Below, in pieces: positions 1 to 60,791 of a stretch of DNA of 60,791 bases. How positions within the stretch are numbered: the first letter of the stretch is position 1; each line of letters begins with the position of its first letter. Both the position numbers and the translations under genes were made by a program. The notes under the pieces are model-generated. The model did no database searches. It saw only the letters and a program-made list of their open reading frames with translations, and was not told the origin of the DNA. The stretch is from an uncultured Gammaproteobacteria bacterium. GTDB taxonomy: Bacteria > Patescibacteriota > Patescibacteriia > UBA1558 > 2-01-FULL-52-15. The stretch spans positions 1 to 60,791 of the forward strand of contig CAZIOU010000005.1 of assembly GCA_964540995.1 (NCBI GenBank). The letters run 5' to 3'.

Positions 1-1361
1 GCGCTGATAATCTGCTGTACGATCTCAGTCAGCGAATCTTCATTACTTTCTTGATGCAGATCGAGTCGTTCGGCGATAGCATGTGGATCCTCACCCGTAG
101 TTACCATGGCGGAGAAGATTGTCTGGGCCGCTGAACTATTGACCTTACCCTGATAGACGAGGACGATAAATTCTGCCATGTCTTCCGGCGTGACTGGTGA
201 CTGCTCGATAGTCTTGCCAGCAGCGTTCAAATGTTTAAAAAGTTCAGTCGTGATCCAAGCGAAAGCCAACCGACCCAACTTCTTACGATTAGCTTGCCAG
301 ATCTCTTCTTCGCTGCCACTGGACTCTCCTGACGACAAGAGCCAGTCACGCAATTCACTAACTGTGGCTTCGAAATAATTGGCTGTAGGGATATCCATGG
401 AGATCAATTCAGCATCACCATAATTGAGCAAATACTCATCCATGAAGCGATTGCGTTTGGCGGACGGTAACTCTGGTAGCGAGCGCTTGATCGCTTCTAC
501 TTCTTCAGCTGTCAGTTCGACTGGCGGCAAATCTGGCTCGGGGAAGAAACGATAATCATTACTTTCTTCTTTGGTCCGCTGCTCCACGGTCACTCCTTCA
601 TCGTCCTTCCAGCCACGAGTACTACCCTGCTTCGGTGCCATATCACCCTCCCAGAGTGCTGTCTGCCTTTCGATCTCATAGTGCAAAGCACGTTCTACCG
701 CACGGAAAGAATTAACGTTCTTAATCTCTGTCTTGGGGTACAGCTTCACATCACCAACTGGTCGCAAGGAAATATTGGCATCGACACGCAACTGTCCCTT
801 CTCCATATCAGCATCCGACACTCCAAGGTAACGAGCAATCAAACGTAACTCTTGTAAGAAGCGTTTGGCTTCAGCGGGCGTGCGGAAATCAGGTTTGGTG
901 ACGATCTCAGCCAAAGGAGCTCCGGCACGATTGAAGTCAATCAGGCTCTGACCTTTGATGTGGAAATTCTTGCCTGTATCTTCTTCTAGGTGCATACGCT
1001 CAATACCGAATCGGCGTTCTTGTCCTTCGACTATCAGCAACAGATAGCCATCAGTAGCGATCGGCTGATCAAATTGGGTAATCTGATAGCCCTTGGGTAA
1101 ATCGGGGTAGAAATAATTTTTGCGATCAAATTTGGAAAAGCGATTAATATAGCAGTTAATGCCTAACCCCATACGAATTCCTTGTTGGATAGCTTCAGCG
1201 TTAACCAATGGCAAAGTGCCTGGGTGTCCGAGACAGACAGGACAGACAGCCGAATTGGGTTGCTCGTTATCACGATCATTAACGCAACGACAAAACATCT
1301 TGCTCTTAGTCTTGAGCTGCAGATGAATCTCTAGACCGATGATCGGTTCGTATTTAGACAT
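1..1361 (-). CDS. gatB: Asp-tRNA(Asn)/Glu-tRNA(Gln) amidotransferase subunit B, N-terminal ~453 aa (C-terminus runs off the window)
   Basis: Own translation of the minus strand from the ATG at 1361 gives MSKYEPIIGLEIHLQLKTKSKMFCRC..CPVCLGHPGTLP..RMHLEEDTGK..DYRFFPEPDLPP, a classic GatB pattern. It is missing from the ORF track only because it is open at the window edge. It overlaps the stop of the upstream ORF by 8 nt. Confidence 0.9.
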   Translation of the reverse strand, partial: MSKYEPIIGLEIHLQLKTKSKMFCRCVNDRDNEQPNSAVCPVCLGHPGTLPLVNAEAIQQGIRMGLGINCYINRFSKFDRKNYFYPDLPKGYQITQFDQPIATDGYLLLIVEGQERRFGIERMHLEEDTGKNFHIKGQSLIDFNRAGAPLAEIVTKPDFRTPAEAKRFLQELRLIARYLGVSDADMEKGQLRVDANISLRPVGDVKLYPKTEIKNVNSFRAVERALHYEIERQTALWEGDMAPKQGSTRGWKDDEGVTVEQRTKEESNDYRFFPEPDLPPVELTAEEVEAIKRSLPELPSAKRNRFMDEYLLNYGDAELISMDIPTANYFEATVSELRDWLLSSGESSGSEEEIWQANRKKLGRLAFAWITTELFKHLNAAGKTIEQSPVTPEDMAEFIVLVYQGKVNSSAAQTIFSAMVTTGEDPHAIAERLDLHQESNEDSLTEIVQQIIS

Positions 1362-2577
1362 GGAGACGTGATTGGATAGTATTCCAGATAGCGTTATTGA
1401 TAGCTTCTCTCGACATCATTGTACCATTGTCCATACACTCGATCAAAGCAAAATTATCAAACTTACTAGCGATCTCCAGATAGACTTGCTCCGCTGCCCG
1501 TAGATGCTCTAGATTGCCTTCAGTCAAATCACGTTTCTTCTCCCCGATATAGGAGCGCGGAGCTTTCTGATCAACTAATTGCTGACCTACTTCGGCAGGC
1601 ACATGCAGGATAATATTGAGGTCTGGCTTAGGGATACCACAAATCTCATATTCCAATTGATACAACCAGTCAAAGAACTTCTGCCGCTCCACCGGATCTT
1701 TGATCTGCGCACCCTGATGTCCCATGCTGGCCGTGACATACCGATTGGACAGGACAATATAGCCATCAGCCAATTGGCGCCGGATCTCGAAGCTGGCCGC
1801 GAAACGATCCAAAGCGTAGAAGAGTGACGCACGCTTAGAATTGACCTGCTCCAACGTACCATAGTTACCGTTCAGATATTGCTCACAGAAATAAGCTGAA
1901 GCTTGACCGTAGCGCGGGAAATCAGCTACCGCTACTCGGTAACCTTTGGCTTGTAGTCGCTGAGCCAACAATTGCACCTGTGTCCCTTTGCCCGAGCCAT
2001 CGGTTCCATCAATAACAATCAACTTACCCGTGACTACTGCTTTGCGCTGAGCATTGCAACTACGGCACAGGGGTAGATAGCTTTCTTTGCCGCCCACTTC
2101 GAATCGTTCGTGTGACTGTGATTTACGGTAAGACCGAGTGGCGTTATCAGCATTGCAATCAGCGCAGACAGCTTGCAGCTTCTCGATATATTCTGATACA
2201 CCCATCAATTCTTTAGTCGCTTCAAAAGCTCTATCCTCAGCATCCAGGTCGAGACCAGCCGTAATCACTTCTTTGCCAGCAGCCGCCAGCGTCTCAGCAA
2301 CGCGGATTAATTGCTGCGCATCCAAGAAATGGATCTCATCGATACCAATCACTTCAAATTCACCTACCAAAGGTAAGATATCGTTGGCGCTGGAAATGAC
2401 GATCGATGGTACCCGATGATTATCGTGTGTCACTACCTCCGTCTCGCTATAACGATTATCGATCTGCGGTTTGAATAAAACCACTTTCTTACCAGCAATA
2501 TCAGCACGCTTAAGATACCACAGCAGTCGACTGGTTTTGCCGGAGAACATGCAACCGGTTATTACTCGGATGGACAT
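1354..2577 (-). CDS. tdk-tmk: Fusion protein: thymidine kinase (N-terminal ~185 aa) + thymidylate kinase (C-terminal ~220 aa)
   Basis: The N-terminus has the TK P-loop GCMFSGKTS, IGIDEIHF and the zinc pairs CADC..CRSC. The C-terminal half restarts with the TMPK P-loop IVIDGTDGSGKGTQ and LSNRYVTASMGHQG (DRY-like region). Confidence 0.85.
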   Translation of the reverse strand: MSIRVITGCMFSGKTSRLLWYLKRADIAGKKVVLFKPQIDNRYSETEVVTHDNHRVPSIVISSANDILPLVGEFEVIGIDEIHFLDAQQLIRVAETLAAAGKEVITAGLDLDAEDRAFEATKELMGVSEYIEKLQAVCADCNADNATRSYRKSQSHERFEVGGKESYLPLCRSCNAQRKAVVTGKLIVIDGTDGSGKGTQVQLLAQRLQAKGYRVAVADFPRYGQASAYFCEQYLNGNYGTLEQVNSKRASLFYALDRFAASFEIRRQLADGYIVLSNRYVTASMGHQGAQIKDPVERQKFFDWLYQLEYEICGIPKPDLNIILHVPAEVGQQLVDQKAPRSYIGEKKRDLTEGNLEHLRAAEQVYLEIASKFDNFALIECMDNGTMMSREAINNAIWNTIQSRLHV

Positions 2578-2595
2578 GAAATGTATTTAGTATTA

Positions 2596-2648
2596 GGTAG
2601 GAAGTATAAAGTAGTTTTGCATGATACCTACTACTTTATACCTTATAC
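2596..2648. repeat. AT-rich GTAG/CTAC-word hairpin in the thyX / tdk-tmk spacer
   Basis: 12-bp perfect inverted repeat: gtataaagtagt (2604-2615) and actactttatac (2630-2641). The same words recur at 33089-33139 and 54515-54630. Confidence 0.7.
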
Positions 2649-4349
2649 TTATTGAATATCCTTCTCATCTAACTTTCTCTCCTTCACTCTCTGCTTGGCC
2701 TCTGCGTCACCCCTGCTCCAGAAATAATCATTGTGATCCACAAACTTCATTGCTTCCGCGCGCCAACTGCGATTCTTCTCAATTTCCTTATGCATCAGCT
2801 GACAGACCTTACGATACTGCGGATGGCCCTGTGGCGTCGTGCGTAGCTCCAGTAAATGATAAGCTTCGCGTTCATTAAAGGCTAAGATCCAACGGACTTT
2901 GTGACCGTGCAAAGTAATATACGAAGCTTCTAGGGGGAAATCTCTGGTCACGGTCTGATACAAGGCTTTGGCACGTTCATGACAGGCCAACACCTTGTCT
3001 TCGAAACCAGCCAACCTGATATCTTCGGGTACGATGAAACCCAGCATCGGACTGAAGCGCTGACGTAACTGACTGGTCATACGATGCCGCTCGAGATCTT
3101 TGTAAGTACCAAAGTCAGTTATCAGATCGAAAGTATAACGATAACCACTTTCCAAAGCTCGGTACGGTCTATCACGTCGGGTCTGACGTTCACCAATATA
3201 AGTCTGACGAATTTTTTCTTTTAATTCCGGAGTTAGTCTGCGTACCACCTTAATCAACTGCCGCAAAGAGTGGTGGCAATATTCATACAGCATCATGGCT
3301 ATCATTAGGACGTCTTCTTCATCACGTGTTAATTCACGCAATTGATCGGCCGAGATCATTGTCTGCTCCATGACCACAGTGTTAATCTTCTCCGCAATAG
3401 CGGATTCGCCACGATCAAGCAAGACAACCGGATCTTCGTCTTTGGCGTCGGTTGTGGCTAATAATTCAGAAGTCAAAGCGTTCATTGCCCGATGGACCAC
3501 TTGACGATACTCATTGGGTTTGGAACGTTTGACATAATGTGGGATGACTTTATCCAACTCTTGTTTGGCCTGCTGTGCTATGCTGGCCGCTTCTTGCAAC
3601 GTTGATGTCATTAGATGGGACAGTACACCCTGATAGAAACGACCATTACCAAACATACCAACATTAGTCTTAGTCGCCAGCGGAAGTAAGCTGCGCAAGG
3701 AATCACAAGCCTTGGTGCGAATATCCGAATTGTAAGTTATAGTGAAGGCTTTCTGATCTTTCTCCTCTTTCAGCTCGGCTAATTTCTGCTTCTGACCAGT
3801 ACCGAGGACATCATATTCCGCTTCTTCGATCGGCTTCAATTTCTGATAGTAGGCCTTCATCGGCTCCATCAGATCGCAATAAGTCTGGAAAATGAAATCC
3901 ATAGTCGCCATGTATTCGCTGGCGTGAGGCGAAGCCATGATGCGCGGATCACGATAATAGCGGAAATTGCCTTGGTCATCGCGTTGATCGTAGAAAACAT
4001 AGCGCGTCGATTGCTCAATGGGCGATCCGCCGATACGCCTGTCCTCTATCTCTTTGGAGATTAAGACAGAAATATTTTCGAAAGAAACATGCGCACCCTC
4101 TAATTCTCCGACTGAATCATCGCCATAAGCCACCAAGACACGTTCAATCAATTGCGAAGCTCGCTGCACATCCAGCATACCTTCTTTGATAAACTCTTTG
4201 AGCAACACCTCCCGGAAACCGCCTTTGGCTCGACTGTAGCGAGCATAAATAGAACCGACAATACCTTCTAGATTGGTGACACAGAAGACATCACCGTCCG
4301 GATCGGTAACATATTTTTTTAGGATTTCTTTTTCTTCAGGGGTAAACAT
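2649..4349 (-). CDS. thyX: FAD-dependent thymidylate synthase, long two-domain ThyX-like form (566 aa)
   Basis: The C-terminal half carries ERHRMTSQ (ThyX RHRxxS signature region). The N-terminal half has a degenerate YARYSR copy. The size recalls long chlamydial-type ThyX. The gene sits between dut and TK-TMPK. Confidence 0.6.
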   Translation of the reverse strand: MFTPEEKEILKKYVTDPDGDVFCVTNLEGIVGSIYARYSRAKGGFREVLLKEFIKEGMLDVQRASQLIERVLVAYGDDSVGELEGAHVSFENISVLISKEIEDRRIGGSPIEQSTRYVFYDQRDDQGNFRYYRDPRIMASPHASEYMATMDFIFQTYCDLMEPMKAYYQKLKPIEEAEYDVLGTGQKQKLAELKEEKDQKAFTITYNSDIRTKACDSLRSLLPLATKTNVGMFGNGRFYQGVLSHLMTSTLQEAASIAQQAKQELDKVIPHYVKRSKPNEYRQVVHRAMNALTSELLATTDAKDEDPVVLLDRGESAIAEKINTVVMEQTMISADQLRELTRDEEDVLMIAMMLYEYCHHSLRQLIKVVRRLTPELKEKIRQTYIGERQTRRDRPYRALESGYRYTFDLITDFGTYKDLERHRMTSQLRQRFSPMLGFIVPEDIRLAGFEDKVLACHERAKALYQTVTRDFPLEASYITLHGHKVRWILAFNEREAYHLLELRTTPQGHPQYRKVCQLMHKEIEKNRSWRAEAMKFVDHNDYFWSRGDAEAKQRVKERKLDEKDIQ

Positions 4350-4391
4350 TGATTATGACTGATAAATTGTTAACGCCGACACTCTCCATAT

Positions 4392-4547
4392 CTGTCTTTG
4401 CGAGAAATCCTTTGGCCTTCTGGTCGAAGGATTTCGCGGCAACCTAGCCTATCTGATGTCACACAATCATCGGGTGACTTCTATTGTGATAAACTGAAGT
4501 AATTTCAAGGGGATTGCTTCCCGCGTCAAACGCGGTCGCAATGACAG
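4392..4547 (+). mobile_element. MITE-like intergenic repeat, copy 1 (156 bp)
   Basis: Terminal inverted repeat CTGTCTTTGCGA...TCGCAATGACAG with internal hairpins (cgagaaatcctt/aaggatttcgcg; cgcg-tcaaa-cgcg). It aligns along its length with 9339-9490 (reverse orientation) and partly with 30636-30725 and 60606-60729. Confidence 0.8.
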
Positions 4548-4555
4548 AGTGTTGG

Positions 4556-4978
4556 TTAACGCCCGGTACTCCCGAACCCACCCTCAGCCCGACTGGTACT
4601 ATTTAATTCCTCCGCTTCTTCAAATTGCACCACTTCCACGGGTTGGAAAAGTACTTGTGCTACTTTATCTCCCACTTTCACTTCATATGGTTGATCGGAA
4701 GTATTGAGCAAAATAACGGTCCACTCACCGCGATAATTGGAATCTAGGACGCCGGCCAGACAGGTCAGGCCGTATTTGGCTGATAGACTACTGCGATCCA
4801 TGATCAAAGCCACATGCGTAGCGGGAAACTGCACCGCGAAGCCCAAGGGAAACGAATGGTGTTCTCCGGGTTGTAATATCTTGGCCTCCAGCGAAAACAA
4901 ATTCGCTCCTGCGTCTCCTTCGTGAATATAGGTTGGGATGTAGGCTTCTGGCCTAAGCTTTTTAAATTTGACGTGCAT
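4556..4978 (-). CDS. dut: dUTP diphosphatase
   Basis: AGANLFS..., GVLDSNYRGE and a C-terminal RAEGGFGSTG match dUTPase motifs. The track start at 4984 is TTG; the first ATG is at 4978. Confidence 0.85.
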   Translation of the reverse strand: MHVKFKKLRPEAYIPTYIHEGDAGANLFSLEAKILQPGEHHSFPLGFAVQFPATHVALIMDRSSLSAKYGLTCLAGVLDSNYRGEWTVILLNTSDQPYEVKVGDKVAQVLFQPVEVVQFEEAEELNSTSRAEGGFGSTGR

Positions 4979-5528
4979 AGCCAAGAGAGGTTAAAAGTTG
5001 ATCTAATTGTTGCTGCAAGGATTCAACCGAACCATCATTATTGATATGATACTCAGCTTGCTCCATCACACTGGGTATGGCCTGTTCTGGTTCTGCTTGT
5101 TGATCGAGGGCAAATTGCTCTCGACTCTTACCAGCGTCATCGGGATTCTCGCCCCGCGTGATCAGGCGTTGGTAGCGAATTGACTCTTCCGCTTCGATAG
5201 CAATCAGATGAAATTCAGGCAGCTGGCGTAAGTACTCGATATCAGCCAAACGACGGATACCTTCGACAATAACAATGTCATGACTGTCAGCTCGCACGTC
5301 TTCAGCAATAACTTGCGCCAAAATATTTTCTCCGAACTGCTGACGCAACAAACCAGACAAAGCTTGCATATTCTCTCTGGTAGTCGGCTGATGCAGACGT
5401 TCCAATACATCTCGCAGCATGGTGGAATAACGGTGACTACCGGCCTGATAGCGCTCAACGACATAAGCAGCAGCAGTACCCTTGCCGCTCACCATCAGCC
5501 CAGTGAAGCCGAGGACAATTTTAGCCAT
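4962..5528 (-). CDS. P-loop nucleotide/nucleoside kinase-like protein (CoaE / dNMP-kinase-like)
   Basis: Walker A GFTGLMVSGKGT at the N-terminus and size of 188 aa. It is embedded between dCMP deaminase and dut with overlapping stops and starts. Substrate is unknown. Confidence 0.5.
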   Translation of the reverse strand: MAKIVLGFTGLMVSGKGTAAAYVVERYQAGSHRYSTMLRDVLERLHQPTTRENMQALSGLLRQQFGENILAQVIAEDVRADSHDIVIVEGIRRLADIEYLRQLPEFHLIAIEAEESIRYQRLITRGENPDDAGKSREQFALDQQAEPEQAIPSVMEQAEYHINNDGSVESLQQQLDQLLTSLGYARQI

Positions 5529-6045
5529 TGGTTAATACGACGTTACCTTCAGCTGCTTGACGCTCTTCAATATCATGAGAGAACATCTCGGACAAACTTT
5601 GCTCCCATTCGGCGTTGCGTTGATACATCGTCACTTCTAGCCCAGCCTCTCGTAGATAATCAAGGGCTTGGGCGTTACGATAAATCTTACCCACCACCAC
5701 TCGTTTGATACCGGCAGCCACGATATATTTGGCACAGTGAATGCAAGGATTATACGTCGCGTACAAAGTAGCACCATCAGTACTCGATCCCTGCAAGACC
5801 GCAACTTGCAGAATAGTATTATGCTCGGCGTGAATCGTTCGCACGCAATGACCATCCTCGAGCAAATGACCAGCTTCGAGACAGTTAGGCTGACCTGAAG
5901 GCGCGCCGTTATAACCAGTGGCGATGATGCGCTTCTGCTGGACCAAGATAGCTCCGGCGGCCAGCCGATCGCAGGAACTTCGGGTTGCTACGATGCGCGT
6001 CATGGCCATGAAATAGTCGTCCCAATTGGGTCTATAGGTAGGCAT
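5521..6045 (-). CDS. Deoxycytidylate (dCMP) deaminase
   Basis: Zinc motifs HAEHN and PCIHCAKYI, and an N-terminal PNWDDYFM typical of ComEB/dCMP deaminases. ATG at 6045 (MPTYRPNWDDYF) is preferred over the 6132 extension. Confidence 0.85.
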   Translation of the reverse strand: MPTYRPNWDDYFMAMTRIVATRSSCDRLAAGAILVQQKRIIATGYNGAPSGQPNCLEAGHLLEDGHCVRTIHAEHNTILQVAVLQGSSTDGATLYATYNPCIHCAKYIVAAGIKRVVVGKIYRNAQALDYLREAGLEVTMYQRNAEWEQSLSEMFSHDIEERQAAEGNVVLTNG

Positions 6046-6181
6046 TGTGTATAAGGTAAGAGTTAGTGCCTGTATTGTACCAAAGGCCAGTCTAAGCGAA
6101 AACATTGACCGAGAGGGCCAACTGTTGCTCAATATAGAAAATCAAAAAACTGCCCCAGAGAGCAGCTTTTTGTGAAATATT

Positions 6182-6862
6182 TTATAGTCCGACTTTGATC
6201 GCAGGACCCATTGATGAGGTCAGGTAGATGCCCTTGATGTAGACACCTTTGAGCTTCTCCGGTTTGACGCTCTTGAGCGCTTTGACGAAGGCTTCGAAGT
6301 TGTCATTGATCTTAGCAGCATCGAAGGAAACTTTACCGATAACGACATGGACATTACCGAAGGAGTCGTTCTTGAAACTGATCTTACCGGCTTTGAGCTC
6401 GGTGACAGTCTGACCAACCTTAGTGGTGATGGTTCCGGTCTTAGGGTTAGGCATCAGGCCTTTCTGACCCAAGATACGAGCGATAGCCGCCAGATCTTTC
6501 ATCATGTCGGGAGTAGCGATAGCAACATCGAAGTCACATTTACCGCTTTTCTTGATCTCTTCGATCAATTCTTTGTTACCGACGGTGTCAGCGCCAGCCT
6601 TCTTGGCTTCAGCTGCGAGATCATCTGGCACAAAGGCAGCGATCTTGACGGTCTTACCGCTACCATGAGGCAGGGCTACCGTAGCACGGACCAACTGATC
6701 ACTCTGCTTAGGATCGATACCGAGCTTCACATGAACTTCAATAGAAGCATCAAATTTGACACCGGAGGTATCTTTGACCAAAGCAATAGCTTCAGCGGTA
6801 GGATAACTCTTGGTGCTGTCGACTTTGGCCTTCTGGGCCTTGAGACGTTTTCCAATTTTCAT
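6182..6862 (-). CDS. rplA: 50S ribosomal protein L1
   Basis: Full-length L1-like sequence (..FDASIEVHVKLGIDPKQSDQLVRATVALPHGSGK..) in the conserved position after rplK. Confidence 0.95.
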   Translation of the reverse strand: MKIGKRLKAQKAKVDSTKSYPTAEAIALVKDTSGVKFDASIEVHVKLGIDPKQSDQLVRATVALPHGSGKTVKIAAFVPDDLAAEAKKAGADTVGNKELIEEIKKSGKCDFDVAIATPDMMKDLAAIARILGQKGLMPNPKTGTITTKVGQTVTELKAGKISFKNDSFGNVHVVIGKVSFDAAKINDNFEAFVKALKSVKPEKLKGVYIKGIYLTSSMGPAIKVGL

Positions 6863-6933
6863 AGTTATGAATTTATGTGGTTATAACGTCGCCCGCAGCT
6901 TAGGCGTAGGGTGACTCCCACTTTAATTAAGAA

Positions 6934-6986
6934 GGTACTCGATACTCGTTACTCGCGACTCGTCTTTCCGAGTACCGAGTAACGAG
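6934..6986 (-). other. Strong hairpin just downstream of rplK (possible attenuator/terminator before rplA)
   Basis: ctcgttactcg (6945-6955) pairs perfectly with cgagtaacgag (6976-6986), and gtactcg/cgagtac forms an outer pair. The sequence is built of TACTCG/CGAGTA words. Confidence 0.5.
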
Positions 6987-6996
6987 CCCCAAGTCC

Positions 6997-7422
6997 CTAG
7001 TCTTTGATTGTGATCCCCATCTGTCGCGCCGTGCCAGCGATAATGTTCATAGCGGCGTCGATGTCATTGGCGTTGAGGTCAGGCATTTTGACTTCGGCAA
7101 TCTCTTTCAACTGCGCTTTGGTCACTACGCCGACTTTCTCCTGTAATGGTTTACCGGAGCCTTTCTCAATACCAGCGGCTTTCTTCAGTAATTCGGAAGC
7201 TGGTGGAGTCTTGAGAATGAAGGTAAAGGTTCGATCTTCATAAATAGTCAGATCGATAGGAACCGTAGTTCCACGCTTATCCTTGGTTGCTTCGTTAAAT
7301 TTGGAACAGAAGTCTTGAATGTTAACACCGTGCGGTCCAAGTGCAGTACCGACTGGTGGAGCTGGTGTAGCCGCACCACCCATGATCTGCAGCTTGACTA
7401 ATGCTTTGATTGGTTTAGCCAT
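6997..7422 (-). CDS. rplK: 50S ribosomal protein L11
   Basis: [35 protein letters not shown].. is a canonical L11 N-terminus. Confidence 0.95.
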
Positions 7423-7500
7423 AATTATTTACTTATTATATCGGGATACACTAGAAGCTTTTCTTAAAGAAAAAATGCACCCAACTTAATTATCAATTTC

Positions 7501-7549
7501 GGTACCCGCGGCCCGAAGCTCGATTATCGAGTCCCGAGCCGCGAGTACC
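7501..7549 (-). other. Hairpin between nusG and rplK
   Basis: ggtacccgcggc (7501-7512) pairs with gccgcgagtacc (7538-7549) with one mismatch, plus an inner ctcgat/atcgag stem. On the minus strand a T-run (gcattttttc) follows further downstream. Confidence 0.45.
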
Positions 7550-7558
7550 AAGCACCAT

Positions 7559-8104
7559 TTATAATTTCTTCACCTGCAAGAAGTCCAATTCAACCGGAGT
7601 TTCGCGACCGAAGACGGAAATAAGAACTTTGACTTTGCCACGAGCTTCATCGATCTCACTCGCTTTACCTTCGTAATTCTTGAACGGACCATCGACGATC
7701 TTGACCATCTGACCGACAGCAATATCAATCTTATACTCTGGATCTTCCACACCCATGCGTTGCTGTAATGATTTGATCTCTTCGTCAGCTACTGGTGTCG
7801 GGATCGTACCGGTACCGATAAATCCTGTGACGTTCGGCGTATTGCGTACGACATACCAAGAAGCATCAGTTACGATCATATTGACCATGACATAGCCAGG
7901 GAAAATCTTCTCACGGACAGTCTTACGCTTGCCGTTCTTGATCTTGATCTTAGTCTCGGTGGGGATCAGTACATCGAAAATCTTATCTTCCATATCCATC
8001 GATTCGATACGCTGTTTCAAGTTGCGAGCTACGTTCTCTTCATAACCAGAGTAGGTATGCAGCGCGTACCAACGGCGACCCTGTTGTAAATTTTGTTTGG
8101 CCAT
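7559..8104 (-). CDS. nusG: Transcription termination/antitermination factor NusG
   Basis: RWYALHTYSGYEENV.. NGN domain and a C-terminal KOW (GQMVKIVDGPFKNYEGK); secE-nusG-rplK-rplA synteny. Confidence 0.95.
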   Translation of the reverse strand: MAKQNLQQGRRWYALHTYSGYEENVARNLKQRIESMDMEDKIFDVLIPTETKIKIKNGKRKTVREKIFPGYVMVNMIVTDASWYVVRNTPNVTGFIGTGTIPTPVADEEIKSLQQRMGVEDPEYKIDIAVGQMVKIVDGPFKNYEGKASEIDEARGKVKVLISVFGRETPVELDFLQVKKL

Positions 8105-8110
8105 AGTCGT

Positions 8111-8314
8111 TTAGCGTAATACCAATTGTAAAGCCCAACTAATGACGAAATCCAACAGTCCCAAGAATAGGGCCAACCCAGCGGAAATAAGCACCACTTC
8201 AATAGTATATTTGGTGGTTTGCTGACGTGTCGGCCACGAGACCTTCATCAATTCTAGCCGAGCTGCTCGCAGGTAGTTGATAATTTTGTTCATAATTTCG
8301 CTAATATTAGCCAA
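8111..8314 (-). CDS. secE: Preprotein translocase subunit SecE
   Basis: 67 aa with a single C-terminal TM helix and ..ELMKVSWPTRQQ.. motif, directly upstream of nusG. Confidence 0.85.
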   Translation of the reverse strand: MANISEIMNKIINYLRAARLELMKVSWPTRQQTTKYTIEVVLISAGLALFLGLLDFVISWALQLVLR

Positions 8315-8402
8315 ATACGGCTAATTGGTATTTTAAAACCGCTCTGGGCGGTGATTTATGCCAAAATAATACCAGCTTCAGGTGGAAAATGCAAGAGCCG
8401 AT

Positions 8403-9293
8403 CTATGCTGATCCAAGACTTATACGCCCCAATATGTAGTCAGCACACTGCTGCAAGTTGGTAGTCTGATCACCCAATTTCTGCGTTAGGGTCATAACTT
8501 TCTGATACTCCTCTTGCGCCTGATGTCGCGCTTCTTCCATCGTGACAACTGATACATAGGTGGCCTTCTCATGCTGAGCATCAGTACCTACCCCCTTACC
8601 CATCATTTCCTTCGTACCAGTGACATTGAGGATATCGTCAACAATTTGAAATAATACTCCCAGATGTTCTGCATACTCTGTCAGTACAGCCAACTTCTGA
8701 TCGTCTACTCCAGCACACAATGCCCCCATACGCACACTTGCTCGGATCAGAGCGCCCGTCTTGGCACGGTGCATAGCACGCACATCATCAAGCGTCAGTT
8801 GCTGTCCTTCGCCTTGCATATCCTGCATCTGTCCCCAGACCATGCCAGCCGGGCCAGCACCGAGAGCCAACTCCTCTACCAAGCGGACTCTGATATCAGC
8901 TGATAATGATGCCTGACTTAATAATTGAAAAGCAAACGTTAATAATCCATCGCCCGCCAGAATCGCTGTAGCTTCGTCGAACTGTTTGTGATTGGTCGGC
9001 TGACCGCGTCGAAGATCATCATCATCCATAGCCGGCAGATCATCATGAATCAATGAATAGGTATGCAGACATTCCACCGCTGCGGCCACCGGCATGATTG
9101 ATTGCAAATCACTACCACCACATGCCTCGAAACTAGCAAAAAGCAGCAACGGCCGAAACCGCTTGCCGCCAGCCAACAAACTGTAACGCATAGCTTCACC
9201 CAATTTCCCTGGGAAATCAGGACCTTGCGCCATCGTCTGCAGATAATGATTTAATTGCGCCGTATGCTGTTGGATGAAATCTTCGAAGGTCAT
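8403..9293 (-). CDS. Polyprenyl diphosphate synthase (FPP/GGPP synthase family)
   Basis: First Asp-rich motif LIHDDLPAMDDDDLRRG and second motif FQIVDDILN. ATG at 9293 (MTFEDFIQQ) is preferred over 9329. Confidence 0.85.
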   Translation of the reverse strand: MTFEDFIQQHTAQLNHYLQTMAQGPDFPGKLGEAMRYSLLAGGKRFRPLLLFASFEACGGSDLQSIMPVAAAVECLHTYSLIHDDLPAMDDDDLRRGQPTNHKQFDEATAILAGDGLLTFAFQLLSQASLSADIRVRLVEELALGAGPAGMVWGQMQDMQGEGQQLTLDDVRAMHRAKTGALIRASVRMGALCAGVDDQKLAVLTEYAEHLGVLFQIVDDILNVTGTKEMMGKGVGTDAQHEKATYVSVVTMEEARHQAQEEYQKVMTLTQKLGDQTTNLQQCADYILGRISLGSA

Positions 9294-9338
9294 TGGGGAA
9301 GTTGTAAGTTTAAAGTTGAAGAGACACACTTAAATAGC

Positions 9339-9490
9339 CTGTCATTGCGAACCCGCCTCGGGGAAGCAATCCCCTTGAAATTGCTGCGAATTTATCAAAA
9401 TAGTAGACCCAATGATTGAGTGACATCGGACAGGCTGGATTGCCGCGTCACCCTTTGACCAGAAGACCAAGGGATTCCTCACAATGACAG
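9339..9490 (-). mobile_element. MITE-like intergenic repeat, copy 2 (152 bp, inverted relative to copy 1)
   Basis: It starts CTGTCATTGCGA and ends CACAATGACAG. The internal ggggaagcaatcccc, gtgacatcggacaggctgg and accagaag segments are the reverse complement of copy 1 segments. Confidence 0.8.
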
Positions 9491-9491
9491 C

Positions 9492-11549
<2,058 letters not shown>

Positions 11550-11756
11550 TTAGGGTCTAAAATAGCTTAATTTAAGCCAATCTTAGCCGTATTTTAACTT
11601 CTGAAGTATAGCACTATTTGGGGCTAGAAACAAGGGACTTTTACTACTAATTAATCATGCCTGACGAGCCAACAAATTTAGCTTACTGCATTTACATTAG
11701 GGCTAATACTAGTTACTATTAAGTGGACTTAAAGCTAGTCATGAAAATTTAAAACT

Positions 11757-12398
11757 ATGAAAAAAAGAGTTATTCACCAAAAATTGCCAATTATTTTCGC
11801 TATCATTATCGTAACGCTAGCTATAATTAGTCTACGGACAACTCAAGAAAATATCCGACTTCGACAGTTAATCAATAACCCTAATTCTGCCCAACAGTCG
11901 GCAGTTAATCGTTACCCGCTAATTCAGGATTACCTACCCCAAGGCCTGACCAAAAATACATTTAACTATCCCGAAGATGGCCTAGAATTTTCCTTCCCAG
12001 CCAATCTAGCCCTAATGAGCGAAGATTGTAGTGGTAATTATCAAGCAGGTTCAGCGCTTGTAAAATGCCAAAACTTCAGTGGTGCCAAGGTAACCATGCA
12101 ATTCCTAGCTGGAAATTTCAACCCCAACTCCAATCCACTAGATTCTATTGCCTCTGCTAGCTCATCAGTGAAGGCAACTACTACAACGATTGACGGACGA
12201 ATCTGGAACCTTGAATGGCGCCGCGGTGGTCCTGGTTGTGATGGTCCAAAACCAACAGGTTGCGATGATTTGATATTATATGCTTACACTTTTAAAGGTG
12301 ACAGTGCGTATATTCTCAGTGATCATAATATTACTTCAACCAACGACTCTTCAGCTGAACTTCTGAAAAAGATACTAGCCACGTTTAAGGTGATGTAA
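11757..12398 (+). CDS. Hypothetical membrane-anchored/secreted protein
   Basis: N-terminal TM/signal anchor (LPIIFAIIIVTLAIISL) and a Cys-containing extracytoplasmic part. No SD, AT-rich core-type upstream region. No family recognised. Confidence 0.5.
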   Translation: MKKRVIHQKLPIIFAIIIVTLAIISLRTTQENIRLRQLINNPNSAQQSAVNRYPLIQDYLPQGLTKNTFNYPEDGLEFSFPANLALMSEDCSGNYQAGSALVKCQNFSGAKVTMQFLAGNFNPNSNPLDSIASASSSVKATTTTIDGRIWNLEWRRGGPGCDGPKPTGCDDLILYAYTFKGDSAYILSDHNITSTNDSSAELLKKILATFKVM

Positions 12399-12497
12399 AA
12401 TGATCAACCAATCCGATTTCTATTGTGACGAGATTCTAAGTGGCGCGACCCCCATTACAGTTGAAGATGAAATAGTAGTTTTGATTCGTTAAGTAAA

Positions 12498-12528
12498 GAA
12501 GCCTACTACCCTTAAGGTAATAGGCTTC
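12498..12528. terminator. Bidirectional stem-loop between convergent ORFs
   Basis: gaagccta (12498-12505) pairs with taggcttc (12521-12528), with an extended inner stem. T-rich sequence follows on the minus strand (tttactt). Confidence 0.55.
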
Positions 12529-12532
12529 TGGT

Positions 12533-12706
12533 TTAGCCGACTTCTGGATTTGGCTTCTCGGAATAGATCAGGACCGTGCCTGATTCAGTCTTTCCAAGAA
12601 CTTTCTGAATCGTTTCAGATAGAGCTTCCATCAGCTGACTTTTCTCTGTTTCTGTCAGTACTTTGTTGACTGCCAGATCGACAGAGAATTTTACCCCCTT
12701 TTCCAT
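12533..12706 (-). CDS. Small hypothetical protein, 57 aa (below the ORF-track cutoff)
   Basis: Own translation: MEKGVKFSVDLAVNKVLTETEKSQLMEALSETIQKVLGKTESGTVLIYSEKPNPEVG. A perfect AGGAGG lies 6 nt upstream of the ATG and a terminator hairpin lies downstream. It faintly resembles a tautomerase-like beta-alpha-beta unit but lacks Pro1. Confidence 0.5.
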   Translation of the reverse strand: MEKGVKFSVDLAVNKVLTETEKSQLMEALSETIQKVLGKTESGTVLIYSEKPNPEVG

Positions 12707-12916
12707 ATAAACCTCCTGTTCACGATCAGATCCTCCCCTGCTTGTCCGCAGTTATGACACGCGACAGCCACTTGTACGCCCAGTCGGTCGACTTGAATAA
12801 CACGTAGAAAAAGAAAGGCGCCAGCATCGTGTCGGTTGAGAACGGACGGCGGAGCGATATATTAACCGCTCCATACGAAATAGTCGCAAAATGGCGATAA
12901 AATGAGCTATTTTTAT

Positions 12917-12945
12917 ATAATAGCATATATATCTATATTTGTCAA
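12917..12945 (-). promoter_or_regulatory. Sigma70-type promoter TTGACA-17-TATTAT
   Basis: -35 at 12945-12940 and -10 at 12922-12917 on the minus strand. It would give a ~200-nt leader before the 57-aa ORF. Confidence 0.6.
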
Positions 12946-12978
12946 TATAATGAACATATTTAATCTATTTCTCTCGTA

Positions 12979-13007
12979 TTGCATTTGAGCTTGCTTTGAA
13001 ATACTAT
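12979..13007 (+). promoter_or_regulatory. Sigma70-type promoter TTGCAT-17-TACTAT
   Basis: -35 at 12979-12984 and -10 at 13002-13007, about 45 nt upstream of the ATG at 13054. Confidence 0.5.
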
Positions 13008-13053
13008 AGGTACGAAGTTAGTAACGTTCCTTTAACTTTCAAGGAGGTCAACC

Positions 13054-13398
13054 ATGGCTGGCAGAATGCCTCAGTGGACACATCTAGTGGCCGATAAGTA
13101 TGAGGCTGGTAACGAAAGTCCCGTCTCACAGCTCATTCTTGATGATCTCGATGTCATCGATGAGTTTCAGTGGCTGATCATGGACACTTTGAATTCTGAA
13201 GTTAAGTCGGTAGCTCCCGATATGAAGCAGCGCAATCGGTATGAACTACATACCACCGATGAGAAGGGTAGATTTCACGACATTACTGTCTATGAAGATC
13301 TAATCTGGCTCAATCTGGGACACAGCGACAACACAGATTGGACAGCCGACCCCGACGGTACGGCCTGGAAATTCCTCATGGAACGTTCAGTACAATAA
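13054..13398 (+). CDS. Hypothetical protein, 114 aa (orphan)
   Basis: AAGGAGG lies 6 nt upstream of the ATG, and a GC stem-loop terminator follows immediately. No recognisable motif. Confidence 0.6.
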   Translation: MAGRMPQWTHLVADKYEAGNESPVSQLILDDLDVIDEFQWLIMDTLNSEVKSVAPDMKQRNRYELHTTDEKGRFHDITVYEDLIWLNLGHSDNTDWTADPDGTAWKFLMERSVQ

Positions 13399-13404
13399 TA
13401 CACA

Positions 13405-13430
13405 GGAGCCTCTTCGGAGGCTCCTTTTCT
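13405..13430 (+). terminator. Intrinsic terminator ggagcctc-ttcg-gaggctcc + TTTT
   Basis: Perfect 8-bp stem, tetraloop and T-run. It is a near-identical copy of the element at 14587-14616. Confidence 0.8.
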
Positions 13431-13573
13431 ATAATAGCCGAATAAAGACCCACCCGGATAAACCAGGTGTGTCGTTGTAGTCTCGCGAAGAGACAGTTAG
13501 AGAGAAGAAATTGGATGATACATCGACAACAACGAATATGATACTTCGAGGAATTGAGATAACTATAAATAAC

Positions 13574-13603
13574 AAAGCCGCTGGTATTTACCTGCGGCTT
13601 TTT
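13574..13603. terminator. Bidirectional intrinsic terminator
   Basis: aaagccgc (13574-13581) pairs with gcggcttt (13594-13601), flanked by an A-run and a T-run. It lies downstream of the minus-strand 67-aa ORF. Confidence 0.7.
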
Positions 13604-13626
13604 AAACGACACATCCTCCTTGTTCA

Positions 13627-13830
13627 TTACCATTCAAACTCGTCATTGATGATCCCCGGTTGATCAAGAGGAATTTCTTCCGTATTATCAATGATACACG
13701 CAGAGTGATCGCCCTCTCGCTCTTTCAACATCCGCTCTGCTTCCTCACTGGTGCTTGCTAAGACAAAGGATAATGCTGGGCGATACGAAAAACCCAATTC
13801 TCCGCGCCAGTTGATTTTGAAAAGCTTCAT
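13627..13830 (-). CDS. Small hypothetical protein, 67 aa (orphan, acidic C-terminus)
   Basis: AAGGAGGG lies 5 nt upstream of the ATG, with its own TTGACA promoter and a terminator. Confidence 0.6.
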   Translation of the reverse strand: MKLFKINWRGELGFSYRPALSFVLASTSEEAERMLKEREGDHSACIIDNTEEIPLDQPGIINDEFEW

Positions 13831-13878
13831 GTCGCCCTCCTTGAAGAAAGGAACCGTGTCTAATCTAGATAATATATT

Positions 13879-13907
13879 ATTTTATAATATAAACTATCTT
13901 TTGTCAA
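13879..13907 (-). promoter_or_regulatory. Sigma70-type promoter TTGACA-17-TAAAAT
   Basis: -35 at 13907-13902 and -10 at 13884-13879. The heptamer TTGTCAA also reads TTGTCA on the plus strand (13901-13906), followed 17-18 nt later by ATATTA/TATTAG, so this is a possible back-to-back divergent promoter pair. Confidence 0.6.
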
Positions 13908-14062
13908 GGCCAATCTGTATTACATATTAGACACCCATTCTTCTACAAAATAGTGTAATTAAGCCCTTCAACTATTGATTGACTTCTCCCCCTACCCGAT
14001 GTAAGGTTGGGCCGAAACCAACCGTTACCGTCCTTTCACATAACGCTTATCAGGAGGATGTC

Positions 14063-14566
14063 ATGAGCGAATTTCAGCATCTCTATGTTGAAGTAGGCGA
14101 TCTACGAATACTACAGCAACTTATTCGACTGTATATCCACGAAACTTTCGTAATTCACCAGGACAAGCCGAAAATCATGGTAGGAATACTGATCTGGGAT
14201 CCAAGCGCCGACCCACTGCCACGGTTGCCTTGGACTATTCGGGCGCAGCCAGAACCACTGTTTCCCCTCCTGCTTATTGATTGGGCTCGAATATCAGATC
14301 AAAAACCCAATGACCAGACGTGGTACAAGCTAACCAAAGAACCAACCTACATTCTGCGTGATACCGTCGGTTATTCAGCGCTGGCCCAACTCGAAAACCA
14401 ACTCGGTCATTATCTCAGTCTTCACGATGGCGTATGGGATAAAGCCTGGAGCTCCGTCCCAAAACCCGACTGTGGCAGCAGCATCGAACTAGGATTTAGC
14501 TTGAGTGCTGGCTACTTTAATGGTCCACTAGTCATCGGAAGGCGCTGGATGGAATATCACGAGTAG
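14063..14566 (+). CDS. Hypothetical protein, 167 aa (orphan)
   Basis: The internal ATG at 14063 is preceded by CAGGAGGA. The track start at 13979 has no SD. Two terminators follow. Confidence 0.6.
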   Translation: MSEFQHLYVEVGDLRILQQLIRLYIHETFVIHQDKPKIMVGILIWDPSADPLPRLPWTIRAQPEPLFPLLLIDWARISDQKPNDQTWYKLTKEPTYILRDTVGYSALAQLENQLGHYLSLHDGVWDKAWSSVPKPDCGSSIELGFSLSAGYFNGPLVIGRRWMEYHE

Positions 14567-14586
14567 ACAGACTACTCCGACACACA

Positions 14587-14616
14587 GGAGCCTCTTCGGG
14601 GGCTCCTATTCTATTT
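14587..14616 (+). terminator. Intrinsic terminator ggagcctc-ttcg-ggggctcc
   Basis: It shares ~30 nt (acacaggagcctcttcgg.ggctcct.ttcta) with the terminator at 13401-13432. Confidence 0.7.
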
Positions 14617-14640
14617 GACTCAACACAAGTTAATATATAG

Positions 14641-14680
14641 AAGAGTCGCCAGGCAGAAGCCACAGCGACTCTTATTTTGT
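14641..14680. terminator. Second stem-loop between convergent ORFs
   Basis: aagagtcgc (14641-14649) pairs with gcgactctt (14665-14673), followed by attttgt. Confidence 0.6.
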
Positions 14681-14718
14681 CTTAAACGAATCTAAGCATC
14701 ACGAAACCGCAAAACTCT

Positions 14719-15207
14719 TCACATCCGTGAGGGCAACTCGATCTGCTTCATCACCTCAATCGGAGGAAGGTCGAGAATTGCCACATCATTATCATAGAGA
14801 ATATAGGAGACCCAGATTGTCCGACCCTTCCCTTTGGTATCGAAGAAACCTCTATTTGACTTCCACGGTACGAAACAGCCGACACCAACATCCAATCGAA
14901 ACTCTGTTCCCATACCAGCCATGAAATAACTCAACACATCACTGCCATTCATGTGCCTCATGTCTTGGATGACCCGCTTCACGTGCGCTGCCTCATCGGG
15001 ATCGCAATAGTCATCCGGGACCGACAAGGCAACGCGACGAGTCAGGTTATCCGTTTGACGCAGAGTCCAGATAATCACCCTCGTGGCCAAATCTGACGCA
15101 TCGACCGAATAGGTGACGAACTGTTCCAGTGCCTGCATCTGCCGATCGGACATGCGAGGCGGTATATAGACCTGATCTTGACCTCTGACCCAAGGGCGCC
15201 AAGGCAT
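14719..15207 (-). CDS. Hypothetical protein, 162 aa (orphan)
   Basis: The ATG at 15207 is preceded by GGAGG at 5 nt, which makes it the preferred start over the ATG at 15219 (whose own codons supply that GGAGG). It has its own TTGACA promoter. No motif recognised. Confidence 0.6.
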   Translation of the reverse strand: MPWRPWVRGQDQVYIPPRMSDRQMQALEQFVTYSVDASDLATRVIIWTLRQTDNLTRRVALSVPDDYCDPDEAAHVKRVIQDMRHMNGSDVLSYFMAGMGTEFRLDVGVGCFVPWKSNRGFFDTKGKGRTIWVSYILYDNDVAILDLPPIEVMKQIELPSRM

Positions 15208-15258
15208 CGAAACCTCCATTGTGGGTGTGAATAGAAAAGAACTAGGAAATAACTAACT

Positions 15259-15287
15259 ACCATAGCCAAATTAAAAAGCTATGTCAA
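15259..15287 (-). promoter_or_regulatory. Sigma70-type promoter TTGACA-17-TATGGT
   Basis: -35 at 15287-15282 and -10 at 15264-15259, immediately downstream of the SET-domain gene. Confidence 0.55.
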
Positions 15288-15311
15288 CTAATTGTTTGGT
15301 GCGAGCCTCAG

Positions 15312-15782
15312 CTAAGGTCTTCCGTATTTCTTCACCAACCAAGCCGAAACATAGCCTCGGTATTTACGCCTCGTTGCTAGCGGCATATTACGATAAGCAC
15401 CGATCTTGCCCCGACAGCTAACTGTACCGCACTGACATTTCATACGCCAACGCGGATGATCTTCAGTCATCTCATAATCCCACGTAATCTCCTCCCCGAC
15501 CTCAATATCGCGCATCGCCACTACTTGGAATAATTTCTTGATACCACAATTGGGTTCGCAGGAATGATTGATCAGACGCGCCACTCCCAGACAGTCTCGC
15601 CAGCGACGCGGCGCGAATTGGATGGTGTGATGATAGAGATCGTGATTCCAATGCGGATACTCCCATTCATAGATCGGCCCATCATACTCGGCTACCACTT
15701 CACCTTTCTTGATTTTACGGGAAACGAAAACTCCCCTGCCTTTGCCTCGGGAAGTTTGTACGTATATCTTCTTACTATCCAT
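15312..15782 (-). CDS. SET-domain protein (putative protein-lysine methyltransferase)
   Basis: RLINHSCEPNC, GEEITWDY and a post-SET Cys cluster CQCGTVSCRG. The start overlaps the pheT stop (TAATG). Confidence 0.8.
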   Translation of the reverse strand: MDSKKIYVQTSRGKGRGVFVSRKIKKGEVVAEYDGPIYEWEYPHWNHDLYHHTIQFAPRRWRDCLGVARLINHSCEPNCGIKKLFQVVAMRDIEVGEEITWDYEMTEDHPRWRMKCQCGTVSCRGKIGAYRNMPLATRRKYRGYVSAWLVKKYGRP

Positions 15783-18202
15783 TACCGTGGAGTGGCTTGA
15801 AATTTCTTCTCTAGATCGGCCGTGATGCGTTTGATCAAGGTATCGACTTCGGCCGACTCCAATGTCTTATCGTTACTGCGAATGGTCAGTGAGAAAGCCA
15901 ATGAACGTTTACCCTCACCTAATTGTGGTGACTCGAAGACGTCGAAGAGATCGATCTCCTCCACCAGTCCCGAGCTGCCGGCAATCTGTTCGTAGATAGC
16001 TGCCCACGGGATCGTCCGATCAACAACAATCGCAATATCGCGGACAACACTGGGGAATTTGGGAAAGGCAGAGAAACTGCGTCGTACTTCTGCGTGCTTG
16101 ACCAGCTTCTGCAGATTGAGCTGCCACCAGACAACCGAATAACCGGCGAACTGCTCTTCTACCAATTCTGGTCGCAACGTACCAAGATAACCAAATTTCT
16201 GATCATGGGCCTGAATACTAAGCACGTGCGTACTGTGATCAAGAGCCTCAGCGATAAACTCATAAGGCAACGAATAGTGCTGCAACAACTGCTCGATCAA
16301 ACCCTTTGTTTCTAGATACAGCGTAGATACTGATTTGTCACGTGAGATACAGACACCAGCCAGCATCTTGGGTTGATCCGGTAAGAAATGCTTGTCGCTG
16401 CCATCAGTAGCAAATTCACCTTTGCCCGCGCGATAGGTGCGACCAATTTCAAATAAACTAAATTCATTGCTCCAGCGTAAATTTTCTTCTACCTTCTGCA
16501 TCAAGCCGGGTAATAACGAGGTGCGCATGAACTTCTGCTCATCATTGAGATAATTAGCCAAGCTCACTTGATGTTCGGTCAGACTGAGTCGCTCGGCCCA
16601 AGCATTGAAAGCAAAGGAATAGGTAGAAACTTCGAAGTAATTGGCGTGGTACGCTAAGCTATCTTTGAGCTGACGCTCCAACTGCAACATAACATTGCGC
16701 TCGGGTAATTCGAGAGCGATCACCGGCATCGTCGGAACAATATTGTCATAACCATAAATTCTGGTCACTTCCTCTACGAGATCTTCTGGGATGCCAATAT
16801 CTTTGGTAGCGCGGAATGACGGCACACCGACATGCCAATCTTTGGCTTTGTTCTGCACGGTGAAATTCAAACGAGTCAAAATTTGTTTGACCGTAGCATC
16901 AGGGATGTTGATGCCAGCAATGCGTGAGAACATTTCTTTGGGCACGATGATAGTGCGTTGGAAATCTGGCGCACGGTTAATATCGATCACTTTGCTGGCT
17001 ACAGTAGCATCAGGGCAGATCTCTCGGATAAGAGCCACCGCCCGCGCGATAACCTGCGGAGTCAGCAATGGATCAAGTGACTTCTCATAGCGAGCTGAAG
17101 CTTCGGTGCGTAGACCGAGAGCAGTCGACATACGCCTAATAGTGCTGGCTTGGAAATTGGCACAGGTCAATAACACTTGTTTGGTGGTGGGTTTAATCTC
17201 ACTGTGTTGACCGCCCATGATACCTCCGACATCAAGGATTTGTTTGCTGTCGGCAAAGACCACCATACCGCCTTCTAACTTGCGCTTCTCGCCATCCAAG
17301 GTGGTAATAGTTTGAGCTTTGGTCAGGGTTTTGACTTCGATCGGACCATTAGTGGCAGCGAAATCAAAAGCATGCATCGGATGACCAAGATCAAACATGA
17401 CGTAGTTGGTGACATCAACGATATTGTTGATAGAACGAATACCGACGCTGTGAAGAGCTCGCTTGAGCCACCACGGTGATTCGCCGACGACGACATTATC
17501 TAGCACAACCGCTGATAAACGATAACAGGCTTCAGCAGTAGTCGTTAGTTGTAAATCAATCGTTTCTGCGCTTGATTTAAGCGGCAATAATTTCACCGGC
17601 TTCAATTTGGTATCGTAGACAGCCGCTAGCTCACGCGCCAAACCATATTGACCCCAGAGATCAGGACGGTGGGTCATCGATTTGTTATCAATGTCGAGAA
17701 TAATATCGTTTAAACCCAAGGCTTCAGCCAGAGGCGTGCCAGCCTTGACGCCAAATTCAGTCAGATCGATAATCTCGTGTTCTGACTCCACCGGGAAGAG
17801 ATCTTGCAAACCTATTTCCGAAGCAGCCACGATCATACCGTGACTTTCTTGACCGCGTATCTTGGCTGGTTCCAAGGTCACCAGATCACCTTGGCCGTGC
17901 CACCGCACCTTACTACCTACCGTGGCTACAGCTACCAGCATCTGCTCGCGTAGATTGGTACCACCGCAGACAATCTGCACTACTTCGGTACCGATAGCAG
18001 TATTACAAATCCACAGCTTATCGGCTTGGGGATGTTTGACGATTTCTCTGATCTGTCCGACGACGATACCGTCCAACTGTTTAGCTTGTTCCAGCACCTC
18101 CTCTACTTCAACTGTGGACATAGTCAATTTCAAAGCTAACTCTTTGGGCTCAACGTCTGGAAGAGTAAGATACTGCTTGATCCAATTAACAGATAGATAC
18201 AT
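15782..18202 (-). CDS. pheT: Phenylalanine--tRNA ligase beta subunit
   Basis: 806 aa with N-terminal MYLSVNWIKQYL and a tRNA-binding domain, B3/4 and B5 regions. It lies directly after pheS. Confidence 0.9.
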   Translation of the reverse strand: MYLSVNWIKQYLTLPDVEPKELALKLTMSTVEVEEVLEQAKQLDGIVVGQIREIVKHPQADKLWICNTAIGTEVVQIVCGGTNLREQMLVAVATVGSKVRWHGQGDLVTLEPAKIRGQESHGMIVAASEIGLQDLFPVESEHEIIDLTEFGVKAGTPLAEALGLNDIILDIDNKSMTHRPDLWGQYGLARELAAVYDTKLKPVKLLPLKSSAETIDLQLTTTAEACYRLSAVVLDNVVVGESPWWLKRALHSVGIRSINNIVDVTNYVMFDLGHPMHAFDFAATNGPIEVKTLTKAQTITTLDGEKRKLEGGMVVFADSKQILDVGGIMGGQHSEIKPTTKQVLLTCANFQASTIRRMSTALGLRTEASARYEKSLDPLLTPQVIARAVALIREICPDATVASKVIDINRAPDFQRTIIVPKEMFSRIAGINIPDATVKQILTRLNFTVQNKAKDWHVGVPSFRATKDIGIPEDLVEEVTRIYGYDNIVPTMPVIALELPERNVMLQLERQLKDSLAYHANYFEVSTYSFAFNAWAERLSLTEHQVSLANYLNDEQKFMRTSLLPGLMQKVEENLRWSNEFSLFEIGRTYRAGKGEFATDGSDKHFLPDQPKMLAGVCISRDKSVSTLYLETKGLIEQLLQHYSLPYEFIAEALDHSTHVLSIQAHDQKFGYLGTLRPELVEEQFAGYSVVWWQLNLQKLVKHAEVRRSFSAFPKFPSVVRDIAIVVDRTIPWAAIYEQIAGSSGLVEEIDLFDVFESPQLGEGKRSLAFSLTIRSNDKTLESAEVDTLIKRITADLEKKFQATPR

Positions 18203-18256
18203 AACGACAGATTAGAATTAATTTTTCATTATAGTCATCCTGAGCCTGTCGAAGGA

Positions 18257-19264
18257 TTAGAATTGTTTTAGAAAACGAATATCAGAAGCGGCCAAGTGGC
18301 GAACGTCATCAATACCGTACTTCATCATGACTAGACGACTAAGCCCAAGGCCAAAAGCAAACCCCGTAAACTGCTGCGGATCAATGCCACCTTCTCGTAA
18401 TACTGTCGGGTGTACCATGCCGCAAGGAATTAGCTCGACCCAACCAGACTGTTTGCAGACGCTACAGCCTTTACCTTCGCAGATCAGACAGCGCAGATCC
18501 AGCTCAAATCCAGGTTCAACGAAAGGGAAATAACCCGGTCGCAAACGTACCTGGACATCACGTTGGAAGATAGATTGCAACAAGGTCCGCATGGTAGCGA
18601 TCAGATTGGCGATAGTAATATTCTTATCCACCATCAAGCCTTCCATTTGATAAAAAGTATGTTCGTGCGAAGCGTCAGTTGATTCATAACGAAATACTCG
18701 TCCTGGGACGACACCACGAAATGGCGCACCATATTTCTGTAAAGCTCGGACCTGGACCGGTGAGGTGTGGGTACGTAATAAATTGCCGTCCGTCAGCCAA
18801 AAGGTATCTTGAGTATCGCGAGCAGGATGATCATCAGGAATATTGAGCGCGGTAAAATTGTAATATTCGGATTCAATCTCTGGACCGTCAAGCACACGGA
18901 AACCCATCTGACGGAAGACGTCTTCTAGTTGGCGTTGGATAGTCGTCAAAGGGTGCAGATGACCGAGCGGCAGCGGTTTACCCGGCAAGGTAGCGTCGAA
19001 ATCATTTAAGCGCTGTGACACTTTCTTTAGCGAACGCTCTGCTTGGTCCAAGGCAGTCTGCAAATCACGCTTAATCTTATTGGCTAGCTGACCAATCTTA
19101 GGACGTTCTTCCTTAGACAATTCCGTTAAGCCTGACAAGACATCATTGAGGATACCTTTGCGGCCCAAGAAAGCATTGCGGACATCCTCCAAACCTTTGG
19201 CGTCAGTAGCAGCTTCTAAAGCTGATAAAAAATCTGCCTGAATTTTTTGTAATCGTTTTTGCAT
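18257..19264 (-). CDS. pheS: Phenylalanine--tRNA ligase alpha subunit
   Basis: HPLT.., LLRTHTSPVQVR, FRYE..DASHEHTFYQMEG and GFAFGLGLSRL are class II motifs. The track start at 19279 is TTG; the first ATG is at 19264. Confidence 0.9.
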   Translation of the reverse strand: MQKRLQKIQADFLSALEAATDAKGLEDVRNAFLGRKGILNDVLSGLTELSKEERPKIGQLANKIKRDLQTALDQAERSLKKVSQRLNDFDATLPGKPLPLGHLHPLTTIQRQLEDVFRQMGFRVLDGPEIESEYYNFTALNIPDDHPARDTQDTFWLTDGNLLRTHTSPVQVRALQKYGAPFRGVVPGRVFRYESTDASHEHTFYQMEGLMVDKNITIANLIATMRTLLQSIFQRDVQVRLRPGYFPFVEPGFELDLRCLICEGKGCSVCKQSGWVELIPCGMVHPTVLREGGIDPQQFTGFAFGLGLSRLVMMKYGIDDVRHLAASDIRFLKQF

Positions 19265-19266
19265 AA

Positions 19267-19659
19267 TTATTCTTCCCAACGAGGTTTACTAAGTATCAAT
19301 AAGGTAAACTCCATAGTAGCGAAAGCAATCACCAAGAGCATGATCAGCCACCAGCTCAATAACCGTTGTGACTGTAGGGCTAAAGCGGTAACGAGAGCCA
19401 AAGCCCAGAGACAAGCTTGTCGGAAGGCCATCGAGACGCGGTAAATCTGTCCCCGCTTACGGCCTTGGAAGAGCCAACGGATACCGATCCCGACCAGTGA
19501 TAACGTACCAATCAAAGATAACAATAAGCTGACGTAGAAAAACATAAATTCAAAAGCGCTAGCAGAAGTCGGATTTACCATAAATACAATAACCGCCCAG
19601 CCAGACCACGCCAGGACGGTCGTTAACAGCATCAAAACTATAAAGGTTTTAAGTCCCAT
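19267..19659 (-). CDS. Hypothetical integral membrane protein (about 4 TM helices)
   Basis: Hydrophobic segments throughout. Its stop lies 2 nt before the pheS ATG. Confidence 0.5.
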   Translation of the reverse strand: MGLKTFIVLMLLTTVLAWSGWAVIVFMVNPTSASAFEFMFFYVSLLLSLIGTLSLVGIGIRWLFQGRKRGQIYRVSMAFRQACLWALALVTALALQSQRLLSWWLIMLLVIAFATMEFTLLILSKPRWEE

Positions 19660-19690
19660 AGAACTACTATCAGTCTACTGATTTTCAGCG

Positions 19691-19735
19691 AAAAAATCAA
19701 GAAAAACCCCTCACCACAACGAATGTGATGAGGGG
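19691..19735 (-). terminator. Intrinsic terminator after the nuclease gene
   Basis: On the minus strand: cccctcatcaca-ttcgt-tgtggtgagggg, followed by tttttcttgatttttt. Confidence 0.75.
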
Positions 19736-19740
19736 CGTAA

Positions 19741-20862
19741 TTAATCGACTTTGAGAGTCAGTTGTGCCACATCGGCTCGGCGACGGAGCTGCTGATAGGT
19801 CCGTGCCGACGTACCAGACGATGCAGTCGGCTCGATCATGACACCTAATTCTAGCTGTGCCAGGTTGGTCGATCGACCATAACGCTCGACGATCTGCTGT
19901 GCCAGCAGAGCACGTCGTTCAGACAAACTCAACTGGGCATAACGCTGACAATCTACCACATGACCGCAGTAGCCACAGTGCTGCCCGCGGGGTAACTTGG
20001 GACTGATAGTACCTGTCTCCAGATCAGTCAGGTCAAAGAAAGGATAGACGTCAGTTACGGAAGCACCCTTAAGGATGGCCAAATAATAATTGGCCACCCG
20101 ACGCATTAGTCGTTGCACTTCATCGAAAGCTCCAGCCTCTCGCAAGGGCACATCGACGATAACATCGCGTCCATAATTATGAACTTGCATCTGTACCAGA
20201 GGCGGACTACCAGGTAAACGGGTACGGATAGCTGTCTCGTATAACCATTGGTAGATGGTGAACTGCGTGCCTCCGAGAACCTGATGCAAGGCGTATTCAC
20301 TGGGTTTGTAATCGACGATACGCGCACCCCAGACCTGACTGCCGTCAGCTAACGCGAACGTACCAACCTCAATCCGGTCAAAGATACCAGTGACTGTCAA
20401 TCCGCTCCAATCTATGGTCGCTCGCCGCTCCACCAACCGCTGTTCGATCTTCTCATCGAGACGCATCGGATGTGCCCGAGCGAAGAACAGCTTGAGCAGA
20501 TTGACACCACGGCCAAAGAATTGACCAGGTTGGTCACTATCCTTCCAAGCAACAGTCGTAGGAGCAGCGCGGCGACTATGAAATCCATGATCGCCTTTGA
20601 CCGCTCCCCACCACAGATTGCCGAAAGCTCCGATCAACTTGGATTCTTCTTGATAGGGGTAACGTTTGGTACTACGGTGTGGTGTGAAAAATTGAGCAAA
20701 CAAATAGTGCATCATCTGCCCATGTACCGCCGCTGGATTCTCTGGCACCGGAATCTCCACGATACCATCCCAGAATCCTTGCAACGGACAAGCGGTCGCT
20801 GTCGACAGGAACGAATGACTCATGCGATGCAACTTGGATTTCAGACTCCGTCGCTTACTCAT
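19741..20862 (-). CDS. PD-(D/E)XK nuclease with Cas4/AddB-type Fe-S cysteine pattern
   Basis: N-terminal Cys (TATACPLQ), GIFDRIE, IVDYKPS, QFTIYQWLY (QxxxY) and a C-terminal CGYCGHVVDC (C-x2-C-x5-C). ATG at 20862 follows GGAGGGAG and overlaps the M16 stop as ATGA. The track start at 20883 is GTG. Confidence 0.7.
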   Translation of the reverse strand: MSKRRSLKSKLHRMSHSFLSTATACPLQGFWDGIVEIPVPENPAAVHGQMMHYLFAQFFTPHRSTKRYPYQEESKLIGAFGNLWWGAVKGDHGFHSRRAAPTTVAWKDSDQPGQFFGRGVNLLKLFFARAHPMRLDEKIEQRLVERRATIDWSGLTVTGIFDRIEVGTFALADGSQVWGARIVDYKPSEYALHQVLGGTQFTIYQWLYETAIRTRLPGSPPLVQMQVHNYGRDVIVDVPLREAGAFDEVQRLMRRVANYYLAILKGASVTDVYPFFDLTDLETGTISPKLPRGQHCGYCGHVVDCQRYAQLSLSERRALLAQQIVERYGRSTNLAQLELGVMIEPTASSGTSARTYQQLRRRADVAQLTLKVD

Positions 20863-22130
20863 GTACTTCTCCCTCCACGCCACAGGCGCTTGATCTTGTA
20901 ACGATCAGCCCGTGTGACTGGACCGATGACCGTCAGGTAACGATTAGCTGGCGCCAGATAGCGCTTAGCTGCAGCATTGACGTCTTGCAGACGGACTCGA
21001 GCGATACGACGTCGCAACGCAGGATAGAGTTCCAGATTACTGTGTACGAGCAGTTGAGCCAAGAGCAACCGACCGATGTATTCTGACTCTCTCCAGCGCC
21101 GTTGATGGTAACTCAAGGCTGCATGCTTGGCAGCATCGAATAGATCCGTAGTGATACCACCAAGATAATACCGGTCCAATGTTCGACGTATCAAAGTCAA
21201 CAGCGGTAGGACTTTGGGCCGACCGCAAGAAGTAGCGATCGTCAGCAACCCGACTTCCGGATAGTGCCAGATGTCGGAATGTAGCGAATAAACCAGACCT
21301 CGCTGTCGTGCTTGTAACCATAGCGGCGAAGAATTCATATCACCGATACAGTTATTGAGTAACTGTAGAGCCGCTCGCTGACGATGACCGAACCCTGGTA
21401 CCGGTATAGTTGCTACCAACGATACTTGCTGTCGTTCTGCCCGCATGATGCTAATGCGACTGGTCGGTTGCGGTATATCAAATGAGCGTAAGGCAATCGG
21501 CTGCTGTTGCGGACTCAAAGAACCGAAAAGTTGGTTGATAGTCGTGATAACCGGCGTAGCCTCAAATCGCCCTACGACCGTGATGGCCATGATCCGGGGA
21601 TCAAGCAATCGCTCCCAGTAACGCAAAACTCGCTCTAAAGTCAGTCGCTGCAGACTAGACGGCGTGCCGACCACATGTCGACTCAATCCGTGACGGGGAA
21701 ATAATTGACGATCGCGCAACAAGGCGACTTGATTCTCAGGATCGTCTGCAATGTCGGCCAATTCTTCACGGATGCAATGGCCTTCGAATTCGAAATCAGC
21801 TTGGGTAAAGTCTGGGTTGAGCAATAGCTCTGCCATCAACTCCAGACCCCAACGCCAATGTCGTGCCGGAATCCTGATCCACCACTTGGTCATGTCCTCG
21901 CTGGTTTCAGCATTGAAATCAGCTCCCAAAAGATCCAGCTGACAAGCGATCTGCTTGCGAGCGCGGAAACATTCACCAGCCAAATGCTCAATATAGTGCG
22001 TCACGCCGCGCCAACTGCGAGATTCGTCAGCCGACCCTCGGCCAACTCCGATGGTAATAACAACGTCGGTATCAGATTTAGGCACGAACACATAAGCCAT
22101 CCCGTTCTTCAAATGCCCTCGACGATACAT
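20859..22130 (-). CDS. M16-family (pitrilysin/insulinase-like) zinc peptidase
   Basis: Inverted zinc motif HYIEH with downstream FNAETSEDMTKWW. GAGGAGGA lies upstream of the ATG. Confidence 0.8.
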   Translation of the reverse strand: MYRRGHLKNGMAYVFVPKSDTDVVITIGVGRGSADESRSWRGVTHYIEHLAGECFRARKQIACQLDLLGADFNAETSEDMTKWWIRIPARHWRWGLELMAELLLNPDFTQADFEFEGHCIREELADIADDPENQVALLRDRQLFPRHGLSRHVVGTPSSLQRLTLERVLRYWERLLDPRIMAITVVGRFEATPVITTINQLFGSLSPQQQPIALRSFDIPQPTSRISIMRAERQQVSLVATIPVPGFGHRQRAALQLLNNCIGDMNSSPLWLQARQRGLVYSLHSDIWHYPEVGLLTIATSCGRPKVLPLLTLIRRTLDRYYLGGITTDLFDAAKHAALSYHQRRWRESEYIGRLLLAQLLVHSNLELYPALRRRIARVRLQDVNAAAKRYLAPANRYLTVIGPVTRADRYKIKRLWRGGRST

Positions 22131-22178
22131 CTATTCCTCCTCAAAGGGAAGGTATGACAAAGAACCTTAGACTGTTGT

Positions 22179-22207
22179 ATCTAAAGCTAAAATGTCACAA
22201 GTGTCAA
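22179..22207 (-). promoter_or_regulatory. Candidate promoter TTGACA-17-TTAGAT (or 18-TAGATA)
   Basis: -35 at 22207-22202, about 45 nt upstream of the M16 start. Confidence 0.45.
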
Positions 22208-22216
22208 CTAGCCAAA

Positions 22217-22513
22217 TTAATTGATATAGCGTATTCGATCGACTACTTCGGCGGCGGCTTTCTGATTGATATAGTCGATAATCTCACCTTCACGATTACG
22301 CAATTCCTGTCCCAGCACAGGAGAAATCACCGCTACCGTCAAAACATGGTCACGTAAATACAAAGGGCGCGCACGATCTTTCATTCGTCCTGACCACAAT
22401 TGATCAACAATCGCATTAAAATATTCCAAAGCCATAGCTGCCTCCACTTGATAGCGAAGGCCTTTACGTTGGATATTGCGATTGAGTAATGAAGAGAGTT
22501 CTTGGAAAGGCAT
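22217..22513 (-). CDS. DUF721/DciA-like small protein
   Basis: 98 aa with the pattern ..W..ivg...a....p..lrd..LtVaV.sp.l.qEL......i...iN. as remembered for DUF721. It lies next to the helicase. Confidence 0.55.
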   Translation of the reverse strand: MPFQELSSLLNRNIQRKGLRYQVEAAMALEYFNAIVDQLWSGRMKDRARPLYLRDHVLTVAVISPVLGQELRNREGEIIDYINQKAAAEVVDRIRYIN

Positions 22514-22587
22514 AGTAGGTTGGTAGATTGGTAGGATAGTAGGTGAAGATAGACAATAGCTACTGCCTACACACCTACGTGCCTACT
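22514..22587. repeat. GTAGG/CCTAC-word hairpin region
   Basis: gtaggttggtagattggtaggatagtaggtg ... ctactgcctacacacctacgtgcctac. There are five GTAG on the left and their complements on the right; taggtg pairs with caccta. Confidence 0.6.
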
Positions 22588-25567
22588 TCATGGCAACCGG
22601 ACAAATCTGATTAAAATCACAATACTTACACTGATTACCAGGAGTAGCCACAAAGTTGGACTGCTTGATACCATCGGCCGTGGTCGTAATCCACTCTTTG
22701 ACTTGAGCTAGATCTTTCTGACTCGCTTGGAATTCGATCGGCTTATTCTGATCCAGATAATAGAACATCAAGGATTCCGTCTCGGCTTTGAATATATCCT
22801 GGGCCGCTAACTGATAAATCAGCAACTGCTTCTTATCATCAAAGGTCAGCTTCTCCTTCACTTTACCAGTTTTATAATCCATGATACGCCACTTGCCATT
22901 GGTGGTTGGATCAATTCGATCAATCACGCCACGGATGGTGTATTCACCGACTTTAACATTAAAGCCTTTTTCTAGATAGAGTGGTATAGGAACGTTGGCA
23001 GAAATCTGCTGGTAAAACTCTTTAAGGATGCGCTTACCATTGTCATGATATTGAGCTTTATTCTTCTCGTCAAAAAACCAATCATCCTGCCACGCCGCTT
23101 CATACATTTCCATTAACTCTTTATAAGACACCAGAGTCCCGTCTTCTCGAGTACCAAGTACCGAGTCGCCAGCACCAGCACCAAACAAATCCGCCTGCTT
23201 CCCGACAGTACTCCGCTCCATTACGGCTGCAAAGAAACTTTGCAGCGTCTTGTGCATCGTCTGACCAAAAGAGAATACCGCCGCGCCCTTGGCTGGTATC
23301 TTGATCACATGAGCGTAATAATATTGTAGCGGACAATTCTCGAAAGCTTTCAACTGGGTGAATGACAATTTGGTAGGTAACTTGTAGTTGGTTTGACGAC
23401 GTGCTTTCTTAGTTCGCTCGGCAGCGAGTTCATCATTTTTCACCACCAGATCTTGATTGATCTCTTGTACCGGAAAATTCTCTAACTTCATCTCTGTGAG
23501 GAATCGCGAAGGTTTACGCTTCTTGGCGCCACCATAATCCTCGGCCAAGGTCAGGAATACCTCTTTACGAGCACGCGTCAACGCCACATACATCAGGCGA
23601 CGTTCTTCTTGTAAGTGCGCTTCGCCTTCGGGCAAAGTGTCTTTGATTAGTGCATCAGGCAATTCGATAGCGTCTGCTCGTTCAATCGATGGGAAACGCA
23701 GGTGCACCAAACCGACAATGAAGACATAATCAAATTCTAAACCTTTGGAGCCGTGAATAGTCATGATCTTGATGGTCTCCGGCCCTTCTTCGATATCTTG
23801 AACCATCTTGCCAGCTTCACCCGACTCTAGCTCCAGACTGATGTACTCGACGAAATTATGAATCGTCGATCCTAGATTCTCATCTTCCCAAGTACGTACT
23901 TTCTTATAGAATTGATTCAGCAAAAGTAATTGTTCTTTACTCTCGGCTGTTTCTTCCAGTGTTAGCCATGACAAATAACCAGAGTCTTCCAAGAAATGAT
24001 AGACAATAGCTGACACCGGCTGGGTCAGAGCTTGCTGCTTATGATTATCTAAATCAGTGATCAACTTGGCCAGACCACGCGCTCCGGCCAATGATAATGT
24101 CACTTGGCCGTGATAATTCTTGGCGGCATGATAGAGACTCCAGCTCTTGCGTCTGGCTAGATGGGCCACATTAACAATATCTTCGTGAGTCAATCCTATA
24201 AACGGTAAAGTGATTATTTTATACAAGCTGGGCGACTCATGATAATTATCCAGCAACTTGAGATAGTTCAAGATGTTGAGAATAATCTCCTGCGTATATA
24301 AGCCTTTGGCAGCCACGAACTGATGCGGTACTCCGACCTGACGGAAGAAGCGAACAAACTTCTGCGCCTGCTCATTGTTACGAGATAGTATGGCGACCTG
24401 TCCCCAATTAAAATCTTCTTCCGTATTTTTGACTTTCAATATTTCTTCCAAAACGCCCCTCACTTCATCCTCACCCGAAGCGTAACATTTAACTGCTACC
24501 TCTCCCGGAGCATCAGAATGCGATATCAATTGCTTACTCAATTTCTGCTCGGCCTTCTTACCCTTGCGTCCTTGCGCCAACTTAACTTCCAGTCGATCGG
24601 GATTATTGAGTTGGATAAAATTGTAAGCACTATCTAAGATAGCCTGACCACTGCGGTAGTTATCAGTCAGGTAGATCTCTCCCGCTTGAGGGAAATCTTT
24701 CTTGAACGCTAGAATATTAGAAACAGAAGCCCCGCGAAATTTATAAATTGCTTGATCATCATCACCGACCACCATAATATTCTGATCAGCGCCGACCAAT
24801 AGTTTGACCAACTCATATTGCGCCCAGTTGGTATCTTGGAACTCATCGACCAAGACATATTTAAATTGCTGCTGATACCTTTGTCGCAAGTGAGACCGTT
24901 TCTGAAATAGCTGCAAACAATAATTAATCAGATCGCCGAAATCAAGAGCATTATTTTCTAACAAAACTTGTTGGTAGACGTGATAGGCATTGGCCACCTC
25001 AGTGAGCCGTGCAATCTCTTGTTGCTGCGCTTCCTTGTCACCGGTCGTATCACTGTCCAATTTCAGTCCTTGGGCGTATTGGAGATAGTCATCGGGATAG
25101 ACCGTTTCGTCTTTGCAACGTGAGAAATGATTGATCAGTGCGTGAATAAAGCTAGTAGGATTACCAAGAGGACGATAATAGTCCAGATCAAATCGATGTA
25201 GATTCTCTCGTACCAACATCCAAGCTGACGTCTGATCAAGGACTTTAAATTCTTTGGGTAGTCCAATCTCCAGCGCATGCTGTTTCAGGATCTTTTCAGC
25301 GAAAGCATGAAACGTCTGTATCCACAGATCGACATAGCCGAGCGGTAATAATTTATCGACACGCTCCTCCATCTCGGCAGCGGCCTTATCGGTAAAGGTC
25401 AAGGCTAATATTTCATCTGGTTTGGCCAGACCTTTCTCAATTAGCCAAGCAATCCTTTGGGTAATAACAGTCGTCTTACCAGTGCCAGCACCAGCGACGA
25501 GAATAACCGGCCCCGATGGGTGCTGGACAGCTAATTGCTGATTAATATTGAGCTTGGAGATATCCAT
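22583..25567 (-). CDS. UvrD/PcrA-type helicase fused to a C-terminal PD-(D/E)XK (AddA/RecB-like) nuclease
   Basis: AGAGTGKTT, VDEFQDTN, TIHGSKGLEF and YVALTRA. The C-terminus has IDRID..IMDYKTGK and CKYCDFNQICP. Confidence 0.85.
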   Translation of the reverse strand: MDISKLNINQQLAVQHPSGPVILVAGAGTGKTTVITQRIAWLIEKGLAKPDEILALTFTDKAAAEMEERVDKLLPLGYVDLWIQTFHAFAEKILKQHALEIGLPKEFKVLDQTSAWMLVRENLHRFDLDYYRPLGNPTSFIHALINHFSRCKDETVYPDDYLQYAQGLKLDSDTTGDKEAQQQEIARLTEVANAYHVYQQVLLENNALDFGDLINYCLQLFQKRSHLRQRYQQQFKYVLVDEFQDTNWAQYELVKLLVGADQNIMVVGDDDQAIYKFRGASVSNILAFKKDFPQAGEIYLTDNYRSGQAILDSAYNFIQLNNPDRLEVKLAQGRKGKKAEQKLSKQLISHSDAPGEVAVKCYASGEDEVRGVLEEILKVKNTEEDFNWGQVAILSRNNEQAQKFVRFFRQVGVPHQFVAAKGLYTQEIILNILNYLKLLDNYHESPSLYKIITLPFIGLTHEDIVNVAHLARRKSWSLYHAAKNYHGQVTLSLAGARGLAKLITDLDNHKQQALTQPVSAIVYHFLEDSGYLSWLTLEETAESKEQLLLLNQFYKKVRTWEDENLGSTIHNFVEYISLELESGEAGKMVQDIEEGPETIKIMTIHGSKGLEFDYVFIVGLVHLRFPSIERADAIELPDALIKDTLPEGEAHLQEERRLMYVALTRARKEVFLTLAEDYGGAKKRKPSRFLTEMKLENFPVQEINQDLVVKNDELAAERTKKARRQTNYKLPTKLSFTQLKAFENCPLQYYYAHVIKIPAKGAAVFSFGQTMHKTLQSFFAAVMERSTVGKQADLFGAGAGDSVLGTREDGTLVSYKELMEMYEAAWQDDWFFDEKNKAQYHDNGKRILKEFYQQISANVPIPLYLEKGFNVKVGEYTIRGVIDRIDPTTNGKWRIMDYKTGKVKEKLTFDDKKQLLIYQLAAQDIFKAETESLMFYYLDQNKPIEFQASQKDLAQVKEWITTTADGIKQSNFVATPGNQCKYCDFNQICPVAMK

Positions 25568-25625
25568 ATCTAGGGGCTATTGTAGCTAGCCAATAGCATA
25601 ATTGCAACCAACATCTATCATCCAC

Positions 25626-26288
25626 TTATTCAAGCTCCTGATGCAACTGTTTAAAGTTATCGACGATAAAATCTGCACCCGCCTGCTGTAGGACGGCAGC
25701 AGAAAATGAATTGGTGATACCGATTGCGAGACAGCCAGCGGCTTTGGCTGACAAGATACCATTATCAGAATCCTCTAGGACCATAGCTTCGACGGGAGTC
25801 ACACCTAACTTCTGCATCGTGACGATATAGGGCTCGGGATTGGGCTTACCTTGAGAAACTTGATCACCAGTCACAACAATATCAAAATAGGATTCAAGAT
25901 TATGAATAGAGAAAATTAATTCCTGAATACCCTTACTGCTAGATGTGGTGAGGGCAACCAGAGGGAACCGAGCTCGGATAAATTGCAGAAAATCTATCGC
26001 TCCAGCAAATAATGGAGTCTGCTGTAGAGAAGATTTAACCAATTGTCTTTTCTCCTCAATCAAATCATCAACATTGAGGGAACTAGTGGCGGCAAAATTA
26101 CTCAGAATGTAACTAAAAATGGCTTGGTTGGTTTTACCTTTGAAATGATCCCATTCTGAAGCTGGGATATCGATCCCATGATTACGACAAATATCCTGCT
26201 CTATCTTCACGTACAGTGCTTCCGAATCTACCAATACTCCATCCATATCAAAGATAAAGGCTTTCTTATTTACTAGTAGTTTATTCAT
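25626..26288 (-). CDS. HAD-superfamily hydrolase (beta-phosphoglucomutase-like subfamily)
   Basis: FIFDMDGVLVDSE, LTTSS, KPNPEPY and EDSDNG. The track start at 26327 is TTG; the ATG is at 26288. Confidence 0.8.
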   Translation of the reverse strand: MNKLLVNKKAFIFDMDGVLVDSEALYVKIEQDICRNHGIDIPASEWDHFKGKTNQAIFSYILSNFAATSSLNVDDLIEEKRQLVKSSLQQTPLFAGAIDFLQFIRARFPLVALTTSSSKGIQELIFSIHNLESYFDIVVTGDQVSQGKPNPEPYIVTMQKLGVTPVEAMVLEDSDNGILSAKAAGCLAIGITNSFSAAVLQQAGADFIVDNFKQLHQELE

Positions 26289-26463
26289 TGGGCTATTGTA
26301 ACCACTGTTATCTATTATTGCAAACAAAAAAGCAGGCTCCGAATTATTAGAATAATAATTGGATAAACCTGCTTTACGCTATAGCCTATTGGCTATAGGT
26401 GAGCCTCTTCGACAATTAGTATACTATTGTCGAAATTACTGAGCATTCTGGAAAGTCTGATCT

Positions 26464-26913
26464 TTAGACGTAGTAAATCGGACTGCCGTCTTCCATACAC
26501 GCGACTAATGCGCGACGCTGTAGACGGAAATTGGTACAACCTTGGTACAAGGCCCATAGTACATCCCGCGCCCAACCGCCTGGAAAATATACACGATTTG
26601 ACGGTTGATTCAGAAAGATACGATGATCCCAGTTATGTTGGTACCTGCACCATGTCAGGAAACCAACTTCATCATGTCGCAGATAGGAAAGTGGAAACCT
26701 CCTATTCATTACCGGCACACCTTGGATAGCAAAGCGACGAATCAAATCTCTACGAGACCAATGCAATTTGAATGTAGCATTGATCAGCCGCAACAGATCA
26801 TCAGCATCACACCATGCCCACCGTCGCCAACTCTGATGCCTATCAAAACTCTTTTCGGACACCCTGATTTCGGGAAGTCTGCTGATTGGCGGTCTGACAT
26901 ATTGAAACGACAT
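26464..26913 (-). CDS. Hypothetical Trp/Arg-rich protein, 149 aa (orphan)
   Basis: GGAGGGG lies 3 nt upstream of the ATG, with its own TTGACA promoter. No motif recognised. Confidence 0.6.
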   Translation of the reverse strand: MSFQYVRPPISRLPEIRVSEKSFDRHQSWRRWAWCDADDLLRLINATFKLHWSRRDLIRRFAIQGVPVMNRRFPLSYLRHDEVGFLTWCRYQHNWDHRIFLNQPSNRVYFPGGWARDVLWALYQGCTNFRLQRRALVACMEDGSPIYYV

Positions 26914-26970
26914 AACCCCTCCACAAAATGCTATTTACAAAGAACCGGCCACCGCTTTGATGGTAATTAT

Positions 26971-26999
26971 TATATAACATATAATTAATATTGTGTCAA
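26971..26999 (-). promoter_or_regulatory. Sigma70-type promoter TTGACA-17-TATATA (TATAAT at 19)
   Basis: -35 at 26999-26994 and -10 at 26976-26971. It overlaps the T-tract of the preceding terminator. Confidence 0.6.
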
Positions 27000-27011
27000 T
27001 AGTAAAGCCCC

Positions 27012-27251
27012 TTAATGAAAAGGGGCTCGGCAGAAGTCATCCTCCTCCGGCGGTTCCGGTAAAGGCGGTTGGACAGAAGTAGAAACCTCACACTGAGGAG
27101 ACTCATCTTGGAAATAAACTCCGCAATGATGTCGTTCGGCATGTGGCTGACACAACGACAACTTACACTGCTCACAGGTCAGACAAGCCTTGGTGAGGCA
27201 CCCACAGGAAGCCTCACAGGTTTCGTTGGAAGCATAGGCCAAGAAACTCAT
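27012..27251 (-). CDS. Small Cys/His-rich protein, 79 aa
   Basis: CEASCGC..CLTCEQCKLSLCQPHAERHHCG, then a Pro/Glu-rich tail. GGGAGG lies upstream. The ATG overlaps the stop of the upstream paralog (ATGA). Confidence 0.6.
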   Translation of the reverse strand: MSFLAYASNETCEASCGCLTKACLTCEQCKLSLCQPHAERHHCGVYFQDESPQCEVSTSVQPPLPEPPEEDDFCRAPFH

Positions 27252-27433
27252 GGTACCTCCCTTATGGTAGGCTGAGAAATGACGCCGGGTCGTTTCTGGT
27301 GCAATTTGGCGACACAGCCGTGATTATCTTGATGATGACGGCAATGCCAGTCCTGACAATCCGGACATTTCTCAAACGGTCTATTCAAACAAGGTCCGAC
27401 TTCACATTTCTCTGGCTGATCAGCTGGAGGCAT
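27248..27433 (-). CDS. Small Cys/His-rich protein, 61 aa (paralog-like to 27012-27251)
   Basis: MPPADQPEKCEVGPC..CPDCQDWHCRHHQDNHGC. GAGGAG lies 6 nt upstream of the ATG at 27433. The track extension to 27508 has no SD. Confidence 0.55.
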   Translation of the reverse strand: MPPADQPEKCEVGPCLNRPFEKCPDCQDWHCRHHQDNHGCVAKLHQKRPGVISQPTIREVP

Positions 27434-27491
27434 CCGCGTCTCCTCGAGGAAGGGATAACATTTACGATATAGAAGGAGCAAAAACAATATC

Positions 27492-27519
27492 ACTCTACAC
27501 CTGTACAACTGATTGTCAA
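27492..27519 (-). promoter_or_regulatory. Candidate promoter TTGACA-16-TAGAGT
   Basis: -35 at 27519-27514 and -10 at 27497-27492, directly after two terminator hairpins. Confidence 0.45.
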
Positions 27520-27532
27520 TACAGTGTGGTTT

Positions 27533-27605
27533 ACCCCGTTGGATAACTTCGTATCCAACGGGGTAAAAAAAGCCCGACTCCTTTCAAAGTCGGGCTAAAA
27601 TTTTT
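27533..27605. terminator. Two tandem stem-loops (second one bidirectional)
   Basis: accccgttggata/tatccaacggggt (27533-27564). Then A7-agcccgact-cctttcaa-agtcgggct-aaaattttt (27564-27605). Confidence 0.75.
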
Positions 27606-27882
27606 AGGTGAAGAAGCTCTGCAGCAGTCCGGGTACAGTCGTCCCCACCCTATTTAGGGTACACCTCCCGGACAATGGCCGTGGCCTTGATCACCTCCTC
27701 TCGGGGCGGTTAGCGAAGCGTGATGGAATCGCAGACAGCACCGAGAGAAGGTCCAAAAAGCTGATCATAAGCCATAACTCCTCCATTGCTTGGGGTATGA
27801 TGCGAGACTAAAGAAACAGGACCTCTTTCACCTCCCTCCTGTGGTAAGATCAAAAATCATAAGTACTCTAACATAGGTTTAG
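27606..27882 (-). other. Structured non-coding region (candidate sRNA or leader) with only tiny ORFs
   Basis: It is bounded by terminators on both sides. There is an 11-bp stem ccttctctcgg/ccgagaggagg, a 7-bp stem gtccggg/cccggac enclosing accct-aaat-agggt, and ends ggtgaa.../...ttcacc. A 21-codon ORF (27710-27775, MAYDQLFGPSLGAVCDSITLR) follows GGAGGAG. Confidence 0.3.
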
Positions 27883-27941
27883 CAGAAAAAAAAGAGCGGC
27901 CGTCGAGCTTCCACCAAAGGCGGATAAGCAGCTCGACGGCC
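27883..27941 (-). terminator. Strong intrinsic terminator after the 351-aa gene
   Basis: Minus strand: ggccgtcgagct...agctcgacggcc (12-bp stem), followed by gctcttttttttc. Confidence 0.85.
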
Positions 27942-27948
27942 GTATAAT

Positions 27949-29004
27949 TCACAAAACTCTACGTGCAGTTGCTTGGATGACCTCCAAGGGTTCCAGTCTG
28001 CGGGTATGGATGTCTACCACACTACGTATCTGACGTAAGTACGGCCAAAGCTCCGACACATGATCGCGGATGGCTGCTGCAGCCTGATGATGAAGTCCGG
28101 AAACTTTATCGACTTTGAAAGGACGATCGTCACCGCTCGAATACGGTGCTGAAGTCATAAGAACGATGTCTTCAGCCTTGATCCGACCATCCAGCAGATT
28201 ATGCCAGACGATGCGACCAGCCGTGATAACCGCCTGCAGATAATCTGGGTCGAAGTGACCGACGATCAGCGCCTTATTGGGCAAATGCAGCCAATCATAA
28301 CCACGACCAACAGCGATCACGGATTCGCAATGCCTAAGTTGTTCGATAGTGCGACCAGAACAACGAGTCTCCTGCACTCGATCGGCGTTACGGACCAGAA
28401 CTTCAGTCGCGTCGCGAACAACATCGCTAGGCATATCCGCATGATGACGGAGCAACCAATTGGCAATAAGATCACGATCAGTCCCTACGTCTGCCATATC
28501 CAGATCATCGTGGCCATCTTCACTCGCCAGAACCAGACAATCCCAGTCAGTATCGAGACCAACCAAGATAGCGTAGTAATGCGGATGAGCCAACACGCGA
28601 CGACATTGATGTGTCAGCTGTAGCGCCGAAGAACGTGCCTGATCCAAGTTATGCTTATGACCAGCACAACCAAGCGAGTCGTTGTCACTGCGTGAATAAT
28701 GATAGGTCACAAATAGCAGTCCACGCTTATTCCGGCATCTGCCATAGCGTTGCCACTCGGCCAAAGATGCATTGAAAATTGGCCAACGAGTATCAAACAT
28801 GCCACCGATATTTCTCCATGGCTGAATGATTCCCAGTGGTGTGTTGGTAGCGATCGGTAAATGCAGTCGTCCATCCATACACTTCAGAGCACCTAGTTCT
28901 GTTGGATGACGCGACCGATACTCCCTGCGCCGCTCCTGCTGACTCAGAAATTCCCTTGACTGCTTGGCATTGAGATCCATCAGGAATTCGATTCCCGTCG
29001 GCAT
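27949..29004 (-). CDS. Hypothetical protein with beta-carbonic-anhydrase-like CxDxR...H-x10-C pattern (CsoSCA-like), paralog 1
   Basis: KC42MD44GR46, TYH102YSRSDNDSLGC113. It is about half identical by eye to the neighbouring ORF. It has its own promoter, GGGGAGG directly upstream and its own terminator. The coding call is solid; the function is a hypothesis. Confidence 0.5.
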   Translation of the reverse strand: MPTGIEFLMDLNAKQSREFLSQQERRREYRSRHPTELGALKCMDGRLHLPIATNTPLGIIQPWRNIGGMFDTRWPIFNASLAEWQRYGRCRNKRGLLFVTYHYSRSDNDSLGCAGHKHNLDQARSSALQLTHQCRRVLAHPHYYAILVGLDTDWDCLVLASEDGHDDLDMADVGTDRDLIANWLLRHHADMPSDVVRDATEVLVRNADRVQETRCSGRTIEQLRHCESVIAVGRGYDWLHLPNKALIVGHFDPDYLQAVITAGRIVWHNLLDGRIKAEDIVLMTSAPYSSGDDRPFKVDKVSGLHHQAAAAIRDHVSELWPYLRQIRSVVDIHTRRLEPLEVIQATARRVL

Positions 29005-29065
29005 AGCCTCCCCGCCCGTGGTATAGGTTAAAAAAGCAACTACTGTAAAAGAACGACAAGAAAAA

Positions 29066-29093
29066 AGTATACTCCCCTGACATAAAAAGTCAA
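29066..29093 (-). promoter_or_regulatory. Sigma70-type promoter TTGACT-16-TATACT
   Basis: -35 at 29093-29088 (inside the 3' arm of the preceding terminator) and -10 at 29071-29066. Confidence 0.55.
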
Positions 29094-29116
29094 AGCCTCA
29101 ATTTGAGACTTTGACT
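29088..29116 (-). terminator. Intrinsic terminator ending the atp-operon transcript
   Basis: Minus strand: agtcaaagtctcaa-a-ttgaggctttgact, followed by ttttat. Confidence 0.75.
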
Positions 29117-29137
29117 AAGTATATAATCAACTATCAA

Positions 29138-30178
29138 TCAGGCCTTCCCCGAATGCAACACTTCCATTTCCCGTGTATGGATATTAACCACCGCGGTCAT
29201 ATGTTGTAGATAGGGCAAAATATCCGGAACTTGTTGACGGATGACTTCCATGGCGTAACGGTGTAGGAATTCTGACTTGGCTTGCTTAAACGGTTTATCC
29301 AGTGCTCCCCGGTAAGGCGATGAAGCCAAGAGGACGATATCTTCCTCATTAATTCTACCCGCCTTAAGATTAGACAAAATAATACCAGCAGCCACGGCCA
29401 CTGCCTGATCAAAATCCGGATCAAATGGACCGATGATAAGAGCCTTGTTGATGACATGAAGCCAGTCAAATCCACGTCCGATAGCCAAGACTGACTCACG
29501 GTGTTCAACGTCGCCTAATGTTCGATCAACTTGTTTCATCTCTGCTACATGCTCAATGTTGCCTTTGATTAACGGGATGAAATCCAAAACCGTTCGCTCT
29601 GGCATATCGGGATAGAGACGATGTAACAAGCTGAAAAGATGTTCTTCATTGGTATCGGTGATAGTAGAGACATCAACAATCTCATTATTCTCACCATGAA
29701 GGATGATCGCGTCCAGATCCGTCTCAAAACCAATTTGAATCGTATAGGCAGTTGGCCGCCCTAAAATACCATCACACTGCTTCTTAAGTTCGGCCGTATA
29801 AGCAATAGACGCTTCGGTGTCATAATTGAATCCCCGACAACCGCGATGTTTCTCACCACGTGAATAGTGGTAGGTAACCAACAGCAAAGCGTTACGTCCC
29901 TTACCGATAGCATAATCGCGCCATTCTTGAAGTGCTGGGCTAAAAGCTGGCCAACCAATATCAAACTTGCCGCCGACATTGCGCCATGGCTGGATAATAC
30001 CCAGCGGAGTCTTGGTCGCTACCGGCAGATGGATGCGACCATCCATACATTTCAGTGTGCCGATCTCTGTCGGGTGCTGGGCGCGATAAATCCGCCGAGC
30101 GGCTGCTGTACCTGGGTTACTAAAAATACCCGAATGCTCTTTATTCAAATCAATAAGCTGTTGGATGCCTGTACTCAT
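29138..30178 (-). CDS. Hypothetical protein with beta-carbonic-anhydrase-like CxDxR...H-x9-C pattern (CsoSCA-like), paralog 2
   Basis: KC44MD46GR48, TYH104YSRGEKHRGC114. ATG at 30178 (MSTGIQQLIDLN aligns with MPTGIEFLMDLN of paralog 1), 16 nt after the atpC stop, no SD, AT-richer. Confidence 0.5.
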   Translation of the reverse strand: MSTGIQQLIDLNKEHSGIFSNPGTAAARRIYRAQHPTEIGTLKCMDGRIHLPVATKTPLGIIQPWRNVGGKFDIGWPAFSPALQEWRDYAIGKGRNALLLVTYHYSRGEKHRGCRGFNYDTEASIAYTAELKKQCDGILGRPTAYTIQIGFETDLDAIILHGENNEIVDVSTITDTNEEHLFSLLHRLYPDMPERTVLDFIPLIKGNIEHVAEMKQVDRTLGDVEHRESVLAIGRGFDWLHVINKALIIGPFDPDFDQAVAVAAGIILSNLKAGRINEEDIVLLASSPYRGALDKPFKQAKSEFLHRYAMEVIRQQVPDILPYLQHMTAVVNIHTREMEVLHSGKA

Positions 30179-30194
30179 AATACTTATTAAATAA

Positions 30195-30626
30195 TTATTC
30201 AGTTCCTTTGGTATGGACGCCGCGCTCCTTGTAGCGACGAGCAACCTTAATCTTGGAAGTCTCTCGCTCTATGAGTGCGCGTAACATTTCATAGTTATGA
30301 TCATGGGTACCCGTTGTCGCCAATGTTTCTTCGGCTCGGCGAATAGCTTCTTGTACTTTGTGTTCGTCAATCTCTGAAGCCATCTGTCCTGCATCGGCCA
30401 ATACTACCAAGCCATCCGGTACGATCTCGACGAAACCACCTTCAATCGCTATGAAGATTTCGTCATGAGCCGAGGTCACGATAATCTCACCATGACTCAA
30501 GACACTTACTAAGGGAATGTGGTGCGACAAAATAGTTACCTGACCCAATTGAGTCGGCAACGTGACTTGATTGACTTCACCTTCGTGAAGCACCCGTTCG
30601 GGAGTTACAATTTTTAATTTCAACAT
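30195..30626 (-). CDS. atpC: F1 ATP synthase epsilon subunit
   Basis: MLKLKIVTPERVLHEGEV..VTLPT..G.VTILSHH is typical epsilon. It follows atpD. Confidence 0.9.
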   Translation of the reverse strand: MLKLKIVTPERVLHEGEVNQVTLPTQLGQVTILSHHIPLVSVLSHGEIIVTSAHDEIFIAIEGGFVEIVPDGLVVLADAGQMASEIDEHKVQEAIRRAEETLATTGTHDHNYEMLRALIERETSKIKVARRYKERGVHTKGTE

Positions 30627-30635
30627 ATCTTTAAT

Positions 30636-30725
30636 CTGTCTTTGCGAGGAGTCTTGAGCTTAAGCGAATGACGACGAAGCAATCCCATTGAGATTGCTTC
30701 CCCCGCCGCGGGGTCGCAATGACAG
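30636..30725 (+). mobile_element. MITE-like repeat, copy 3 (short 90-bp form) inside the atp operon
   Basis: CTGTCTTTGCGAGG ... gaagcaatc-ccattga-gattgcttc ... ccccgccgcgggGTCGCAATGACAG. It fills most of the atpD-atpC spacer. Confidence 0.75.
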
Positions 30726-30728
30726 TCG

Positions 30729-32111
<1,383 letters not shown>

Positions 32112-32160
32112 TTATAAGTTGTAATTTGAAAATTTAAAATAAATCGTACGATTATAAATA

Positions 32161-33072
32161 TTATCTGCTTAATCCTTCAGCACCAGCAGAAATCTCCGCA
32201 ATCTCGGCCGTGATACCCGCTTGTCTGACGCGGTTGAAAGCCAGTGTCAATTCATCGATCATCTCACTGGCCGAATCACTGGCATTGCGCATGGCCATCA
32301 TACGAGCGGAATGTTCTGACGCTTCTGACTCCAGCACCATCTGATACATCTGAACTTCCACTAGGCGTAACAATGCAGCGTCCAACACCTGATCCATTGA
32401 CGGCTCAAAGAGATATTCCGAGAAATGAAAGGCTGGCACATCAGTAGTAATATCATGAGCAGCGTGCGCCAAGTACCGACTGGGCTTGACCAGAGGTAAT
32501 AAATGTCGAACCCGAACTTCCTGCTTGAGACTAGAATGAAAATGAGTATAGACGACAGCGATCTCATCGTAACGCTGCTTAATAAAACCTTGGATCAAAT
32601 GTTGTGACAGAGGGATAATATCAGCTACTTCGTCTGTGATGTCATTCTTGGGATAATCAGCCATCACCGACATCTTCACCGCCGCTAGACCTTGAGCTGC
32701 ACGTTTACCAAAGGTAATAAGATCAACGGCAATATCAGGCTGGTCCCAACCTTCCTTCTTCAGAAGCTTACGCACTTTATCCACTACAGCAATATTGTAG
32801 CCACCGCACAATCCACGGTTACTTCCGATTAGGAGAACTCCCACCTTCTTAACAGGACGCTCCTGGAGCAAAGGATGTGCTTCGGTATCAACACGCTTAG
32901 CCAGATTCAAAACCAATTTCCAAGCCAAATCCGAATACTGACGAGACATTAGGACTCGTTCAACGGCACGGCGCATCTTACTAGCCGAAACCAGCTCCAT
33001 GGCTTTGGTAATTTTCTTGGTGCTGGCGACTGATTTGATGCGTCGCTTGATATCTCCGGTTAGTTGGGGCAT
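32161..33072 (-). CDS. atpG: F1 ATP synthase gamma subunit
   Basis: IKRRIKSV..T.KITKAMELVSASKMRRA at the N-terminus and ITAEIAEI..GAE at the C-terminus. Confidence 0.93.
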   Translation of the reverse strand: MPQLTGDIKRRIKSVASTKKITKAMELVSASKMRRAVERVLMSRQYSDLAWKLVLNLAKRVDTEAHPLLQERPVKKVGVLLIGSNRGLCGGYNIAVVDKVRKLLKKEGWDQPDIAVDLITFGKRAAQGLAAVKMSVMADYPKNDITDEVADIIPLSQHLIQGFIKQRYDEIAVVYTHFHSSLKQEVRVRHLLPLVKPSRYLAHAAHDITTDVPAFHFSEYLFEPSMDQVLDAALLRLVEVQMYQMVLESEASEHSARMMAMRNASDSASEMIDELTLAFNRVRQAGITAEIAEISAGAEGLSR

Positions 33073-33088
33073 CTTTTTATAGTGACAA

Positions 33089-33139
33089 GTATAATGTATG
33101 AAGTATTAGCGTGGGTTCATTATACTTCCTACTTTATAC
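33089..33139. repeat. GTATAAAGTAG-word hairpin in the atpA-atpG spacer
   Basis: gtataatgtatgaagtat (33089-33106) pairs with atacttcctactttatac (33122-33139) at 16 of 18 positions. The right arm overlaps the atpA stop codon. Confidence 0.65.
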
Positions 33140-34637
33140 TAACTACTTCTTCAATAGCTTTCTTCAACTTCTCCTCATTATCCGCTGATAACTCTCCTGT
33201 CTTAGCAATGTCAGCTAATAAGTCAGGGTAATTGGCATCAAGATGTTCATAGAAGTTAGTTTCGAATTGCTTCAGCTGATCGACTGCTATTTGGTCCAAT
33301 AAACCATTAACCGCAGCGTAGAGAATCGTCACCTGATAATGAACTGCGATCGGTCGATATTGACCTTGTTTCAATAACTCGACGATACGCTTACCTCGGT
33401 TTAAACGGCTCTGTGTCTCTTCATCCAGATCTGATCCAAATTGCGCGAAGCCTTCTAACTCTCGGTATTGCGCCATATCCAATTTGAGACGACCAGCCAC
33501 TTTCTTCATGGCTTTGATCTGCGCAGCTGATCCGACACGAGAAACAGAAATACCGACGTTAACCGCTGGACGGAAACCCTGATAGAAAAGATCGGCTTCC
33601 AAGAAGATCTGACCATCAGTAATGGAAATAACATTGGTAGGAATATAAGCTGAGATATCGCCAGCCTGCGTCTCAATAATAGGCAGAGCGGTTAATGATC
33701 CGCCGCCATTATCAGTATTCAAGCGAGCAGAGCGCTCCAACAAACGAGAGTGTAAGTAAAAAATATCTCCTGGGTAAGCTTCCCGTCCTGGTGGGCGTCG
33801 GAGCAACAACGAGATTTGGCGGTAAGCAACAGCTTGTTTGGATAAATCATCGTACACAATCAATACGTCTTTACCTTGGTCCATGAAGTATTCGGCCATA
33901 GCACAGCCCGCATAGGGAGCGATAAATGACATAGCAGCTGGATCAGAGGCTCCGGCTACTACTACCGTGGTATAGCTCATAGCACCAGCTTCTTCTAGAC
34001 GGGCAATAATCTGAGCCACTTTGGATTCCTTCTGACTAATAGCTACATAGATACACAATACACCGCTATCTTTCTGATTGAGAATAGTATCGATAGCAAT
34101 CGCTGTCTTACCAGTCTGACGATCACCAATGATCAGCTCGCGCTGTCCGCGACCGATCGGGATCATAGCGTCAATTGATTTGATACCTGTCTGCAGTGGC
34201 ACCGTGACTGACTGACGAGTAATAACTCCAGGAGCAACTTTCTCTACGGGATTAAACCGCTTGGTTTTGAGAGCACCTTTACCATCCACCGGTTGCCCAA
34301 GAGCATTGACGACGCGACCAATAACTTCTTCGCCCACCGGAACTTCTAATACTCGGCCAGTACAGCGCACCGTATCGCCTTCACGTAATTGCAAATAGTC
34401 GCCCAAGATCATGACACCGATGACGTCTTCTTCTAAGTTCAAGACAACACCTTCAATCTTCTCACCGGAGCCGCTTTCTAACTCTACCATTTCCATAGCC
34501 AAAGCTTTGGACAAACCAGAAACCGTAGCGATGCCGTCTCCTACTTCAATAATATGTCCTACGCGTTCTTCGCTAGGAGCGAATTCCAAACCCTCAATTT
34601 TCTTCTGTAAATGTTTGATCAGATAATCGTGAGACAT
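33129..34637 (-). CDS. atpA: F1 ATP synthase alpha subunit
   Basis: GDRQTGKTA Walker [30 protein letters not shown] and ITDGQIFL. Confidence 0.97.
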
Positions 34638-34641
34638 ACTA

Positions 34642-35043
34642 TTATTCGTTTAATAATTGTTGTTGTAATGAAGCTAAGCGATGATTGATAGTCGCATCCA
34701 ATTGCTGGTCACCATACATAAGCTTAAATCCTCCGATGATGCTAGAATCAATCACTTCTTCTAGGTCTACTGGCTTACCTAAATGTTTGTGACACCAGCG
34801 ACTAATCGTAGCTAACATCTCTGGTCCGACTGGATGACGGGTAATAACTTTGACCAAGACTTTACCTTCAGCCTCTCGAACTGCCTGTTCCAGAGCTAAG
34901 CGTATCTTGGGCCAGCGACTGATCAGGCGTTGACTCTTAAGCCACAAGAAAGCTGACTCGATAACCGCATCAAGTGCTTTACCTTTCTTATCTTCGGTAG
35001 CACCGATGATAGCTTGGGCAATAGTTTTATCGGCGATTTTCAT
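34642..35043 (-). CDS. atpH: F1 ATP synthase delta subunit (short, 133 aa)
   Basis: Its position between atpF and atpA and the C-terminal ..[22 protein letters not shown] matching the delta C-terminal motif. It overlaps atpF by 17 nt. Confidence 0.75.
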
Positions 35044-35542
35044 GTGATTTGAGTGAAGTTACTTGTTCAGAAATAAAGGTACGATCTTTGTGCGTGTCAA
35101 TCTTTTGATTCAACAGTTTAGCACTGGCAGTAACTACCAGCTCAATCATCTCTTCCCGCGCATCAGCAACAAGTTTATCCTTCTCTACCTGAATCTGTTG
35201 CTTAGCATCAGCCACGATCTGCTGGGTCTTGGCTTCAGTTTCTTTCATAATAGCCGAGCGCTTCAACTCTGCCTGCTGACGAGCTTCGGCCAAAATTTCA
35301 GCCGCTTCCTTCTTGCTGGCTGCTAATTGTCGCTTGGTCTGTTCGGCGGTCTCTTGTATTGTCCGTTCGATAACTTTGGCCTGATCCAAACTCTGGCCGA
35401 TGATCTTACCTCGTTCGGCCATGACTTTGGTCAGAGGCTTCAAGGCGAAACGATAAATAACGAAGAATACAATAGCAAAATTGATCAGCTGCGCTAGCAT
35501 CAAGGTCCAATCAATATGAAATGTCTTAATTAATTCTTCCAT
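35027..35542 (-). CDS. atpF: Fo ATP synthase b subunit
   Basis: One N-terminal TM helix followed by a long charged helix (AEILAEARQQAE..). Confidence 0.85.
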   Translation of the reverse strand: MEELIKTFHIDWTLMLAQLINFAIVFFVIYRFALKPLTKVMAERGKIIGQSLDQAKVIERTIQETAEQTKRQLAASKKEAAEILAEARQQAELKRSAIMKETEAKTQQIVADAKQQIQVEKDKLVADAREEMIELVVTASAKLLNQKIDTHKDRTFISEQVTSLKSHENRR

Positions 35543-35609
35543 TGCTCATTATGATTAATAATTCATTCCCGTATTCTTTCGAAAAGAATACGGAGAGAAA
35601 TATCAATGA

Positions 35610-35858
<249 letters not shown>

Positions 35859-35903
35859 TTATTGTTTTGTTTAACGTCCCCGGGGAAACTACGTTTGGTT
35901 AAT

Positions 35904-35981
35904 AAATAGTTACTAGATTAGTAACTTATTATTAGTCACTAGGTTAGAAATTCTTCCCTAATAACTACTAACAAATAACTA
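35904..35981. repeat. AATAAC-word imperfect hairpin in the atpB-atpE spacer
   Basis: tagttactagattagtaacttattattag ... ccctaataactactaacaaataacta. The 26-nt right arm (35956-35981) matches 60067-60092 at 24 of 26 positions and overlaps the atpB stop. Confidence 0.65.
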
Positions 35982-36818
35982 ATGACTGCCTTCTTCCGAA
36001 TGATCCTGCGCTGCGATAGTAAAATACACCAAGGTCAAAACAGAAAAGATTAAGGCCTGTATCAAACCAACCATGACTTCCAAGAACATGAAGGGAATCG
36101 GCAAGATGAAAGCAAATAAAGCCGCCATAGCCGCCAATAATACTTCACCGGCGAAGACGTTACCAAATAACCGGAAGGATAGCGAAGCTACTTTGGCGAA
36201 CTCACCGATAATTTCGATTAGTCCGACGAAGAATTGAATCGGGTTGACGATGATAGCTGCTTTATTGTGTCGCATATCAGCTGGTATCGCCATTAACGTT
36301 TTGACATTGATAAATTTATTAAAATACTTCCAGCCGCCCACAATCATCACACCGAAAACATTGGCGGCGATGATAGAAAATAAACTCAATGCCAAGGTTG
36401 TATTGACGTCAGCCGTACCACCACGGAGAAGAGGAACGAACACACTATGGCCTTCTGCCTGCTCGATCCAACCGATAGAACCCACTCCTGGCAACAGGCC
36501 TAACCAGTTATTGATAATGATGAAAATAAAAACAGCAAAAACTAAAGGAAATATTTTTACTGTTATGGCTCGGTCATTGGTCACCGAATCAGCTAGATTC
36601 ATAGCGGCATCGATGATCGCTTCTGCGGTAGCTTGCAGTTTGCCCGGTATGGCTTTTGCCTTCTTACCGATGACAAGACTCAATACGACGATGATTAGAA
36701 CTGCTATCCAGCTGGTGAGCAATGAATTGGTGATCGTTAGCGGACCAACATGCGCAATAGGTTCGGCAAAAATAGTTGACTCGTGACTAACTTCAGTTGT
36801 AACCGGCGTAGCTTCCAT
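35979..36818 (-). CDS. atpB: Fo ATP synthase a subunit
   Basis: Polytopic membrane protein with LSFRLFGNVFAGEVL (conserved Arg helix). Confidence 0.92.
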   Translation of the reverse strand: MEATPVTTEVSHESTIFAEPIAHVGPLTITNSLLTSWIAVLIIVVLSLVIGKKAKAIPGKLQATAEAIIDAAMNLADSVTNDRAITVKIFPLVFAVFIFIIINNWLGLLPGVGSIGWIEQAEGHSVFVPLLRGGTADVNTTLALSLFSIIAANVFGVMIVGGWKYFNKFINVKTLMAIPADMRHNKAAIIVNPIQFFVGLIEIIGEFAKVASLSFRLFGNVFAGEVLLAAMAALFAFILPIPFMFLEVMVGLIQALIFSVLTLVYFTIAAQDHSEEGSH

Positions 36819-36829
36819 GATAATTCAAA

Positions 36830-37057
36830 TTATTGATAACGTTTGGCTAAGCGTAACAGACCGATAACCGTCCCCACGAAAGCCAACAACATACAAACGA
36901 GCAACCACAGGGGCTGACTCGAGAAACGCTGATCTAACCATCGACCCAACCACAATCCTGCCAAGGCCGGACCAACGATCCAACCGGTAGCTTGCGCGCC
37001 GATGGCCAAAGCCAGTGTCTGCCACTTTTTGTCCTTAGGATCTCCCTTTTGGTTCAT
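36830..37057 (-). CDS. AtpZ/AtpI-like small membrane protein preceding atpB
   Basis: 75 aa, two TM helices, G.Q..G.I.GP...G...G..LD pattern, first gene of the operon. Confidence 0.6.
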   Translation of the reverse strand: MNQKGDPKDKKWQTLALAIGAQATGWIVGPALAGLWLGRWLDQRFSSQPLWLLVCMLLAFVGTVIGLLRLAKRYQ

Positions 37058-37113
37058 GCGATTATAATCAAAAAAGGCCTTAACTGGGTCTTCTGACTGA
37101 AACGAACGCCATT

Positions 37114-37142
37114 AGTATAGAGGAATTTAGCAAAAGGGTCAA
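37114..37142 (-). promoter_or_regulatory. atp operon promoter TTGACC-17-TATACT
   Basis: -35 at 37142-37137 and -10 at 37119-37114, about 55 nt upstream of the atpZ-like start. Confidence 0.6.
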
Positions 37143-37262
37143 CGATTTTTTTATTAGAATTTCTTATTCATTCAATATTGACAAATCTATAATATTGTGA
37201 CAAAACTACCCATAGTTCGATCTTTTTAGTGGCGACTCACTTACCCTAGCTATGGAGGAAGT

Positions 37263-37592
37263 ATGTTTCTGGTCATTGGTCAGTTTCGAGATGAAAAGAT
37301 GCATCAAATCTATACGTCAGTACTTTTATTAACTACTGATCCTCAGCTAGCCTATGACACTGCGCTCCAGCCAGAAAAATGCGGACACCGATTTGGAGAA
37401 GATTCGCATGTATATATTCTTGGTCTTCAGCCGGATAAAATCCAGACAAAAGCCAATGGCAGGCCCAAATACGTTTTGTGGCATGAATCTGCAGACTGGC
37501 TCGGTGGTCCACCATTCCGACGTATCAGATCTAGTTTCAAGGACTTAATTAGGGAAAACCCTGATAGGCTGGCAGCAGCACTGAACGACTAA
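37263..37592 (+). CDS. Hypothetical protein, 109 aa (orphan)
   Basis: GGAGGAAG lies upstream of the ATG, a perfect TATAAT lies at 37188-37193, and a strong terminator lies downstream. It is a lone plus-strand gene between minus-strand operons. Confidence 0.6.
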   Translation: MFLVIGQFRDEKMHQIYTSVLLLTTDPQLAYDTALQPEKCGHRFGEDSHVYILGLQPDKIQTKANGRPKYVLWHESADWLGGPPFRRIRSSFKDLIRENPDRLAAALND

Positions 37593-37647
37593 ACGGTCAT
37601 CTGACATTATTTTGTAAATCTTGCCACTCGACAACCATAGAAGATCC

Positions 37648-37689
37648 GACCCCAGACTATCTCTCCGGAGATTGGCTGGGGTCTTTTTT
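37648..37689 (+). terminator. Intrinsic terminator
   Basis: gaccccag...ctggggtc (8-bp stem with an extended imperfect inner stem), followed by TTTTTT. Confidence 0.85.
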
Positions 37690-37718
37690 GTTAGCATAGA
37701 TACAATCGCTATGCTCCA

Positions 37719-39194
37719 CTAATTCTTGATTTCAATCGTTTTGTCGCTAAACAACAAAACAAAATGATCTGATCTGTATTTGACGCGCAATTCTGAAAAC
37801 GCAGGATCGATTTTGCCTTGTTCATCAAAAAAGATCGGCATGAATTCAGTTTGCAGAAAAAGATACAAAGGCCCTTCGACATTTACTGATTGACCAGCCG
37901 CTGGCATCTTCACCGTCGCAATAGGCATGTCCGCATAATAACTTAAAGTATCACCTACTGGCCACGCTAATTGATAAAATCGATCGCTCGGCTGTCGCAG
38001 TACTTTGACCGTCTGACCGATGGATTTTAATTCCGAATCAAAAGCGAAGTGCAACCCAGGCATTATCGATCGGCCTACTTGATAACTTATACCAACCACG
38101 AGGGCCATCAATACCACACCGCTAATCAATAACCATCGTCGAGCGAAAGTAAATTTCTGATTAAATATAGTAGAAATAAAGCTAAGAACGCATACTAACG
38201 ATAACGCCATGAAAGGATAAGCCGGCAATATATAGGTTGGAATATGTGTCTTGAATAGTGAATAGAGAATTATTATCCCTAGTGACGACAAGCTAGACGC
38301 CAACCACAACTTCTTAGTCACACTCGAACTACTCCACCGCTTCCAGCTAACAAGGCCCGCTAGCAAAGATAAAATCCATAGCGTGTACCATGGTTGGGCT
38401 AATTTCCCCAAAGTAACAAAGTAATCATACCAATGTGTCGCTTGTAAACCGAAACCTTGGGTTGCACGCTGTAAGACATTAAAGCCCAGATACGTAGTCC
38501 AGAAAGTTTGACCATAAATCGAAGCCTCATACCAGTGCCACGGGACAACAATCAACAGAGCCAAGGCGGTGCCGAAATAAAACCAGCGTGAACGTAGCCA
38601 CTGCCACTGATGATATACGCCGGAGAAAACTAGTAAAATCGGTAGGATGCTAATGGCCGCTACACTCTTGGTCATGATAGCTAGAGCGATAGCAGGAGCG
38701 ATCACCGATGCATATTTCGGTTGCTGCCAACTCCTGATCAACCAATACAACACCAGTAGGAAGAAAGCTATCAGAAGTCCGTCAACGCGCACTTGGCGCA
38801 TGACGATGAACCAATAGGGAATAGTAGTTAGTATTAACGCCGACAGTACAGACCAATGGCGTTTCAGACCTAATTGATTAGCGATAAGGAAAAGTAGCAG
38901 CGCCACAGCCAGAGCTGACAAAACCGAAGGCAGACGATAGGCCCACTCATGGTCACCGAATAATGAGGTGCTGATCATGGCTAACCAGAAATAGAGCGGC
39001 GGCTTCTCTAACCAAGGGTGACCAAATTGTTGTAGCGAAAGCAACGAAGAAGAATGCAACGTATCATGAGTAACTCGTGCATAAATGACTTCATCGTAGG
39101 CGGTCAGCGGTAAGGCGTTGAGCTGCCAAGTTAGAACGACAGTGACAACACTAGCAAGCACAATTATCAACCAATAGGATTTTAGAAATTTCAT
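37719..39194 (-). CDS. GT-C fold glycosyltransferase (GT39/ArnT/PMT_2-like)
   Basis: About 12 TM segments, N-terminal loop YDEVIYARV and EKPPLYFWL, with a C-terminal soluble domain. Confidence 0.7.
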   Translation of the reverse strand: MKFLKSYWLIIVLASVVTVVLTWQLNALPLTAYDEVIYARVTHDTLHSSSLLSLQQFGHPWLEKPPLYFWLAMISTSLFGDHEWAYRLPSVLSALAVALLLFLIANQLGLKRHWSVLSALILTTIPYWFIVMRQVRVDGLLIAFFLLVLYWLIRSWQQPKYASVIAPAIALAIMTKSVAAISILPILLVFSGVYHQWQWLRSRWFYFGTALALLIVVPWHWYEASIYGQTFWTTYLGFNVLQRATQGFGLQATHWYDYFVTLGKLAQPWYTLWILSLLAGLVSWKRWSSSSVTKKLWLASSLSSLGIIILYSLFKTHIPTYILPAYPFMALSLVCVLSFISTIFNQKFTFARRWLLISGVVLMALVVGISYQVGRSIMPGLHFAFDSELKSIGQTVKVLRQPSDRFYQLAWPVGDTLSYYADMPIATVKMPAAGQSVNVEGPLYLFLQTEFMPIFFDEQGKIDPAFSELRVKYRSDHFVLLFSDKTIEIKN

Positions 39195-39206
39195 GCTGTA
39201 TATCTA

Positions 39207-40028
39207 TTAACTATTGCAGGCACAGAGTCTCTTATGACCCGAGGGCAAGCTGGAAGGATTATTGCAGTAAGAAGACCCAGACGCCCGATAATAACAACTT
39301 GTAGTACTATAAATTTTCGGTGACACTGTATGTTCACCGCCAAAGGCTTGAGAAGCATAACATGAGCAGGCAGGTGCGAAATGTTTACCAACCACACAGG
39401 CCGCTGTATCATTCCACGTACCACTAGCATTACAACCGCCGTGGGAAGCACACACGGTAGTACAATCCTGCGTATTATTGGCTGCCAAATACCAGCAATA
39501 CCCATTGGCATCATAGCCACTACAAGCTGGCGGCGGAGCCACATAAGCTGGTAGCGCTAAGTTACTAGCGATTTCCATAGTCGCACCGGCAGTAGCATGG
39601 CAAGAACCAAAAGTAAGACTGTTATTGTTCCTGCGGGTAATATAGTAGCCAGTATCCACATCATGACCTTCGATTGGATCTCTCGGTATTGTCGGAATAT
39701 AAGTTGGCATCAAGCTCGAAGGTATAACACAGTTAATACTCTGGCCGAGACAGCTAGGAGTGCCAGCTGTACCACAAATAACCGCCCTATCACTACTACC
39801 CAAACCGGATAATGAAAATTCCGATGGCATCGCACCGTAGTCGGCTGCATAGAGCTGAATCGCTGCCTGCAATGCTTGGAGGTCAACTTTACGACGACCA
39901 TCCTGACTGTCGCCAATCCTTTTGGCAGGATTGATAGCTACAAAGGCAGCGACTGCTAAAATAACTAAGGTGACCACTGCCACCATCAGCTCGATGATTG
40001 TAAAACCTCGATGCTTAGTCGCCGACAT
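39207..40028 (-). CDS. Type IV pilin-like protein with Cys-rich C-terminal domain
   Basis: Prepilin signal KHRG/FTIIELMVAVVTLVILAV. The C-terminal ~110 aa has ~14 Cys and is homologous to the C-terminus of 52287-53348. Confidence 0.75.
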   Translation of the reverse strand: MSATKHRGFTIIELMVAVVTLVILAVAAFVAINPAKRIGDSQDGRRKVDLQALQAAIQLYAADYGAMPSEFSLSGLGSSDRAVICGTAGTPSCLGQSINCVIPSSLMPTYIPTIPRDPIEGHDVDTGYYITRRNNNSLTFGSCHATAGATMEIASNLALPAYVAPPPACSGYDANGYCWYLAANNTQDCTTVCASHGGCNASGTWNDTAACVVGKHFAPACSCYASQAFGGEHTVSPKIYSTTSCYYRASGSSYCNNPSSLPSGHKRLCACNS

Positions 40029-40059
40029 ACATAGCTATTTTAAATTTCAAGTAACCAAC

Positions 40060-41109
40060 CTAATCTTCCACTCTCGGCTTCTCGAGTAGCACCGTCTCCT
40101 CCAGTTCGCTATCTACGCCTGTAATCCTCATAACATCTTTATCGATCTTCTTGAATTCATTACCCGTAATAGAATAAGTATTTACTACGGTACCGAGCTG
40201 AGCACCTAGTTTCTTGTAAAAGGCGTCATAATTAATCAAATGTTTCTGCAACGCTTCGACATTTTTCTTAATCTCTTTGGCTGACTCTTCAATTTGTAAT
40301 GCTCGCAATCCTTGAAGGACAGTTTGCAGATAGGCTAGAAATGACGTCGGCGAAACAATGATGACATGCTTCTCGCGGAAGGCGTAGGTAATTAGATCAC
40401 GCGTTGAGATCTTCACCGCACCAACTTTATTCACCAGCAAATCATAATAGATCGCTTCAGATGGGATAAACATGAAAGCAAAGTCCATGGTCCGCTCTCC
40501 GGGGCGGACGTATTTGGCTGTCTCGTCAATACGATTCTTGAGATCTTGTTTGAATAACTTTTCAATCTTCTCACGTTCAACAGGATCTGACTCGTTGAGA
40601 ATACGTTCATAATTCTCCAATGAAAATTTGGAATCGATAGGGACGATCTTATCTTTGATAAATACAACCGCGTCGACAATCTCACCATCAGCAAAGGCGT
40701 ACTGCATCTGATAGCTGCCTGGTGGCAAAACATTTTTCAAAGTTTCTTCTAAGAAATACTCGCCCAACACTCCCCGCTGTTTAGGATTTTTCAGAATATC
40801 TTGGAGATTCTTCAGTTGATCAGAAAAATTTAATACCTGTTTATTGGTCTCATCTAGTTTGGCCAGCTTTTCAACTGTGTCGCGGGACAACTTAGAAATT
40901 TCGATAAACTGATCCTGTTGCATCTTGGAATTCATCCCAAACTTCTGGTCCAGCGTCTTATTCAAATCCTGAACCTGATTTTGCAACAGCATCAGGGATT
41001 TATCTTCCGCCGGCTTCTGCATGGCCTGCAGCTTATTCAAAATCACTATGATACCGAAAATCAGGACAGCTACTACAGCGATTAAACTTATTATAATAAA
41101 TATTTCCAT
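40060..41109 (-). CDS. rmuC: DNA recombination protein RmuC
   Basis: N-terminal TM, a long coiled coil, and a nuclease-like core with DFAFMFIPSEAIY. Confidence 0.8.
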   Translation of the reverse strand: MEIFIIISLIAVVAVLIFGIIVILNKLQAMQKPAEDKSLMLLQNQVQDLNKTLDQKFGMNSKMQQDQFIEISKLSRDTVEKLAKLDETNKQVLNFSDQLKNLQDILKNPKQRGVLGEYFLEETLKNVLPPGSYQMQYAFADGEIVDAVVFIKDKIVPIDSKFSLENYERILNESDPVEREKIEKLFKQDLKNRIDETAKYVRPGERTMDFAFMFIPSEAIYYDLLVNKVGAVKISTRDLITYAFREKHVIIVSPTSFLAYLQTVLQGLRALQIEESAKEIKKNVEALQKHLINYDAFYKKLGAQLGTVVNTYSITGNEFKKIDKDVMRITGVDSELEETVLLEKPRVED

Positions 41110-41130
41110 ATATAGAGTGGTACCTAGTAC

Positions 41131-41931
41131 CTAAATTGTAAATAACTCCTGCGCATTCCGCCCTGTCTGCTCCACCACTTCTTCAACACTAATGCCTTTA
41201 ATCTCCGCCACCTTCTTGGCCACTTCAATCACATATATTGGTTCATTACGCTGACCGCGATATGGTTCGGGTGTCAGGAAGGGTGAATCAGTTTCTAAGA
41301 GAATACTTTCAAACGGCACCTCTCTGACAATCTGCTCCAAGAGGCCAGTTTTGTCAAAAGTGATAATACCAGTGATACCCAAGTGATAGCCATGGCTGGT
41401 AATTTCTTTGGCTTGCTCGAGAGTGCCGCCGAAGCAATGAAACACCGCTCGATCAACTTGTCGTTCGGCCAATAGTCGTAACATGCGATCATAAACACTA
41501 TCATCCTGCCCTTTTACTTTGGCTTCTCTGCCATGGAGAATCAACGGGAGATTATTGCTCTGGGCTAAAATAATCTGTAATTCGAAAACGTCCTGTTGCA
41601 AATCTTTGATACGTTGACGTTCGGTCGGATCATCAGGCAAACGGAAATAATCCAAACCGCACTCACCGATAGCCGTGACCAATCCCGTATTGATCAATTC
41701 TTGATAATCAATGGTGGCAAATTCTTCGGCTTCAACTTCACTCGGATGCAATCCAATAGCAGCCAGAAGTGACCCGTGTTGCTGCGCCAATTCAACGCTC
41801 AAACGACTAGAAGCAAAATCAGTAGCCGGCATCACTACCTTCATCTCTGCCTGTTCTATCCTTTCTATAACTTGGTCGCGATCCTCCTCAAACGCTTCTA
41901 AGTTAACGTGTCCGTGAGTATCTATAAGCAT
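41131..41931 (-). CDS. tatD: TatD-family metal-dependent hydrolase/DNase
   Basis: LIDTHGHV, GECGLDY, ILHGRE, FHCFGG and LETDSPFL. Confidence 0.85.
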   Translation of the reverse strand: MLIDTHGHVNLEAFEEDRDQVIERIEQAEMKVVMPATDFASSRLSVELAQQHGSLLAAIGLHPSEVEAEEFATIDYQELINTGLVTAIGECGLDYFRLPDDPTERQRIKDLQQDVFELQIILAQSNNLPLILHGREAKVKGQDDSVYDRMLRLLAERQVDRAVFHCFGGTLEQAKEITSHGYHLGITGIITFDKTGLLEQIVREVPFESILLETDSPFLTPEPYRGQRNEPIYVIEVAKKVAEIKGISVEEVVEQTGRNAQELFTI

Positions 41932-41942
41932 CTGAAACTATT

Positions 41943-42554
41943 TTACTTCTTACTATTTAATTTATTCTTAATCAACTCTAACTGTTCTGGTGAGAGACGT
42001 TTGAGAAATTCATCAGGCGAGAATTGAGCTGGAGTAGGCAGACCAAAGCGAGCAAAGTCCAAAGTAGTAGCCGACTTCATCCAGTCAGGCAATAACATAC
42101 GTGCCCAACCGGAAGCGTTGACCAAACTATCTGACAAGGTAGAATTCTTAACCGATTCCGAATATTGATTGTTGAGCGGTAGAGCCAAGATAAACCATAG
42201 AGCCAAGCCAATCAGTAAGGCGCCTTCAATAATACCCAAGACGCCACCTAAAAGACGATTGACCAAGCCGACGAATGGCACGAAGTTGACGATCTTGTTG
42301 GCGATCCAGAAGAAAACTCCAACGATAACCATCACGACCAGTACCAGACCAACGAAGCCAACAACTGCTGACAAAGCTGGGTTGTGTAACCACTGATCGA
42401 GCCAAACGGCCACTTGTTGTACATATTTACCAGCTGCCCAGACCCCGACCGCGAAACCAATAAGCCAGCCTAAGCTACCAATAATACCAACTTTGAAACC
42501 TTTAAGAAAAAAGATGATTAATACAGCAATGATAATATAATCTACTATATTCAT
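41943..42554 (-). CDS. cvpA: CvpA-family membrane protein
   Basis: MNIVDYIIIAVLIIFFLKGFKVGII.. is a typical CvpA N-terminus, with 4 TM helices. Confidence 0.6.
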   Translation of the reverse strand: MNIVDYIIIAVLIIFFLKGFKVGIIGSLGWLIGFAVGVWAAGKYVQQVAVWLDQWLHNPALSAVVGFVGLVLVVMVIVGVFFWIANKIVNFVPFVGLVNRLLGGVLGIIEGALLIGLALWFILALPLNNQYSESVKNSTLSDSLVNASGWARMLLPDWMKSATTLDFARFGLPTPAQFSPDEFLKRLSPEQLELIKNKLNSKK

Positions 42555-44005
42555 GATATGCGATTAAATAAATTAGTGGGTTTAGAAATTTTGGGTGAGG
42601 CAAAGACGGCGCTAATGACTTCGGCTGTCTGCGGCATAACCGGTGCGATCAGACGAGCGACCAATTTGATTCTACCCAACAAACCAACAAGTACTTCTTG
42701 GGCCTTGGTCGCATCAGTTTTGGCTAGTTCCCAGGGCTTCTCTTGCTCCATGATCTGATCACCTTCGCGTACGATCTGCCAGATCAATTGCAAGGCTTCT
42801 TTGAACTGAACCCGCTTCATCGCTTGATCAATGGCTTCGGCTTGTGGTGCCACGTACTCAGTGATGATAACTCCTTCAGGCACAAATTTCTCTGCCAGAT
42901 GAGTCACGCGGGCGACGAAGTTTCCTAAACCATTAGCCAATTCACCGTTGTAGCGTTCGGCCATGTCACTAATCTTGATATCTGACTCGGAACCGAAAGA
43001 AAATTGCGACAAAATCAAATAACGCGTGGCATCAGCACCATATTGAGTCACCAGAGCATTAGGATCAATCACGTTGCCAATACTCTTACTCATCTTCTGC
43101 CCATCAACGGTGAAAAAGCCATGCACCCACAATTCCTTAGGCAAGGGTAACTTCAAAGCCAATAACATCGCCGGCCAATAGATAGCGTGAAATTTGAGAA
43201 TATCAGGCGCCAAGATTTGAGCCGAAGCTGGCCACCAAGTTTCAAATAATTTATCATCCTGCGGATAGCCGATGGCAGTAATATAATTCATCAAGGCTTC
43301 GATCCAAACATAGATCACCTGCTCTGGATCCCACGGCACCGGTATACCCCACTTGACGGTCTGACGTGAGACAGAAAAATCTGGTAATTCCTGTTGCAGT
43401 AAACCTAAAACTTCATTCTTTCGCGTCTCGGGAAGAATTTTGATACTATCGTTACTAATCAATTCTGTCAGCTGCGGCAACCAGTCTTGTAGGCGGAAAA
43501 ACCAATTCTTCTCTTTCAATAGTTGCGGTGCTTGATTAGGATGCAGTGGACACTTGCCATCAACCAATTCTCTTTCCGTTAGGAACTTTTCACAACCGAC
43601 ACAGTACAATCCTTCATACTCACCAGTGTACAAGACGTCTTTACCAAGTGGCGTAACTGCTGCTCGTAAACGAGCCATAATCTTACCGACCGCTTCTTCG
43701 TGTCGCGGTTCAGTCGTACGGATGAAATCATCTTGAGCAATGTGGAGATTGGTCCAGGTTGCACGGAACTGCTCGGCTACGGTGTCGACAAACTGCTCGA
43801 CAGGTACACCTTGCTCTTGAGCCTTCTGCAATATCTTGGCACCGTGTTCGTCAGTACCAGTCAAAAACCAGACCTTGTCCTTACCCAGCTTCTCACGCCA
43901 ATAGCGACTAGCGACGTCTGCCAACAAGGTTGAATAAGCATGACCGAGATGTGGTTGGTCATTGACGTAATAGATTGGCGTCGTGATATAGAATCGCTGC
44001 GGCAT
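42551..44005 (-). CDS. metG: Methionine--tRNA ligase
   Basis: TTPIYYVNDQPHLGHAY (HIGH), CxxC knuckle (CVGCEKF..CPLH) and KMSKSIGN. Confidence 0.93.
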   Translation of the reverse strand: MPQRFYITTPIYYVNDQPHLGHAYSTLLADVASRYWREKLGKDKVWFLTGTDEHGAKILQKAQEQGVPVEQFVDTVAEQFRATWTNLHIAQDDFIRTTEPRHEEAVGKIMARLRAAVTPLGKDVLYTGEYEGLYCVGCEKFLTERELVDGKCPLHPNQAPQLLKEKNWFFRLQDWLPQLTELISNDSIKILPETRKNEVLGLLQQELPDFSVSRQTVKWGIPVPWDPEQVIYVWIEALMNYITAIGYPQDDKLFETWWPASAQILAPDILKFHAIYWPAMLLALKLPLPKELWVHGFFTVDGQKMSKSIGNVIDPNALVTQYGADATRYLILSQFSFGSESDIKISDMAERYNGELANGLGNFVARVTHLAEKFVPEGVIITEYVAPQAEAIDQAMKRVQFKEALQLIWQIVREGDQIMEQEKPWELAKTDATKAQEVLVGLLGRIKLVARLIAPVMPQTAEVISAVFASPKISKPTNLFNRIS

Positions 44006-45045
44006 TAGGCTATAACTTCATTCTTCTTTGATTGATTAGCATCGCGGATAAAAATGGCGATAACAGTGGTTACTGGTATAGCCAATAAAGCTCCGACGAT
44101 ACCGGCAATTTTGGCACCAATCAACATTGCGATCAAAATAATCACGGGATTGAGTCCAGTGACTTTGCCCATCACTTTAGGCACGATTAAGTTATTCTCT
44201 AACTGCTGAATAATGAAATAGAGAACCAAGACGACCAACGCTTTCTCTGGCGCTTGCTGAAACGATAAGAAAATAGCAGGTACCGCGGCTAATATCGGAC
44301 CCAGATACGGCACGATCTCCAAGGCTCCAGCCAGCAAGGCCAAGATCAAAGCATATTTAACGCCCAAAATCGTTAGGCCTGCATAGGTCATAATAAATAT
44401 CATGACCGACAAGATTACCTGTCCTCGCAACCAATGACCAAGTTTACGTTGGACACGACTCATGGTGTGCATAGCATAGCCCTGGTGTCGCTCCGGAATC
44501 ATGCTCTTGAGGAAATGCCGCATGTTACGCTCTTCGACTGACAGATAGAAAGTCATAACCAACACCAGTAAAAAGGCAATAATGCTGCCGAACACTCCCT
44601 TAACAAATCCGAACACTCCCAAAGTAGCATCGGGTAAGCTGAAATTATCGGTTAAGGTACCGCGCAGATTATAATTGGTCAGAAAATCGCCACCTATTAA
44701 TTGCAATTTATTCCAAGTATCAATTACTTCGTTATAGTATTGGGGGAAATGATTAGACAAAGCCACTACTTCATGGGCTACTGGCCCAGCTACGAGATAG
44801 ATCACGCCACCGAAAACAGACAGTACTAGTAAATAGATAAGGATAATCGTAATGCCACGCGGAATCCGTCGACGTTGCCAAGCATCAACCCAAGGATTGA
44901 GTGCTGAAGCGAAAATGATGGCCACAAATAGTAATCCGAGAATATCACGGATAAACCAGACGAAAAGTACTGCCACCACTACCAATAAAACTTTGAGGAT
45001 AGAAGTTAGGGAAATATGATATTCTGGACGCTTGATTTCCGGCAT
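44005..45045 (-). CDS. AI-2E family transporter (PerM/UPF0118)
   Basis: 8-TM protein with ..EIVPYLGPILA.. and ..ENNLIVPKVMG.. motifs. Confidence 0.75.
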   Translation of the reverse strand: MPEIKRPEYHISLTSILKVLLVVVAVLFVWFIRDILGLLFVAIIFASALNPWVDAWQRRRIPRGITIILIYLLVLSVFGGVIYLVAGPVAHEVVALSNHFPQYYNEVIDTWNKLQLIGGDFLTNYNLRGTLTDNFSLPDATLGVFGFVKGVFGSIIAFLLVLVMTFYLSVEERNMRHFLKSMIPERHQGYAMHTMSRVQRKLGHWLRGQVILSVMIFIMTYAGLTILGVKYALILALLAGALEIVPYLGPILAAVPAIFLSFQQAPEKALVVLVLYFIIQQLENNLIVPKVMGKVTGLNPVIILIAMLIGAKIAGIVGALLAIPVTTVIAIFIRDANQSKKNEVIA

Positions 45046-45049
45046 ACAA

Positions 45050-46321
45050 TTAGGAAGTTAATATTTTAAGAAACTCTTGATCCGAGGTAAAAGGTCCAAT
45101 GATAGCTAGATTACTTCTGTTCCAACGAATAAGTGCCTGCGCGACTTTCCGTACATCTTCTCGGGTCACCGCTTCAATCTTGGCTAATTTCTGATCTTCA
45201 GTCTCGATCTTACTGTGCAGTAATTCTTGAGACTGCAAGAAATAGAGGTAACTACCCTGATCTTCTAAATTCAAGATAGTAGTGCCTTTGAGATATTCTT
45301 TGGCGCGATGCAGCTCTTCGACCGAAACTAAACTGTTAACCATACGGTCCAATTCTTTCTTGATCAGCTTGAGTGCTGGTACCAACCGTGACTTGTCTAG
45401 ACCGGAACGCACATAGAGCGTACCGACGTCTTCATAGGTCTCGGCACCAGCGCGGACAAAATAGCATAAACCCTGCTTCTCACGGATATTGATAAACAAG
45501 CGGGAGCTCATATTGCCACCCAAGATGGTGGACAAAACAGACAGTGCTGGCAACTGCGGATGTTGGGAACGTAGTCCTGGAAAGCCTAGAGCAATCTGCA
45601 CCTGTTCGGTTTCACGTTGGACGATTTTAATTTGAGGCTTGGTCTGATCCAGCTTAATGGCTGGGATCTTGGCTTTGGCTTTGGTGCTACGTTCCAATGG
45701 GAAATATTTATCAGCTAAAGCCATCGCTTGTTTCTCATCGAGAGCACCAGCGATACCAATAATCATATTGCCTGGATAGTACCAGCGTTTCTTGTAAGCA
45801 TAGAGCATGTCACGGCTGACAGAGCCACCGATCGTCTTACGATTACCGATGATGTCTCGACCGAGCACGGTGCCTTGGAACAGTAAAGCTTCATAGACAT
45901 CTTCGATATGCATCAGAGGATTATCTTCGTACATCTTCATCTCTTCGATGATAACTCCCCGCTCTTTCTTGACTTCAGCCGGATCGAAAACAGAATGACG
46001 CAACATATCAGACAACATATCCATGGCTAAGGTGATATGGCCACTATCTGACTTGACGTAGTAGGCAGTACGATCTTTGCTGGTGAAGGCATTGTACTGC
46101 GCTCCAATAGAGTCCAATTCTTTGGAAATTGCTAAGGTTGAAGGACGCTTCTTGGTGCCTTTGAACATCAGATGCTCGACGAAATGCGAACTACCGCTCA
46201 AAGCAGCTGTTTCTTGACGGGAACCGACTTTGTACATTACCTGGACAGTGACGGCTTTGGTATCTTGTTTGGGCGCTAAAATGACGACGCTTCCGTCCTT
46301 ACGAACAAATTTTTTATACAT
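45050..46321 (-). CDS. M16-family zinc peptidase
   Basis: HFVEHLMFKGT (HxxEH) and YNAFTSKDRTAYY. Confidence 0.8.
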   Translation of the reverse strand: MYKKFVRKDGSVVILAPKQDTKAVTVQVMYKVGSRQETAALSGSSHFVEHLMFKGTKKRPSTLAISKELDSIGAQYNAFTSKDRTAYYVKSDSGHITLAMDMLSDMLRHSVFDPAEVKKERGVIIEEMKMYEDNPLMHIEDVYEALLFQGTVLGRDIIGNRKTIGGSVSRDMLYAYKKRWYYPGNMIIGIAGALDEKQAMALADKYFPLERSTKAKAKIPAIKLDQTKPQIKIVQRETEQVQIALGFPGLRSQHPQLPALSVLSTILGGNMSSRLFINIREKQGLCYFVRAGAETYEDVGTLYVRSGLDKSRLVPALKLIKKELDRMVNSLVSVEELHRAKEYLKGTTILNLEDQGSYLYFLQSQELLHSKIETEDQKLAKIEAVTREDVRKVAQALIRWNRSNLAIIGPFTSDQEFLKILTS

Positions 46322-46385
46322 GAAAAATGAGTTAATTCTTAGCTAGAGTATACTGAAAATAGCGAACTTTGGCAATTATTACTGC

Positions 46386-46921
46386 CTAGACATTATTTCT
46401 GTCCCGATGCCAACGCAAAGGATTGGTGAGGATATAATTTTTAACCTTTTCATAGGTTAACTCCTCGACTATAACGCGCTCATAACATGACGGTTGCCAC
46501 TGAAAGCTGGATTCACCGTAATTATGAATTTCGCGGCTACAGCGGCTTTTGAATGATTGAATGAGTCGGAATAAATCAAATTTTTCTGGATTTCCTCCCG
46601 CCTCGGGTAGGCCCTCTACTAGTAGAGGGCTAATATCGTGTGCTCTTTGTCCGCCTTTGGTGGAAGCACACGATCTACCCCTTCGGGGTGGTTAATGATT
46701 AAAATTCCGTGGACATGGTTGGGCATTACAATAAAAGCATCAAGTATTACATAGGGATATTGTTGCGCTAACCAGTACCATTGCTCCCACACAATACACC
46801 CAATAGTATTCAGGGCCATATAATTGCCATGTATGGTGCCGAAATTATGACGTCGATTCTTGGTGCAGATAGTGAAGAAATAGGTACCGTTTTGACTATA
46901 GTCGAAATCAGATAATTTCAT
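46386..46921 (-). pseudogene. IS200/RAYT-type Y1 transposase, reading frame broken
   Basis: The N-terminal frame (from ATG 46921) reads ..YFFTICTKNR..VMPNHVHGILIINHPEG and ends in TAG TAG at 46616-46621. A second frame, open from ~46691, gives ..FRLIQSFKSRCSREIHNYGESSFQWQPSCYERVIVEELTYEKVKNYILTNPLRWHRD and stops at 46386. The total of 536 nt is not a multiple of 3. It contains a 20-bp perfect palindrome at 46611-46630. Confidence 0.7.
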
Positions 46922-46999
46922 AAAAAATAGAACCGCCCCATTAATCTGGGGTGGCCCTGTTTTTGTACCTGACACTATACAGCAATAAAAATATTTGGC

Positions 47000-47033
47000 A
47001 ATAAGAAACTCCCTCGACTATTTGCCGAGGGAG
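47000..47033 (-). terminator. Intrinsic terminator after the 90-aa ORF
   Basis: Minus strand: ctccctcg-gcaaatag-tcgagggag, followed by tttcttatt. Confidence 0.75.
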
Positions 47034-47041
47034 TAATCAAC

Positions 47042-47314
47042 TCAGTAGACATTCTGACCTGGATAAAGCTGTGGTCCAGAGTTGAAGCCACCTTCCAGTC
47101 GAACCGGAATCGTGGCCTGTCCGGGCACATCAGTCATGAAGTCGAGCGGTAACTGATTAGGATCCGTTACCCTTCGCGACTTAAGGTGAGGAGCTTGCTC
47201 AAGGCAGGTTCGACAGATGACGCCTTGCGCTACGACGGAATCGACATCGACTATGAGGTTGACGTCCCTTTGCTCAGTCGAAGTTCCACAGAAGACACAG
47301 GTGTAAGTCGACAT
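47042..47314 (-). CDS. Small zinc-ribbon-like protein, 90 aa (orphan)
   Basis: CVFC...CRTC pairs. GAAGGAGG lies upstream of the ATG. Confidence 0.55.
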   Translation of the reverse strand: MSTYTCVFCGTSTEQRDVNLIVDVDSVVAQGVICRTCLEQAPHLKSRRVTDPNQLPLDFMTDVPGQATIPVRLEGGFNSGPQLYPGQNVY

Positions 47315-47328
47315 ACGACCTCCTTCAG

Positions 47329-47718
47329 TTAACGAAGCACGATCTCGACTGGAAATCCCTCTGTCTCTATTCTGACAGGTGCTAGTCTCATTTGTTGGAG
47401 TTCATTCTCCAGCGTATCTACCCTCGTCCTCCAAGTTTGCTCCTCTTCCTCGAGACGAATCTTTTCGCTCGTCATCTCTTCGAGCTCCGCACGTGTTCGC
47501 TCCAAATGAACCAATTGATCTCGTAATTCTTGTATTACTTTGGTAGCTTTGACGCTGCCATCGAGAGAACGACAGTCGGAACAGATCAATCCATCGACAT
47601 TTTCAGCCACCAGAGTTCTTCCACTACTAACCTGTTCAATGAGAACACCGCTAACGACGAGGGAATTACCAAATCCCGACGACACCCATTGACCGCAAAC
47701 CAAGCAACCTTGCCGCAT
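47329..47718 (-). CDS. Zinc-ribbon + coiled-coil protein, 129 aa (orphan)
   Basis: CLVC...CSDC pairs, then a heptad-like ELRDQLVHLERTRAELEEMTSEKIRLEEEEQTWRTRVDTLENELQQ. CAGGAGGTGGG lies upstream. It begins 21 nt after the glyQS stop. Confidence 0.55.
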   Translation of the reverse strand: MRQGCLVCGQWVSSGFGNSLVVSGVLIEQVSSGRTLVAENVDGLICSDCRSLDGSVKATKVIQELRDQLVHLERTRAELEEMTSEKIRLEEEEQTWRTRVDTLENELQQMRLAPVRIETEGFPVEIVLR

Positions 47719-47739
47719 ATCCCACCTCCTGGGAAAAAG

Positions 47740-49092
47740 TTACCCTTGTATCTTGTCTTGTATAAAGGTACGGACTTGGTCGATGCTGATACGCTCTTGC
47801 AACATCGTGTCGCGGTCGCGTACCGTTACTTTCTTATCTTCCAAAGAATCAAAATCAACCGTCACGCAATAAGGCGTACCAATCTCATCCTGACGACGAT
47901 AGCGCTTACCAATACTACCGGTTTCATCGTACTGCGTACGGAATTGCTTAGCTAAATCTTGAAATAACGGTTCAGACACTGATTGTAACTCGGGCTTCTT
48001 GGACAGAGGCAACACCGCTACCTTGATCGGGGCTAAGCGTTTATCTAAACGTAAGACCGTCTCGATCTCCTTGGAGCTTTCTGTCGTGGTACTACGGCCA
48101 CCTTCGATTTCTTCGTAGGCTTCCATCAAGAAAGCCAACGTCGCTCGGTCAGCACCAGAAGAAGTTTCGATAATATACGGGATATAATCGCTATTGTCTT
48201 CCGCTTTGACACCCAAATTCTGCTTGGAATATTCCTGATGGCGCGACAGATCCCAGTCTCCTCGATTATGAATACCTTCCATTTCTTTGAATCCATCATT
48301 ATCGTCACTAAAATCAAATTTGTACTCAATATCATAGGCCGCACGAGCATAATGAGCTCGTTTGTTGGCTGGGTGCTCGAATAATCGTAGGTGATCAGCC
48401 TTGATACCCAAATCTTGGTACCACTGCATGCGAGTAGCTTTCCACTGATCAAATGTTGCGTCAGCCAATGATGGCGGCAAGAAATACTGCATCTCCATCT
48501 GTTCGAATTCGCGCATACGGAAAGTAAAGTTCTTAGCCGTTATTTCATTGCGGAAGGCCTTACCAACTTGAGCAATACCAAAAGGCGGCTTGAGACGCAT
48601 ACTTTCCATCACATTCAAGAAGTTGAGGTAAATTCCCTGACAAGTCTCTCCCCGTAAATAAGCATCTTGCTTCTGTCCATCGACGACGCCTAACTCTGTC
48701 TTCATCAATAAATTAAAAGATCGTGGTTCGGTGAAGTCGCCGCCACAATTGGGGCATTTAATATCAGCAATAGATTTACCAGTCTCTTCTTCTAAATGAT
48801 CAGCTCGGAAGCGCATCTTACATTTCTTACAGTCAACCAAAGGATCGGTGAAATTCTCCAGATGACCAGAGGCCTTCCAGACAATCTCTGGTGTCAGGAT
48901 AGCTGAGTCCAGACCAACGATATCGCGTCGGCTAGTCATAGCCCGCCACCAAGCCTGCTTAACATTATTCTTCAATTCCACGCCCAAAGGGCCGTAATCA
49001 TAGGTTGCGGCTAAGCCACCATAAATCTCGGCCGAAGGGTAGATAAAACCACGGCGCTTAGCGAGGTTGATAACTTTTTCGATAGTTCTCAT
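47740..49092 (-). CDS. glyQS: Glycine--tRNA ligase (dimeric GlyQS type)
   Basis: NLAKRRGFIYPSAEIYGGLAATYDYGPLGVELKNN, FRNEITAKNFTFRMREFEQME and ETSSGADR. Confidence 0.93.
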   Translation of the reverse strand: MRTIEKVINLAKRRGFIYPSAEIYGGLAATYDYGPLGVELKNNVKQAWWRAMTSRRDIVGLDSAILTPEIVWKASGHLENFTDPLVDCKKCKMRFRADHLEEETGKSIADIKCPNCGGDFTEPRSFNLLMKTELGVVDGQKQDAYLRGETCQGIYLNFLNVMESMRLKPPFGIAQVGKAFRNEITAKNFTFRMREFEQMEMQYFLPPSLADATFDQWKATRMQWYQDLGIKADHLRLFEHPANKRAHYARAAYDIEYKFDFSDDNDGFKEMEGIHNRGDWDLSRHQEYSKQNLGVKAEDNSDYIPYIIETSSGADRATLAFLMEAYEEIEGGRSTTTESSKEIETVLRLDKRLAPIKVAVLPLSKKPELQSVSEPLFQDLAKQFRTQYDETGSIGKRYRRQDEIGTPYCVTVDFDSLEDKKVTVRDRDTMLQERISIDQVRTFIQDKIQG

Positions 49093-49189
49093 TGGAGGCA
49101 GTATAATGAAAGTTTATAGAGACTGCAAGTATTTAAGTTCTGTCCGGACACCGGATAGCGGATAGCGGATACCCTTGTAATTCTAAATT

Positions 49190-51892
49190 TTAGTTAAATT
49201 TTTCCGCTTTCTCAACTTCAATCACCCCACCCGGTTTCAACACTACCCGATCTCGACGGCCCAAACTACCCTTGAGCAAATATTGAGCCAAAGCATTATC
49301 GACACGTTCTTGGATGACGCGACGCAGTGGCCGTGCCCCAAAGACTGGATCGTAGCCAGCTTGAGCTAATTCTGCTTGAGCCTCTGGTGAAACAGTGAGG
49401 TGAATACCTTTGAGCTCCAAACGCTTAGCTACTCCTTGCAACATCAATCCAGCTACCAACAACAATTCCTTTTCCTGTAGCGGTTTGAAGACGACGATAC
49501 CATCGAAGCGATTGAGAAATTCTGGAGCGAAATAGCGCGTCAGCTCTTCTTTGACAATATGATCCTTGATCGTATCAAGAGCAATATTCTGAGCTACTTG
49601 TTGTTGGATATAGAGACTAGCAGCATTGGTCGTGGCGATGATAATCGTATTAGTAAAATCAATTACCCGACCCAAAGCATCCGTTAATCTACCATCTTCC
49701 ATCACTTGGAGGAAAATATTGAGAATATCTTTGTGAGCTTTGTCGATTTCATCCAGCAGTAGTACGGCAAATGGCGTCTTGCGCACCGCTTCTGTCAGGA
49801 TGCCGCCCTGACCAGAGCCAGGCATACCGATCAATCGAGCCACACTGTCTTGGAGTTGGTATTCACTCATATCGAGTCGGATCATCTTGGTCTCATCGCC
49901 GAAATAGCTCTCAGCTACCGCTTTGGCGAGTTCCGTCTTACCGACACCGGTCGGTCCGGCGAATAGTAGGTTAACGATGGGACGCTTCAGATCGCGCAGT
50001 TCGGTACGAGCGCGCTGCAAAGCATTAACGACCAACTTGACCGCTTCTTCTTGACCAACGATACGACGATGGATAATTTCTTCCAATTGTAATAATTTGG
50101 ACGACTCGGCCACAGTGATCTGCGACAAAGGAATATTGGTTTTATTGGATACTACTTGGGCTACATCTTCGGCCATTACCAGAGCAAACTGATTCTTATT
50201 CCGCGCTCCTACATTGGAAGCTACTTCTTGAATTACTGTAATGGCTTTGGCTGGCAGAAACTGATCATGGACATAACGATGCGAGAGTTCTACCGCTTTC
50301 TGCAAAGCACCATAGGTGAAGAATACATTATGCTGTCGCTCGAGATAGCCAACATTGGCTTCCAGTATTTTGATAGTTTCCGCTTCATCTGGTTCATCAA
50401 TTTTCAAAGTAGCAAATCCCGACATCAAGCTACTTTGCTCGATGTAAGCAGTGAAATCTTTGGGTGTGGTCGTTGCCAGCAGGACAATCCGCGGATCACG
50501 AATCTGTTCACTCAAAACTTCTGCCAGATCGACATTCTCCGTGCCAGCCGAACCGACACCGACGATATTATGAATATTTTCGATATACAAAATGATGTTA
50601 CCAGAACGGATAGCTTCATTGGTGATGGCTAATAATCGCTGCTGCAATTCTCCAGTTTCAGTAGCACCAGCCACGAGCTGTGATACCGAGATACTGACCA
50701 AGCGTTTGTCCTGAAGATACGACGGCACATCTTCAGCTGTCATACGCAGAGCCAAAGCATCAACTAAACTCTCTTTGCCCACACCCATCTCACCCACTAA
50801 TAGAATGGCTGATTTGCCAGCTTCTAATAGCCGGTACAACTGATCAGTGTAATTAGCCCGATCAATCGACAAGGGCACACCACCGCTGCGAGCGACAGCT
50901 GTCAGATCAGTACCGAAACGATCCAAAACTGGTGTCGCAGTCGCTGTATAAGAACGATTGATGGGACCTTTGGGCTTATGATGAGACTCATGACGATAGC
51001 GACGGTACTGATCAACTAGGCGACGCTCCATCTCCACCCACAGCAGCACACTCTGAACTACTTCCAGATCAACTTTGTAATCATCAAGCACCTCGACGAT
51101 GCGCTCATCACTGGTGACCAAACTGGCAAAAATATCAGTAATTTCTATTCGCTTGTGATTCTGCTCAACTGCGGTAACGAAAGCTTGGAGCAACACATTC
51201 ATCGTGGCTGTCGAGAATCCCCGCTCCTTAGACTGGCTAATTGATTTACCATTGATGGTGGCAATGCTGGCGCGAATATGTCGCATATCAATACCCAATC
51301 GCGCTCCAACCAAGACTACATCTGTCTGATCTAATATGGATTGAAAAAGGTGTAGTGGCTCAACTGGTTCTCGATGACTAGCCACGCTGCTATTCCAGAC
51401 CAAATCAAGATAACGAATTACTTCCGGCGCCAGATAATCGGCGATATTAATCTTCTTGCCCGCTGCTTTCAACAGCTTGACATCAATGTGCTTATATTCA
51501 CTAGCTGACCGCGATAAACGATACCAGAGATAACAATGTGTAACGATCAACAACCAAAATAAAATAATCGCTAGATCATTACCATACAGTAGCCGGTGAC
51601 CCAACAACCCAATATTCTGATCAGCTGCTAGAAGCAAACGCCAGACATTGATAATGTTGGCTACCAAAGCAACAAAAAGCAGACCGTTAATACCGGCTGA
51701 AACTGCGAACCGTAAGCGTCGTAGAGCGGTATGCAAGATACTCAACGGGTAGTGCCAGAAAAGGTAATTGGAACGAAAGACATAGGTCAGACCGCTCCCC
51801 TGACACTCACCACAAGTCATCACTCCTTGTCGACCACTGCCATGACAAGCGGAGCAATTCTGAAACTGAATCTGTTCTGGTACGGAGCTCAT
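49190..51892 (-). CDS. Atypical Clp/Hsp100 AAA+ protein: N-terminal DnaJ-type zinc finger + 2-3 TM helices + degenerate D1 + canonical D2
   Basis: CSACHGSGRQG..CGECQGSG, then hydrophobic helices. D1 has Walker A GEMGVGKES and Walker B ILYIENIH (both deviate from GxxGxGKT / hhhhDE). D2 is canonical (GPTGVGKTELAK, VLLLDEIDKAH, GARPLRR). There is no long M-domain and no IGF/IGL-type loop seen. Confidence 0.8.
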   Translation of the reverse strand: MSSVPEQIQFQNCSACHGSGRQGVMTCGECQGSGLTYVFRSNYLFWHYPLSILHTALRRLRFAVSAGINGLLFVALVANIINVWRLLLAADQNIGLLGHRLLYGNDLAIILFWLLIVTHCYLWYRLSRSASEYKHIDVKLLKAAGKKINIADYLAPEVIRYLDLVWNSSVASHREPVEPLHLFQSILDQTDVVLVGARLGIDMRHIRASIATINGKSISQSKERGFSTATMNVLLQAFVTAVEQNHKRIEITDIFASLVTSDERIVEVLDDYKVDLEVVQSVLLWVEMERRLVDQYRRYRHESHHKPKGPINRSYTATATPVLDRFGTDLTAVARSGGVPLSIDRANYTDQLYRLLEAGKSAILLVGEMGVGKESLVDALALRMTAEDVPSYLQDKRLVSISVSQLVAGATETGELQQRLLAITNEAIRSGNIILYIENIHNIVGVGSAGTENVDLAEVLSEQIRDPRIVLLATTTPKDFTAYIEQSSLMSGFATLKIDEPDEAETIKILEANVGYLERQHNVFFTYGALQKAVELSHRYVHDQFLPAKAITVIQEVASNVGARNKNQFALVMAEDVAQVVSNKTNIPLSQITVAESSKLLQLEEIIHRRIVGQEEAVKLVVNALQRARTELRDLKRPIVNLLFAGPTGVGKTELAKAVAESYFGDETKMIRLDMSEYQLQDSVARLIGMPGSGQGGILTEAVRKTPFAVLLLDEIDKAHKDILNIFLQVMEDGRLTDALGRVIDFTNTIIIATTNAASLYIQQQVAQNIALDTIKDHIVKEELTRYFAPEFLNRFDGIVVFKPLQEKELLLVAGLMLQGVAKRLELKGIHLTVSPEAQAELAQAGYDPVFGARPLRRVIQERVDNALAQYLLKGSLGRRDRVVLKPGGVIEVEKAEKFN

Positions 51893-52260
51893 AAGAAAAA
51901 GGATAATAATCGAACAACGACCAAAACTGGCAACCCCATCCAGACGATGATCAGCAAGAAATCAATAGCCAATAGTCCCAGCATGTAGATCGATCGACCG
52001 AACAGAATAGCCAAACGCATGAAGAAACTAATGATCCGTCCCTCACGATCATATTGACTAAACATAGGCAGAAATAAACTGCGCGCCAAAAGACCAAGCG
52101 CTAGGTAGCGTTCACTCGATCTCGCTTGCTGTGCCAATGACATAATCAGCTGACGTAAACCAACTGAATACCACCACAGTGGGAAATACAAAATATCTCC
52201 CACCAGTTCGATTAAAAAATATTTACCGCTAGCCAAAATAATTGACGATCGTACCGCCAT
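51889..52260 (-). CDS. Hypothetical membrane protein, 123 aa
   Basis: 3-4 hydrophobic helices. Its stop overlaps the Clp-like start (ATGA). Confidence 0.5.
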   Translation of the reverse strand: MAVRSSIILASGKYFLIELVGDILYFPLWWYSVGLRQLIMSLAQQARSSERYLALGLLARSLFLPMFSQYDREGRIISFFMRLAILFGRSIYMLGLLAIDFLLIIVWMGLPVLVVVRLLSFFL

Positions 52261-52286
52261 AATTAGCTATAGTATACCACAGGCTC

Positions 52287-53348
52287 TTACTTATTGCAGG
52301 CGCAGATGCGATTGAATCCTGGGATACCGACAGTACCCGTACAGGCACCGCTGCCAGAAGCGCGATAATAACAGGCCGATGTACCAACGTCAAAATAAGG
52401 CGCTTTATTACTAGCAACTGAAGAGCAAATTGAGCAGGTCAAAAAGGCGTTAGCGATTGCACATGAGGCATTATCATTCCAAGTTGATACGGTACACCCC
52501 GCATGACCTGCACATACGGTCGTACAACTAGTTGCGTCATCAGGTGCCTGATACCAGCAGTAACCACCACTATAAACTCCTCCGGAATCACAGGTACCTA
52601 GGCAAGCAGCTTGAGTAATGCAAGCATTGCAACTGGCTGTGTTGCAAGCATACTTACTACTGGTACAGGTAACTCCATCATAGACATAGCCTGCATAGCT
52701 GTAGCTGGCATTATTGGGACAGACAGTACCAGTGTAATCACAGACTTCTGCACCACCGACACTGCCATCACCGCAAGCGACGGAGGCAACGTAGGTTGGT
52801 AAATTGACACGTGAAGCTATCTGTACTGAACCGCTATAACTAGAGCAAGCTCCTAGTATTAGGGTGTTGGTATTGGAACGAGTGATATAATAGCCCGTAT
52901 CGGTCGTCGCTGTTTTGGTCGGATCGATGGGTAAGTCACCCAGATACGGTCCAATGAAATTAGTATCCGTCACCACCTGACACGTATTGGACTGTCCATT
53001 GCAGGTCAAGGTTGAGGACGATGAACAGAGGACATATTTCTGACCCGATTGGATACCAGCAGCCGCGATCTGTGACGGCGGAGCACCATAATCGGCGGTA
53101 TATAGTTCGATCGCCCGAGCGATGGACTCCAGATCGGTCTTGCGTCGAGCATCGTTGCTATCCCCGATACGTTTGGCGGGGTTCAAAGCAACGAATAAGC
53201 CAGCAGCGATGACCGCCACTATACCAATAGTTATAAGTAATTCAATCAGGGTGAAGCCGTGGGTCTGAACTAAATATTTCTCGCGACGAGAAAAAATAAT
53301 CGAAGAGACGATATCAATAGCCCGCTTATAATTTCTAACGGGATTCAT
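52287..53348 (-). CDS. Type IV pilin-like protein with Cys-rich C-terminal domain
   Basis: Prepilin signal QTHG/FTLIELLITIGIVAV. A long Cys-rich C-terminal region ends ..YYRASGSGACTG..RICACNK, paralleling ..YYRASGSSYCNN..RLCACNS of 39207-40028. The ATG at 53348 is preferred over the GTG at 53372. Confidence 0.75.
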   Translation of the reverse strand: MNPVRNYKRAIDIVSSIIFSRREKYLVQTHGFTLIELLITIGIVAVIAAGLFVALNPAKRIGDSNDARRKTDLESIARAIELYTADYGAPPSQIAAAGIQSGQKYVLCSSSSTLTCNGQSNTCQVVTDTNFIGPYLGDLPIDPTKTATTDTGYYITRSNTNTLILGACSSYSGSVQIASRVNLPTYVASVACGDGSVGGAEVCDYTGTVCPNNASYSYAGYVYDGVTCTSSKYACNTASCNACITQAACLGTCDSGGVYSGGYCWYQAPDDATSCTTVCAGHAGCTVSTWNDNASCAIANAFLTCSICSSVASNKAPYFDVGTSACYYRASGSGACTGTVGIPGFNRICACNK

Positions 53349-53374
53349 GTCATAATTATAGCACAAATCCACCG

Positions 53375-54630
<1,256 letters not shown>

Positions 54631-54635
54631 CATAT

Positions 54636-56387
54636 CTACTGAACCACCGTTCCCACATCTCCCGATATAGTCGAGCTGACTTGGGAACTGCGTAGAGCAG
54701 AGCTCTTGGTCTGGAAGGGAACATCACCCTGCGCGCTGACACTGACTGGATTGACTAAGGTTAACAATTGACCGACTTGATCTTTGGTTGGCTTGACCAC
54801 AACTTCAAAGGCGGCCTGCAGTGGCGGCAAGGTGGAGCTGAACTGATCAATCTGCCAGGTCAAACGTCGAGAATCGCTATCATAGTTGAGATTCCCTTCA
54901 TCGATCGAATCACTCTTCACATAATTCACATCCGGCGGCAAAATGGCTGACGCGCTAACAGTCGAATACTTGGCAGCACCATTGTCGATCGACCAGATGA
55001 TGACATACTGCGTCGTCTTGTCTACACGCGGTGGTAGCGAACCAGAACCCACTTGCTTACCGGCTAACTGCCAGTAGGCCCCTTGGCTAAATGACAAGCC
55101 ATCACCAATCGAAGCGACTATTAGTGGTGATACCATCTGCCAATTATCCAGACCACCGATCGTCAGCTTAGCAACCGAATCGATAGTTGAGCGGCCTGTC
55201 TTGGCTTTGGACTGAATAGCAATACTCCACTGATAGGTGATCGATTTACCAGCACCCAAGGTCAGACCCTTCCACACTAGATTATTGGCATCGCGAGTAC
55301 CGTCACCTTGGAAGGTCGACCAATCGAGGACATCGCTATCCATCAAGACACTAAGCTGGGCTTCCGTAACATCGAGCGCCGAGCCATTGGTAATTGATAA
55401 TTGATAATTGAGCTTCTGACCCCAATCGGCTGGGAAATCTTTGGTCTTGCCGTTGACTGATAGCTCCATCTGTAATTGCGGATCGATGAGGGCAATATCT
55501 TTGCGCGTCTTCTGTAAATGATAAAGCTTATCACCTTGCTTATCACCAAATTCTACTAACCAATTCTGTGACCGTGTGGCGTCATGAGCGATAGTTCCAT
55601 TGATGACAAAGGTTAGCGACTTGCCAGCATCGATCGGGCCAGTCCAGCTATTGCTAGCGATGACTGGTGTACTGGAGGCGATCGTCAGATCTGGTGGCAA
55701 GGTGAAATCAGCTTGCAGGTTAGAAATAGTGCTGCTCGTCTGATTGGTCACAATGGCGGTTAATTGCAGTTCTTGTCCTGCTAATGCCTTATCTGGAGAT
55801 TGCAACTCAACTTTGAGCTTAGTATCGGTAATATGAGTCGAGATAGTTTTCTTCTCGGTGAAATCAGAGTTAAAATTCTCCGGCGTATAATTGAGACTAA
55901 ATACAGCGTCAGCTACTGCGTCTTTATCCCCTACCAATTGCCCTGTGATGGTCAGCGAAGCTGATTGACCGGCTACTAGATCTGGTAATTTCCAGGTGTT
56001 GGCGAAATTGTCTGTTGCTCCTTGTGTAGCAGTATCGAAATAGAAACCTTCTGGCCACTGCACATCGACTTCGACATTATTCAAAGCGACTTGATCATTG
56101 TTGGTATAGGTCAGATTGTAGGTCAGGGTATCACCTGATAGCGCTTCGCTCGGTCCAGAAACTTCCAAAGTAGCACTGCGTCCTTGGAATCCAGGCAAAC
56201 GATTATTCCACCAATACAATCCTCCGAGACCAGCGATGAAGACTAGGAATAAGAAAATAATCCACGACCGTAAAGGGTGGTGCTTGGGGTGACGCATCGT
56301 CTGATATTCAGTCGGTACAGCCTGTTTGCGACGATTGACGCGGACCGGTTTATCGGCTCGGAATTGAAGACGTTTGGTAGTAAACAT
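54636..56387 (-). CDS. Large membrane-anchored surface protein with repeated beta-rich (DUF11/CARDB-like) modules
   Basis: N-terminal basic region plus a TM helix (WIIFLFLVFIAGLGGLYWW), then repeating ~110-aa T/S/N/Q-rich units (..LTYNLTYTN.., ..LQLTAIVTNQ.., ..LNYQLSITNG..). Confidence 0.6.
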   Translation of the reverse strand: MFTTKRLQFRADKPVRVNRRKQAVPTEYQTMRHPKHHPLRSWIIFLFLVFIAGLGGLYWWNNRLPGFQGRSATLEVSGPSEALSGDTLTYNLTYTNNDQVALNNVEVDVQWPEGFYFDTATQGATDNFANTWKLPDLVAGQSASLTITGQLVGDKDAVADAVFSLNYTPENFNSDFTEKKTISTHITDTKLKVELQSPDKALAGQELQLTAIVTNQTSSTISNLQADFTLPPDLTIASSTPVIASNSWTGPIDAGKSLTFVINGTIAHDATRSQNWLVEFGDKQGDKLYHLQKTRKDIALIDPQLQMELSVNGKTKDFPADWGQKLNYQLSITNGSALDVTEAQLSVLMDSDVLDWSTFQGDGTRDANNLVWKGLTLGAGKSITYQWSIAIQSKAKTGRSTIDSVAKLTIGGLDNWQMVSPLIVASIGDGLSFSQGAYWQLAGKQVGSGSLPPRVDKTTQYVIIWSIDNGAAKYSTVSASAILPPDVNYVKSDSIDEGNLNYDSDSRRLTWQIDQFSSTLPPLQAAFEVVVKPTKDQVGQLLTLVNPVSVSAQGDVPFQTKSSALRSSQVSSTISGDVGTVVQ

Positions 56388-57135
56388 CGGTTAATAAAAA
56401 ACTATACATATCTAAGGTACGAAGTGGCCGCTCCAAGATATCACGGACATAGCGTTGGGTCAGACGCCACCAGGCTTCATCAGCCTTGGCTTGGCGCAGC
56501 TGCTCCACGATCGTTAACCAATTGGTTCCATCCGAGACAGCTAACTCACTAATAGCCTGACGTACGGCTGCGGGCACTAATAAAGGTGATAATTGACTAT
56601 GCTGATCACAGATGAAGCCACTTCCCGGATGATAATAGGTGGCCTGTTCTGCTATTACTGTAGCACAAAGCGCACAGCGCTGAAATGAAGCTTGCCAGCC
56701 AGCCACAGCCAATACGGTCCAGGTGAAGGCACGTACTGCTGCTACCCGATCAGGTAACGGTACTGTCTCATCATGAATCAACGTCAGGATAGCCCAGAGC
56801 AGATGATATTCACGCGCTGACTCTTGGCCTGACACATTGAGTGCCGTCACTAACTCCAAAACAAAAGATTCTAAGAGAGACAACTGCAACGAATCGCTGG
56901 GTCCAAAAGAATTTAAAATCGTCACACCAGCCACATGATCGTGTCGTCCGCGTCCGACTAATAATTTGACCCGATTACCAGGCCAGAGATGACCAGCTAG
57001 TTTACTGGAGCTACGACCAGCGCTCTTAAGTATCAGACGCAACTTGCCTTCCAAGGGTGTCAGTACATAGTACCAGCGGTCAGCTTCGCGCAGCGGTCGT
57101 GATCCCAATACTATAGCTTCAGTCTTGATAGCCAT
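56350..57135 (-). CDS. recO: DNA repair protein RecO
   Basis: EAIVLGSRPLREADRWYYVLTPLEGKLRLILKSA OB-fold N-terminus and a central Cys pair (CALC..). Its ATG shares 1 nt with the ileS stop codon (57135). Confidence 0.75.
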   Translation of the reverse strand: MAIKTEAIVLGSRPLREADRWYYVLTPLEGKLRLILKSAGRSSSKLAGHLWPGNRVKLLVGRGRHDHVAGVTILNSFGPSDSLQLSLLESFVLELVTALNVSGQESAREYHLLWAILTLIHDETVPLPDRVAAVRAFTWTVLAVAGWQASFQRCALCATVIAEQATYYHPGSGFICDQHSQLSPLLVPAAVRQAISELAVSDGTNWLTIVEQLRQAKADEAWWRLTQRYVRDILERPLRTLDMYSFLLTDVYYQTSSIPSR

Positions 57136-59990
57136 TACATCCGGACACTCAACGTGATAGCTTCACCGTTCACTTCCACCGCTGACTGTTCGGAGAATAA
57201 TTCTGCGATTTCCCAAGCACGGCTAATAGTTGCTGCTTGGAGATCAGCTGTCCGGGTGGCGATCAATTGTTTCAAGGATTCACTCTCCGTCTGATAATGA
57301 ACCACGACAGAATCTTGGGGCGTCAGCTTAGCTTGTTTGCGTAGGGCATTGGTGAAGCGGATCAGCTCGCGGAGCATACCTTCTTGTTTGAGAGCGTCAG
57401 TTAGCTTCACATCAAGCGCGATCTGACCATTATCCGATGGCATCCACGGTTCACCAGCTGGCAATGAGTCTACTACCTGAATCGAGAGTACATTAATTTC
57501 ATCGGCCAGCACTGCCTGTAATTCGGCATTAAGTTTGGTGACAATGGCAGCTTGAGTTAGCGGCTGACGGATCTTGAGCTTGGCTTGGGCTCGGACAGCA
57601 TGAGCTGCTTCCACCAGCTGTCGAACCAGATTCATTTGCGTTAATAATTGCTCTTCCTCCTTGGTCACATTGGCTTCGGGCCAACTCGATAGATGGACTG
57701 ATGGCTGTTCTATCACTTTGAGCTGACGCCAGAGACTTTCGGCCATAAATGGTGTGAACGGAGCCATTAACTGACTCAATGTTTTCAAGACATAACCCAA
57801 CGTAGCGACCGAGGCTTCGCGAGTCTCTTCGTCTTTGAAACGATCACGGCTACGACGCACATACCAGGTTGATAGTTCATTGATGAAGTCTCCGAGTAAA
57901 CGAGCGCTTTCTGTTAAACGATAATTTTCTAGATGTTTGGATACGTCCTTGATGGTTTGCTGCAACAAAGCCACGATCCAACGATCCATACTGTCAGTAC
58001 TCGTAGGCCGATCCAACTTCTGCGGTTCGGTCGAAGCGTATAACTGATAGAAAGAAATAATATTAGTCAGTGTGCCGAAAACTTTGCGCACAATTTCCAG
58101 TACTATCTTTTCATCAAAATTTTTCGTTTCTCCTGGCTGTGACACCGTGTAGAAGAAATAGCGCAAGGGATCAACACCAAATTTAGCGATCGCTTCCTCG
58201 GGTACGATAATATTACCCTTGGACTTGGACATCTTCTGTCCTTTGGCATCATTGACATGACTGTAACAAATGACGTTCTTATAGGCCGCTCCTTTATTTA
58301 ACAAGGTAGAGATGGCCAACATGGTATAGAACCAACCCCGCGTCTGATCGATAGCTTCAGAAATATAGTCAGCCGGATAGGCTAAGCCTCGGTCAATCAA
58401 ATCTTCGTGTTCAAAAGGATAGTGATACTGTGCCCAAGGCATGGCGCCACTATCAAACCAGACATCGAGAACTTCTGGCACCCGCTTCATCTGTTGGCCG
58501 CAGTCACAAGGCAAAACTACTTCATCAATATAAGGTCGATGCAAATCTGCCAATGATCCTAATTCTTTACGGTCAACTACCATTTTCTTCTTACCACAGC
58601 TACTGCATTCCCAGATTGGCAGCGGTGTACCCCAATAGCGTTCACGAGAAATTGCCCAGTCCTTAATACCCTCCAACCATTCTCCGAAACGACCACGCTT
58701 GATATGTTCTGGGATCCAATTGATTGACTCACCATTTTTAACCAGCTGCGACTGGACTTTGGTCATAGCGATGAACCACGAAGTCTTGGCGTAATAGAGC
58801 AAAGCGGAATCACAGCGCCAGCAGAAAGGATATTCGTGCTCATACAGCTCTTCTTTATAGAGGATGCCTTGGTCTTGCAAATACTGAATAATCTTCTCTT
58901 CTGTCTTGACGTCCTTGGCTGGCAAGCCAGCTAATCCAGTGACTGTGGAGACGAATTTGCCCGTCAGATCAACGGTGTGCTGCTGGGGCAAATCAAATTT
59001 GAGACCCAATTCATAGTCATCCACACCATACATTACTGCTGTATGCACGACACCCGTACCATCACCAGTAGTGACGAAGTCAGCTGGCAATACTTCCCAA
59101 CCTTTGCCTTTATGTTCGATAACTCCAGGGAATAACGGTTCATAGGTAGTACCGACCAAGTCAGAACCTTTGAACGTTGCTGTCACGCCAGCTTGGCCAT
59201 CGATCACTTTCTCCCACAGTCCTTCAGCCATGATGTAGTATTCATTACCAGCTTGCACACGAACGTAGCTAATAGTAGAACCGACAGCCAGCGCCACATT
59301 TCCCGGCAAGGTCCATGGTGTGGTGGTCCAAGACAAAATGTAGTCACCTTTTTTGGCTACTTTGGAATCAGTAGTGACTTTAAATTTCAAATACACCGAA
59401 CGATCCTTGACTGTCTTATAGCCTTGCGCTACTTCGTGTGAAGATAACGTGGTGCCACAGCTGGGGCAATGCGGTACAACTTTGAATCCTTGATAGATTA
59501 AATTCTTGTCCCAGATCTGCTTCAGTACCCACCAAACCGATTCGATATAGTCATTATCGTATGTGACATAAGGATACTCCAAATCTAACCAGAAACCGAC
59601 CCGCTTAGTCAGCGTTTCCCATTCTGTCTTATATTTCCAGACCGACTCCTTACATTTCTGATTAAACTTTTCAATGCCGTACTTTTCAATATCCGGCTTA
59701 CCCACCAAACCTAATTCTTTCTGCACTTGCAACTCCACCGGTAGACCATGGGTGTCCCAGCCGGCTTTGCGCTCCACATGATACCCCTGCATAGTTTTGA
59801 AACGCGGGATGACATCTTTAAAAGCCCGTCCAATGACATGATGGATACCTGGTCGGCCATTGGCGGTTGGAGGACCTTCATAAAAGACAAAATTACCCTT
59901 GGGACTGGGTTTAGCCAAGGTAGCTTGAAAAATCTTCTGCTCCTCCCAGAATTTGAGGATTTGTTCTTCTTGGTCGTTGTAGTTGAACAT
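57135..59990 (-). CDS. ileS: Isoleucine--tRNA ligase
   Basis: PPTANGRPGIHHV (HIGH), CP1 editing domain WTTTPWTLPGN and KMSKSKGN. Confidence 0.95.
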   Translation of the reverse strand: MFNYNDQEEQILKFWEEQKIFQATLAKPSPKGNFVFYEGPPTANGRPGIHHVIGRAFKDVIPRFKTMQGYHVERKAGWDTHGLPVELQVQKELGLVGKPDIEKYGIEKFNQKCKESVWKYKTEWETLTKRVGFWLDLEYPYVTYDNDYIESVWWVLKQIWDKNLIYQGFKVVPHCPSCGTTLSSHEVAQGYKTVKDRSVYLKFKVTTDSKVAKKGDYILSWTTTPWTLPGNVALAVGSTISYVRVQAGNEYYIMAEGLWEKVIDGQAGVTATFKGSDLVGTTYEPLFPGVIEHKGKGWEVLPADFVTTGDGTGVVHTAVMYGVDDYELGLKFDLPQQHTVDLTGKFVSTVTGLAGLPAKDVKTEEKIIQYLQDQGILYKEELYEHEYPFCWRCDSALLYYAKTSWFIAMTKVQSQLVKNGESINWIPEHIKRGRFGEWLEGIKDWAISRERYWGTPLPIWECSSCGKKKMVVDRKELGSLADLHRPYIDEVVLPCDCGQQMKRVPEVLDVWFDSGAMPWAQYHYPFEHEDLIDRGLAYPADYISEAIDQTRGWFYTMLAISTLLNKGAAYKNVICYSHVNDAKGQKMSKSKGNIIVPEEAIAKFGVDPLRYFFYTVSQPGETKNFDEKIVLEIVRKVFGTLTNIISFYQLYASTEPQKLDRPTSTDSMDRWIVALLQQTIKDVSKHLENYRLTESARLLGDFINELSTWYVRRSRDRFKDEETREASVATLGYVLKTLSQLMAPFTPFMAESLWRQLKVIEQPSVHLSSWPEANVTKEEEQLLTQMNLVRQLVEAAHAVRAQAKLKIRQPLTQAAIVTKLNAELQAVLADEINVLSIQVVDSLPAGEPWMPSDNGQIALDVKLTDALKQEGMLRELIRFTNALRKQAKLTPQDSVVVHYQTESESLKQLIATRTADLQAATISRAWEIAELFSEQSAVEVNGEAITLSVRM

Positions 59991-60004
59991 TGAGATGAAG
60001 TCGT

Positions 60005-60092
60005 TAGTTATTGGTTACTTGTTATTTGGGAAGAGAAGAGAAGATTAAATAACCGGCTTCGACCTTCCCTAATAACCAATAACAAATAACTA
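60005..60092. repeat. AATAAC-word imperfect hairpin upstream of ileS
   Basis: tagttattggttacttgttatttggg (60005-30) pairs with ccctaataaccaataacaaataacta (60067-92). The right arm is 24/26 identical to 35956-35981. Confidence 0.65.
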
Positions 60093-60305
60093 CTATCTGT
60101 GCCATTAACTAATACCAAATAAGCTCCCATCTGGCAACGCTTCTGTCTAGTGCTGCCTAAAAGAATATCGAATACAAAACCTGCCAGATCTTACGCTGTT
60201 GCTTGCGGGCCACCGGCTGTCTAAAGGTTGTCGCCGAGCGCCAGCTAGTCAGCTCGAACTGACGTCGGTTGTTGTACCCTTTGTGACGGTTGGGATGTCT
60301 CATGG

Positions 60306-60524
60306 TTATTTCTTAGGTATTAATTTCTTAATCTCTTGGATGGTGAGACGACGCTTATCCTGCATCTCCCGGATCTGCTCCAGGCGACGGGAAGCCTTGT
60401 CCCCCAAATACAAACGATACCCACCACGGGTGCGTCCGTCGGCGGGTAGTAATCCTTCGTTGGTATAGTAATTGATCGTTGAGGGTAACAAATTATGGAG
60501 GCGAGCCAATTCGCCAATTTTCAT
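60306..60524 (-). CDS. MerR-family HTH transcriptional regulator (short)
   Basis: MKIGELARLHNLLPSTINYYTNEGLL..R...GYRLY is a MerR-type wHTH. ATG at 60524 is preferred. Confidence 0.75.
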   Translation of the reverse strand: MKIGELARLHNLLPSTINYYTNEGLLPADGRTRGGYRLYLGDKASRRLEQIREMQDKRRLTIQEIKKLIPKK

Positions 60525-60605
60525 GAGTTTGTTCACACCCCTCTTCATGAGCTCTAGTATACGCCGATAACCATGAAGTGTAAAGTAGTACTTCTTACTT
60601 TATGG

Positions 60606-60729
60606 TTTTGCGAGCCGTCAGGCGAAGCAATCTAGCCTGTCTGATGTCACCACACCACATTCCCAACCAACCACTACACCGCCATCTCAATGGGATTGCT
60701 TCCCGCCCGAGCCCGGTTCGCAATGACAG
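60606..60729 (+). mobile_element. MITE-like repeat, copy 4 (left end degenerate)
   Basis: ttttgcgag...gaagcaatctagcctgtctgatgtcac...gggattgcttcccgcccgagcccggTTCGCAATGACAG, in the same orientation as copy 1. Confidence 0.7.
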
Positions 60730-60791
60730 CTATGGTGGGACCTACCCTTCGGGGTGTAGGGCAGGCTAAGGGGCATCAGACAGGCTAGATT

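Follow-up and report, generated by a model that had tools for sequence, protein, structure and literature searches.

The window analysed here, a stretch of 60,791 nucleotides, comes from an uncultivated aquatic bacterium, and comparison with related contigs indicates that gyrB and SET-pheST, both conserved, enclose a strain-variable hotspot of 3.7 kb (11654-15321), with a block of five small genes as its larger part. The variable region exceeds the block as first reported (12399-15311), and takes in a gene for a 213 aa protein and the remnant of a HIT-family gene. The features are, in order of position:

11654..12399 (+), left part of the variable region, with the gene for a strain-specific 213 aa protein at 11757-12398
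12400..12492 (+), HIT-family gene remnant of 30 codons, overlooked in the initial annotation
12497..12529 (-), p57 hairpin, 3 nt 3' of the stop, weak U-tract, -22.7 kcal/mol, z = -6.2
12533..12706 (-), p57, putative 57 aa acidic orphan with an AGGAGG Shine-Dalgarno (SD) sequence, seen only in the window (cluster of one)
12917..12945 (-), p57 promoter-like site, TTGACA-17-TGnTATTAT, 11/12
13054..13398 (+), p114, very acidic (pI 4.5) 114 aa orphan
13400..13432 (+), terminator T copy 1, 9-bp GC-rich stem, UUCG loop and U-tract
13445..13496 (-), R element, double hairpin with the look of a minus-strand terminator
13574..13601 (-), proximal terminator hairpin of p67
13627..13830 (-), p67, 67 aa acidic orphan
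13879..13907 (-), p67 promoter-like site, TTGACA-17-TAAAAT, 11/12
13979..14062 (+), p167 promoter and leader, TTGACT-17-TAAGGT, C-rich leader, AGGAGG
14063..14566 (+), p167, Trp/Pro-rich 167 aa orphan
14582..14614 (+), terminator T copy 2
14641..14673 (-), downstream hairpin (terminator) of p162, z = -3.4 for a 93-nt stretch
14719..15207 (-), p162, 162 aa, member of an uncharacterised family of ~150 aa proteins
15259..15287 (-), p162 promoter-like site, TTGACA-17-TATGGT, 10/12

All five open reading frames (57, 114, 67, 167 and 162 aa) are present in the alternating order - + - + - given in the initial annotation, and the signals described around them are largely borne out. An AGGAGG or GGAGG stands 5-7 nt before the ATG in each of the five, and downstream of each lies a stable hairpin ending in a U-rich stretch (z = -6.2, -2.3, -3.4, -4.2 and -2.6), that of p57 being a probable terminator. 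The claim that every gene has its own promoter is backed by promoter-like sites for p57, p67 and p162, where 10-11 of 12 positions match the consensus, and is weaker for p114 and p167, for which poorer matches only are found. With promoters and terminators taken here as consensus matches and folds only, the genes of the block look like autonomous transcription units. The promoter-like site of p57 is placed ~205 nt upstream of the ATG, and the intervening leader is not unusual in its folding (z = 0.23). For p162 an upstream ATG at 15219 falls within the SD, and public gene calls use the 162 aa form.

The terminators 13400-13432 and 14582-14614, reported as near-identical, agree at 31 of 33 positions, and this element, T, is found twice in the whole window with no copies expected by chance. 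The R element, in which two of 16 pairs show compensatory changes, opens the block that the window has in common with L001-type relatives; in L001 itself, a 76 aa gene is flanked by two R copies. Like R, the T hairpin is conserved and shows compensatory changes.

The products of the five genes are all small, acidic and soluble proteins, devoid of hydrophobic segments. As stated from the outset, they contain no recognised motif: none of them matches Pfam, NCBIfam, PHROGs, PADLOC or PDB sequences. No relatives of the five proteins, p57 included, were found on viral contigs, phages or plasmids, IMG/VR and GenBank phages among them; a lone IMG/VR match is due to chance, lying in a giant-virus gene but on its wrong strand. 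The closest approach to a known family is seen in p57, which resembles the tautomerase superfamily (4-oxalocrotonate tautomerase / MIF) in its length of about 60 aa and gives repeated sub-threshold matches over residues 17-56 (TIGR00013, E = 8e-4; PF01361, E = 0.16; PDB 2orm, E = 0.19). However, the scores are far below the curated cut-offs (19.4 bits against 56.9, and 12.3 against 22), and the N-terminal catalytic proline, Pro-1, is missing, as the sequence starts with MEKG (MEKGV); p57 as a tautomerase is rejected.

In the left part of the variable region, the 213 aa protein has a hydrophobic N-terminus with a membrane anchor, is the sole member of its 90% cluster and shows no relation to the 251 aa protein that L001 has at the same position. 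Its gene, first described as a core-type membrane protein gene, gives way in relatives to the one for this 251 aa protein and is missing from L104, so that the label cannot be upheld. Directly behind it, the open reading frame 12400-12492 agrees in 16 of 19 residues with the intact HIT protein of L001 (114 aa) over residues 6-24 of the latter (E = 8e-10), and its homology to the intact gene, which carries PF01230 in relatives, ends at ~12471. Only residues 6-24 are recognisable and a stop follows after codon 30, which speaks against a complete HIT domain; the frame is read as a HIT pseudogene remnant.

The gene content between gyrB and SET varies by strain, which confirms the accessory nature proposed for the islet. 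Seven ARRANGEMENTS of the gyrB-to-SET gap were found, 0.3-3.7 kb in size, with a single p167-type gene (L104) and the seven units of the window as extremes. With genes given by product length in aa and by strand, they are:

Window: 213, HIT remnant, 57 (-), 114 (+), 67 (-), 167 (+), 162 (-)
L001-L011: 251 (+), HIT (+), 76 (-), 67 (-), 167 (+)
L014: 114 (+), 67 (-), 167 (+)
L016/L017/L012: 76 (-), 54 (+), 114 (+), 163 (+), 171 (-), a composite of three short contigs from different runs that I joined
L013: 80 (+), 166 (+)
L018/L105: 114 (+), 162' (-)
L104: 163' (+) alone, flanked by gyrB (99.6% aa identity) and SET/pheT (98.8% aa identity)

The comparison contigs are mostly short metagenome fragments, of which L018 is labelled Gammaproteobacteria. 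In the strains compared, DNA identity of the flanking genes is ~94-95% and that of housekeeping proteins mostly 95-99%, and it is among such close relatives that the genes between gyrB and SET differ. Conserved flanking core genes around differing content, in seven arrangements, are what defines a flexible genomic islet, and the locus is an ordinary flexible islet of orphan genes. Flexible genomic islands, or gene-content hotspots between conserved core genes, are known from aquatic bacterial populations, and the islet resembles them in its fixed position between core genes, its mostly hypothetical genes, and its varied gene sets and deep alleles at ~95% nucleotide identity. It differs in being very small, in its one-gene units of alternating orientation, in its junctions at shared terminator hairpins, and in having no recognisable glycosyltransferase, surface or defence genes. 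It offers a well-documented case of micro-scale gene-content variation in an uncultivated lineage.

The genes of the islet come and go separately. In close relatives p114 is seen without p57, p167 homologues without p67, and p162 without p167. L016 and L017 have a p114 of the same allele class (89-91% aa identity) behind a co-directional gene for a 54 aa membrane peptide, with no divergent p57; p67 is missing beside the p167 homologues of L012/L017, L013 and L104; and p162 is absent in L001-L011, L013, L014 and L104. The most constant gene of the locus is p167, present in six of the seven arrangements, with deeply diverged alleles.

Alignment to relatives places breakpoints at 11653, ~12471, 13443-13445, 14615 and 15321. 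On the left, DNA homology stops at 11653 or at 11634, depending on the comparison; on the right, homology to relatives without p162 ends at 14615, just past T copy 2. The homology of p114 to L016/L017 starts at 13030, just upstream of the SD, and identity to L012 rises abruptly, from 68% to 95%, within the 3' end of p167. The borders between shared and unshared DNA fall at the conserved terminator hairpins T and R, at the p167 leader, and in conserved gene ends, namely that of p167 (3') and the final codons of SET. The leader is ~90% identical across allele classes whose proteins are 54% identical, shows no covariation, and directly follows T in L012/L017.

The genes of the islet evolve faster than their neighbours. 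In gyrB, pheT and SET dN/dS amounts to 0.01-0.04, and the islet genes reach 5-30 times the housekeeping values, with 0.10-0.15 for p114 (against L014, L016 and L017), 0.22-0.50 for p167 and 0.31 for p162; these values point to purifying selection on all three. For p167, dS is 1.6 against L012, and for SET it is 0.51-0.58 against L013/L018. The gene p67 shows two differences in 201 nt from L001 and none from L014 at a background divergence of ~5%; its dS against L001 is 0.025, compared with 0.22-0.26 for flanking genes against L001/L014. Deep allele classes, with 54% aa identity, occur in genomes whose housekeeping proteins are 95-99% identical. Given these classes and the raised dN/dS, strain-specific, frequency-dependent selection would best fit, for example in a phage-host or symbiont-host interaction. 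With its ancient allele classes and highly conserved leader, the p167 locus is a possible strain marker and a test case for balancing selection.

I regard the five small genes as, probably, separately swapped single-gene units in a recombination hotspot, and not as two duplicated toxin-antitoxin-like pairs. Units composed of a promoter-like site, a strong SD, a short open reading frame and a hairpin terminator would be gained, lost and replaced singly among co-existing close relatives. From the positions of the breakpoints, the shuffling would proceed by homologous recombination between strains at short conserved segments, and at least one illegitimate event may have truncated the HIT gene while introducing the p57 segment. 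Each product most likely acts alone, and not as part of a toxin/antidote pair.

Rather unlikely is a reading in which each gene by itself encodes a new type of factor for anti-phage defence, counter-defence or symbiosis specificity, and the islet is a small defence or conflict hotspot. That near-identical strains gain and lose the genes, and that deep allele classes share a single site, would agree with this. In relatives, moreover, a protein at the position of the 213 aa gene has a sub-threshold match to Hypoth_Ymh (PF09509, E = 0.0035), a family that I take to be assigned to the HEPN superfamily, and in L102 a restriction-modification methylase/Vsr pair, with functions assigned by reading N-terminal sequences, is located 3-5 kb from one p162 relative. 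However, PADLOC, PHROGs and Pfam are all without a match, and PADLOC-DB 2.0 offers none at E <= 1, be it for the five proteins, for that of 213 aa or for the proteins of relatives. Viral contigs, phages and plasmids yield no relatives, the neighbourhoods of the p162 family are mostly housekeeping ones, and the p162 allele of the window lacks the conserved His/Cys of its family.

By a more novel proposal, the gap between gyrB and SET would serve as a dedicated site for cassettes: one-gene units closed by hairpins of one shared family (T on the plus strand, R on the minus strand) would pass between strains in an integrase-free, hairpin-directed manner and carry new protein families as cargo. I consider this quite improbable. 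If it were true, the p167, p162, p114 and p67 families would be new, with at least one new fold, and the cargo would determine, strain by strain, how an episymbiotic bacterium fares with phages or with its host cell.

The initial annotation saw in the first four genes two look-alike small/large modules, duplicated in tandem and of toxin-antitoxin, immunity or defence type, next to a fifth gene; there is very little chance that this is correct. Twice a small acidic-protein gene does stand beside a larger one, the same terminator follows each of the larger two, and the islet is strain-variable, as is often the case for such cassettes; the p67 region is unusually conserved, and p67 is found only adjoining a 167-type allele. 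But p57 and p67 are dissimilar, as are p114 and p167, so that the two "modules" have only the terminator in common; the weak common stretch claimed for the two small proteins gives no BLASTP alignment even at E <= 100. Nor are the pairs kept, since a p114 of the same class occurs with the co-directional 54 aa gene and without p57, and p167 homologues without p67 in three arrangements. The genes of each pair (57/114 and 67/167) are divergent and have separate terminators, each with its own downstream hairpin; therefore the pairs are not operons, and co-transcription as in type II toxin-antitoxin modules is rejected. A recognised superfamily or DNA-binding antitoxin is likewise rejected, as no toxin, antitoxin or defence model matches the proteins or their relatives, and Pfam, NCBIfam, PHROGs, PADLOC and PDB sequences give no significant match. 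Conservation as pairs is not seen either, yet p67 always occurs with a 167-type allele, so that a functional link is still conceivable and p67 and p167 could form a functional pair. A toxin-antitoxin identity of the islet is unlikely, and this tempting annotation is corrected here as wrong.

The least probable reading, to which I give hardly any weight, is that of a mobile-element remnant (prophage moron block, integron-like array or degraded island) inserted between gyrB and SET: the moron-like promoter-gene-terminator units, the hairpins at unit boundaries, the HIT gene truncated at one junction and the atypical GC3 of p162 (0.589, above the window's range) and of the 213 aa gene (0.346, below the range of the window's 28 long open reading frames) would favour it, but precomputed Pfam calls for +/-10 kb in relatives include neither an integrase nor a transposase nor any phage gene, similarity to viruses, phages or plasmids is absent, p57, p114, p67 and p167 are host-like in GC and GC3, and units with T or R ends are restricted to one site. 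Like integron cassettes, with their attC hairpins, the islet has one-gene units bounded by conserved hairpin-forming sequences; unlike them, its units lie in both orientations with own promoter-like sites, lack an integrase, and end in short perfect stems with U-tracts, terminator-like and not of the attC kind, and a cassette array is rejected. Phage morons are autonomous promoter-gene-terminator units between conserved genes, and the islet is similar in its promoter-like sites, SDs and terminators and in that presence or absence leaves neighbours undisturbed; however, its context is the chromosomal gyrB/pheST one, with no flanking phage genes and no IMG/VR or GenBank phage relatives, and this origin is rejected as well.

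The family of p162 extends well beyond the islet. A search profile built from p162 and two relatives, to which p162 matches over its full length, recovers 291 cluster representatives with E <= 1e-3, of which 113 reach E <= 1e-10, and the members that could be placed are found in Patescibacteria-like contexts. From these contexts and from gene content, the bacterium of the window probably belongs to the Patescibacteria. Elsewhere the genes stand alone in unrelated neighbourhoods, mostly among housekeeping genes. The family has a polar cluster, H-D-M-x-S-x-N-G-x-T-H ... S-H-H-C-G, which reads QDMRHMNGSDV ... DVGVG in the window; the His/Cys positions are kept in the L018 allele and in most relatives. 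The AF2 model of p162 (69-sequence alignment) reaches a pLDDT of 91 and a pTM of 0.87, compared with a pLDDT of 33 and no usable fold for p167. As this confident predicted fold has no structural neighbour in the PDB or BFVD, the family is a candidate for structural and functional study. Some of its proteins carry two to three tandem copies of the domain.

The five open reading frames of the islet between gyrB and the SET/pheT genes, named here by their length in amino acids, are all present in the order and orientation given by the initial annotation:

12533-12706, minus strand, p57 (57 aa)
13054-13398, plus strand, p114 (114 aa)
13627-13830, minus strand, p67 (67 aa)
14063-14566, plus strand, p167 (167 aa)
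14719-15207, minus strand, p162 (162 aa)

As had been claimed, a strong Shine-Dalgarno sequence (AGGAGG or GGAGG) lies 5-7 nt before each ATG, and downstream of every stop codon a stable hairpin runs into U-rich sequence. Promoter-like sites with 10-11 of 12 positions matching are found upstream of p57, p67 and p162; that of p57 is separated from its ATG by a leader of about 205 nt, which folds no better than shuffled sequences. An alternative ATG for p162, at 15219, falls within its own Shine-Dalgarno site, and in the public collection the gene is called at 162 aa. The terminators after p114 (13400-13432) and p167 (14582-14614) are indeed near-identical, agreeing at 31 of 33 positions, and this hairpin, T, has only two copies in the 60.8-kb window, where none would be expected by chance. 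A further ORF of 66 aa (12726-12926, minus strand) was dismissed: its ATG lies upstream of the sole good promoter-like site, and it has neither a Shine-Dalgarno sequence nor relatives.

Identical or nearly identical relatives of the proteins in the islet are encoded on metagenome and MAG contigs, with gyrB, pheT and SET about 94-95% identical in DNA to those of the window, and housekeeping proteins mostly 95-99% identical. The gap between gyrB and SET occurs in at least seven arrangements among the window and these relatives.

Gene content of the gyrB-SET gap (sizes in aa; + and -, strand; prime, diverged allele; L, related contig or locus)
i, window: 213 / HIT remnant / 57- / 114+ / 67- / 167+ / 162-
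ii, L001-L011: 251+ / HIT+ / 76- / 67- / 167+
iii, L014 (GCA_964443305.1): ...114+ / 67- / 167+
iv, L016, L017 and L012 (pieced together from these three short contigs): 76- / 54+ / 114+ / 163+ / 171-
v, L013: 80+ / 166+
vi, L018 and L105: 114+ / 162'-
vii, L104: one 163 aa p167-type gene alone

The last of these is flanked by gyrB and pheT that are, at the protein level, 99.6% and 98.8% identical to those of the window. That the block is accessory is borne out by the differing gene content, and the seven arrangements show its variable stretch in the window, 11654-15321, to be wider than first reported. The left-hand neighbour, a membrane-anchored protein of 213 aa (11757-12398) previously regarded as core, is not a core gene by comparison with the relatives. 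Its position is taken in L001 by a 251 aa protein (7718-8473, plus strand) with an R-x4-H motif (RSRIIH) and a sub-threshold match (E = 0.0035) to PF09509 Hypoth_Ymh, a family presumably to be counted among the HEPN domains. Between the 213 aa gene and p57, a 30-codon ORF (12400-12492) is what is left of a HIT-family gene at its N-terminal end, with 16 of 19 positions matching residues 6-24 of the relatives' intact 114 aa HIT protein (E = 8e-10). As the HIT gene is truncated, at least one event was probably illegitimate.

The DNA shared with the relatives stops at these places:

11653 (11634 against L104), upstream of gyrB
about 12471, within the HIT gene
13443-13445, where R, a minus-strand double hairpin (13445-13496), begins
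14615, directly past the tail of the second copy of T
15321-15322, the last SET codons

Identity to L012 rises from 68% to 95% inside the 3' end of p167, and this is a mosaic breakpoint in a conserved coding segment. Both T on the plus strand (10 pairs, one compensated) and R on the minus strand (16 pairs, two compensated) are conserved hairpins with a U-tract, and no further copies of either were found in the rest of the window or within the roughly 20-kb flanks of the relatives. The p167 leader comes immediately after T in L012 and L017; L018 has an R-like hairpin in that place, with the 162' gene after it. I read T and R as ordinary intrinsic terminators that may double as crossover points, since they are the sole conserved sequence between otherwise unrelated units. 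Direct copies of R also lie on both sides (8924-8976 and 9380-9433) of the 76 aa gene of L001 (9001-9231, minus strand; L016, 3-137), whose basic product, with its CxC...CxxC spacing, looks like a zinc ribbon.

The promoter and leader of p167 keep about 90% identity between allele classes, with only 54% identity between the encoded proteins:

13979-14062, window
9912-10006, L001
72-165, L012
462-555, L013
1745-1840, L104

As no covariation is found among the compared allele classes, a structure cannot be claimed for this leader, which might serve as an operator, as a regulatory leader or as an anchor for recombination.

Selection on the coding sequences was compared as dN/dS:

gyrB, pheT and SET (against L001 and L014, dS about 0.22-0.26): 0.01-0.04
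p114: 0.10-0.15
p167: 0.22-0.50
p162: 0.31

The islet genes p114, p167 and p162 are therefore under purifying but relaxed selection. With a dS of 1.6 for p167 against L012 and of 1.1 for p162 against L018 (54% amino acid identity in either case), the allele classes of both are far older than the strains. For p67 the pattern is the reverse: it differs from L001 at 2 of 201 nt and from L014 at none, too conserved for a dN/dS test, against a background divergence of about 5%. Together with its surroundings (13498-13898), p67 is 98-100% identical to L014 and L001, the genome background being about 95%, and its dS is 0.025 against 0.22-0.26; this suggests either that strains exchanged the segment recently or that its nucleotide sequence is constrained. 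GC and GC3 of p57, p114, p67 and p167 equal host values; GC3 of p162 (0.589) and of the 213 aa gene (0.346) falls outside the range of 28 long ORFs in the window.

These observations are probably best explained by a flexible islet, that is, a recombination hotspot flanked by core genes, in which autonomous one-gene units would be gained, lost or replaced individually among co-existing strains. Crossovers would take place in a few conserved segments, namely the hairpins of the terminators, the leader of p167, the ends of genes and the core genes on either side, and each product would most likely work by itself. Deep allele classes together with a raised dN/dS are suggestive of selection that is strain-specific and frequency-dependent.

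Alternatively, the units may be new single-gene defence or counter-defence factors, which would agree with the population pattern; no other positive evidence was found, however, and I consider this rather improbable. Pfam, PHROGs, PADLOC and NCBIfam gave nothing above cut-off for the five proteins, the 213 aa protein or the spurious 66 aa ORF, and family scans of the relatives' proteins and 69 members of the p162 family were likewise without such a match. All five proteins are acidic (pI 4.5-5.7) and lack a hydrophobic segment. PDB sequences, queried with profiles or single proteins, gave no match below E = 0.19. The repeated matches of p57 to the tautomerase superfamily are sub-threshold, and the catalytic Pro-1 is missing. 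Only three related clusters for p167 and one for p114 were found in 5.8 billion sequences, and the AF2 model of p167 (4 sequences) failed with a pLDDT of 33.

The initial annotation was largely correct in what it observed, but its reading of the block as duplicated two-gene toxin-antitoxin or immunity modules finds no support: three of four defining features fail, and I regard such modules as very unlikely. No BLASTP alignment at E <= 100 supports the stretch said to be common to p57 and p67, and of the two supposedly look-alike modules, neither the small proteins nor p114 and p167 are detectably related, so that the modules have a terminator in common, not ancestry. Nor do the pairs stay together. 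While p57 was seen in the window only, p114 of the same allele class (89-91% amino acid identity) occurs without it, behind a co-directional gene for a 54 aa membrane peptide; p67 is absent beside p167 homologues in three arrangements; p162 occurs without p167 in arrangement vi, and p167 without p162 in ii, iii, v and vii. A link between p67 and p167 is conceivable, as p67 is only ever next to a 167-type allele, but the three arrangements with both count as one observation, because one contiguous block (13445-14615, 94-95% identical) is common to all. The remnant of a mobile element is the least probable explanation, as no recombinase (in the Pfam calls for 10 kb to either side in the relatives) and no relatives on mobile elements were found (blastn and tblastn against phages and plasmids gave no match, viral-contig scans a single chance match to the wrong strand of a gene from a giant virus) and the units are confined to the gyrB-SET site.

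Of modest interest, besides the p167 leader conserved before deeply diverged alleles, is the p162 family, whose AF2 model (69-sequence alignment) is confident (pLDDT 91, pTM 0.87) but has no structural neighbour. A three-sequence profile against 1.84 billion proteins retrieved 291 cluster representatives at E <= 1e-3; a related-locus search with an alignment of 12 sequences gave 5 metagenome loci only. One match is annotated to a Parcubacteria-group MAG, and others (L015, L099) come from 0.1-um groundwater filtrate. Elsewhere the genes are solitary, with unrelated and mostly housekeeping neighbours, and IMG/VR contigs, phages in GenBank and plasmids of PLSDB contain no relatives. The conserved polar cluster of the family, HDM.S.NG.TH ... 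SHHCG, is lost in the window allele (QDMRHMNGSDV ... DVGVG) and retained in that of L018. Longer family members include P0040, P0072 and P0104, with 2-3 tandem copies of the p162-like domain, and P0072, P0104, P0126 and P0154 have an N-terminal domain of about 140 aa in common (I.DGP.KW...); none of these five has a Pfam match.

The 2.8-kb contig L018 (CAZPQR010000086.1), with pheT, SET, 162' and p114 (protein identity to the window 95.5% for pheT and 99% for SET), was deposited in a MAG labelled 'uncultured Gammaproteobacteria'. It may be mis-binned, because gene content (679 aa GyrB, DciA, ThyX) and relatives suggest a Patescibacteria-like organism. The source samples are represented by runs SRR5306403-10 of PRJNA377521 and by assemblies ERZ272687xx; a literature search on PRJNA377521 found nothing, and a general one gave no relevant result. 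Rfam gave nothing at the gathering score in the whole window and just two weak chance-level hits in the islet, and no tRNA genes lie within 1-60791, where the long ORFs are nearly all on the minus strand. An AT-rich motif (CATnATACnTnCTACTTTATAC...), repeated in both orientations at 2583-2648, 33118-33146 and 54589-54631, may be a shared leader or promoter element. A dispersed repeat of about 46 nt, with the consensus GAAGCAATTTCAAGGGGATTGCTTCCC, a variable GC hairpin and GTCGCAATGACAG, has no Rfam match and is present in four copies:

4498-4547, plus strand
9339-9388, minus strand
30675-30725, plus strand
60681-60729, plus strand

Every copy is intergenic; three lie downstream of genes on the minus strand, and the fourth is found at the end of the window. 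The repeat resembles a REP-like element or a family of shared terminators.

Follow-up and report, generated by a model that had tools for sequence, protein, structure and literature searches.

In the Parcubacteria, the CCTCCT motif is present in only 48% (PMC9297842), and in the Bacteroidia the protein bS21 provides a case in which a change in ribosome composition opens the Shine-Dalgarno (SD)/anti-SD route of translation initiation (PMC7797042, PMC9976891). In this work, we have analysed a single 61-kb stretch of DNA (60,791 nucleotides, hereafter the window), together with 10-kb flanks of related loci. The contig comes from Candidatus Komeilibacteria (Patescibacteria/CPR): its helicase relatives show 75–82% identity, and those with informative titles are Komeilibacteria or Patescibacteria, the others being labelled 'uncultured Gammaproteobacteria'. 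Our results show that the window contains two gene classes, which differ in the anatomy of their starts, and that this difference is tied to conservation; they also show turnover at the strain level and conservation of the signals.

Results

The initial annotation of this DNA had described a strong SD at 14 genes that were atypical or of unknown function and its absence from 12 named housekeeping genes, and both observations are confirmed here. When the energy of the duplex with ACCUCCUUU was computed for the 61 starts of the window, the 14 listed starts gave -8.7 to -12.8 kcal/mol, with purine tracts placed 2–9 nt upstream of the ATG, and the 47 remaining genes gave -4.3 kcal/mol or weaker; the check for bimodality, which that annotation had proposed for the full genome, yields a clean split over the window, with the gap empty. 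Random 20-mers drawn from the window attain -8 kcal/mol in only 1.2% of cases. Exact GGAGG occurs between -20 and -1 at 13 of the 14 starts and at none of the other 47, and uniform placement of the 64 GGAGG pentamers of the window would give 0.5 over all 61 start regions.

The 14 SD+ ORFs (class B) are arranged in 11 self-contained units (Table 1), three of them (20862, 27251 and 47314) being second genes. Ten units have a promoter close to the sigma-70 consensus (TTGACA-N16/17 with a -10 box). The earlier statement that most of these genes have a perfect TTGACA of their own stands for the seven units in which the hexamer is exact; two others have TTGACT, one has TTGCAT, the three second genes follow another gene, and unit 11 (47718) has no promoter of its own because it starts 21 nt past the glyQS stop. 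The stem-loop terminators were correctly seen, each unit having a hairpin and T-run at its downstream end. Two ORFs are doubtful: 12726-12926, which overlaps the unit 1 promoter, is probably not a gene, and 13376-13633, downstream in unit 3, is not a gene, having four stops in strain L088.

Class B leaders are structured and 40–55 nt long. Six of about ten share a rare motif, GTTCYTT, and 6 of its 11 sites in the window fall in class B leaders, which add up to ~500 nt. The motif is a pyrimidine tract resembling the 16S tail and is predicted to be able to pair with the SD; class B SDs are predicted to be mostly paired (P(unpaired) 0.02–0.47), often with this motif, which may gate them. Shuffled leaders of matched composition show SD occlusion that is just as strong, and the distance of the motif to promoter or start is not fixed. 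No 16S rRNA gene was found in the window or in any relative locus retrieved; the ribosome presumably retains a working CCUCC anti-SD, on which class B translation would truly depend.

Table 1. Features of the window: SD+ units, SD-less genes used for comparison and a candidate small RNA
Feature	Position	Strand	ORFs and products	SD (duplex, kcal/mol)	Promoter, leader, terminator	Relatives and context
SD+ unit 1	12495..12945	-	12533-12706, 57 aa, orphan	AGGAGG (-11.0)	TTGACA(12945)-N17-TATTAT with TG; leader ~200 nt; hairpin ~12495-12525	
SD+ unit 2	12979..13425	+	13054-13398, 114 aa, orphan	AAGGAGG (-11.9)	TTGCAT-N17-TACTAT (12979-13007); GTTCCTT 13026-13032; terminator 13404-13425	Other genes in its place in L088
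SD+ unit 3	13404..13907	-	13627-13830, 67 aa	AAGGAGGG (-11.7)	TTGACA(13907)-N17-TAAAAT; GTTCCTT 13854-13848, predicted to pair with SD	99% identical in L088
SD+ unit 4	13979..14607	+	14063-14566, 167 aa	AGGAGGA (-10.3)	TTGACT-N17-TAAGGT (13979-14007); leader with GTCCTTT; terminator 14586-14607	
SD+ unit 5	14640..15287	-	14719-15207, 162 aa, orphan	GGAGG (-10.0)	TTGACA(15287)-N17-TATGGT; GTTCTTT 15242-15236; hairpin ~14640-14672	Entire ~700-bp cassette missing in same-species L088
SD+ unit 6	19706..22207	-	20859-22130, M16 peptidase; 19741-20862, PD-(D/E)XK nuclease	GAGGAGGA; internal GGAGGGAG	TTGACA(22207)-N17-TTAGAT; GTTCTTT 22165-22159; terminator 19736-19706	Between dciA and next core gene, adjacent in L002 and L046; M16 matches same-species only (99%, 90%), then <=30%
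SD+ unit 7	26326..26999	-	26464-26913, 149 aa, orphan	GGAGGGG (-9.8)	TTGACA(26999)-N17-TATATA; GTTCTTT 26945-26939; terminator 26375-26326	Missing from L081 and L088, clean boundaries; a single homologue (94%) in 5.8 billion proteins
SD+ unit 8	27008..27519	-	27248-27433, 61 aa; 27012-27251, 79 aa; both Cys/His-rich	One for each ORF	TTGACA(27519)-N16-TAGAGT; GCTCCTT in leader, predicted to pair with SD; terminator 27024-27008	SDs unchanged in L081 and L088 despite altered flanking bases
SD+ unit 9	27886..29093	-	27949-29004, 351 aa, CsoSCA-like carbonic-anhydrase fold family	GGGGAGG (-10.8)	TTGACT(29093)-N16-TATACT; GTTCTTT 29054-29048; terminator 27938-27886	
SD+ unit 10	37178..37688	+	37263-37592, 109 aa, orphan	GGAGGAAG (-9.3)	TTGACA 37178-37183; GTTCGATCTTTTT 37215-37227; hairpin ~37646-37688	Sole plus-strand gene of its stretch; in L081 (87% nt identity), missing from L002
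SD+ unit 11	47000..47739	-	47329-47718, 129 aa, CxxC and coiled coil; 47042-47314, 90 aa, CxxC	CAGGAGGTGGG; GAAGGAGG (-11.6 and -12.8)	Terminator 47033-47000	Adjoined by a degraded RAYT-like transposase
glyQS, SD-less core example	47740..49140	-			Leaderless-type TTGCAG-N17-TATACT-N7-ATG	
HAD gene, SD-less	25626-26288, start 26288				Leaderless-like TACAAT-N6-ATG	
SD-less class A paralogue of unit 9	29138..30178	-			AT-rich upstream	Starts 16 nt past atpC stop
SD-less class A M16 peptidase	45050..46321	-				Conserved at 38-43% in other loci
Candidate small RNA	27569..27875	-			-10-like box 27871-27862; strong terminator 27596-27571	Between units 9 and 8

The other 47 of the 61 genes (class A) are SD-less; relatives have them too, in syntenic order. 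They start in regions that are poor in G (11%) and unstructured, the mean energy from -30 to +30 being -5.1 kcal/mol vs -12.1 in internal windows of the same genes (p = 6e-8, n = 42), whereas class B starts fold as strongly as internal windows (-11.1 vs -12.7 kcal/mol, not significant). Two class A genes have leaderless-like promoters (Table 1); over the class as a whole, the profile of -10 positions shows no sharp leaderless peak. Some SD-less genes are accessory, namely the HAD gene, 11757-12398 and the L088-specific HIT and 254-aa genes, so that accessory status alone does not imply an SD.

Class B units are placed between one core operon and the next, and strains gain or lose them whole. 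The syntenic loci L001, L002 and L046 contain counterparts of 22 of 25 class A genes but of none of 12 class B genes (Fisher p = 2.5e-7). Strains that share 87–95% nucleotide identity differ cleanly in having or lacking units 5 and 7, and in relatives the atpC-helicase gap holds different SD+/TTGACA genes. The arrangement of the window recurs in the independent assemblies L081, L088, L089 and L090. Six class B ORFs have a measurable dS; their dN/dS is 0.04–0.25 in five cases and 0.50 in the sixth (14063), and none of them has internal stops. Their between-strain dS is 3–5 times below that of flanking core genes. The family of 14063 has only three other 50%-identity representatives among 1.84 billion, and its homologues at 48% and 31% identity, on contigs of different GC content, keep a TTGAC[AT]-N17-TAA[AG]GT promoter and an AAGGAGG SD. 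Judged from these comparisons, selection maintains the SD and promoter architecture in orthologues and, within one gene family, even where identity has fallen to 31%. Over a set of 80 further Patescibacteria loci, exact TTGACA lies 41–116 nt upstream of 30% of SD+ starts and 4.2% of other starts (p = 2e-13), being about ten times likelier at the former, and non-conserved ORFs are enriched for a strong SD.

Two enzyme types occur in both classes. The CsoSCA-like protein of unit 9 is a divergent paralogue (45% identity) of its SD-less neighbour, whose orthologues form a graded series in other Patescibacteria (97, 84, 69, 68, 57% ...) and are the best database matches of the unit 9 protein beyond its own species. 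A pair of SD-less and SD+/TTGACA carbonic-anhydrase-like genes follows atpC in L001, L006, L007, L010, L012 and L086, as in the window. The M16 peptidases of the two classes share 24% identity.

Homology searches, proposed earlier for the SD+ proteins, left most of them orphan; the CsoSCA-like, M16 and PD-(D/E)XK proteins were recognised, and no close phage or plasmid kin appeared. The SD+ genes matched nothing in PHROG or PADLOC and no phage structural, integrase or defence-system gene, had no relatives on viral contigs or in phages, and among plasmids showed only a generic 26–27% M16 similarity. The strain-variable, mostly orphan cassettes make up about a quarter of the genes. That they are GC-richer than their neighbours is true but modest (49.4% vs 46.4%, p = 0.002); the excess is confined to codon positions 1 and 2, and the proteins have more Arg, Cys, Trp, His and Pro and less Lys, Ile and Ala. 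The suggested test of GC3 and codon usage gave no GC3 difference from the core (p = 0.29) and synonymous preferences in the same direction.

The candidate small RNA carries four SD-like tracts, of which one, the invariant GGAGGTGATC, is complementary to the canonical 16S 3΄ tail, and a stem conserved with compensatory changes; it belongs to no Rfam family. We speculate that it might be tied to the SD+ genes.

Discussion

We propose, as the probable explanation, that class B is a mobile, fast-evolving accessory pool with SD-dependent initiation inside an SD-independent Patescibacteria genome, and that it is native to the group and not unameliorated foreign DNA. Each unit would be an autonomous expression cassette composed of promoter, structured leader, SD, one or two ORFs and hairpin terminator, and such cassettes, coding mostly for orphan or fast-diverging proteins, would be acquired, lost or exchanged in one piece, among strains as well as among species. 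Class A genes would instead be initiated at G-poor, unstructured starts, through stop/start coupling within operons and, in the case of certain first genes, from leaderless mRNAs. Promoter and SD would move along with the gene family and be held by selection, which argues that the cassettes belong to this bacterial group, within which they look horizontally mobile. The second suggestion of the initial annotation, that an accessory gene set has an initiation regime reserved for it, agrees with the strain-variable genes, the kept SD and promoter and the unstructured SD-less starts.

Its first suggestion, that the genes were recently taken up from a donor that uses SDs (phage, plasmid or host) and retained its signals, is unsupported as stated, and we regard it as improbable. 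The absence of the SD+ genes from syntenic relatives, their variability between strains and their mostly orphan status would agree with it, and the low between-strain dS, with the GC1, GC2 and amino-acid differences, is compatible with a more recent arrival. However, GC3 and the direction of codon preference are those of the core, the SD+ CsoSCA-like gene is nearest to the clade of its native neighbour, the viral, phage, PHROG, PADLOC and plasmid searches brought up no close match, cassettes that are unrelated to one another have the GTTCYTT leader motif and repeated terminators in common, and the architecture is kept in homologues at 31–48% identity and widespread in other Patescibacteria loci. 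Phage morons have a promoter-ORF-terminator cassette anatomy. The cassettes resemble them in this, they code for small orphan proteins and for a PD-(D/E)XK nuclease, and a transposase remnant stands beside unit 11; but an origin as morons or anti-phage genes that mobile elements left behind, in prophage remnants or defence islands, is very improbable, given the lack of phage structural, integrase, defence-system and viral matches, the single, scattered placement of the cassettes among core operons and not within a prophage, and the lack of tRNA genes in the window, which leaves no tRNA integration site there. An artefact of chance purine runs, wrong start calls or chimeric assembly is scarcely credible: starts are hard to call in SD-poor genomes, and two of the listed ORFs are indeed doubtful, but the GGAGG counts, the bimodal energies, the independent assemblies and the dN/dS values refute it.

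A switchable regulon, in which class B is co-regulated and translated only when the SD/anti-SD route opens, seems to us unlikely, though less so than any of these. The switch might be an altered ribosome composition, a leader hairpin that melts, or the candidate small RNA nearby, through binding of its exposed SD-like tracts to the leader pyrimidine motif or the 16S tail. The shared leader motif, the predicted pairing of the SDs, the SD-less/SD+ pairs of the same enzyme type conserved across relatives and the conserved RNA inside the island speak for it; against it, SD pairing does not significantly exceed that of shuffled leaders, the motif lacks fixed spacing, and the small RNA is limited to the closest relatives, the two-class pattern being far wider. 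Such a regulon would have its precedent in the bS21 case of the Bacteroidia; under the native accessory pool that we favour, one genome would run two separate modes of starting protein synthesis.

RESULTS

Two classes of translation start

For every start listed by the initial annotation, and for the window's 63 plausible genes, the upstream 40 nt were read again, and for 61 starts the duplex energy between the preceding 20 nt and the canonical 16S tail (ACCUCCUUU) was calculated. The initial annotation had proposed two gene classes and a test of the anti-SD energies for bimodality, and the starts of the window do fall into two modes: 14 genes lie at -8.7 to -12.8 kcal/mol and 47 at -4.3 kcal/mol or weaker, with none in between. 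Of 20-mers sampled at random from the window, just 1.2% attain -8 kcal/mol. The purine tracts quoted for the 14 flagged starts are all present, and the 12 named housekeeping genes described as lacking an SD do lack it, their upstream regions being AT/C-rich and G-poor. An exact GGAGG precedes 13 of the 14 SD-bearing starts and none of the other 47; the window holds 64 such pentamers, and uniform placement would put 0.5 of them across all 61 start regions. Canonical SD-to-start spacing is about 5-10 nt. Here the distance from the 3' end of GGAGG to the ATG is 2-9 nt and mostly 4-6 nt, the gene starting at 29004 being short with 2 nt. The SD-bearing genes thus combine a purine tract complementary to the 16S tail, short spacing and conservation in orthologues, as canonical SD-led genes do. 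They make up about 23% of the genes in the window, and no ribosomal gene is among them.

A single core gene, atpE, has a weak SD-like AGGA at a conserved position (tract CCAGGAAC in the window, -4.3 kcal/mol; CAGGAGT in L001, the locus of a close relative, -6.9 kcal/mol), which is compatible with a working anti-SD in the lineage. Two entries of a mechanical ORF list are probably no genes: one overlaps the TTGACA promoter of the first SD-bearing unit, and the other has four in-frame stops in the same-species strain L088 and a dN/dS of 0.62 (Table).

The 20 nt before the SD-less starts are 36% A, 35% T and 11% G, and their -30 to +30 regions fold with a mean of -5.1 kcal/mol, whereas 60-nt windows from the interior of these genes give -12.1 kcal/mol (p=6e-8). 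Start regions of the SD-bearing genes have -11.1 kcal/mol against -12.7 kcal/mol internally, a difference that is not significant. An mRNA without an SD needs an unstructured start region, while with an SD even a structured leader can be bound by the 30S subunit, and the two classes fit this established knowledge. From the position of the -10 box, some first genes of the SD-less class look leaderless: glyQS has TATACT-N7-ATG, the HAD gene TACAAT-N6-ATG, and the neighbours of the homologue in locus L091 a clear -10 box shortly before the ATG. A general leaderless status of the class was set aside, since the -10 position profile pooled from 288 genes rises only weakly at 6-8 nt, with no sharp peak.

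No 16S 3' end lies in the window or in any fetched locus. The tight SD spacing and its conservation point to a working CCUCC in the 16S rRNA, which argues, on sequence grounds, that the anti-SD would be intact in this lineage despite the SD-less core genes; a 16S 3' end intact as ...GAUCACCUCCUUU in this species would support functional SDs. The genome encodes uL1 (rplA). After rplK-rplA there is no rplJ-rplL, and by eye the ORFs that follow are a candidate P-loop kinase gene and a candidate dUTPase-like gene.

Anatomy of the SD-bearing units

The 14 SD-bearing genes form 11 transcription units, ten with their own promoter and all closed by a hairpin with a T-run, an autonomous anatomy of the moron type. 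The stem-loop terminators of the initial annotation are confirmed throughout. As to the perfect TTGACA that it gave for most of the genes, 7 of the 11 units have exactly this box, spaced 16-17 nt from a -10-like hexamer, variant -35 boxes are found in three (TTGACT in two, TTGCAT in one), and the unit of the gene starting at 47718 lies directly after glyQS. A rare pyrimidine motif of the leaders, GTTCYTT, which resembles the 16S tail, occurs at 11 sites on both strands of the window, six of them within roughly 500 nt of SD-bearing leaders. Minimum-energy predictions show the motif or a variant of it paired with the SD in 5-6 of nine leaders, with no fixed geometry across leaders. The SD was not significantly more masked than in composition-matched shuffled leaders (0.07-0.71 of the shuffles equalled or fell below the observed value); because shuffled leaders mask the SD about equally well, we put forward only tentatively that the motif might gate the SD.

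Two different SD-bearing cassettes are closed by near-identical (94%) 33-nt terminator hairpins (ACACAGGAGCCTCTTCGGRGGCTCCT...), and a partial third copy is present, which suggests that the cassettes share terminator modules. Small Cys/His-rich ORFs recur among the SD-bearing genes. Their patterns, CxxC...CxxHxxxHxC or CxxC in pairs, resemble zinc ribbons or HIT fingers, and one is fused to a coiled coil; none scored above the Pfam threshold.

Conservation and turnover between strains

All proteins of the window were mapped onto the loci of relatives of the 994-aa helicase, and gene calls were made in the three closest loci (L001, L002 and L046). The closest helicase relatives have 75-82% identity and come from metagenome-assembled genomes, those with informative titles being labelled Candidatus Komeilibacteria or Patescibacteria and others 'uncultured Gammaproteobacteria'. 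The syntenic core comprises the atp operon, helicase, dciA, pheS, pheT, gyrB, secE, nusG, rplK and rplA. Over the part of the window that could be compared, at least one of the three loci has a counterpart for 22 of 25 SD-less genes and for none of 12 SD-bearing genes (Fisher p=2.5e-7). In L002 and L046, dciA adjoins the next core gene and pheT adjoins gyrB; in the window a unit with M16 peptidase and PD-(D/E)XK genes separates the former pair, and 4.2 kb with five SD-bearing units the latter. Relatives have SD-bearing genes with TTGACA of their own, different ones, in the gap between atpC and the helicase gene.

The same turnover is visible within the species, represented by L088 and L089 (about 95% nucleotide identity) and L081 (about 87%). 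The cassette of the orphan gene 26464-26913 is absent from L081 and L088 from TTGACA through terminator, with clean junctions; a second cassette is absent from L088, and L088 has other genes in place of the stretch 11653-13445. The HAD gene, 11757-12398, and the HIT and 254-aa genes specific to L088 are accessory yet SD-less, so accessory status is no guarantee of an SD.

A REP-like two-hairpin repeat of about 50 nt (GAAGCAATCCC..GATTGCTTC followed by CCCGCC..GCGGG..TCGCAATGACAG) lies four times, in both orientations, in intergenic gaps of core operons; in L001, L081 and L082 a gene with a 23S rRNA intervening-sequence protein domain takes its place in the atpD-atpC gap.

Between the window and L088, dS is 0-0.085 in the SD-bearing ORFs, with 0.54 in the CsoSCA-like copy, against 0.21-0.37 in flanking SD-less genes and 0.69-1.26 in the atp region. 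Nucleotide identity is 97.8-99% in most SD-bearing ORFs, 95.0% in the gene starting at 14063 (a 167-aa orphan) and 89.2% in the CsoSCA-like copy, against 92-95% in the flanking SD-less genes. The dN/dS between strains is 0.04-0.25 in five of the six SD-bearing ORFs with measurable dS and 0.50 in the 14063 gene, so these ORFs are real genes. Over 19699-32228 the comparison with L088 gives a mosaic, with about 86% identity over atpD-atpC, 92-95% over helicase-pheT and 98-99% in most SD-bearing ORFs, which suggests frequent recombination; mismatches are clustered everywhere.

The low dS can be read in two ways. On one reading, core genes may import divergent alleles from sister species, which species-restricted cassettes cannot do; on another, the cassettes may have spread recently. 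Under either reading they are young relative to the core. Promoters and leaders are no more alike than the SD-bearing ORFs themselves, and patchy mismatches occur throughout, so the low dS is kept as an observation and recent transfer of whole cassettes was not adopted.

Foreign or native origin

The initial annotation had offered two explanations, recent acquisition of DNA from an SD-using donor and a separate translation-initiation regime for an accessory gene set. Absence from syntenic close relatives, as whole-unit indels between strains, is what a foreign island would show, and the SD-bearing units are indeed richer in GC (49.4% versus 46.4%, p=0.002). The excess that had been noticed by eye is real and modest, but it lies entirely in codon positions 1 and 2; GC3 is equal (0.483 versus 0.466, p=0.29), the preferred synonymous codons are those of the core, and synonymous codon choice departs from it only at Leu, Arg, Ala and Ile, with more rare AGA/AGG and CTG codons. 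The encoded proteins have more Arg, Cys, Trp, His and Pro and less Lys, Ile and Ala. Synonymous composition is thus not atypical, and in the searches that follow neither close donor homologues nor mobility features were found apart from one degraded gene. Ten of the 14 proteins lacked a Pfam match; PHROGs gave two weak exonuclease-family matches to the PD-(D/E)XK protein (E=6e-4 and 2e-3) and no structural matches; PADLOC gave no matches; scans of viral contigs with three of the proteins found no relatives; tblastn found nothing in phages and generic 26-27% M16 similarity in plasmids; and the tRNA scan of the window found no tRNA gene. The SD-bearing M16 peptidase has same-species matches at 99% and 90% and nothing else above 30%, and the 26464 orphan has a single match, at 94%.

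The CsoSCA-like SD-bearing gene is 45% identical to the SD-less gene that adjoins it. In a search of 5.8 billion proteins its sole close relative was the 95% copy from the same species, and the next best matches (45-48%) were orthologues of the SD-less neighbour, so it is a fast-diverging paralogue that arose within the lineage; the neighbour's own orthologues grade smoothly through 97, 84, 69, 68 and 57%. In the window and in six other loci (L001, L006, L007, L010, L012 and L086), the gene directly after atpC is carbonic-anhydrase-like and SD-less, and next to it comes a paralogue that has a TTGACA promoter and an SD of its own. The protein type varies, from CsoSCA-like of about 350 aa to beta-CA-like of about 150-190 aa with CxDxR...HxxC, and the SD-less/SD-bearing pairing is kept at this site although the type differs between genomes. 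Recent foreign acquisition, in the form first proposed, is therefore not supported: the preferred synonymous codons are those of the core, one member is an in-lineage paralogue, and these searches found no close phage or plasmid homologues. The separate initiation regime is supported by the split in synteny and by the signals kept in homologues, and the cassettes are clearly mobile within this bacterial group.

A degraded RAYT/IS200-like (HUH, '...MPNHVHGIL...') transposase gene adjoins the last SD-bearing unit (unit 11). The hairpin that interrupts it is an 88% match to the one that terminates the CsoSCA-like SD-bearing gene.

Signals kept with the genes and their spread

The two Cys-rich genes and the CsoSCA-like gene still have their SDs in L081 and L088, although neighbouring bases have changed there. 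The 14063 family has three other 50%-identity representatives among 1.84 billion. A homologue at 48% identity, on a contig of 55% GC, has TTGACA-N17-TAAAGT and AAGGAGG among neighbours with leaderless-type starts (TAnnnT-N6-ATG), and one at 31% has TTGACT-N17-TAAGGT, hexamers identical to those of the window, and AAAGGAGG. Expression signals therefore travel with the genes and are kept. An AlphaFold model of this family, from a 4-sequence alignment, was unusable (pLDDT 39).

When 80 loci from other Patescibacteria lineages were pooled, an exact TTGACA lay 41-116 nt upstream of 30% of strong-SD starts and of 4.2% of other starts (p=2e-13). A strong SD was about twice as likely in non-conserved as in conserved ORFs (p=0.0014). 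Together with the signals kept in homologues and the recurrent pair after atpC, this makes the two-class pattern a property of this part of Patescibacteria and not of one contig.

A candidate small RNA between two SD-bearing units

The candidate small RNA carries four SD-like tracts, among them an invariant GGAGGTGATC, the exact complement of the canonical 16S 3' tail, which is predicted to be mostly unpaired. Its GUCCGGG/CCCGGAC stem and inner hairpin show compensatory changes, and the matches of a covariance model do not extend beyond the closest relatives, those with a helicase identity of at least 75%. No known RNA was identified, either here or in the window as a whole, by tRNA scans or by Rfam run with gathering thresholds and with E-values. 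An mmgR-like Rfam match (E=0.0012) covered only the terminator and a CU tract and was rejected, as was a small ORF of 17-21 aa inside the region, which is not conserved in L001.

Coordinates of features in the window and in loci of relatives
Feature	Window	Strand	Relatives	Remark
Carbonic-anhydrase-like pair, SD-less / SD-bearing	29138-30178 / 27949-29004		L001 7603-8064 / 8200-8661	after atpC
Candidate small RNA	27569-27875	(-)	L001 8700-9035; L002 9340-9719; L081 10030-10345; L088 5656-5816	about 300 nt, between two SD-bearing units; own -10-like box, strong terminator
Helicase gene	22583-25567			
rplA	6182-6862			
Stretch after rplA	4556-6132	(-)		
Candidate P-loop kinase gene	4962-5528			
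Candidate dUTPase-like gene	4556-4978			
atpE	35610-35822			
Upstream tract of atpE	35823-35842		L001 374-393	
ORF overlapping promoter of unit 1	12726-12926	(-)		probably no gene
ORF with in-frame stops in L088	13376-13633	(-)		probably no gene
Cassette absent from L081 and L088	26464-26913			
Cassette absent from L088	14719-15207			
33-nt terminator hairpins	13400-13432; 14582-14614			
Partial third copy of hairpin	26401-26428			
Cys/His-rich SD-bearing ORFs	27012-27433; 47042-47718		L088 18528-18758	
REP-like repeat	4496-4547; 9339-9388; 30676-30725; 60678-60729			
RAYT-like gene	about 46400-46930	(-)		degraded
Hairpin in RAYT-like gene	46642-46667			
Terminator hairpin of CsoSCA-like gene	27907-27932			

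DISCUSSION

Lineages with few SDs are known, but the scarcity is commonly taken to be uniform. Here the SD is neither lost nor general: it marks one mobile, lineage-restricted gene class with its own promoter type, leader motif and terminators, and the pattern reaches dozens of other Patescibacteria loci. If it is genome-wide, the flexible genome of uncultured ultra-small bacteria could be recognised by a simple signature in the sequence, and a single ribosome-binding-site model applied to these genomes is predicted to produce systematic errors in start codons and gene calling. It also raises a testable question: are the accessory genes of these symbionts gated at translation initiation?

A more far-reaching scheme, which we consider improbable, is that in Patescibacteria of this group two initiation systems exist by design. 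An SD-independent one would serve the streamlined core, and an SD-dependent one the horizontally circulating, fast-evolving cassettes and the duplicates of core-type enzymes, their SDs being masked by GTTCYTT as a cis mimic of the 16S tail and conditionally unlocked by changes in anti-SD availability or by the clade-specific small RNA displaying perfect SD mimics. If true, the accessory genome of an obligate symbiont would be switched on and off at the level of translation. Cis anti-SD leaders are known from RNA thermometers (ROSE, fourU) and other SD-masking hairpins. As in these, a pyrimidine tract of the leader pairs with the SD in predicted folds, but in contrast to them there is no Rfam family match, the pairing is no stronger than in shuffled leaders and the geometry is not fixed.

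SD-independent initiation through unstructured start regions was reportedly described by Scharff et al. 2011, and leaderless mRNAs are known in Actinobacteria and Deinococcus. The SD-less starts resemble these systems in being far less structured than the gene interiors and, in some first genes, in having a -10 box 6-7 nt before the ATG, although leaderless initiation is arguable here for only a few genes. The organization of the cassettes recalls the phage 'morons', said by Hendrix and colleagues to be autonomous promoter-gene-terminator insertions between conserved genes. Both are self-contained units between conserved genes, variable in close relatives and with mostly accessory functions, but the present cassettes lie in a bacterial chromosome, next to atp, pheST, gyrB, helicase and glyQS and with no phage genes nearby, and their mode of translation start is unlike that of their surroundings.

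To our knowledge, restriction of SDs to a mobile accessory class has not been reported for any SD-poor genome. Our full-text search of the literature on SD, anti-SD and leaderless translation in Patescibacteria, CPR and Parcubacteria returned one relevant item, an rRNA survey, and no earlier account of a core-versus-accessory SD split in Patescibacteria. In that survey Tsurumaki et al. 2022 detected the anti-SD motif in just 48% of Parcubacteria, and the core-versus-accessory split is absent from their study (PMC9297842). It concerns the same supergroup and indicates independently that SD/anti-SD pairing is not standard there, but the loss it describes occurs mainly in lineages lacking uL1 (PMC9297842). 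The genome analysed here has uL1 and 14 well-placed, conserved SDs, which speaks for an intact anti-SD.

In Bacteroidia, ribosomes are blind to SDs, and rpsU is an exceptional gene with a strong SD and autoregulation (PMC7797042, PMC9976891, PMC13000453). The anti-SD of these ribosomes is present but sequestered by bS21, bS18 and bS6; genes for these three proteins do not occur in the window. Similarly, the genome studied here is nearly devoid of SDs, its conserved genes having A/U-rich, G-poor upstream regions and other mRNA features at their starts, and a minority of genes carries a strong, conserved SD, a combination which implies a second, conditional route of initiation. The difference is that in Bacteroidia this minority is essentially one ribosomal-protein gene, while here it consists of 14 non-ribosomal, strain-variable accessory genes. 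The Bacteroidia ribosome is the nearest functional analogue, and we rate the cassettes and their SD-poor genome as a variant of known phenomena, namely SD-poor lineages and autonomous gene cassettes.

Follow-up and report, generated by a model that had tools for sequence, protein, structure and literature searches.

A SET-domain gene of bacterial lineage at the 3′ end of pheT: a predicted methyltransferase whose operon position is confined to one genus

In a Patescibacteria/CPR genome, the last base of the pheT stop codon is also the first base of a gene encoding a small SET-domain protein. This arrangement raises the question of what such an enzyme methylates, and whether its place behind a phenylalanyl-tRNA synthetase gene says anything about the substrate. 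We examined the protein (P0001), its surroundings in the window (the whole 60,791-nucleotide stretch of DNA that was analysed) and its relatives in other genomes.

P0001 carries GKGRG and every motif of the SET signature that the original prediction had read from its translation (RLINHSCEPNC, GEEITWDY and CQCGTVSC), and the Pfam SET model (PF00856) matches it at 61.8 bits (cut-off 22.4; E 9e-17) over model positions 1-104 of 105. The cofactor and catalytic motifs are G15-R-G17, N72-H73-S74-C75 and E-I-T-W-D102-Y103. In an alignment of 66 diverse relatives, reaching down to 31% identity with P0001, H73 and Y103 are invariant, as are the four cysteines of the post-SET zinc cluster (C75 of NHSC and C116, C118 and C123 of CxCx4C; 66 of 66 relatives); G15, N72, S74, P77, N78, D102, R124 and Y141 are nearly so. 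Thus, the NHSC motif and the DY tyrosine, whose loss had been named beforehand as grounds for abandoning the assignment, are both kept in a proper alignment. The protein ends in a conserved tail (residues about 126-156, consensus IGxYxxMPxxxRxKYxGYISxWL), and atlas searches with residues 120-156 matched only other SET proteins or unnamed short clusters. The start codon is backed by homologues, all of which open with MD(S/N)xK.

Comparison with the same-genus genome G002 gave a dS of 0.51 and a dN of 0.008 for the SET gene. Since the resulting dN/dS of 0.016 indicates strong purifying selection, tighter than that on the adjoining pheT (dN/dS 0.037), we conclude from these substitution rates that the gene is functional. 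It is the only SET gene in the whole genome (G000; a 1.1-Mb assembly, 91% complete). An origin from a mobile element or phage was considered and rejected, as the gene belongs to no PHROGs or PADLOC family and its GC content is that of its flanks; a tblastn search against 50,697 phage records also gave no match.

The features of the locus are collected in the table. The pheT product has five Pfam domains (tRNA_bind, B3_4, B5, tRNA_synthFbeta and FDX-ACB). For pheS, the true start is probably the ATG at 19264, 2 nt past the stop of the upstream gene, rather than the listed TTG at 19279. Upstream of these genes, the hairpin at 19736-19706 closes the preceding nuclease gene. No Rfam family was found at threshold anywhere in the window, and an RNA leader or T-box ahead of the pheST unit was rejected on this basis.

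Features of the SET locus and the unlinked AdoMetDC-like gene, with positions in the window unless a contig is named
Feature	Positions	Strand	Basis or remark
SET + post-SET methyltransferase gene (P0001, 156 aa)	15312..15782	minus	Pfam SET, AF2 model, MLL1 match, dN/dS
TAATG junction	15780..15784	minus	pheT stop TAA (15784-15782) and SET start ATG (15782-15780), read from sequence
pheT, phenylalanine-tRNA ligase beta subunit, 806 aa	15782..18202	minus	TIGR00472, 663 bits
pheS, phenylalanine-tRNA ligase alpha subunit	18257..19279	minus	TIGR00468, 298 bits
130-aa predicted membrane protein, first cistron	19267..19659	minus	sub-threshold DUF3099 match only
Intrinsic-terminator-like hairpin, 13 pairs and T run	19706..19736	minus	5′ boundary of pheST-SET unit
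Promoter-like site TTGACA-17 nt-TATGGT	15259..15287	minus	between SET and next gene
Downstream orphan gene P0121, 166 aa (162 aa from second ATG)	14719..15219	minus	no Pfam, PHROGs or PADLOC match
P0288, 120-aa divergent AdoMetDC-like gene	G000 contig C15, 11613-11972	minus	homology to fused domains

On the minus strand the junction reads CCACGGTAATGGAT, in which base 15782 is common to the pheT TAA and the SET ATG; the shared nucleotide that had been reported is thus seen in the sequence, and G002 has the identical junction. We found no terminator between pheT and SET and no terminator-like site directly 3′ of SET. As a separate promoter-like site lies downstream, with both hexamers kept in G002 and the surrounding spacer diverged, SET is the last cistron of this tightly packed operon, as originally described, and read-through is possible. 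Since it sits at the pheT 3′ end with no terminator between, SET is therefore predicted to be co-transcribed with the membrane-protein-pheS-pheT unit. Ribosomes terminating on pheT would probably translate SET, giving steady expression at a housekeeping level; we infer both expression and coupling from the sequence.

The overlap itself is ordinary genome compaction, as 1-nt and 4-nt overlaps are frequent in the window (e.g., at 44005 and 57135). We dropped a Shine-Dalgarno argument for pheT-SET coupling: such a motif occurs within 20 nt before the start in only 4 of the window's 40 large ORFs, so that its absence at SET is uninformative, and translation initiation in this genome seems to proceed largely without Shine-Dalgarno pairing. 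Beyond the promoter-like site, the second ATG of P0121 has GGAGG upstream. P0121 is a fast-evolving gene behind its own promoter-like site: it is 54% identical to its G002 counterpart at the protein level, where SET is 99% and pheT 95.5% identical. As far as can be seen, P0121 lies outside the function of SET. Farther on, about 13494-14727, including a 195-aa plus-strand ORF (13979-14566), has no counterpart in G002. Since the G002 flanks are nearly adjacent there, this segment is a strain-specific insertion or deletion.

The original prediction considered SET hard-wired into an aminoacyl-tRNA-synthetase operon, and from that position it derived a possible target in translation. We mapped the pheT C-terminal domain relative to SET in 69 further SET-bearing genomes of the phylum. 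The two genes were adjacent in only one of the 69, the same-genus G002. The next-closest pairs were 4.8 kb (G326) and 9.3 kb (G104) apart on opposite strands and 13 kb apart in G007; in the remaining genomes, pheT and SET lay tens of kb from each other or on separate contigs. A second same-genus genome, G001 (98% complete), encodes PheS and PheT with 82-84% amino acid identity, yet a hairpin and T run come immediately after its pheT stop, and there is no SET gene anywhere in the genome. Thus, SET occurs in this genus exactly at the pheT 3′ end, where the sister species has just a terminator. Same-family orthologues of SET (54-56% identity) lie elsewhere, between atpA and atpG (G007) or after an M23 peptidase gene (G008 and G013), and other contexts include positions after ftsK, after a Rieske/flavin oxidoreductase gene, before a holin-like gene and secG, and among unknowns. 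In G007 (contig C1, locus L006, 574-3433), SET is set into the ATP synthase operon with gaps of 16 nt to atpA and 3 nt to atpG. All-against-all clustering of the ORFs within 4 kb of 90 SET loci revealed no shared neighbor, returning only spurious antisense ORFs and generic families.

These data do not bear out the hard-wiring, and operon position gives no real evidence for a translation target. Because the pheT link is confined to this genus, position says little about substrate. With no conserved synteny, the position therefore reflects the chance landing of a small gene without a promoter of its own among densely packed genes; it is a lineage-specific accident of a compact genome, with no functional link to phenylalanyl-tRNA synthetase.

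The same survey weighs against the reading that SET stays in the pheST operon because its substrate is phenylalanyl-tRNA synthetase, a ribosomal protein or a translation factor. Yeast SET-domain enzymes methylate ribosomal proteins, and the one-base overlap is kept in two species. EF-P, S18 and S6 are encoded near SET in one other context, and in a Jorgensenbacteria genome the CCA-adding enzyme and pheST lie within 3 kb of SET, with pheT 2.6 kb away on the other strand. However, since so much of any CPR genome is devoted to translation, some such genes are expected nearby by chance. With the adjacency limited to G002 and missing from G001, and with orthologues lying inside operons for ATP synthase, a peptidase, ftsK and others, we consider this reading very improbable.

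SET genes had also been described as rare in bacteria, a view that our counts do not support and that does not hold for this phylum. We detected PF00856 in 56 of 301 genomes drawn evenly from Patescibacteria/CPR (52 of the 254 high-quality ones), and P0001 as a query had a match in 15 of the 41 close relatives. In a motif-seeded search of species-representative genomes we confirmed at least 589 SET loci, spanning Actinomycetota, Pseudomonadota, Planctomycetota, Acidobacteriota, Cyanobacteriota, Thaumarchaeota, DPANN archaea and others. An exhaustive HMMER search returned 9,101 representative clusters at E≤1e-3, of which 1,534 reached E≤1e-10.

A phylogeny of the SET domain had been proposed as a way to separate eukaryote-like from bacterial clades. 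Maximum-likelihood trees (quick IQ-TREE runs with SH-aLRT support only, rooted on animal SET as outgroup) placed P0001 and its G002 twin in a clade of 25 stand-alone proteins (SH-aLRT 96), whose members come from CPR bacteria (including Jorgensenbacteria and same-family genomes), Bdellovibrionota and one Pirellulales bin (a 5-kb contig). Other CPR SET genes fall into different clades, mixed with Actinomycetota and Chloroflexota. Because P0001 thus lies inside a prokaryotic clade, grouping with bacterial and archaeal sequences and apart from the canonical animal SET outgroup, the gene is, by its placement in these trees, of bacterial lineage and was not recently acquired from a eukaryote. Its patchy distribution is consistent with horizontal transfer and loss. 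We also noted three eukaryotic proteins of about 1,450 aa, P0130 and P0145 (kinetoplastids) and P0133 (Mesostigma), which carry five to seven SET stretches in tandem and match the prokaryotic family, including part of the C-terminal tail. The kinetoplastid proteins nest among bacterial sequences on long branches and may reflect transfer from a bacterium to a eukaryote followed by tandem duplication.

The membership of the clade bears on another reading, in which SET is an effector that an episymbiont delivers to its bacterial or archaeal host or prey, where it methylates host proteins. CPR bacteria, Bdellovibrionota and Nanoarchaeota commonly live on other microbes. A tight SET subfamily (49-66% identity) occurs in the first two, with a broken copy in a Nanoarchaeota genome, and Chlamydia and Legionella are known to secrete SET effectors (PMC3980110, PMC2904774). 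However, the N-terminus of P0001 (MDSKKIYVQT...) has, by eye, no hydrophobic stretch resembling a signal peptide, the protein scores 19.9 bits with the NCBIfam T4SS_AnkI/LegAS4 model (cut-off 550), and no secretion genes adjoin SET. The subfamily is found in just 8 of 251 sampled Bdellovibrionota, and more distant relatives are present in the free-living Streptomyces, Rhodococcus, Erythrobacter and Comamonas. As the CPR, Bdellovibrionota and Nanoarchaeota genomes often come from the same samples, gene transfer or mis-binning could explain the distribution. Delivery to a host is, in our estimate, very improbable.

To compare P0001 with solved structures, we used an AlphaFold (AF2) model built from the 66-sequence alignment (pLDDT 96.6, pTM 0.90); an earlier model from 20 close homologues (pLDDT 52.7) was discarded. 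Foldseek and VIA-align found 42 solved chains at Z≥8, and among the matches listed all were SET or PR domains. The best match was MLL1 SET (Z 12.9, rmsd 2.6 Å over 123 aligned residues), with yeast SET1, Set2 and SETD2 at Z 12.1-12.5; the matching region covered residues 1-128. The bacterial SET protein BurB scored Z 11.9, and Legionella LegAS4, at Z 9.5, fell below the eukaryotic SETs. The family profile gave 100 bits for MLL1 SET and 76.8 bits for BurB. By sequence and by modeled fold, P0001 is closest to KMT2-type lysine methyltransferases. A histone as its target was rejected: no histone fold (PF00808) was found in the 91% complete genome at E≤0.1.

Our preferred reading, which we hold at slightly less than even confidence, is that P0001 is a protein-lysine methyltransferase acting on the epsilon-amine of lysine in one or more abundant proteins of its own cell. 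Prokaryotic SET enzymes that act on chromatin proteins of their own cells include Go1-SET, on MC1-alpha, and a chlamydial SET (PMC3980110). As a stand-alone SET and post-SET protein, P0001 is predicted to depend on S-adenosylmethionine, for which GxG and NHSC would form the binding site. Tyr103 would line the acceptor channel; the post-SET zinc would be coordinated by four cysteines, with the pocket completed by the conserved tail. Several observations speak against protein lysine as the acceptor. The clade has no conserved partner gene beside it, the genome has no histone fold, and the nearest relatives are fused to SAM-decarboxylase-like, class I methyltransferase or unknown domains, a pattern that points to metabolism rather than protein modification. 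In addition, BurB shows that the SET fold can methylate a free amino acid (PMC12542666).

An unlikely alternative is that SET methylates a free amino acid or amine by chemistry like that of BurB/MSMT, possibly together with P0288, an unlinked AdoMetDC-like protein. BurB/MSMT is a SET-domain methionine S-methyltransferase that converts methionine to S-methylmethionine in the biosynthesis of DMSP and malleicyprol, and it binds methionine mainly through main-chain atoms (PMC12542666). BurB (PDB 9l4t) matches P0001 at E 3.6e-11, or 1e-20 with the family profile, and is 30% identical in the structural alignment at the Z given above. Against this, the profile fits KMT2-type lysine methyltransferases better than BurB, and no homologue of BurI, BurD or BurE was found among the neighbors of SET in the window.

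Domain fusions add to the case for a small-molecule acceptor. Among the best 150 representatives, an AdoMetDC-like domain lies on one or the other side of SET in 10, a class I methyltransferase is fused in 2 and an unknown domain of ~330 aa in 18. The fused SET domains and the clade of P0001 form one group (43 rows, SH-aLRT 92), although that clade is itself entirely stand-alone. The unannotated domain, ~300-335 aa long and found on either side of SET domains closely related to that of P0001 in P0155, P0161, P0163, P0183, P0212 and 13 others, was matched by no Pfam family or PDB sequence, and this genome encodes no homologue; a weak, feature-based lead pointed to GNAT acetyltransferases.

A partner for such chemistry might be P0288, which is 36-43% identical to the fused AdoMetDC-like N-terminal domains. 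In AdoMetDC, a serine becomes the pyruvoyl group and the second of two histidines aids self-processing. In an alignment with solved AdoMetDC structures, the Glu-Ser processing site and the Cys are present in P0288, whereas the two His of the canonical enzyme are replaced by Gly and Tyr. Among 41 relatives, P0288-type genes were detected only in G000 and G002 (174-176 bits), the two genomes with the pheT-SET arrangement, and not in G001. Since G000 and G002 are sister species, this co-occurrence counts once, as a single observation. Moreover, G007, G008, G012 and G013, of the same family, have the SET subfamily without a P0288-type gene. We also inspected four P0288-type genes that stand alone elsewhere; their surroundings look mostly archaeal, and no SET was found within 4 kb of any of them. 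SET (contig C5) and P0288 (contig C15) are neither fused nor adjacent; the gene to which P0288 is coupled encodes a 276-aa nucleotidyltransferase-like protein instead.

We note that this coupling (G000 contig C15, 9487-11972; L110 1487-3973, minus strand) is a 1-nt overlap of P0288 with the nucleotidyltransferase-fold gene, which is followed by a class II aminoacyl-tRNA synthetase gene of the Asp/Asn/Lys type. On a Nanoarchaeota contig (L119), a P0288-type gene is likewise overlapped by a 276-aa gene with the same GS...DxD motif; the two 276-aa genes are weakly similar (E 0.003, single comparison). From these two arrangements, the decarboxylase-like and nucleotidyltransferase genes may form a conserved module.

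The specific form of the small-molecule reading, in which SET and P0288 are a split AdoMetDC-like::SET enzyme that turns a free amino acid into a methylated amine or a sulfonium compound, as BurB and a decarboxylase make DMSP-amine, is more doubtful than the general one. If true, the two proteins would let an ultra-small symbiont make a polyamine-like cation by a compact route, and the product would not be a mark on chromatin or protein. This genome and the same-genus G001, which has neither gene, offer a natural comparison for the idea of a small-molecule enzyme. Acceptors of other kinds share the probability that remains after methylation of own-protein lysine, of small molecules, of the translation machinery and of host proteins.

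Together, our results reveal that P0001 is an ordinary member of a large, already reviewed prokaryotic SET family, and that its operon position carries no functional signal. What is new is the placement, by sequence comparison, of a stand-alone SET clade beside fused SET domains, a candidate for an unlinked partner in the same genome, and a genus-level pattern in which SET and P0288 are both present in G000 and G002 and both not found in G001. As about one in five sampled CPR genomes has a SET gene, the question arises of what minimal cells methylate. The kinship with BurB and with decarboxylase- and methyltransferase-fused SETs suggests that some bacterial genes labeled histone-methyltransferase-like may encode small-molecule enzymes. 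Our searches of the literature found nothing on the SET domain in Patescibacteria, a passing mention only for the candidate phyla radiation and nothing relevant for Bdellovibrio.

Among known systems, the KMT2/SET1-type modules (MLL1, PDB 2w5y, 6pwv) share with P0001 the GxG motif, NHSCEPNC, the xDY tyrosine and CxCx4C. MLL1 is its best match in both sequence and structure, at 33% identity; however, P0001 has no flanking domains, and its tail past residue 128 is without an MLL1 counterpart. The AdoMetDC-like::SET fusions of CPR bacteria have SET domains that are 39-48% identical to P0001 and group with its clade, but in this genome the two genes are unlinked and most clade members lack such a partner. 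The decarboxylase side of these fusions is related to SpeD and to the neofunctionalised SpeDA and SpeDC (PMC10407285); we found no description of the fusions in the literature searchable here, and the paper on neofunctionalised SpeD proteins is silent on SET fusions (PMC10407285).

BurB (172 aa; PDB 9l4t, 9l4v) is, like P0001, a small bacterial SET protein of similar size, but it scores lower against the P0001 family than lysine methyltransferases do, and the SET gene described here is not in a bur-like cluster. P0001 also differs from the secreted effectors NUE and RomA/LegAS4: it falls far below the cut-off of the LegAS4 family model, and its gene lies in no secretion context. Go1-SET of Methanosarcina mazei, which methylates MC1-alpha (Alvarez-Venegas, 2014; PMC3980110), is like P0001 a small single-domain protein of prokaryotic descent with the same motifs. 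The P0001 clade appears to differ from stand-alone prokaryotic SETs such as Go1-SET in its conserved tail of ~30 residues after the post-SET cysteines and in a Trp at the Phe/Tyr-switch position (EITWDY).

Follow-up and report, generated by a model that had tools for sequence, protein, structure and literature searches.

Nucleases that combine a RecB-type PD-(D/E)XK core with a 1+3 pattern of cysteines are known from several systems. Both features are found in the nuclease domains of AddB and of AdnA-AdnB, and Dna2 and Exo5, eukaryotic Fe-S nucleases of single-stranded DNA, belong to the same structural class. Solo Cas4-like nucleases of CPR and DPANN genomes are inherited mainly vertically and have been proposed to act in repair or defence (Hudaiberdiev et al., 2017; PMC5704561); a peptidase neighbour is not mentioned for them in that paper. 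Clients of the β-clamp, such as Pol III α, Pol IV, Hda and MutS/L, have a flexible tail that ends in a motif of the consensus QL(S/D)LF, QLxLF or QLxLxL (PMC9690074; PMC4564189), and a clamp motif (QVEMEF) has been validated in the nuclease domain of E. coli RecB (bioRxiv 10.1101/2025.08.20.671105). Bacterial M16B peptidases (BH2405/3hdi, Thermus 3eoq and MPP-β-like proteins) are chains of about 420 aa with M16 and M16_C domains, an HxxEH motif and an ExxxxxxE motif.

In the window analysed here (the whole stretch of DNA, 60,791 nucleotides), a gene for a stand-alone nuclease of this class lies directly downstream of a gene for an M16B peptidase. We found no description of a pairing of M16 with a Cas4/PD-(D/E)XK nuclease in the searchable literature, in agreement with the preliminary description of this DNA, which knew of none. 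The reading that we favour, and to which we give about an even chance, is that the pair is a vertically inherited chromosomal bicistronic operon for a putative clamp-recruited Fe-S nuclease and a probably dedicated M16B accessory protein.

Gene structure, expression signals and chromosomal setting

The peptidase gene occupies 20859..22130 of the minus strand (423 aa) and the nuclease gene 19741..20862 of the same strand (373 aa), as called previously. A longer ORF for the nuclease, starting with GTG at 20883, is also present in the ORF list. We assigned the start to ATG at 20862 because an SD sequence precedes this codon and the N-termini of homologues agree with it. The stop codon of the M16 gene (TGA, 20861-20859) and the nuclease ATG share an ATGA overlap (20859..20862, minus strand), read directly from the sequence, by which translation of the two genes is predicted to be coupled. 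Strong SD sequences had been reported for both genes and were found in place on the minus strand, GAGGAGGA at 22135..22142 for the M16 gene and GGAGGGAG at 20869..20876, within the M16 coding sequence, for the nuclease gene; the spacing to the start codon is 6 nt in both cases. GAGGAGGA is kept in the related loci L005, L002 and L001.

The TTGACA of the shared promoter proposed earlier is present at 22207-22202 in a promoter-like element (22178..22207, minus strand); its -10 sequence (TTAGAT/TAGATA) is weak, and the promoter scanner therefore gave no call there. TTGACA-N18-TAGATT stands at the matching position in a Komeilibacteria relative. No terminator was found between the M16 gene and the dciA gene upstream of it. 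The strong terminator described downstream of the pair was recovered as an intrinsic terminator with a 13-bp stem, 7 GC pairs and a T-run (called at 19736-19706, within 19696..19736, minus strand), and the Komeilibacteria relative (L001) has a terminator with a 19-bp stem at the matching place. Only a single metatranscriptome contig, of 198 nt, covers the region (19792-19989), which is too little to show co-transcription.

The GC contents of the pair, 0.524 and 0.521, are the highest in the window (gene mean 0.466, sd 0.027), as had been judged by eye. The excess lies mainly in GC1 and GC2, with GC3 only about 1 sd above the mean, and the two proteins contain 11.6% and 8.6% Arg and little Lys. 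This excess was also found in the orthologues of the Komeilibacteria relative and in a family member located between argS and dnaB. Thus, the high GC content is a property of the family and not a mark of recent import.

The whole window is a single co-directional gene array and contains the core genes rplK/rplA, nusG, gyrB, pheST, metG and ileS and the ATP synthase operon. The upstream neighbour of the pair encodes DciA of the helicase-loader family (22217..22513, minus strand; Pfam PF05258). Two genes upstream of the pair lies a UvrD/PcrA-like helicase gene fused to a four-cysteine PD-(D/E)XK domain (22583..25567, minus strand). The order dciA-M16-nuclease-membrane protein-pheST is also found in the Komeilibacteria MAG GCA_043801745. 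PheS of this relative is 81% identical to that of the window, and PheS, DciA and the membrane protein are all about 80% identical, whereas the nuclease is 59% and M16 39% identical. This faster divergence of the pair could reflect relaxed or diversifying selection. The dN/dS values were 0.04-0.07 for the pair and 0.02-0.05 for the flanks, indicating purifying selection. Against strain L005, the pair is 97.8% and the flanks are 91-95% identical. We considered a recombination island at the pair and rejected it: the 300-bp identity profile is mosaic in general, pheT shows similar peaks, and there is therefore no clear island boundary around the pair. Mobile-element genes were not found near the pair. 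The pair had been described as an islet in an accessory context, and the core-gene flanks, the synteny with the relative and dN/dS values like those of the neighbours contradict this. The locus represents a pair of core genes rather than an islet of defence genes.

The nuclease and its C-terminal tail

The nuclease matched PDDEXK_1 in Pfam (PF12705, E 9e-11). Its key residues are C25, E145, D162, D184xK186 (D184-Y-K186), Q200xxxY204 and C296xxC299x5C305. In the 36-sequence alignment of the nuclease family, E145, D162, K186, Q200, Y204, C296, C299 and C305 are invariant, and D184 and C25 are conserved in at least 90%. The RecB motifs and the 1+3 cysteines, which had been recognised from the window alone, are thus conserved family-wide. 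On these motifs, C25 together with CxxCx5C (C296, C299, C305) forms the 'iron staple' pattern of the AddB/Cas4/Dna2/Exo5 class of Fe-S nucleases, and cluster binding is predicted. The AF2 model of the nuclease had a pLDDT of 91 and a low-confidence tail. The top Foldseek matches of the model were AddB, ACE1, AdnA, Dna2, Exo5 and Cas4, with the nuclease domain of AddB first (best matches among AddB and AdnA-AdnB, 4ceh_B and 9np6_A), suggesting that the nuclease belongs structurally with the nuclease domains of AddB, AdnA, Dna2, Exo5 and Cas4.

The nuclease nevertheless differs from each of these systems. Unlike AddB and AdnA-AdnB, it is only about 370 aa long and consists of one nuclease domain with no motor or helicase-like domain (Pfam, AF2 model); further, it had no match to the NCBIfam models of AddB or AdnB, possesses a C-terminal tail with clamp-type motifs, and in some lineages has an M16 peptidase partner. 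Compared with Dna2 and Exo5 (structural matches 5eax and 7lw7), it is bacterial, has no helicase domain and shows only 10-12% sequence identity; like them, it could plausibly act on intermediates of replication or repair. The nuclease resembles the solo Cas4-like nucleases (PMC5704561) in being a stand-alone Fe-S PD-(D/E)XK protein of uncultivated, small-genome bacteria, encoded outside CRISPR loci. However, it exceeds them in length, has a helical insertion and the tail, and matched neither PF01930 (Cas_Cas4) nor TIGR00372. PF01930 matched none of the 36 family members, and neither cas1/cas2 nor a CRISPR array was present in any family locus fetched.

The tail is predicted to be disordered (residues 370-373 have a pLDDT below 50) and contains two β-clamp-binding-type motifs. 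QLELGV (residues 336-341; 19840..19857, minus strand) lies in a low-confidence linker, and QLTLKV (residues 367-372; 19747..19764, minus strand) ends one residue from the C-terminus. Q367 is invariant in the nuclease alignment A3. The pattern Q[LIVM]x[LIVMF]x?[LIVMF] occurred in 39 of 63 tails, compared with 5.3±2.2 in shuffled tails (maximum 13 in 1000 shuffles), where the tails bearing the motif are homologous, so that this test counts related sequences and not independent events. The density of the motif was 10.1 per 1000 aa in the tails versus 0.43 in the bodies of the nucleases, and the motif often lies 0-3 residues from the C-terminus. Across the family it is of the type QLxLxL/F, which fits the β-clamp-binding consensus. 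In known clients the motif likewise ends a flexible tail, and Pol III α has a second, internal copy, as some members of the nuclease family do (PMC4564189; bioRxiv 2025.08.20.671105). In contrast to these clients, clamp binding of the nuclease is putative.

The peptidase and the recurrence of the pairing

The paired peptidase retains the intact inverted zinc motif HxxEH that had been noted (HYIEH; H45-Y-I-E48-H49). Its E116 and E123 form ExxxxxxE and line up with E120 and E127 of a second, canonical M16B peptidase encoded in the window (45050..46321, minus strand; Pfam E 7e-39 and 1.5e-39). The paired chain matched Peptidase_M16 (E 9.8e-14) and then M16_C (E 1.8e-25), both above the gathering score. 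Its closest sequence match in the PDB was 3hdi, with 95 bits, compared with 218 bits for the canonical protein, and the two peptidases are 24% identical. As the window encodes a canonical M16B as well, the paired M16 is a specialised paralogue. Compared with described bacterial M16B peptidases, it is divergent, Arg-rich and operonic with a nuclease; no signal peptide was found in it, consistent with a cytosolic protein. All aligned M16s that are linked to a nuclease keep HxxEH and ExxxxxxE, and none has a signal peptide. They cluster away from the canonical paralogue with modest support (NJ bootstrap 64/100).

Word-indexed protein searches returned only 3-6 relatives per gene, and 4 with a family profile; an exhaustive HMMER search was needed, and it revealed 81 clusters of the nuclease family among 1.84 billion representatives. 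Their lengths are about 300-440 aa, and all are stand-alone proteins. Wherever a member has a source name or its genomic context was retrieved, it looks patescibacterial. All 36 aligned members matched PDDEXK_1 only, with a weak Pfam Dna2 match in one of them, and the tree of the family is star-like. A locus search with an 11-sequence nuclease alignment gave five genome loci and four metagenome loci.

M16 lies directly upstream of the nuclease in 6 of 18 distinct loci, and the remaining 12 have no adjacent M16; this count covers adjacency at the locus. The six loci include four unrelated flank contexts (window/L001/L003, L011, L012 and L020), and in every M16-linked relative the junction is tight, ranging between an overlap of 35 nt and a gap of 16 nt. 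In the compact genomes of CPR bacteria, unrelated genes commonly overlap by a short stretch. The other arrangements are also recurrent: argS-nuclease-dnaB was found in six loci of the family and [lexA-]uvrD-[SpoU/GT2]-nuclease-mraZ in six, one of them from the deepest subgroup. Thus, the pairing is recurrent but not obligatory. The obligatory pairing that had been suggested is contradicted by the 12 loci; conservation of the two genes as neighbours holds in the four independent contexts and fails in the argS-dnaB and uvrD-mraZ loci. A candidate M16-nuclease fusion ORF in L012 (554 aa) was rejected, as its halves are joined across 100 N and reflect scaffold adjacency only. The paired M16-nuclease sequences for modelling of a complex numbered 4-5.

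Possible functions of the pair

In the favoured reading, the host is a Komeilibacteria-like CPR bacterium and the nuclease would be recruited by DnaN, through its tail motifs, to replication forks or repair intermediates, and its substrates there would be ends or flaps of single-stranded DNA. A UvrD-type helicase may act alongside it. The M16 protein is predicted to be cytosolic and catalytically intact, and is a fast-evolving paralogue of the canonical M16B of the genome. In several lineages it forms a translationally coupled unit with the nuclease, which makes a dedicated accessory role probable for it. As the most parsimonious guess, it would trim, mature or clear the approximately 65-residue tail of the nuclease or clamp-binding peptides; M16 chambers accept unfolded peptides of about this size. 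It is quite improbable, in our estimate, that the two proteins form a module peculiar to CPR and tethered to the clamp, with the nuclease docked on DnaN at forks, in which M16 cuts the tail of the nuclease as an on/off switch or both jointly remove peptide-DNA adducts. With adduct removal, the pair would be a bacterial counterpart of clamp-recruited DNA-protein-crosslink repair; the literature searched held nothing relevant on a bacterial protease-nuclease operon for crosslink repair.

A simpler account is that the adjacency has no functional meaning and that a housekeeping nuclease of repair or replication is co-transcribed with a second general peptidase. The two thirds of nuclease loci that have no adjacent M16, the mixed operons of gene-dense CPR genomes, the co-directional array of the window and the weak support of the M16 clade all speak for it. 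We nevertheless consider it unlikely, as the gene order and the tight junction recur in four contexts with nothing in common in their flanks and the genome already possesses a canonical M16B. That a reduced genome retains a second, divergent M16 under purifying selection speaks for a specific function. The earlier proposal that the nuclease is the missing AddB-like partner of a neighbouring AddA-like helicase corresponds to a minimal AddAB/AdnAB-like end-resection machine, in which the nuclease and the UvrD-type helicase-nuclease would each cut one strand. In favour of this proposal, the AddB and AdnA nuclease domains are the top structural matches, the nuclease is homologous to the nuclease domain of the helicase (26% identity, E 4e-8), and a UvrD-type helicase is a recurrent near neighbour (0-3 genes away in the window, L017, L019, L022 and L023). 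It is unlikely on the whole: the nuclease has no helicase-like N-terminal domain and no AddB or AdnB family match, none of the 81 clusters contains an AddB-sized protein, and the helicase, two genes away in the window, is absent from most loci; in the loci of the argS-dnaB type and in L011, L012, L018, L020 and L021, the surrounding 5 kb or so contain no helicase gene. Further, helicases near other family members are 29-31% identical to that of the window and have no nuclease domains, and M16 is left unexplained.

The preliminary description also likened the pair to a defence or abortive-infection effector module, a suggestion that we now find very improbable. Its appeal lies in the logic of a protease plus a nuclease, to which can be added the faster divergence of the pair over long distances, its somewhat higher GC content, the presence of ACE1, a defence-associated Cas4-family protein, among the structural matches, and the role in defence or repair proposed for solo Cas4-like CPR genes (PMC5704561). 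Against this, neither protein matched PADLOC-DB 2.0, a check that had been called for, no relatives were found in the IMG/VR viral collection, and the sole PHROG match was a weak, generic exonuclease. Genomes at about 80% amino acid identity share the core syntenic position of the pair, other family members are fixed beside dnaB or the dcw cluster, the dN/dS values match those of the neighbouring genes, and mobile-element genes are absent nearby.

We found no description of a nuclease recurrently coupled to a specialised M16 peptidase. If the coupling has no function, the locus consists of two housekeeping genes and the idea of defence can be dropped. Should it prove functional, DNA metabolism would be connected with a peptide-degrading chamber of the insulinase type, and we know of no precedent for this. 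CPR bacteria have reduced genomes, and their replication and repair toolkit is poorly understood. We are aware of no report of a stand-alone nuclease of the Cas4/AddB type as a clamp client. Together, a small nuclease family that is apparently restricted to CPR, its fixed positions (dnaB, uvrD/lexA and the dcw cluster) and its clamp-type tail would define such a new client, which would offer a first entry point to the processing of forks and ends in CPR bacteria.

Organization and constraint of the two-gene operon

The window sequence contained a 423-aa ORF encoding the M16B peptidase (20859-22130, minus strand) and, 3' of it, a 373-aa ORF encoding the PD-(D/E)XK nuclease (19741-20862, minus strand), joined by an ATGA junction in which the TGA of the first shares bases with the ATG of the second. 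A strong SD sequence lay 6 nt before each start, GAGGAGGA (22142-22135, minus strand) for the peptidase and GGAGGGAG (20876-20869, minus strand) for the nuclease, and a terminator with a 13-bp stem (19736-19706, minus strand) followed the nuclease gene. The coupling, both SD sequences and the terminator of the preliminary description were thus all read in the sequence, and the closest named genome, Candidatus Komeilibacteria MAG GCA_043801745, has a 19-bp terminator stem at the equivalent site. The promoter candidate of that description stood in part. The TTGACA hexamer was present (22207-22202, minus strand), TTGACA-N18-TAGATT stands at the equivalent position of the Komeilibacteria relative, and when four sequences of the intergenic region were aligned the promoter hexamers did not vary; however, the -10 partner in the window is weak (TTAGAT/TAGATA), and for this reason the site was not called by a promoter consensus scan of the window. 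No terminator was found between dciA and the peptidase gene, so that upstream read-through is possible and may transcribe the latter. Downstream of the promoter-like site and upstream of the SD sequence, the 5'-UTR of the peptidase gene has a block, GTTCTTTGTCAT...ACCTTC (22146-22165, minus strand; ~255-285 in the Komeilibacteria locus L001), that forms AAGGT-N10-ACCTT in the window. This block is kept between the two genomes, though the coding flanks are only ~73% identical in nucleotides, and could act as an operator or leader.

The pair had been described as an accessory islet. The window is instead a co-directional core-gene array (tdk-tmk, thyX, rplA/rplK, nusG, gyrB, pheST, the ATP synthase operon, metG, clpB-like, tgt and ileS), and in the Komeilibacteria MAG the genes are likewise arranged dciA - M16 - nuclease - small membrane protein - pheS - pheT. 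Identity between the two was 81% for PheS, 80% for DciA and 81% for the membrane protein, but only 59% for the nuclease and 39% for M16. Against near-identical strains, the dN/dS of the pair was 0.04-0.07 (neighbours, 0.02-0.05), indicating that both genes are functional and constrained, yet over long distances they diverge faster than the aaRS genes. The pair was somewhat more identical to strain L005 than its flanks were; the identity profile showed a general mosaic, with no island boundary.

The paired genes had the highest GC of the 48 window genes (0.52 versus a mean of 0.466, sd 0.027); by eye they had been noticed to be GC-richer than the flanking pheS and DUF721 genes. First and second codon positions accounted for most of the excess (Arg-rich, Lys-poor), GC3 being only ~1 sd high, and an equal excess was seen in the Komeilibacteria orthologues and in a family member between argS and dnaB in a genome of 39% GC. 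High GC is therefore a family trait and not a sign of recent import.

Several other features of the window were recorded. In strains L005-L007, the ~1.4 kb at 25586-27004, which carries a HAD-family hydrolase gene of low GC (0.41; 25626-26327), gives way to ~70 bp and is thus a strain-specific insertion or deletion directly upstream of the helicase-nuclease gene. These strains also have ~380 extra bases, absent from the window, that separate the nuclease terminator from the small membrane-protein gene (L005 12432-12814, corresponding to window ~19699-19703). Within the helicase-nuclease gene (994 aa; 1025 aa in L005), the segment 24163-24426 (minus strand) is only 78% identical to L005, with indels, against 90-96% in the remainder, which makes it a hypervariable insert region of the UvrD 2B/1B area. 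SET-domain methyltransferases are uncommon in bacteria; a 156-aa SET-domain protein (15312-15782, minus strand), whose start overlaps the pheT stop, is kept in L005 and L006. A 351-aa protein (27949-29004, minus strand) adjoining the ATP synthase operon and present in L005-L007 matched CsoSCA_cat, the carboxysome shell carbonic anhydrase catalytic domain, weakly but above threshold (E 1.5e-9), which is unexpected for a CPR bacterium. Further, a single 407-aa ORF fuses thymidine kinase to thymidylate kinase; with its neighbours, a ThyX of unusual length (566 aa) and a dCMP deaminase, it makes up a compact cluster for dTTP salvage (entry spanning 1354-2577 and 2649-6132, minus strand).

Fold and catalytic residues of the two proteins

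The nuclease matched only PDDEXK_1 in Pfam (E 9e-11) and no model in an NCBIfam scan. In a 36-member alignment, H52, W106, R134, E145, D162, K186, Q200, Y204, C296, C299 and C305 were invariant, and C25 and D184 were at least 90% conserved; the RecB motifs and 1+3 cysteine pattern proposed earlier are therefore real. A confident AlphaFold2 model built on this alignment (pLDDT 91, pTM 0.90) had as best PDB matches the AddB nuclease domain (4ceh_B), ACE1 (an Argonaute-associated Cas4-family protein), the AdnA nuclease domain, Dna2, Exo5 and Cas4. With TM-scores of ~0.4-0.45 and identities of 10-16%, the nuclease is a divergent member of the Fe-S 'iron-staple' class.

The peptidase matched Peptidase_M16 and M16_C in Pfam and had no signal peptide. 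Its HxxEH motif was confirmed (H45YIEH49 intact), and E116/E123 align with the canonical ExxxxxxE. A second M16B gene (45050-46321, minus strand; HFVEH), 23 kb from the paired one, is a far stronger family match (Pfam E ~1e-39), with 218 bits to B. halodurans BH2405 (3hdi) versus 95 bits for the paired M16. The two paralogues are only 24% identical, and both are retained in a reduced CPR genome. Catalytic residues were intact in all five aligned nuclease-linked M16s, which clustered apart from the canonical copy and four unrelated M16s in an NJ tree, with a bootstrap of only 64/100. The paired M16 is a specialised paralogue.

Distribution and neighbourhoods of the nuclease family

Only 81 family proteins (E <= 1e-3) came out of an exhaustive profile search across 1.84 billion cluster representatives; none is longer than 440 aa and most have 320-400 aa. 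Named members belong to Komeilibacteria, Kerfeldbacteria and 'Patescibacteria group'; genome loci are labelled Parcubacteria, Saccharibacteria and, once, 'Gammaproteobacteria'. This last label (L009, CAZRZA010000011.1, titled 'uncultured Gammaproteobacteria') is doubtful because ArgS and DnaB are 58% and 79% identical to those of the Parcubacteria MAG locus L010, with the same gene order; this contig is probably from a CPR bacterium and was mis-binned or mislabelled.

Gene context was available for 18 distinct nuclease loci and fell into three groups. In L017, L018, L019 and L021-L023 the order is [lexA] - uvrD (~700 aa) - [SpoU/GT2] - nuclease - mraZ-rsmH-ftsL-ftsI-murE, L023 belonging to the deepest, short-tailed subgroup; in L009, L010 and L013-L016 it is argS - nuclease - dnaB. 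The third group, M16 - nuclease, occurs in four settings whose flanks have nothing in common: dciA on one side and pheST on the other (the window, L001 and L003); VIT1 upstream and DivIC, GIY-YIG and lepA downstream (L011); tRNA and dnaJ downstream (L012); and a cation ATPase upstream (L020). The M16-nuclease junction was tight in all readable loci (L012, with a gap, excluded), the extremes being an overlap of 35 nt and a gap of 16 nt with an SD sequence. An apparent 554-aa fusion in L012 was rejected, as 100 N separate its halves, and shows adjacency only. The pairing is therefore recurrent and moves as a unit but is not obligatory, contrary to the preliminary description, since the other two groups lack an adjacent M16. 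Overall, the family resembles a core gene that is inherited vertically and sits in replication, repair and division neighbourhoods.

Clamp-binding-type tails and the proposed role of the pair

After the last cysteine, family members carry a tail of 35-100 residues of variable sequence. In the window nuclease this tail includes QLELGV (336-341) and closes with QLTLKV-D (367-373), and the AlphaFold2 confidence of both segments is reduced or very low; relatives have QLSLDF, QLELF, QLSLSL, QIDLF, QLKLF, QLELPF, QLVLPF and similar C-termini. The pattern Q[LIVM]x[LIVMF]x?[LIVMF] occurred in 39 of 63 tails (expected 5.3±2.2, maximum 13, in 1000 composition-preserving shuffles), which, the tails being homologous, reflects motif conservation and not 39 independent events. 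Its density was 10.1 per 1000 residues in tails versus 0.43 in bodies; it often lies 0-3 residues from the C-terminus and is common to M16-linked and M16-free members. One subgroup (P0050, P0067, P0068, P0073, P0074 and P0081) has a tail of ~140 residues in which a zinc-ribbon-like module with four cysteines (KYGRCxxCGYxLxKxGKCxNCxxW) replaces, or adds to, this motif. As a sequence pattern, the motif matches the published clamp-binding consensus, C-terminal QL(S/D)LF in bacteria (PMC9690074) and also QLxLF or QLxLxL (PMC4564189), and the nuclease domain of E. coli RecB has a recently validated clamp motif, QVEMEF (bioRxiv 10.1101/2025.08.20.671105). We infer that the nuclease may bind the clamp.

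Earlier work described solo Cas4-like nucleases of CPR in general terms, proposed repair or defence as their role and mentioned no peptidase neighbour (PMC5704561). The present family did not match the Cas4 profile, and our literature search found no paper describing the M16-nuclease pair. A defence or abortive-infection role, raised in the preliminary description, is very doubtful: almost nothing favours it, neither protein had a PADLOC match, no viral relatives were found, the PHROG match was only a weak generic exonuclease, the pair lies in a syntenic core setting, and its selection is of an ordinary kind. It was also suggested that the nuclease may be the missing AddB-like partner of the neighbouring helicase. 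If the nuclease worked with the nearby UvrD-type helicase-nuclease in a minimal AddAB-like partnership, this would agree with the recurrent helicase proximity and the structural match; however, the nuclease failed the tests of AddB membership, none of the 81 family members is AddB-sized and M16 is left unexplained, and we regard this partnership as improbable. That M16 and the nuclease are adjacent merely by chance is unlikely, though it is the least unlikely of these rival readings.

The best-supported reading is that the nuclease is a housekeeping ssDNA-end or flap nuclease, probably recruited by the clamp, and that in some CPR lineages it would have a dedicated M16 partner. M16 chambers accept unfolded peptides of about the size of the nuclease tail, and the simplest guess is therefore that M16 would process or turn over this tail. 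The peptidase link is intriguing, and the prediction made by the clamp motif is directly testable.
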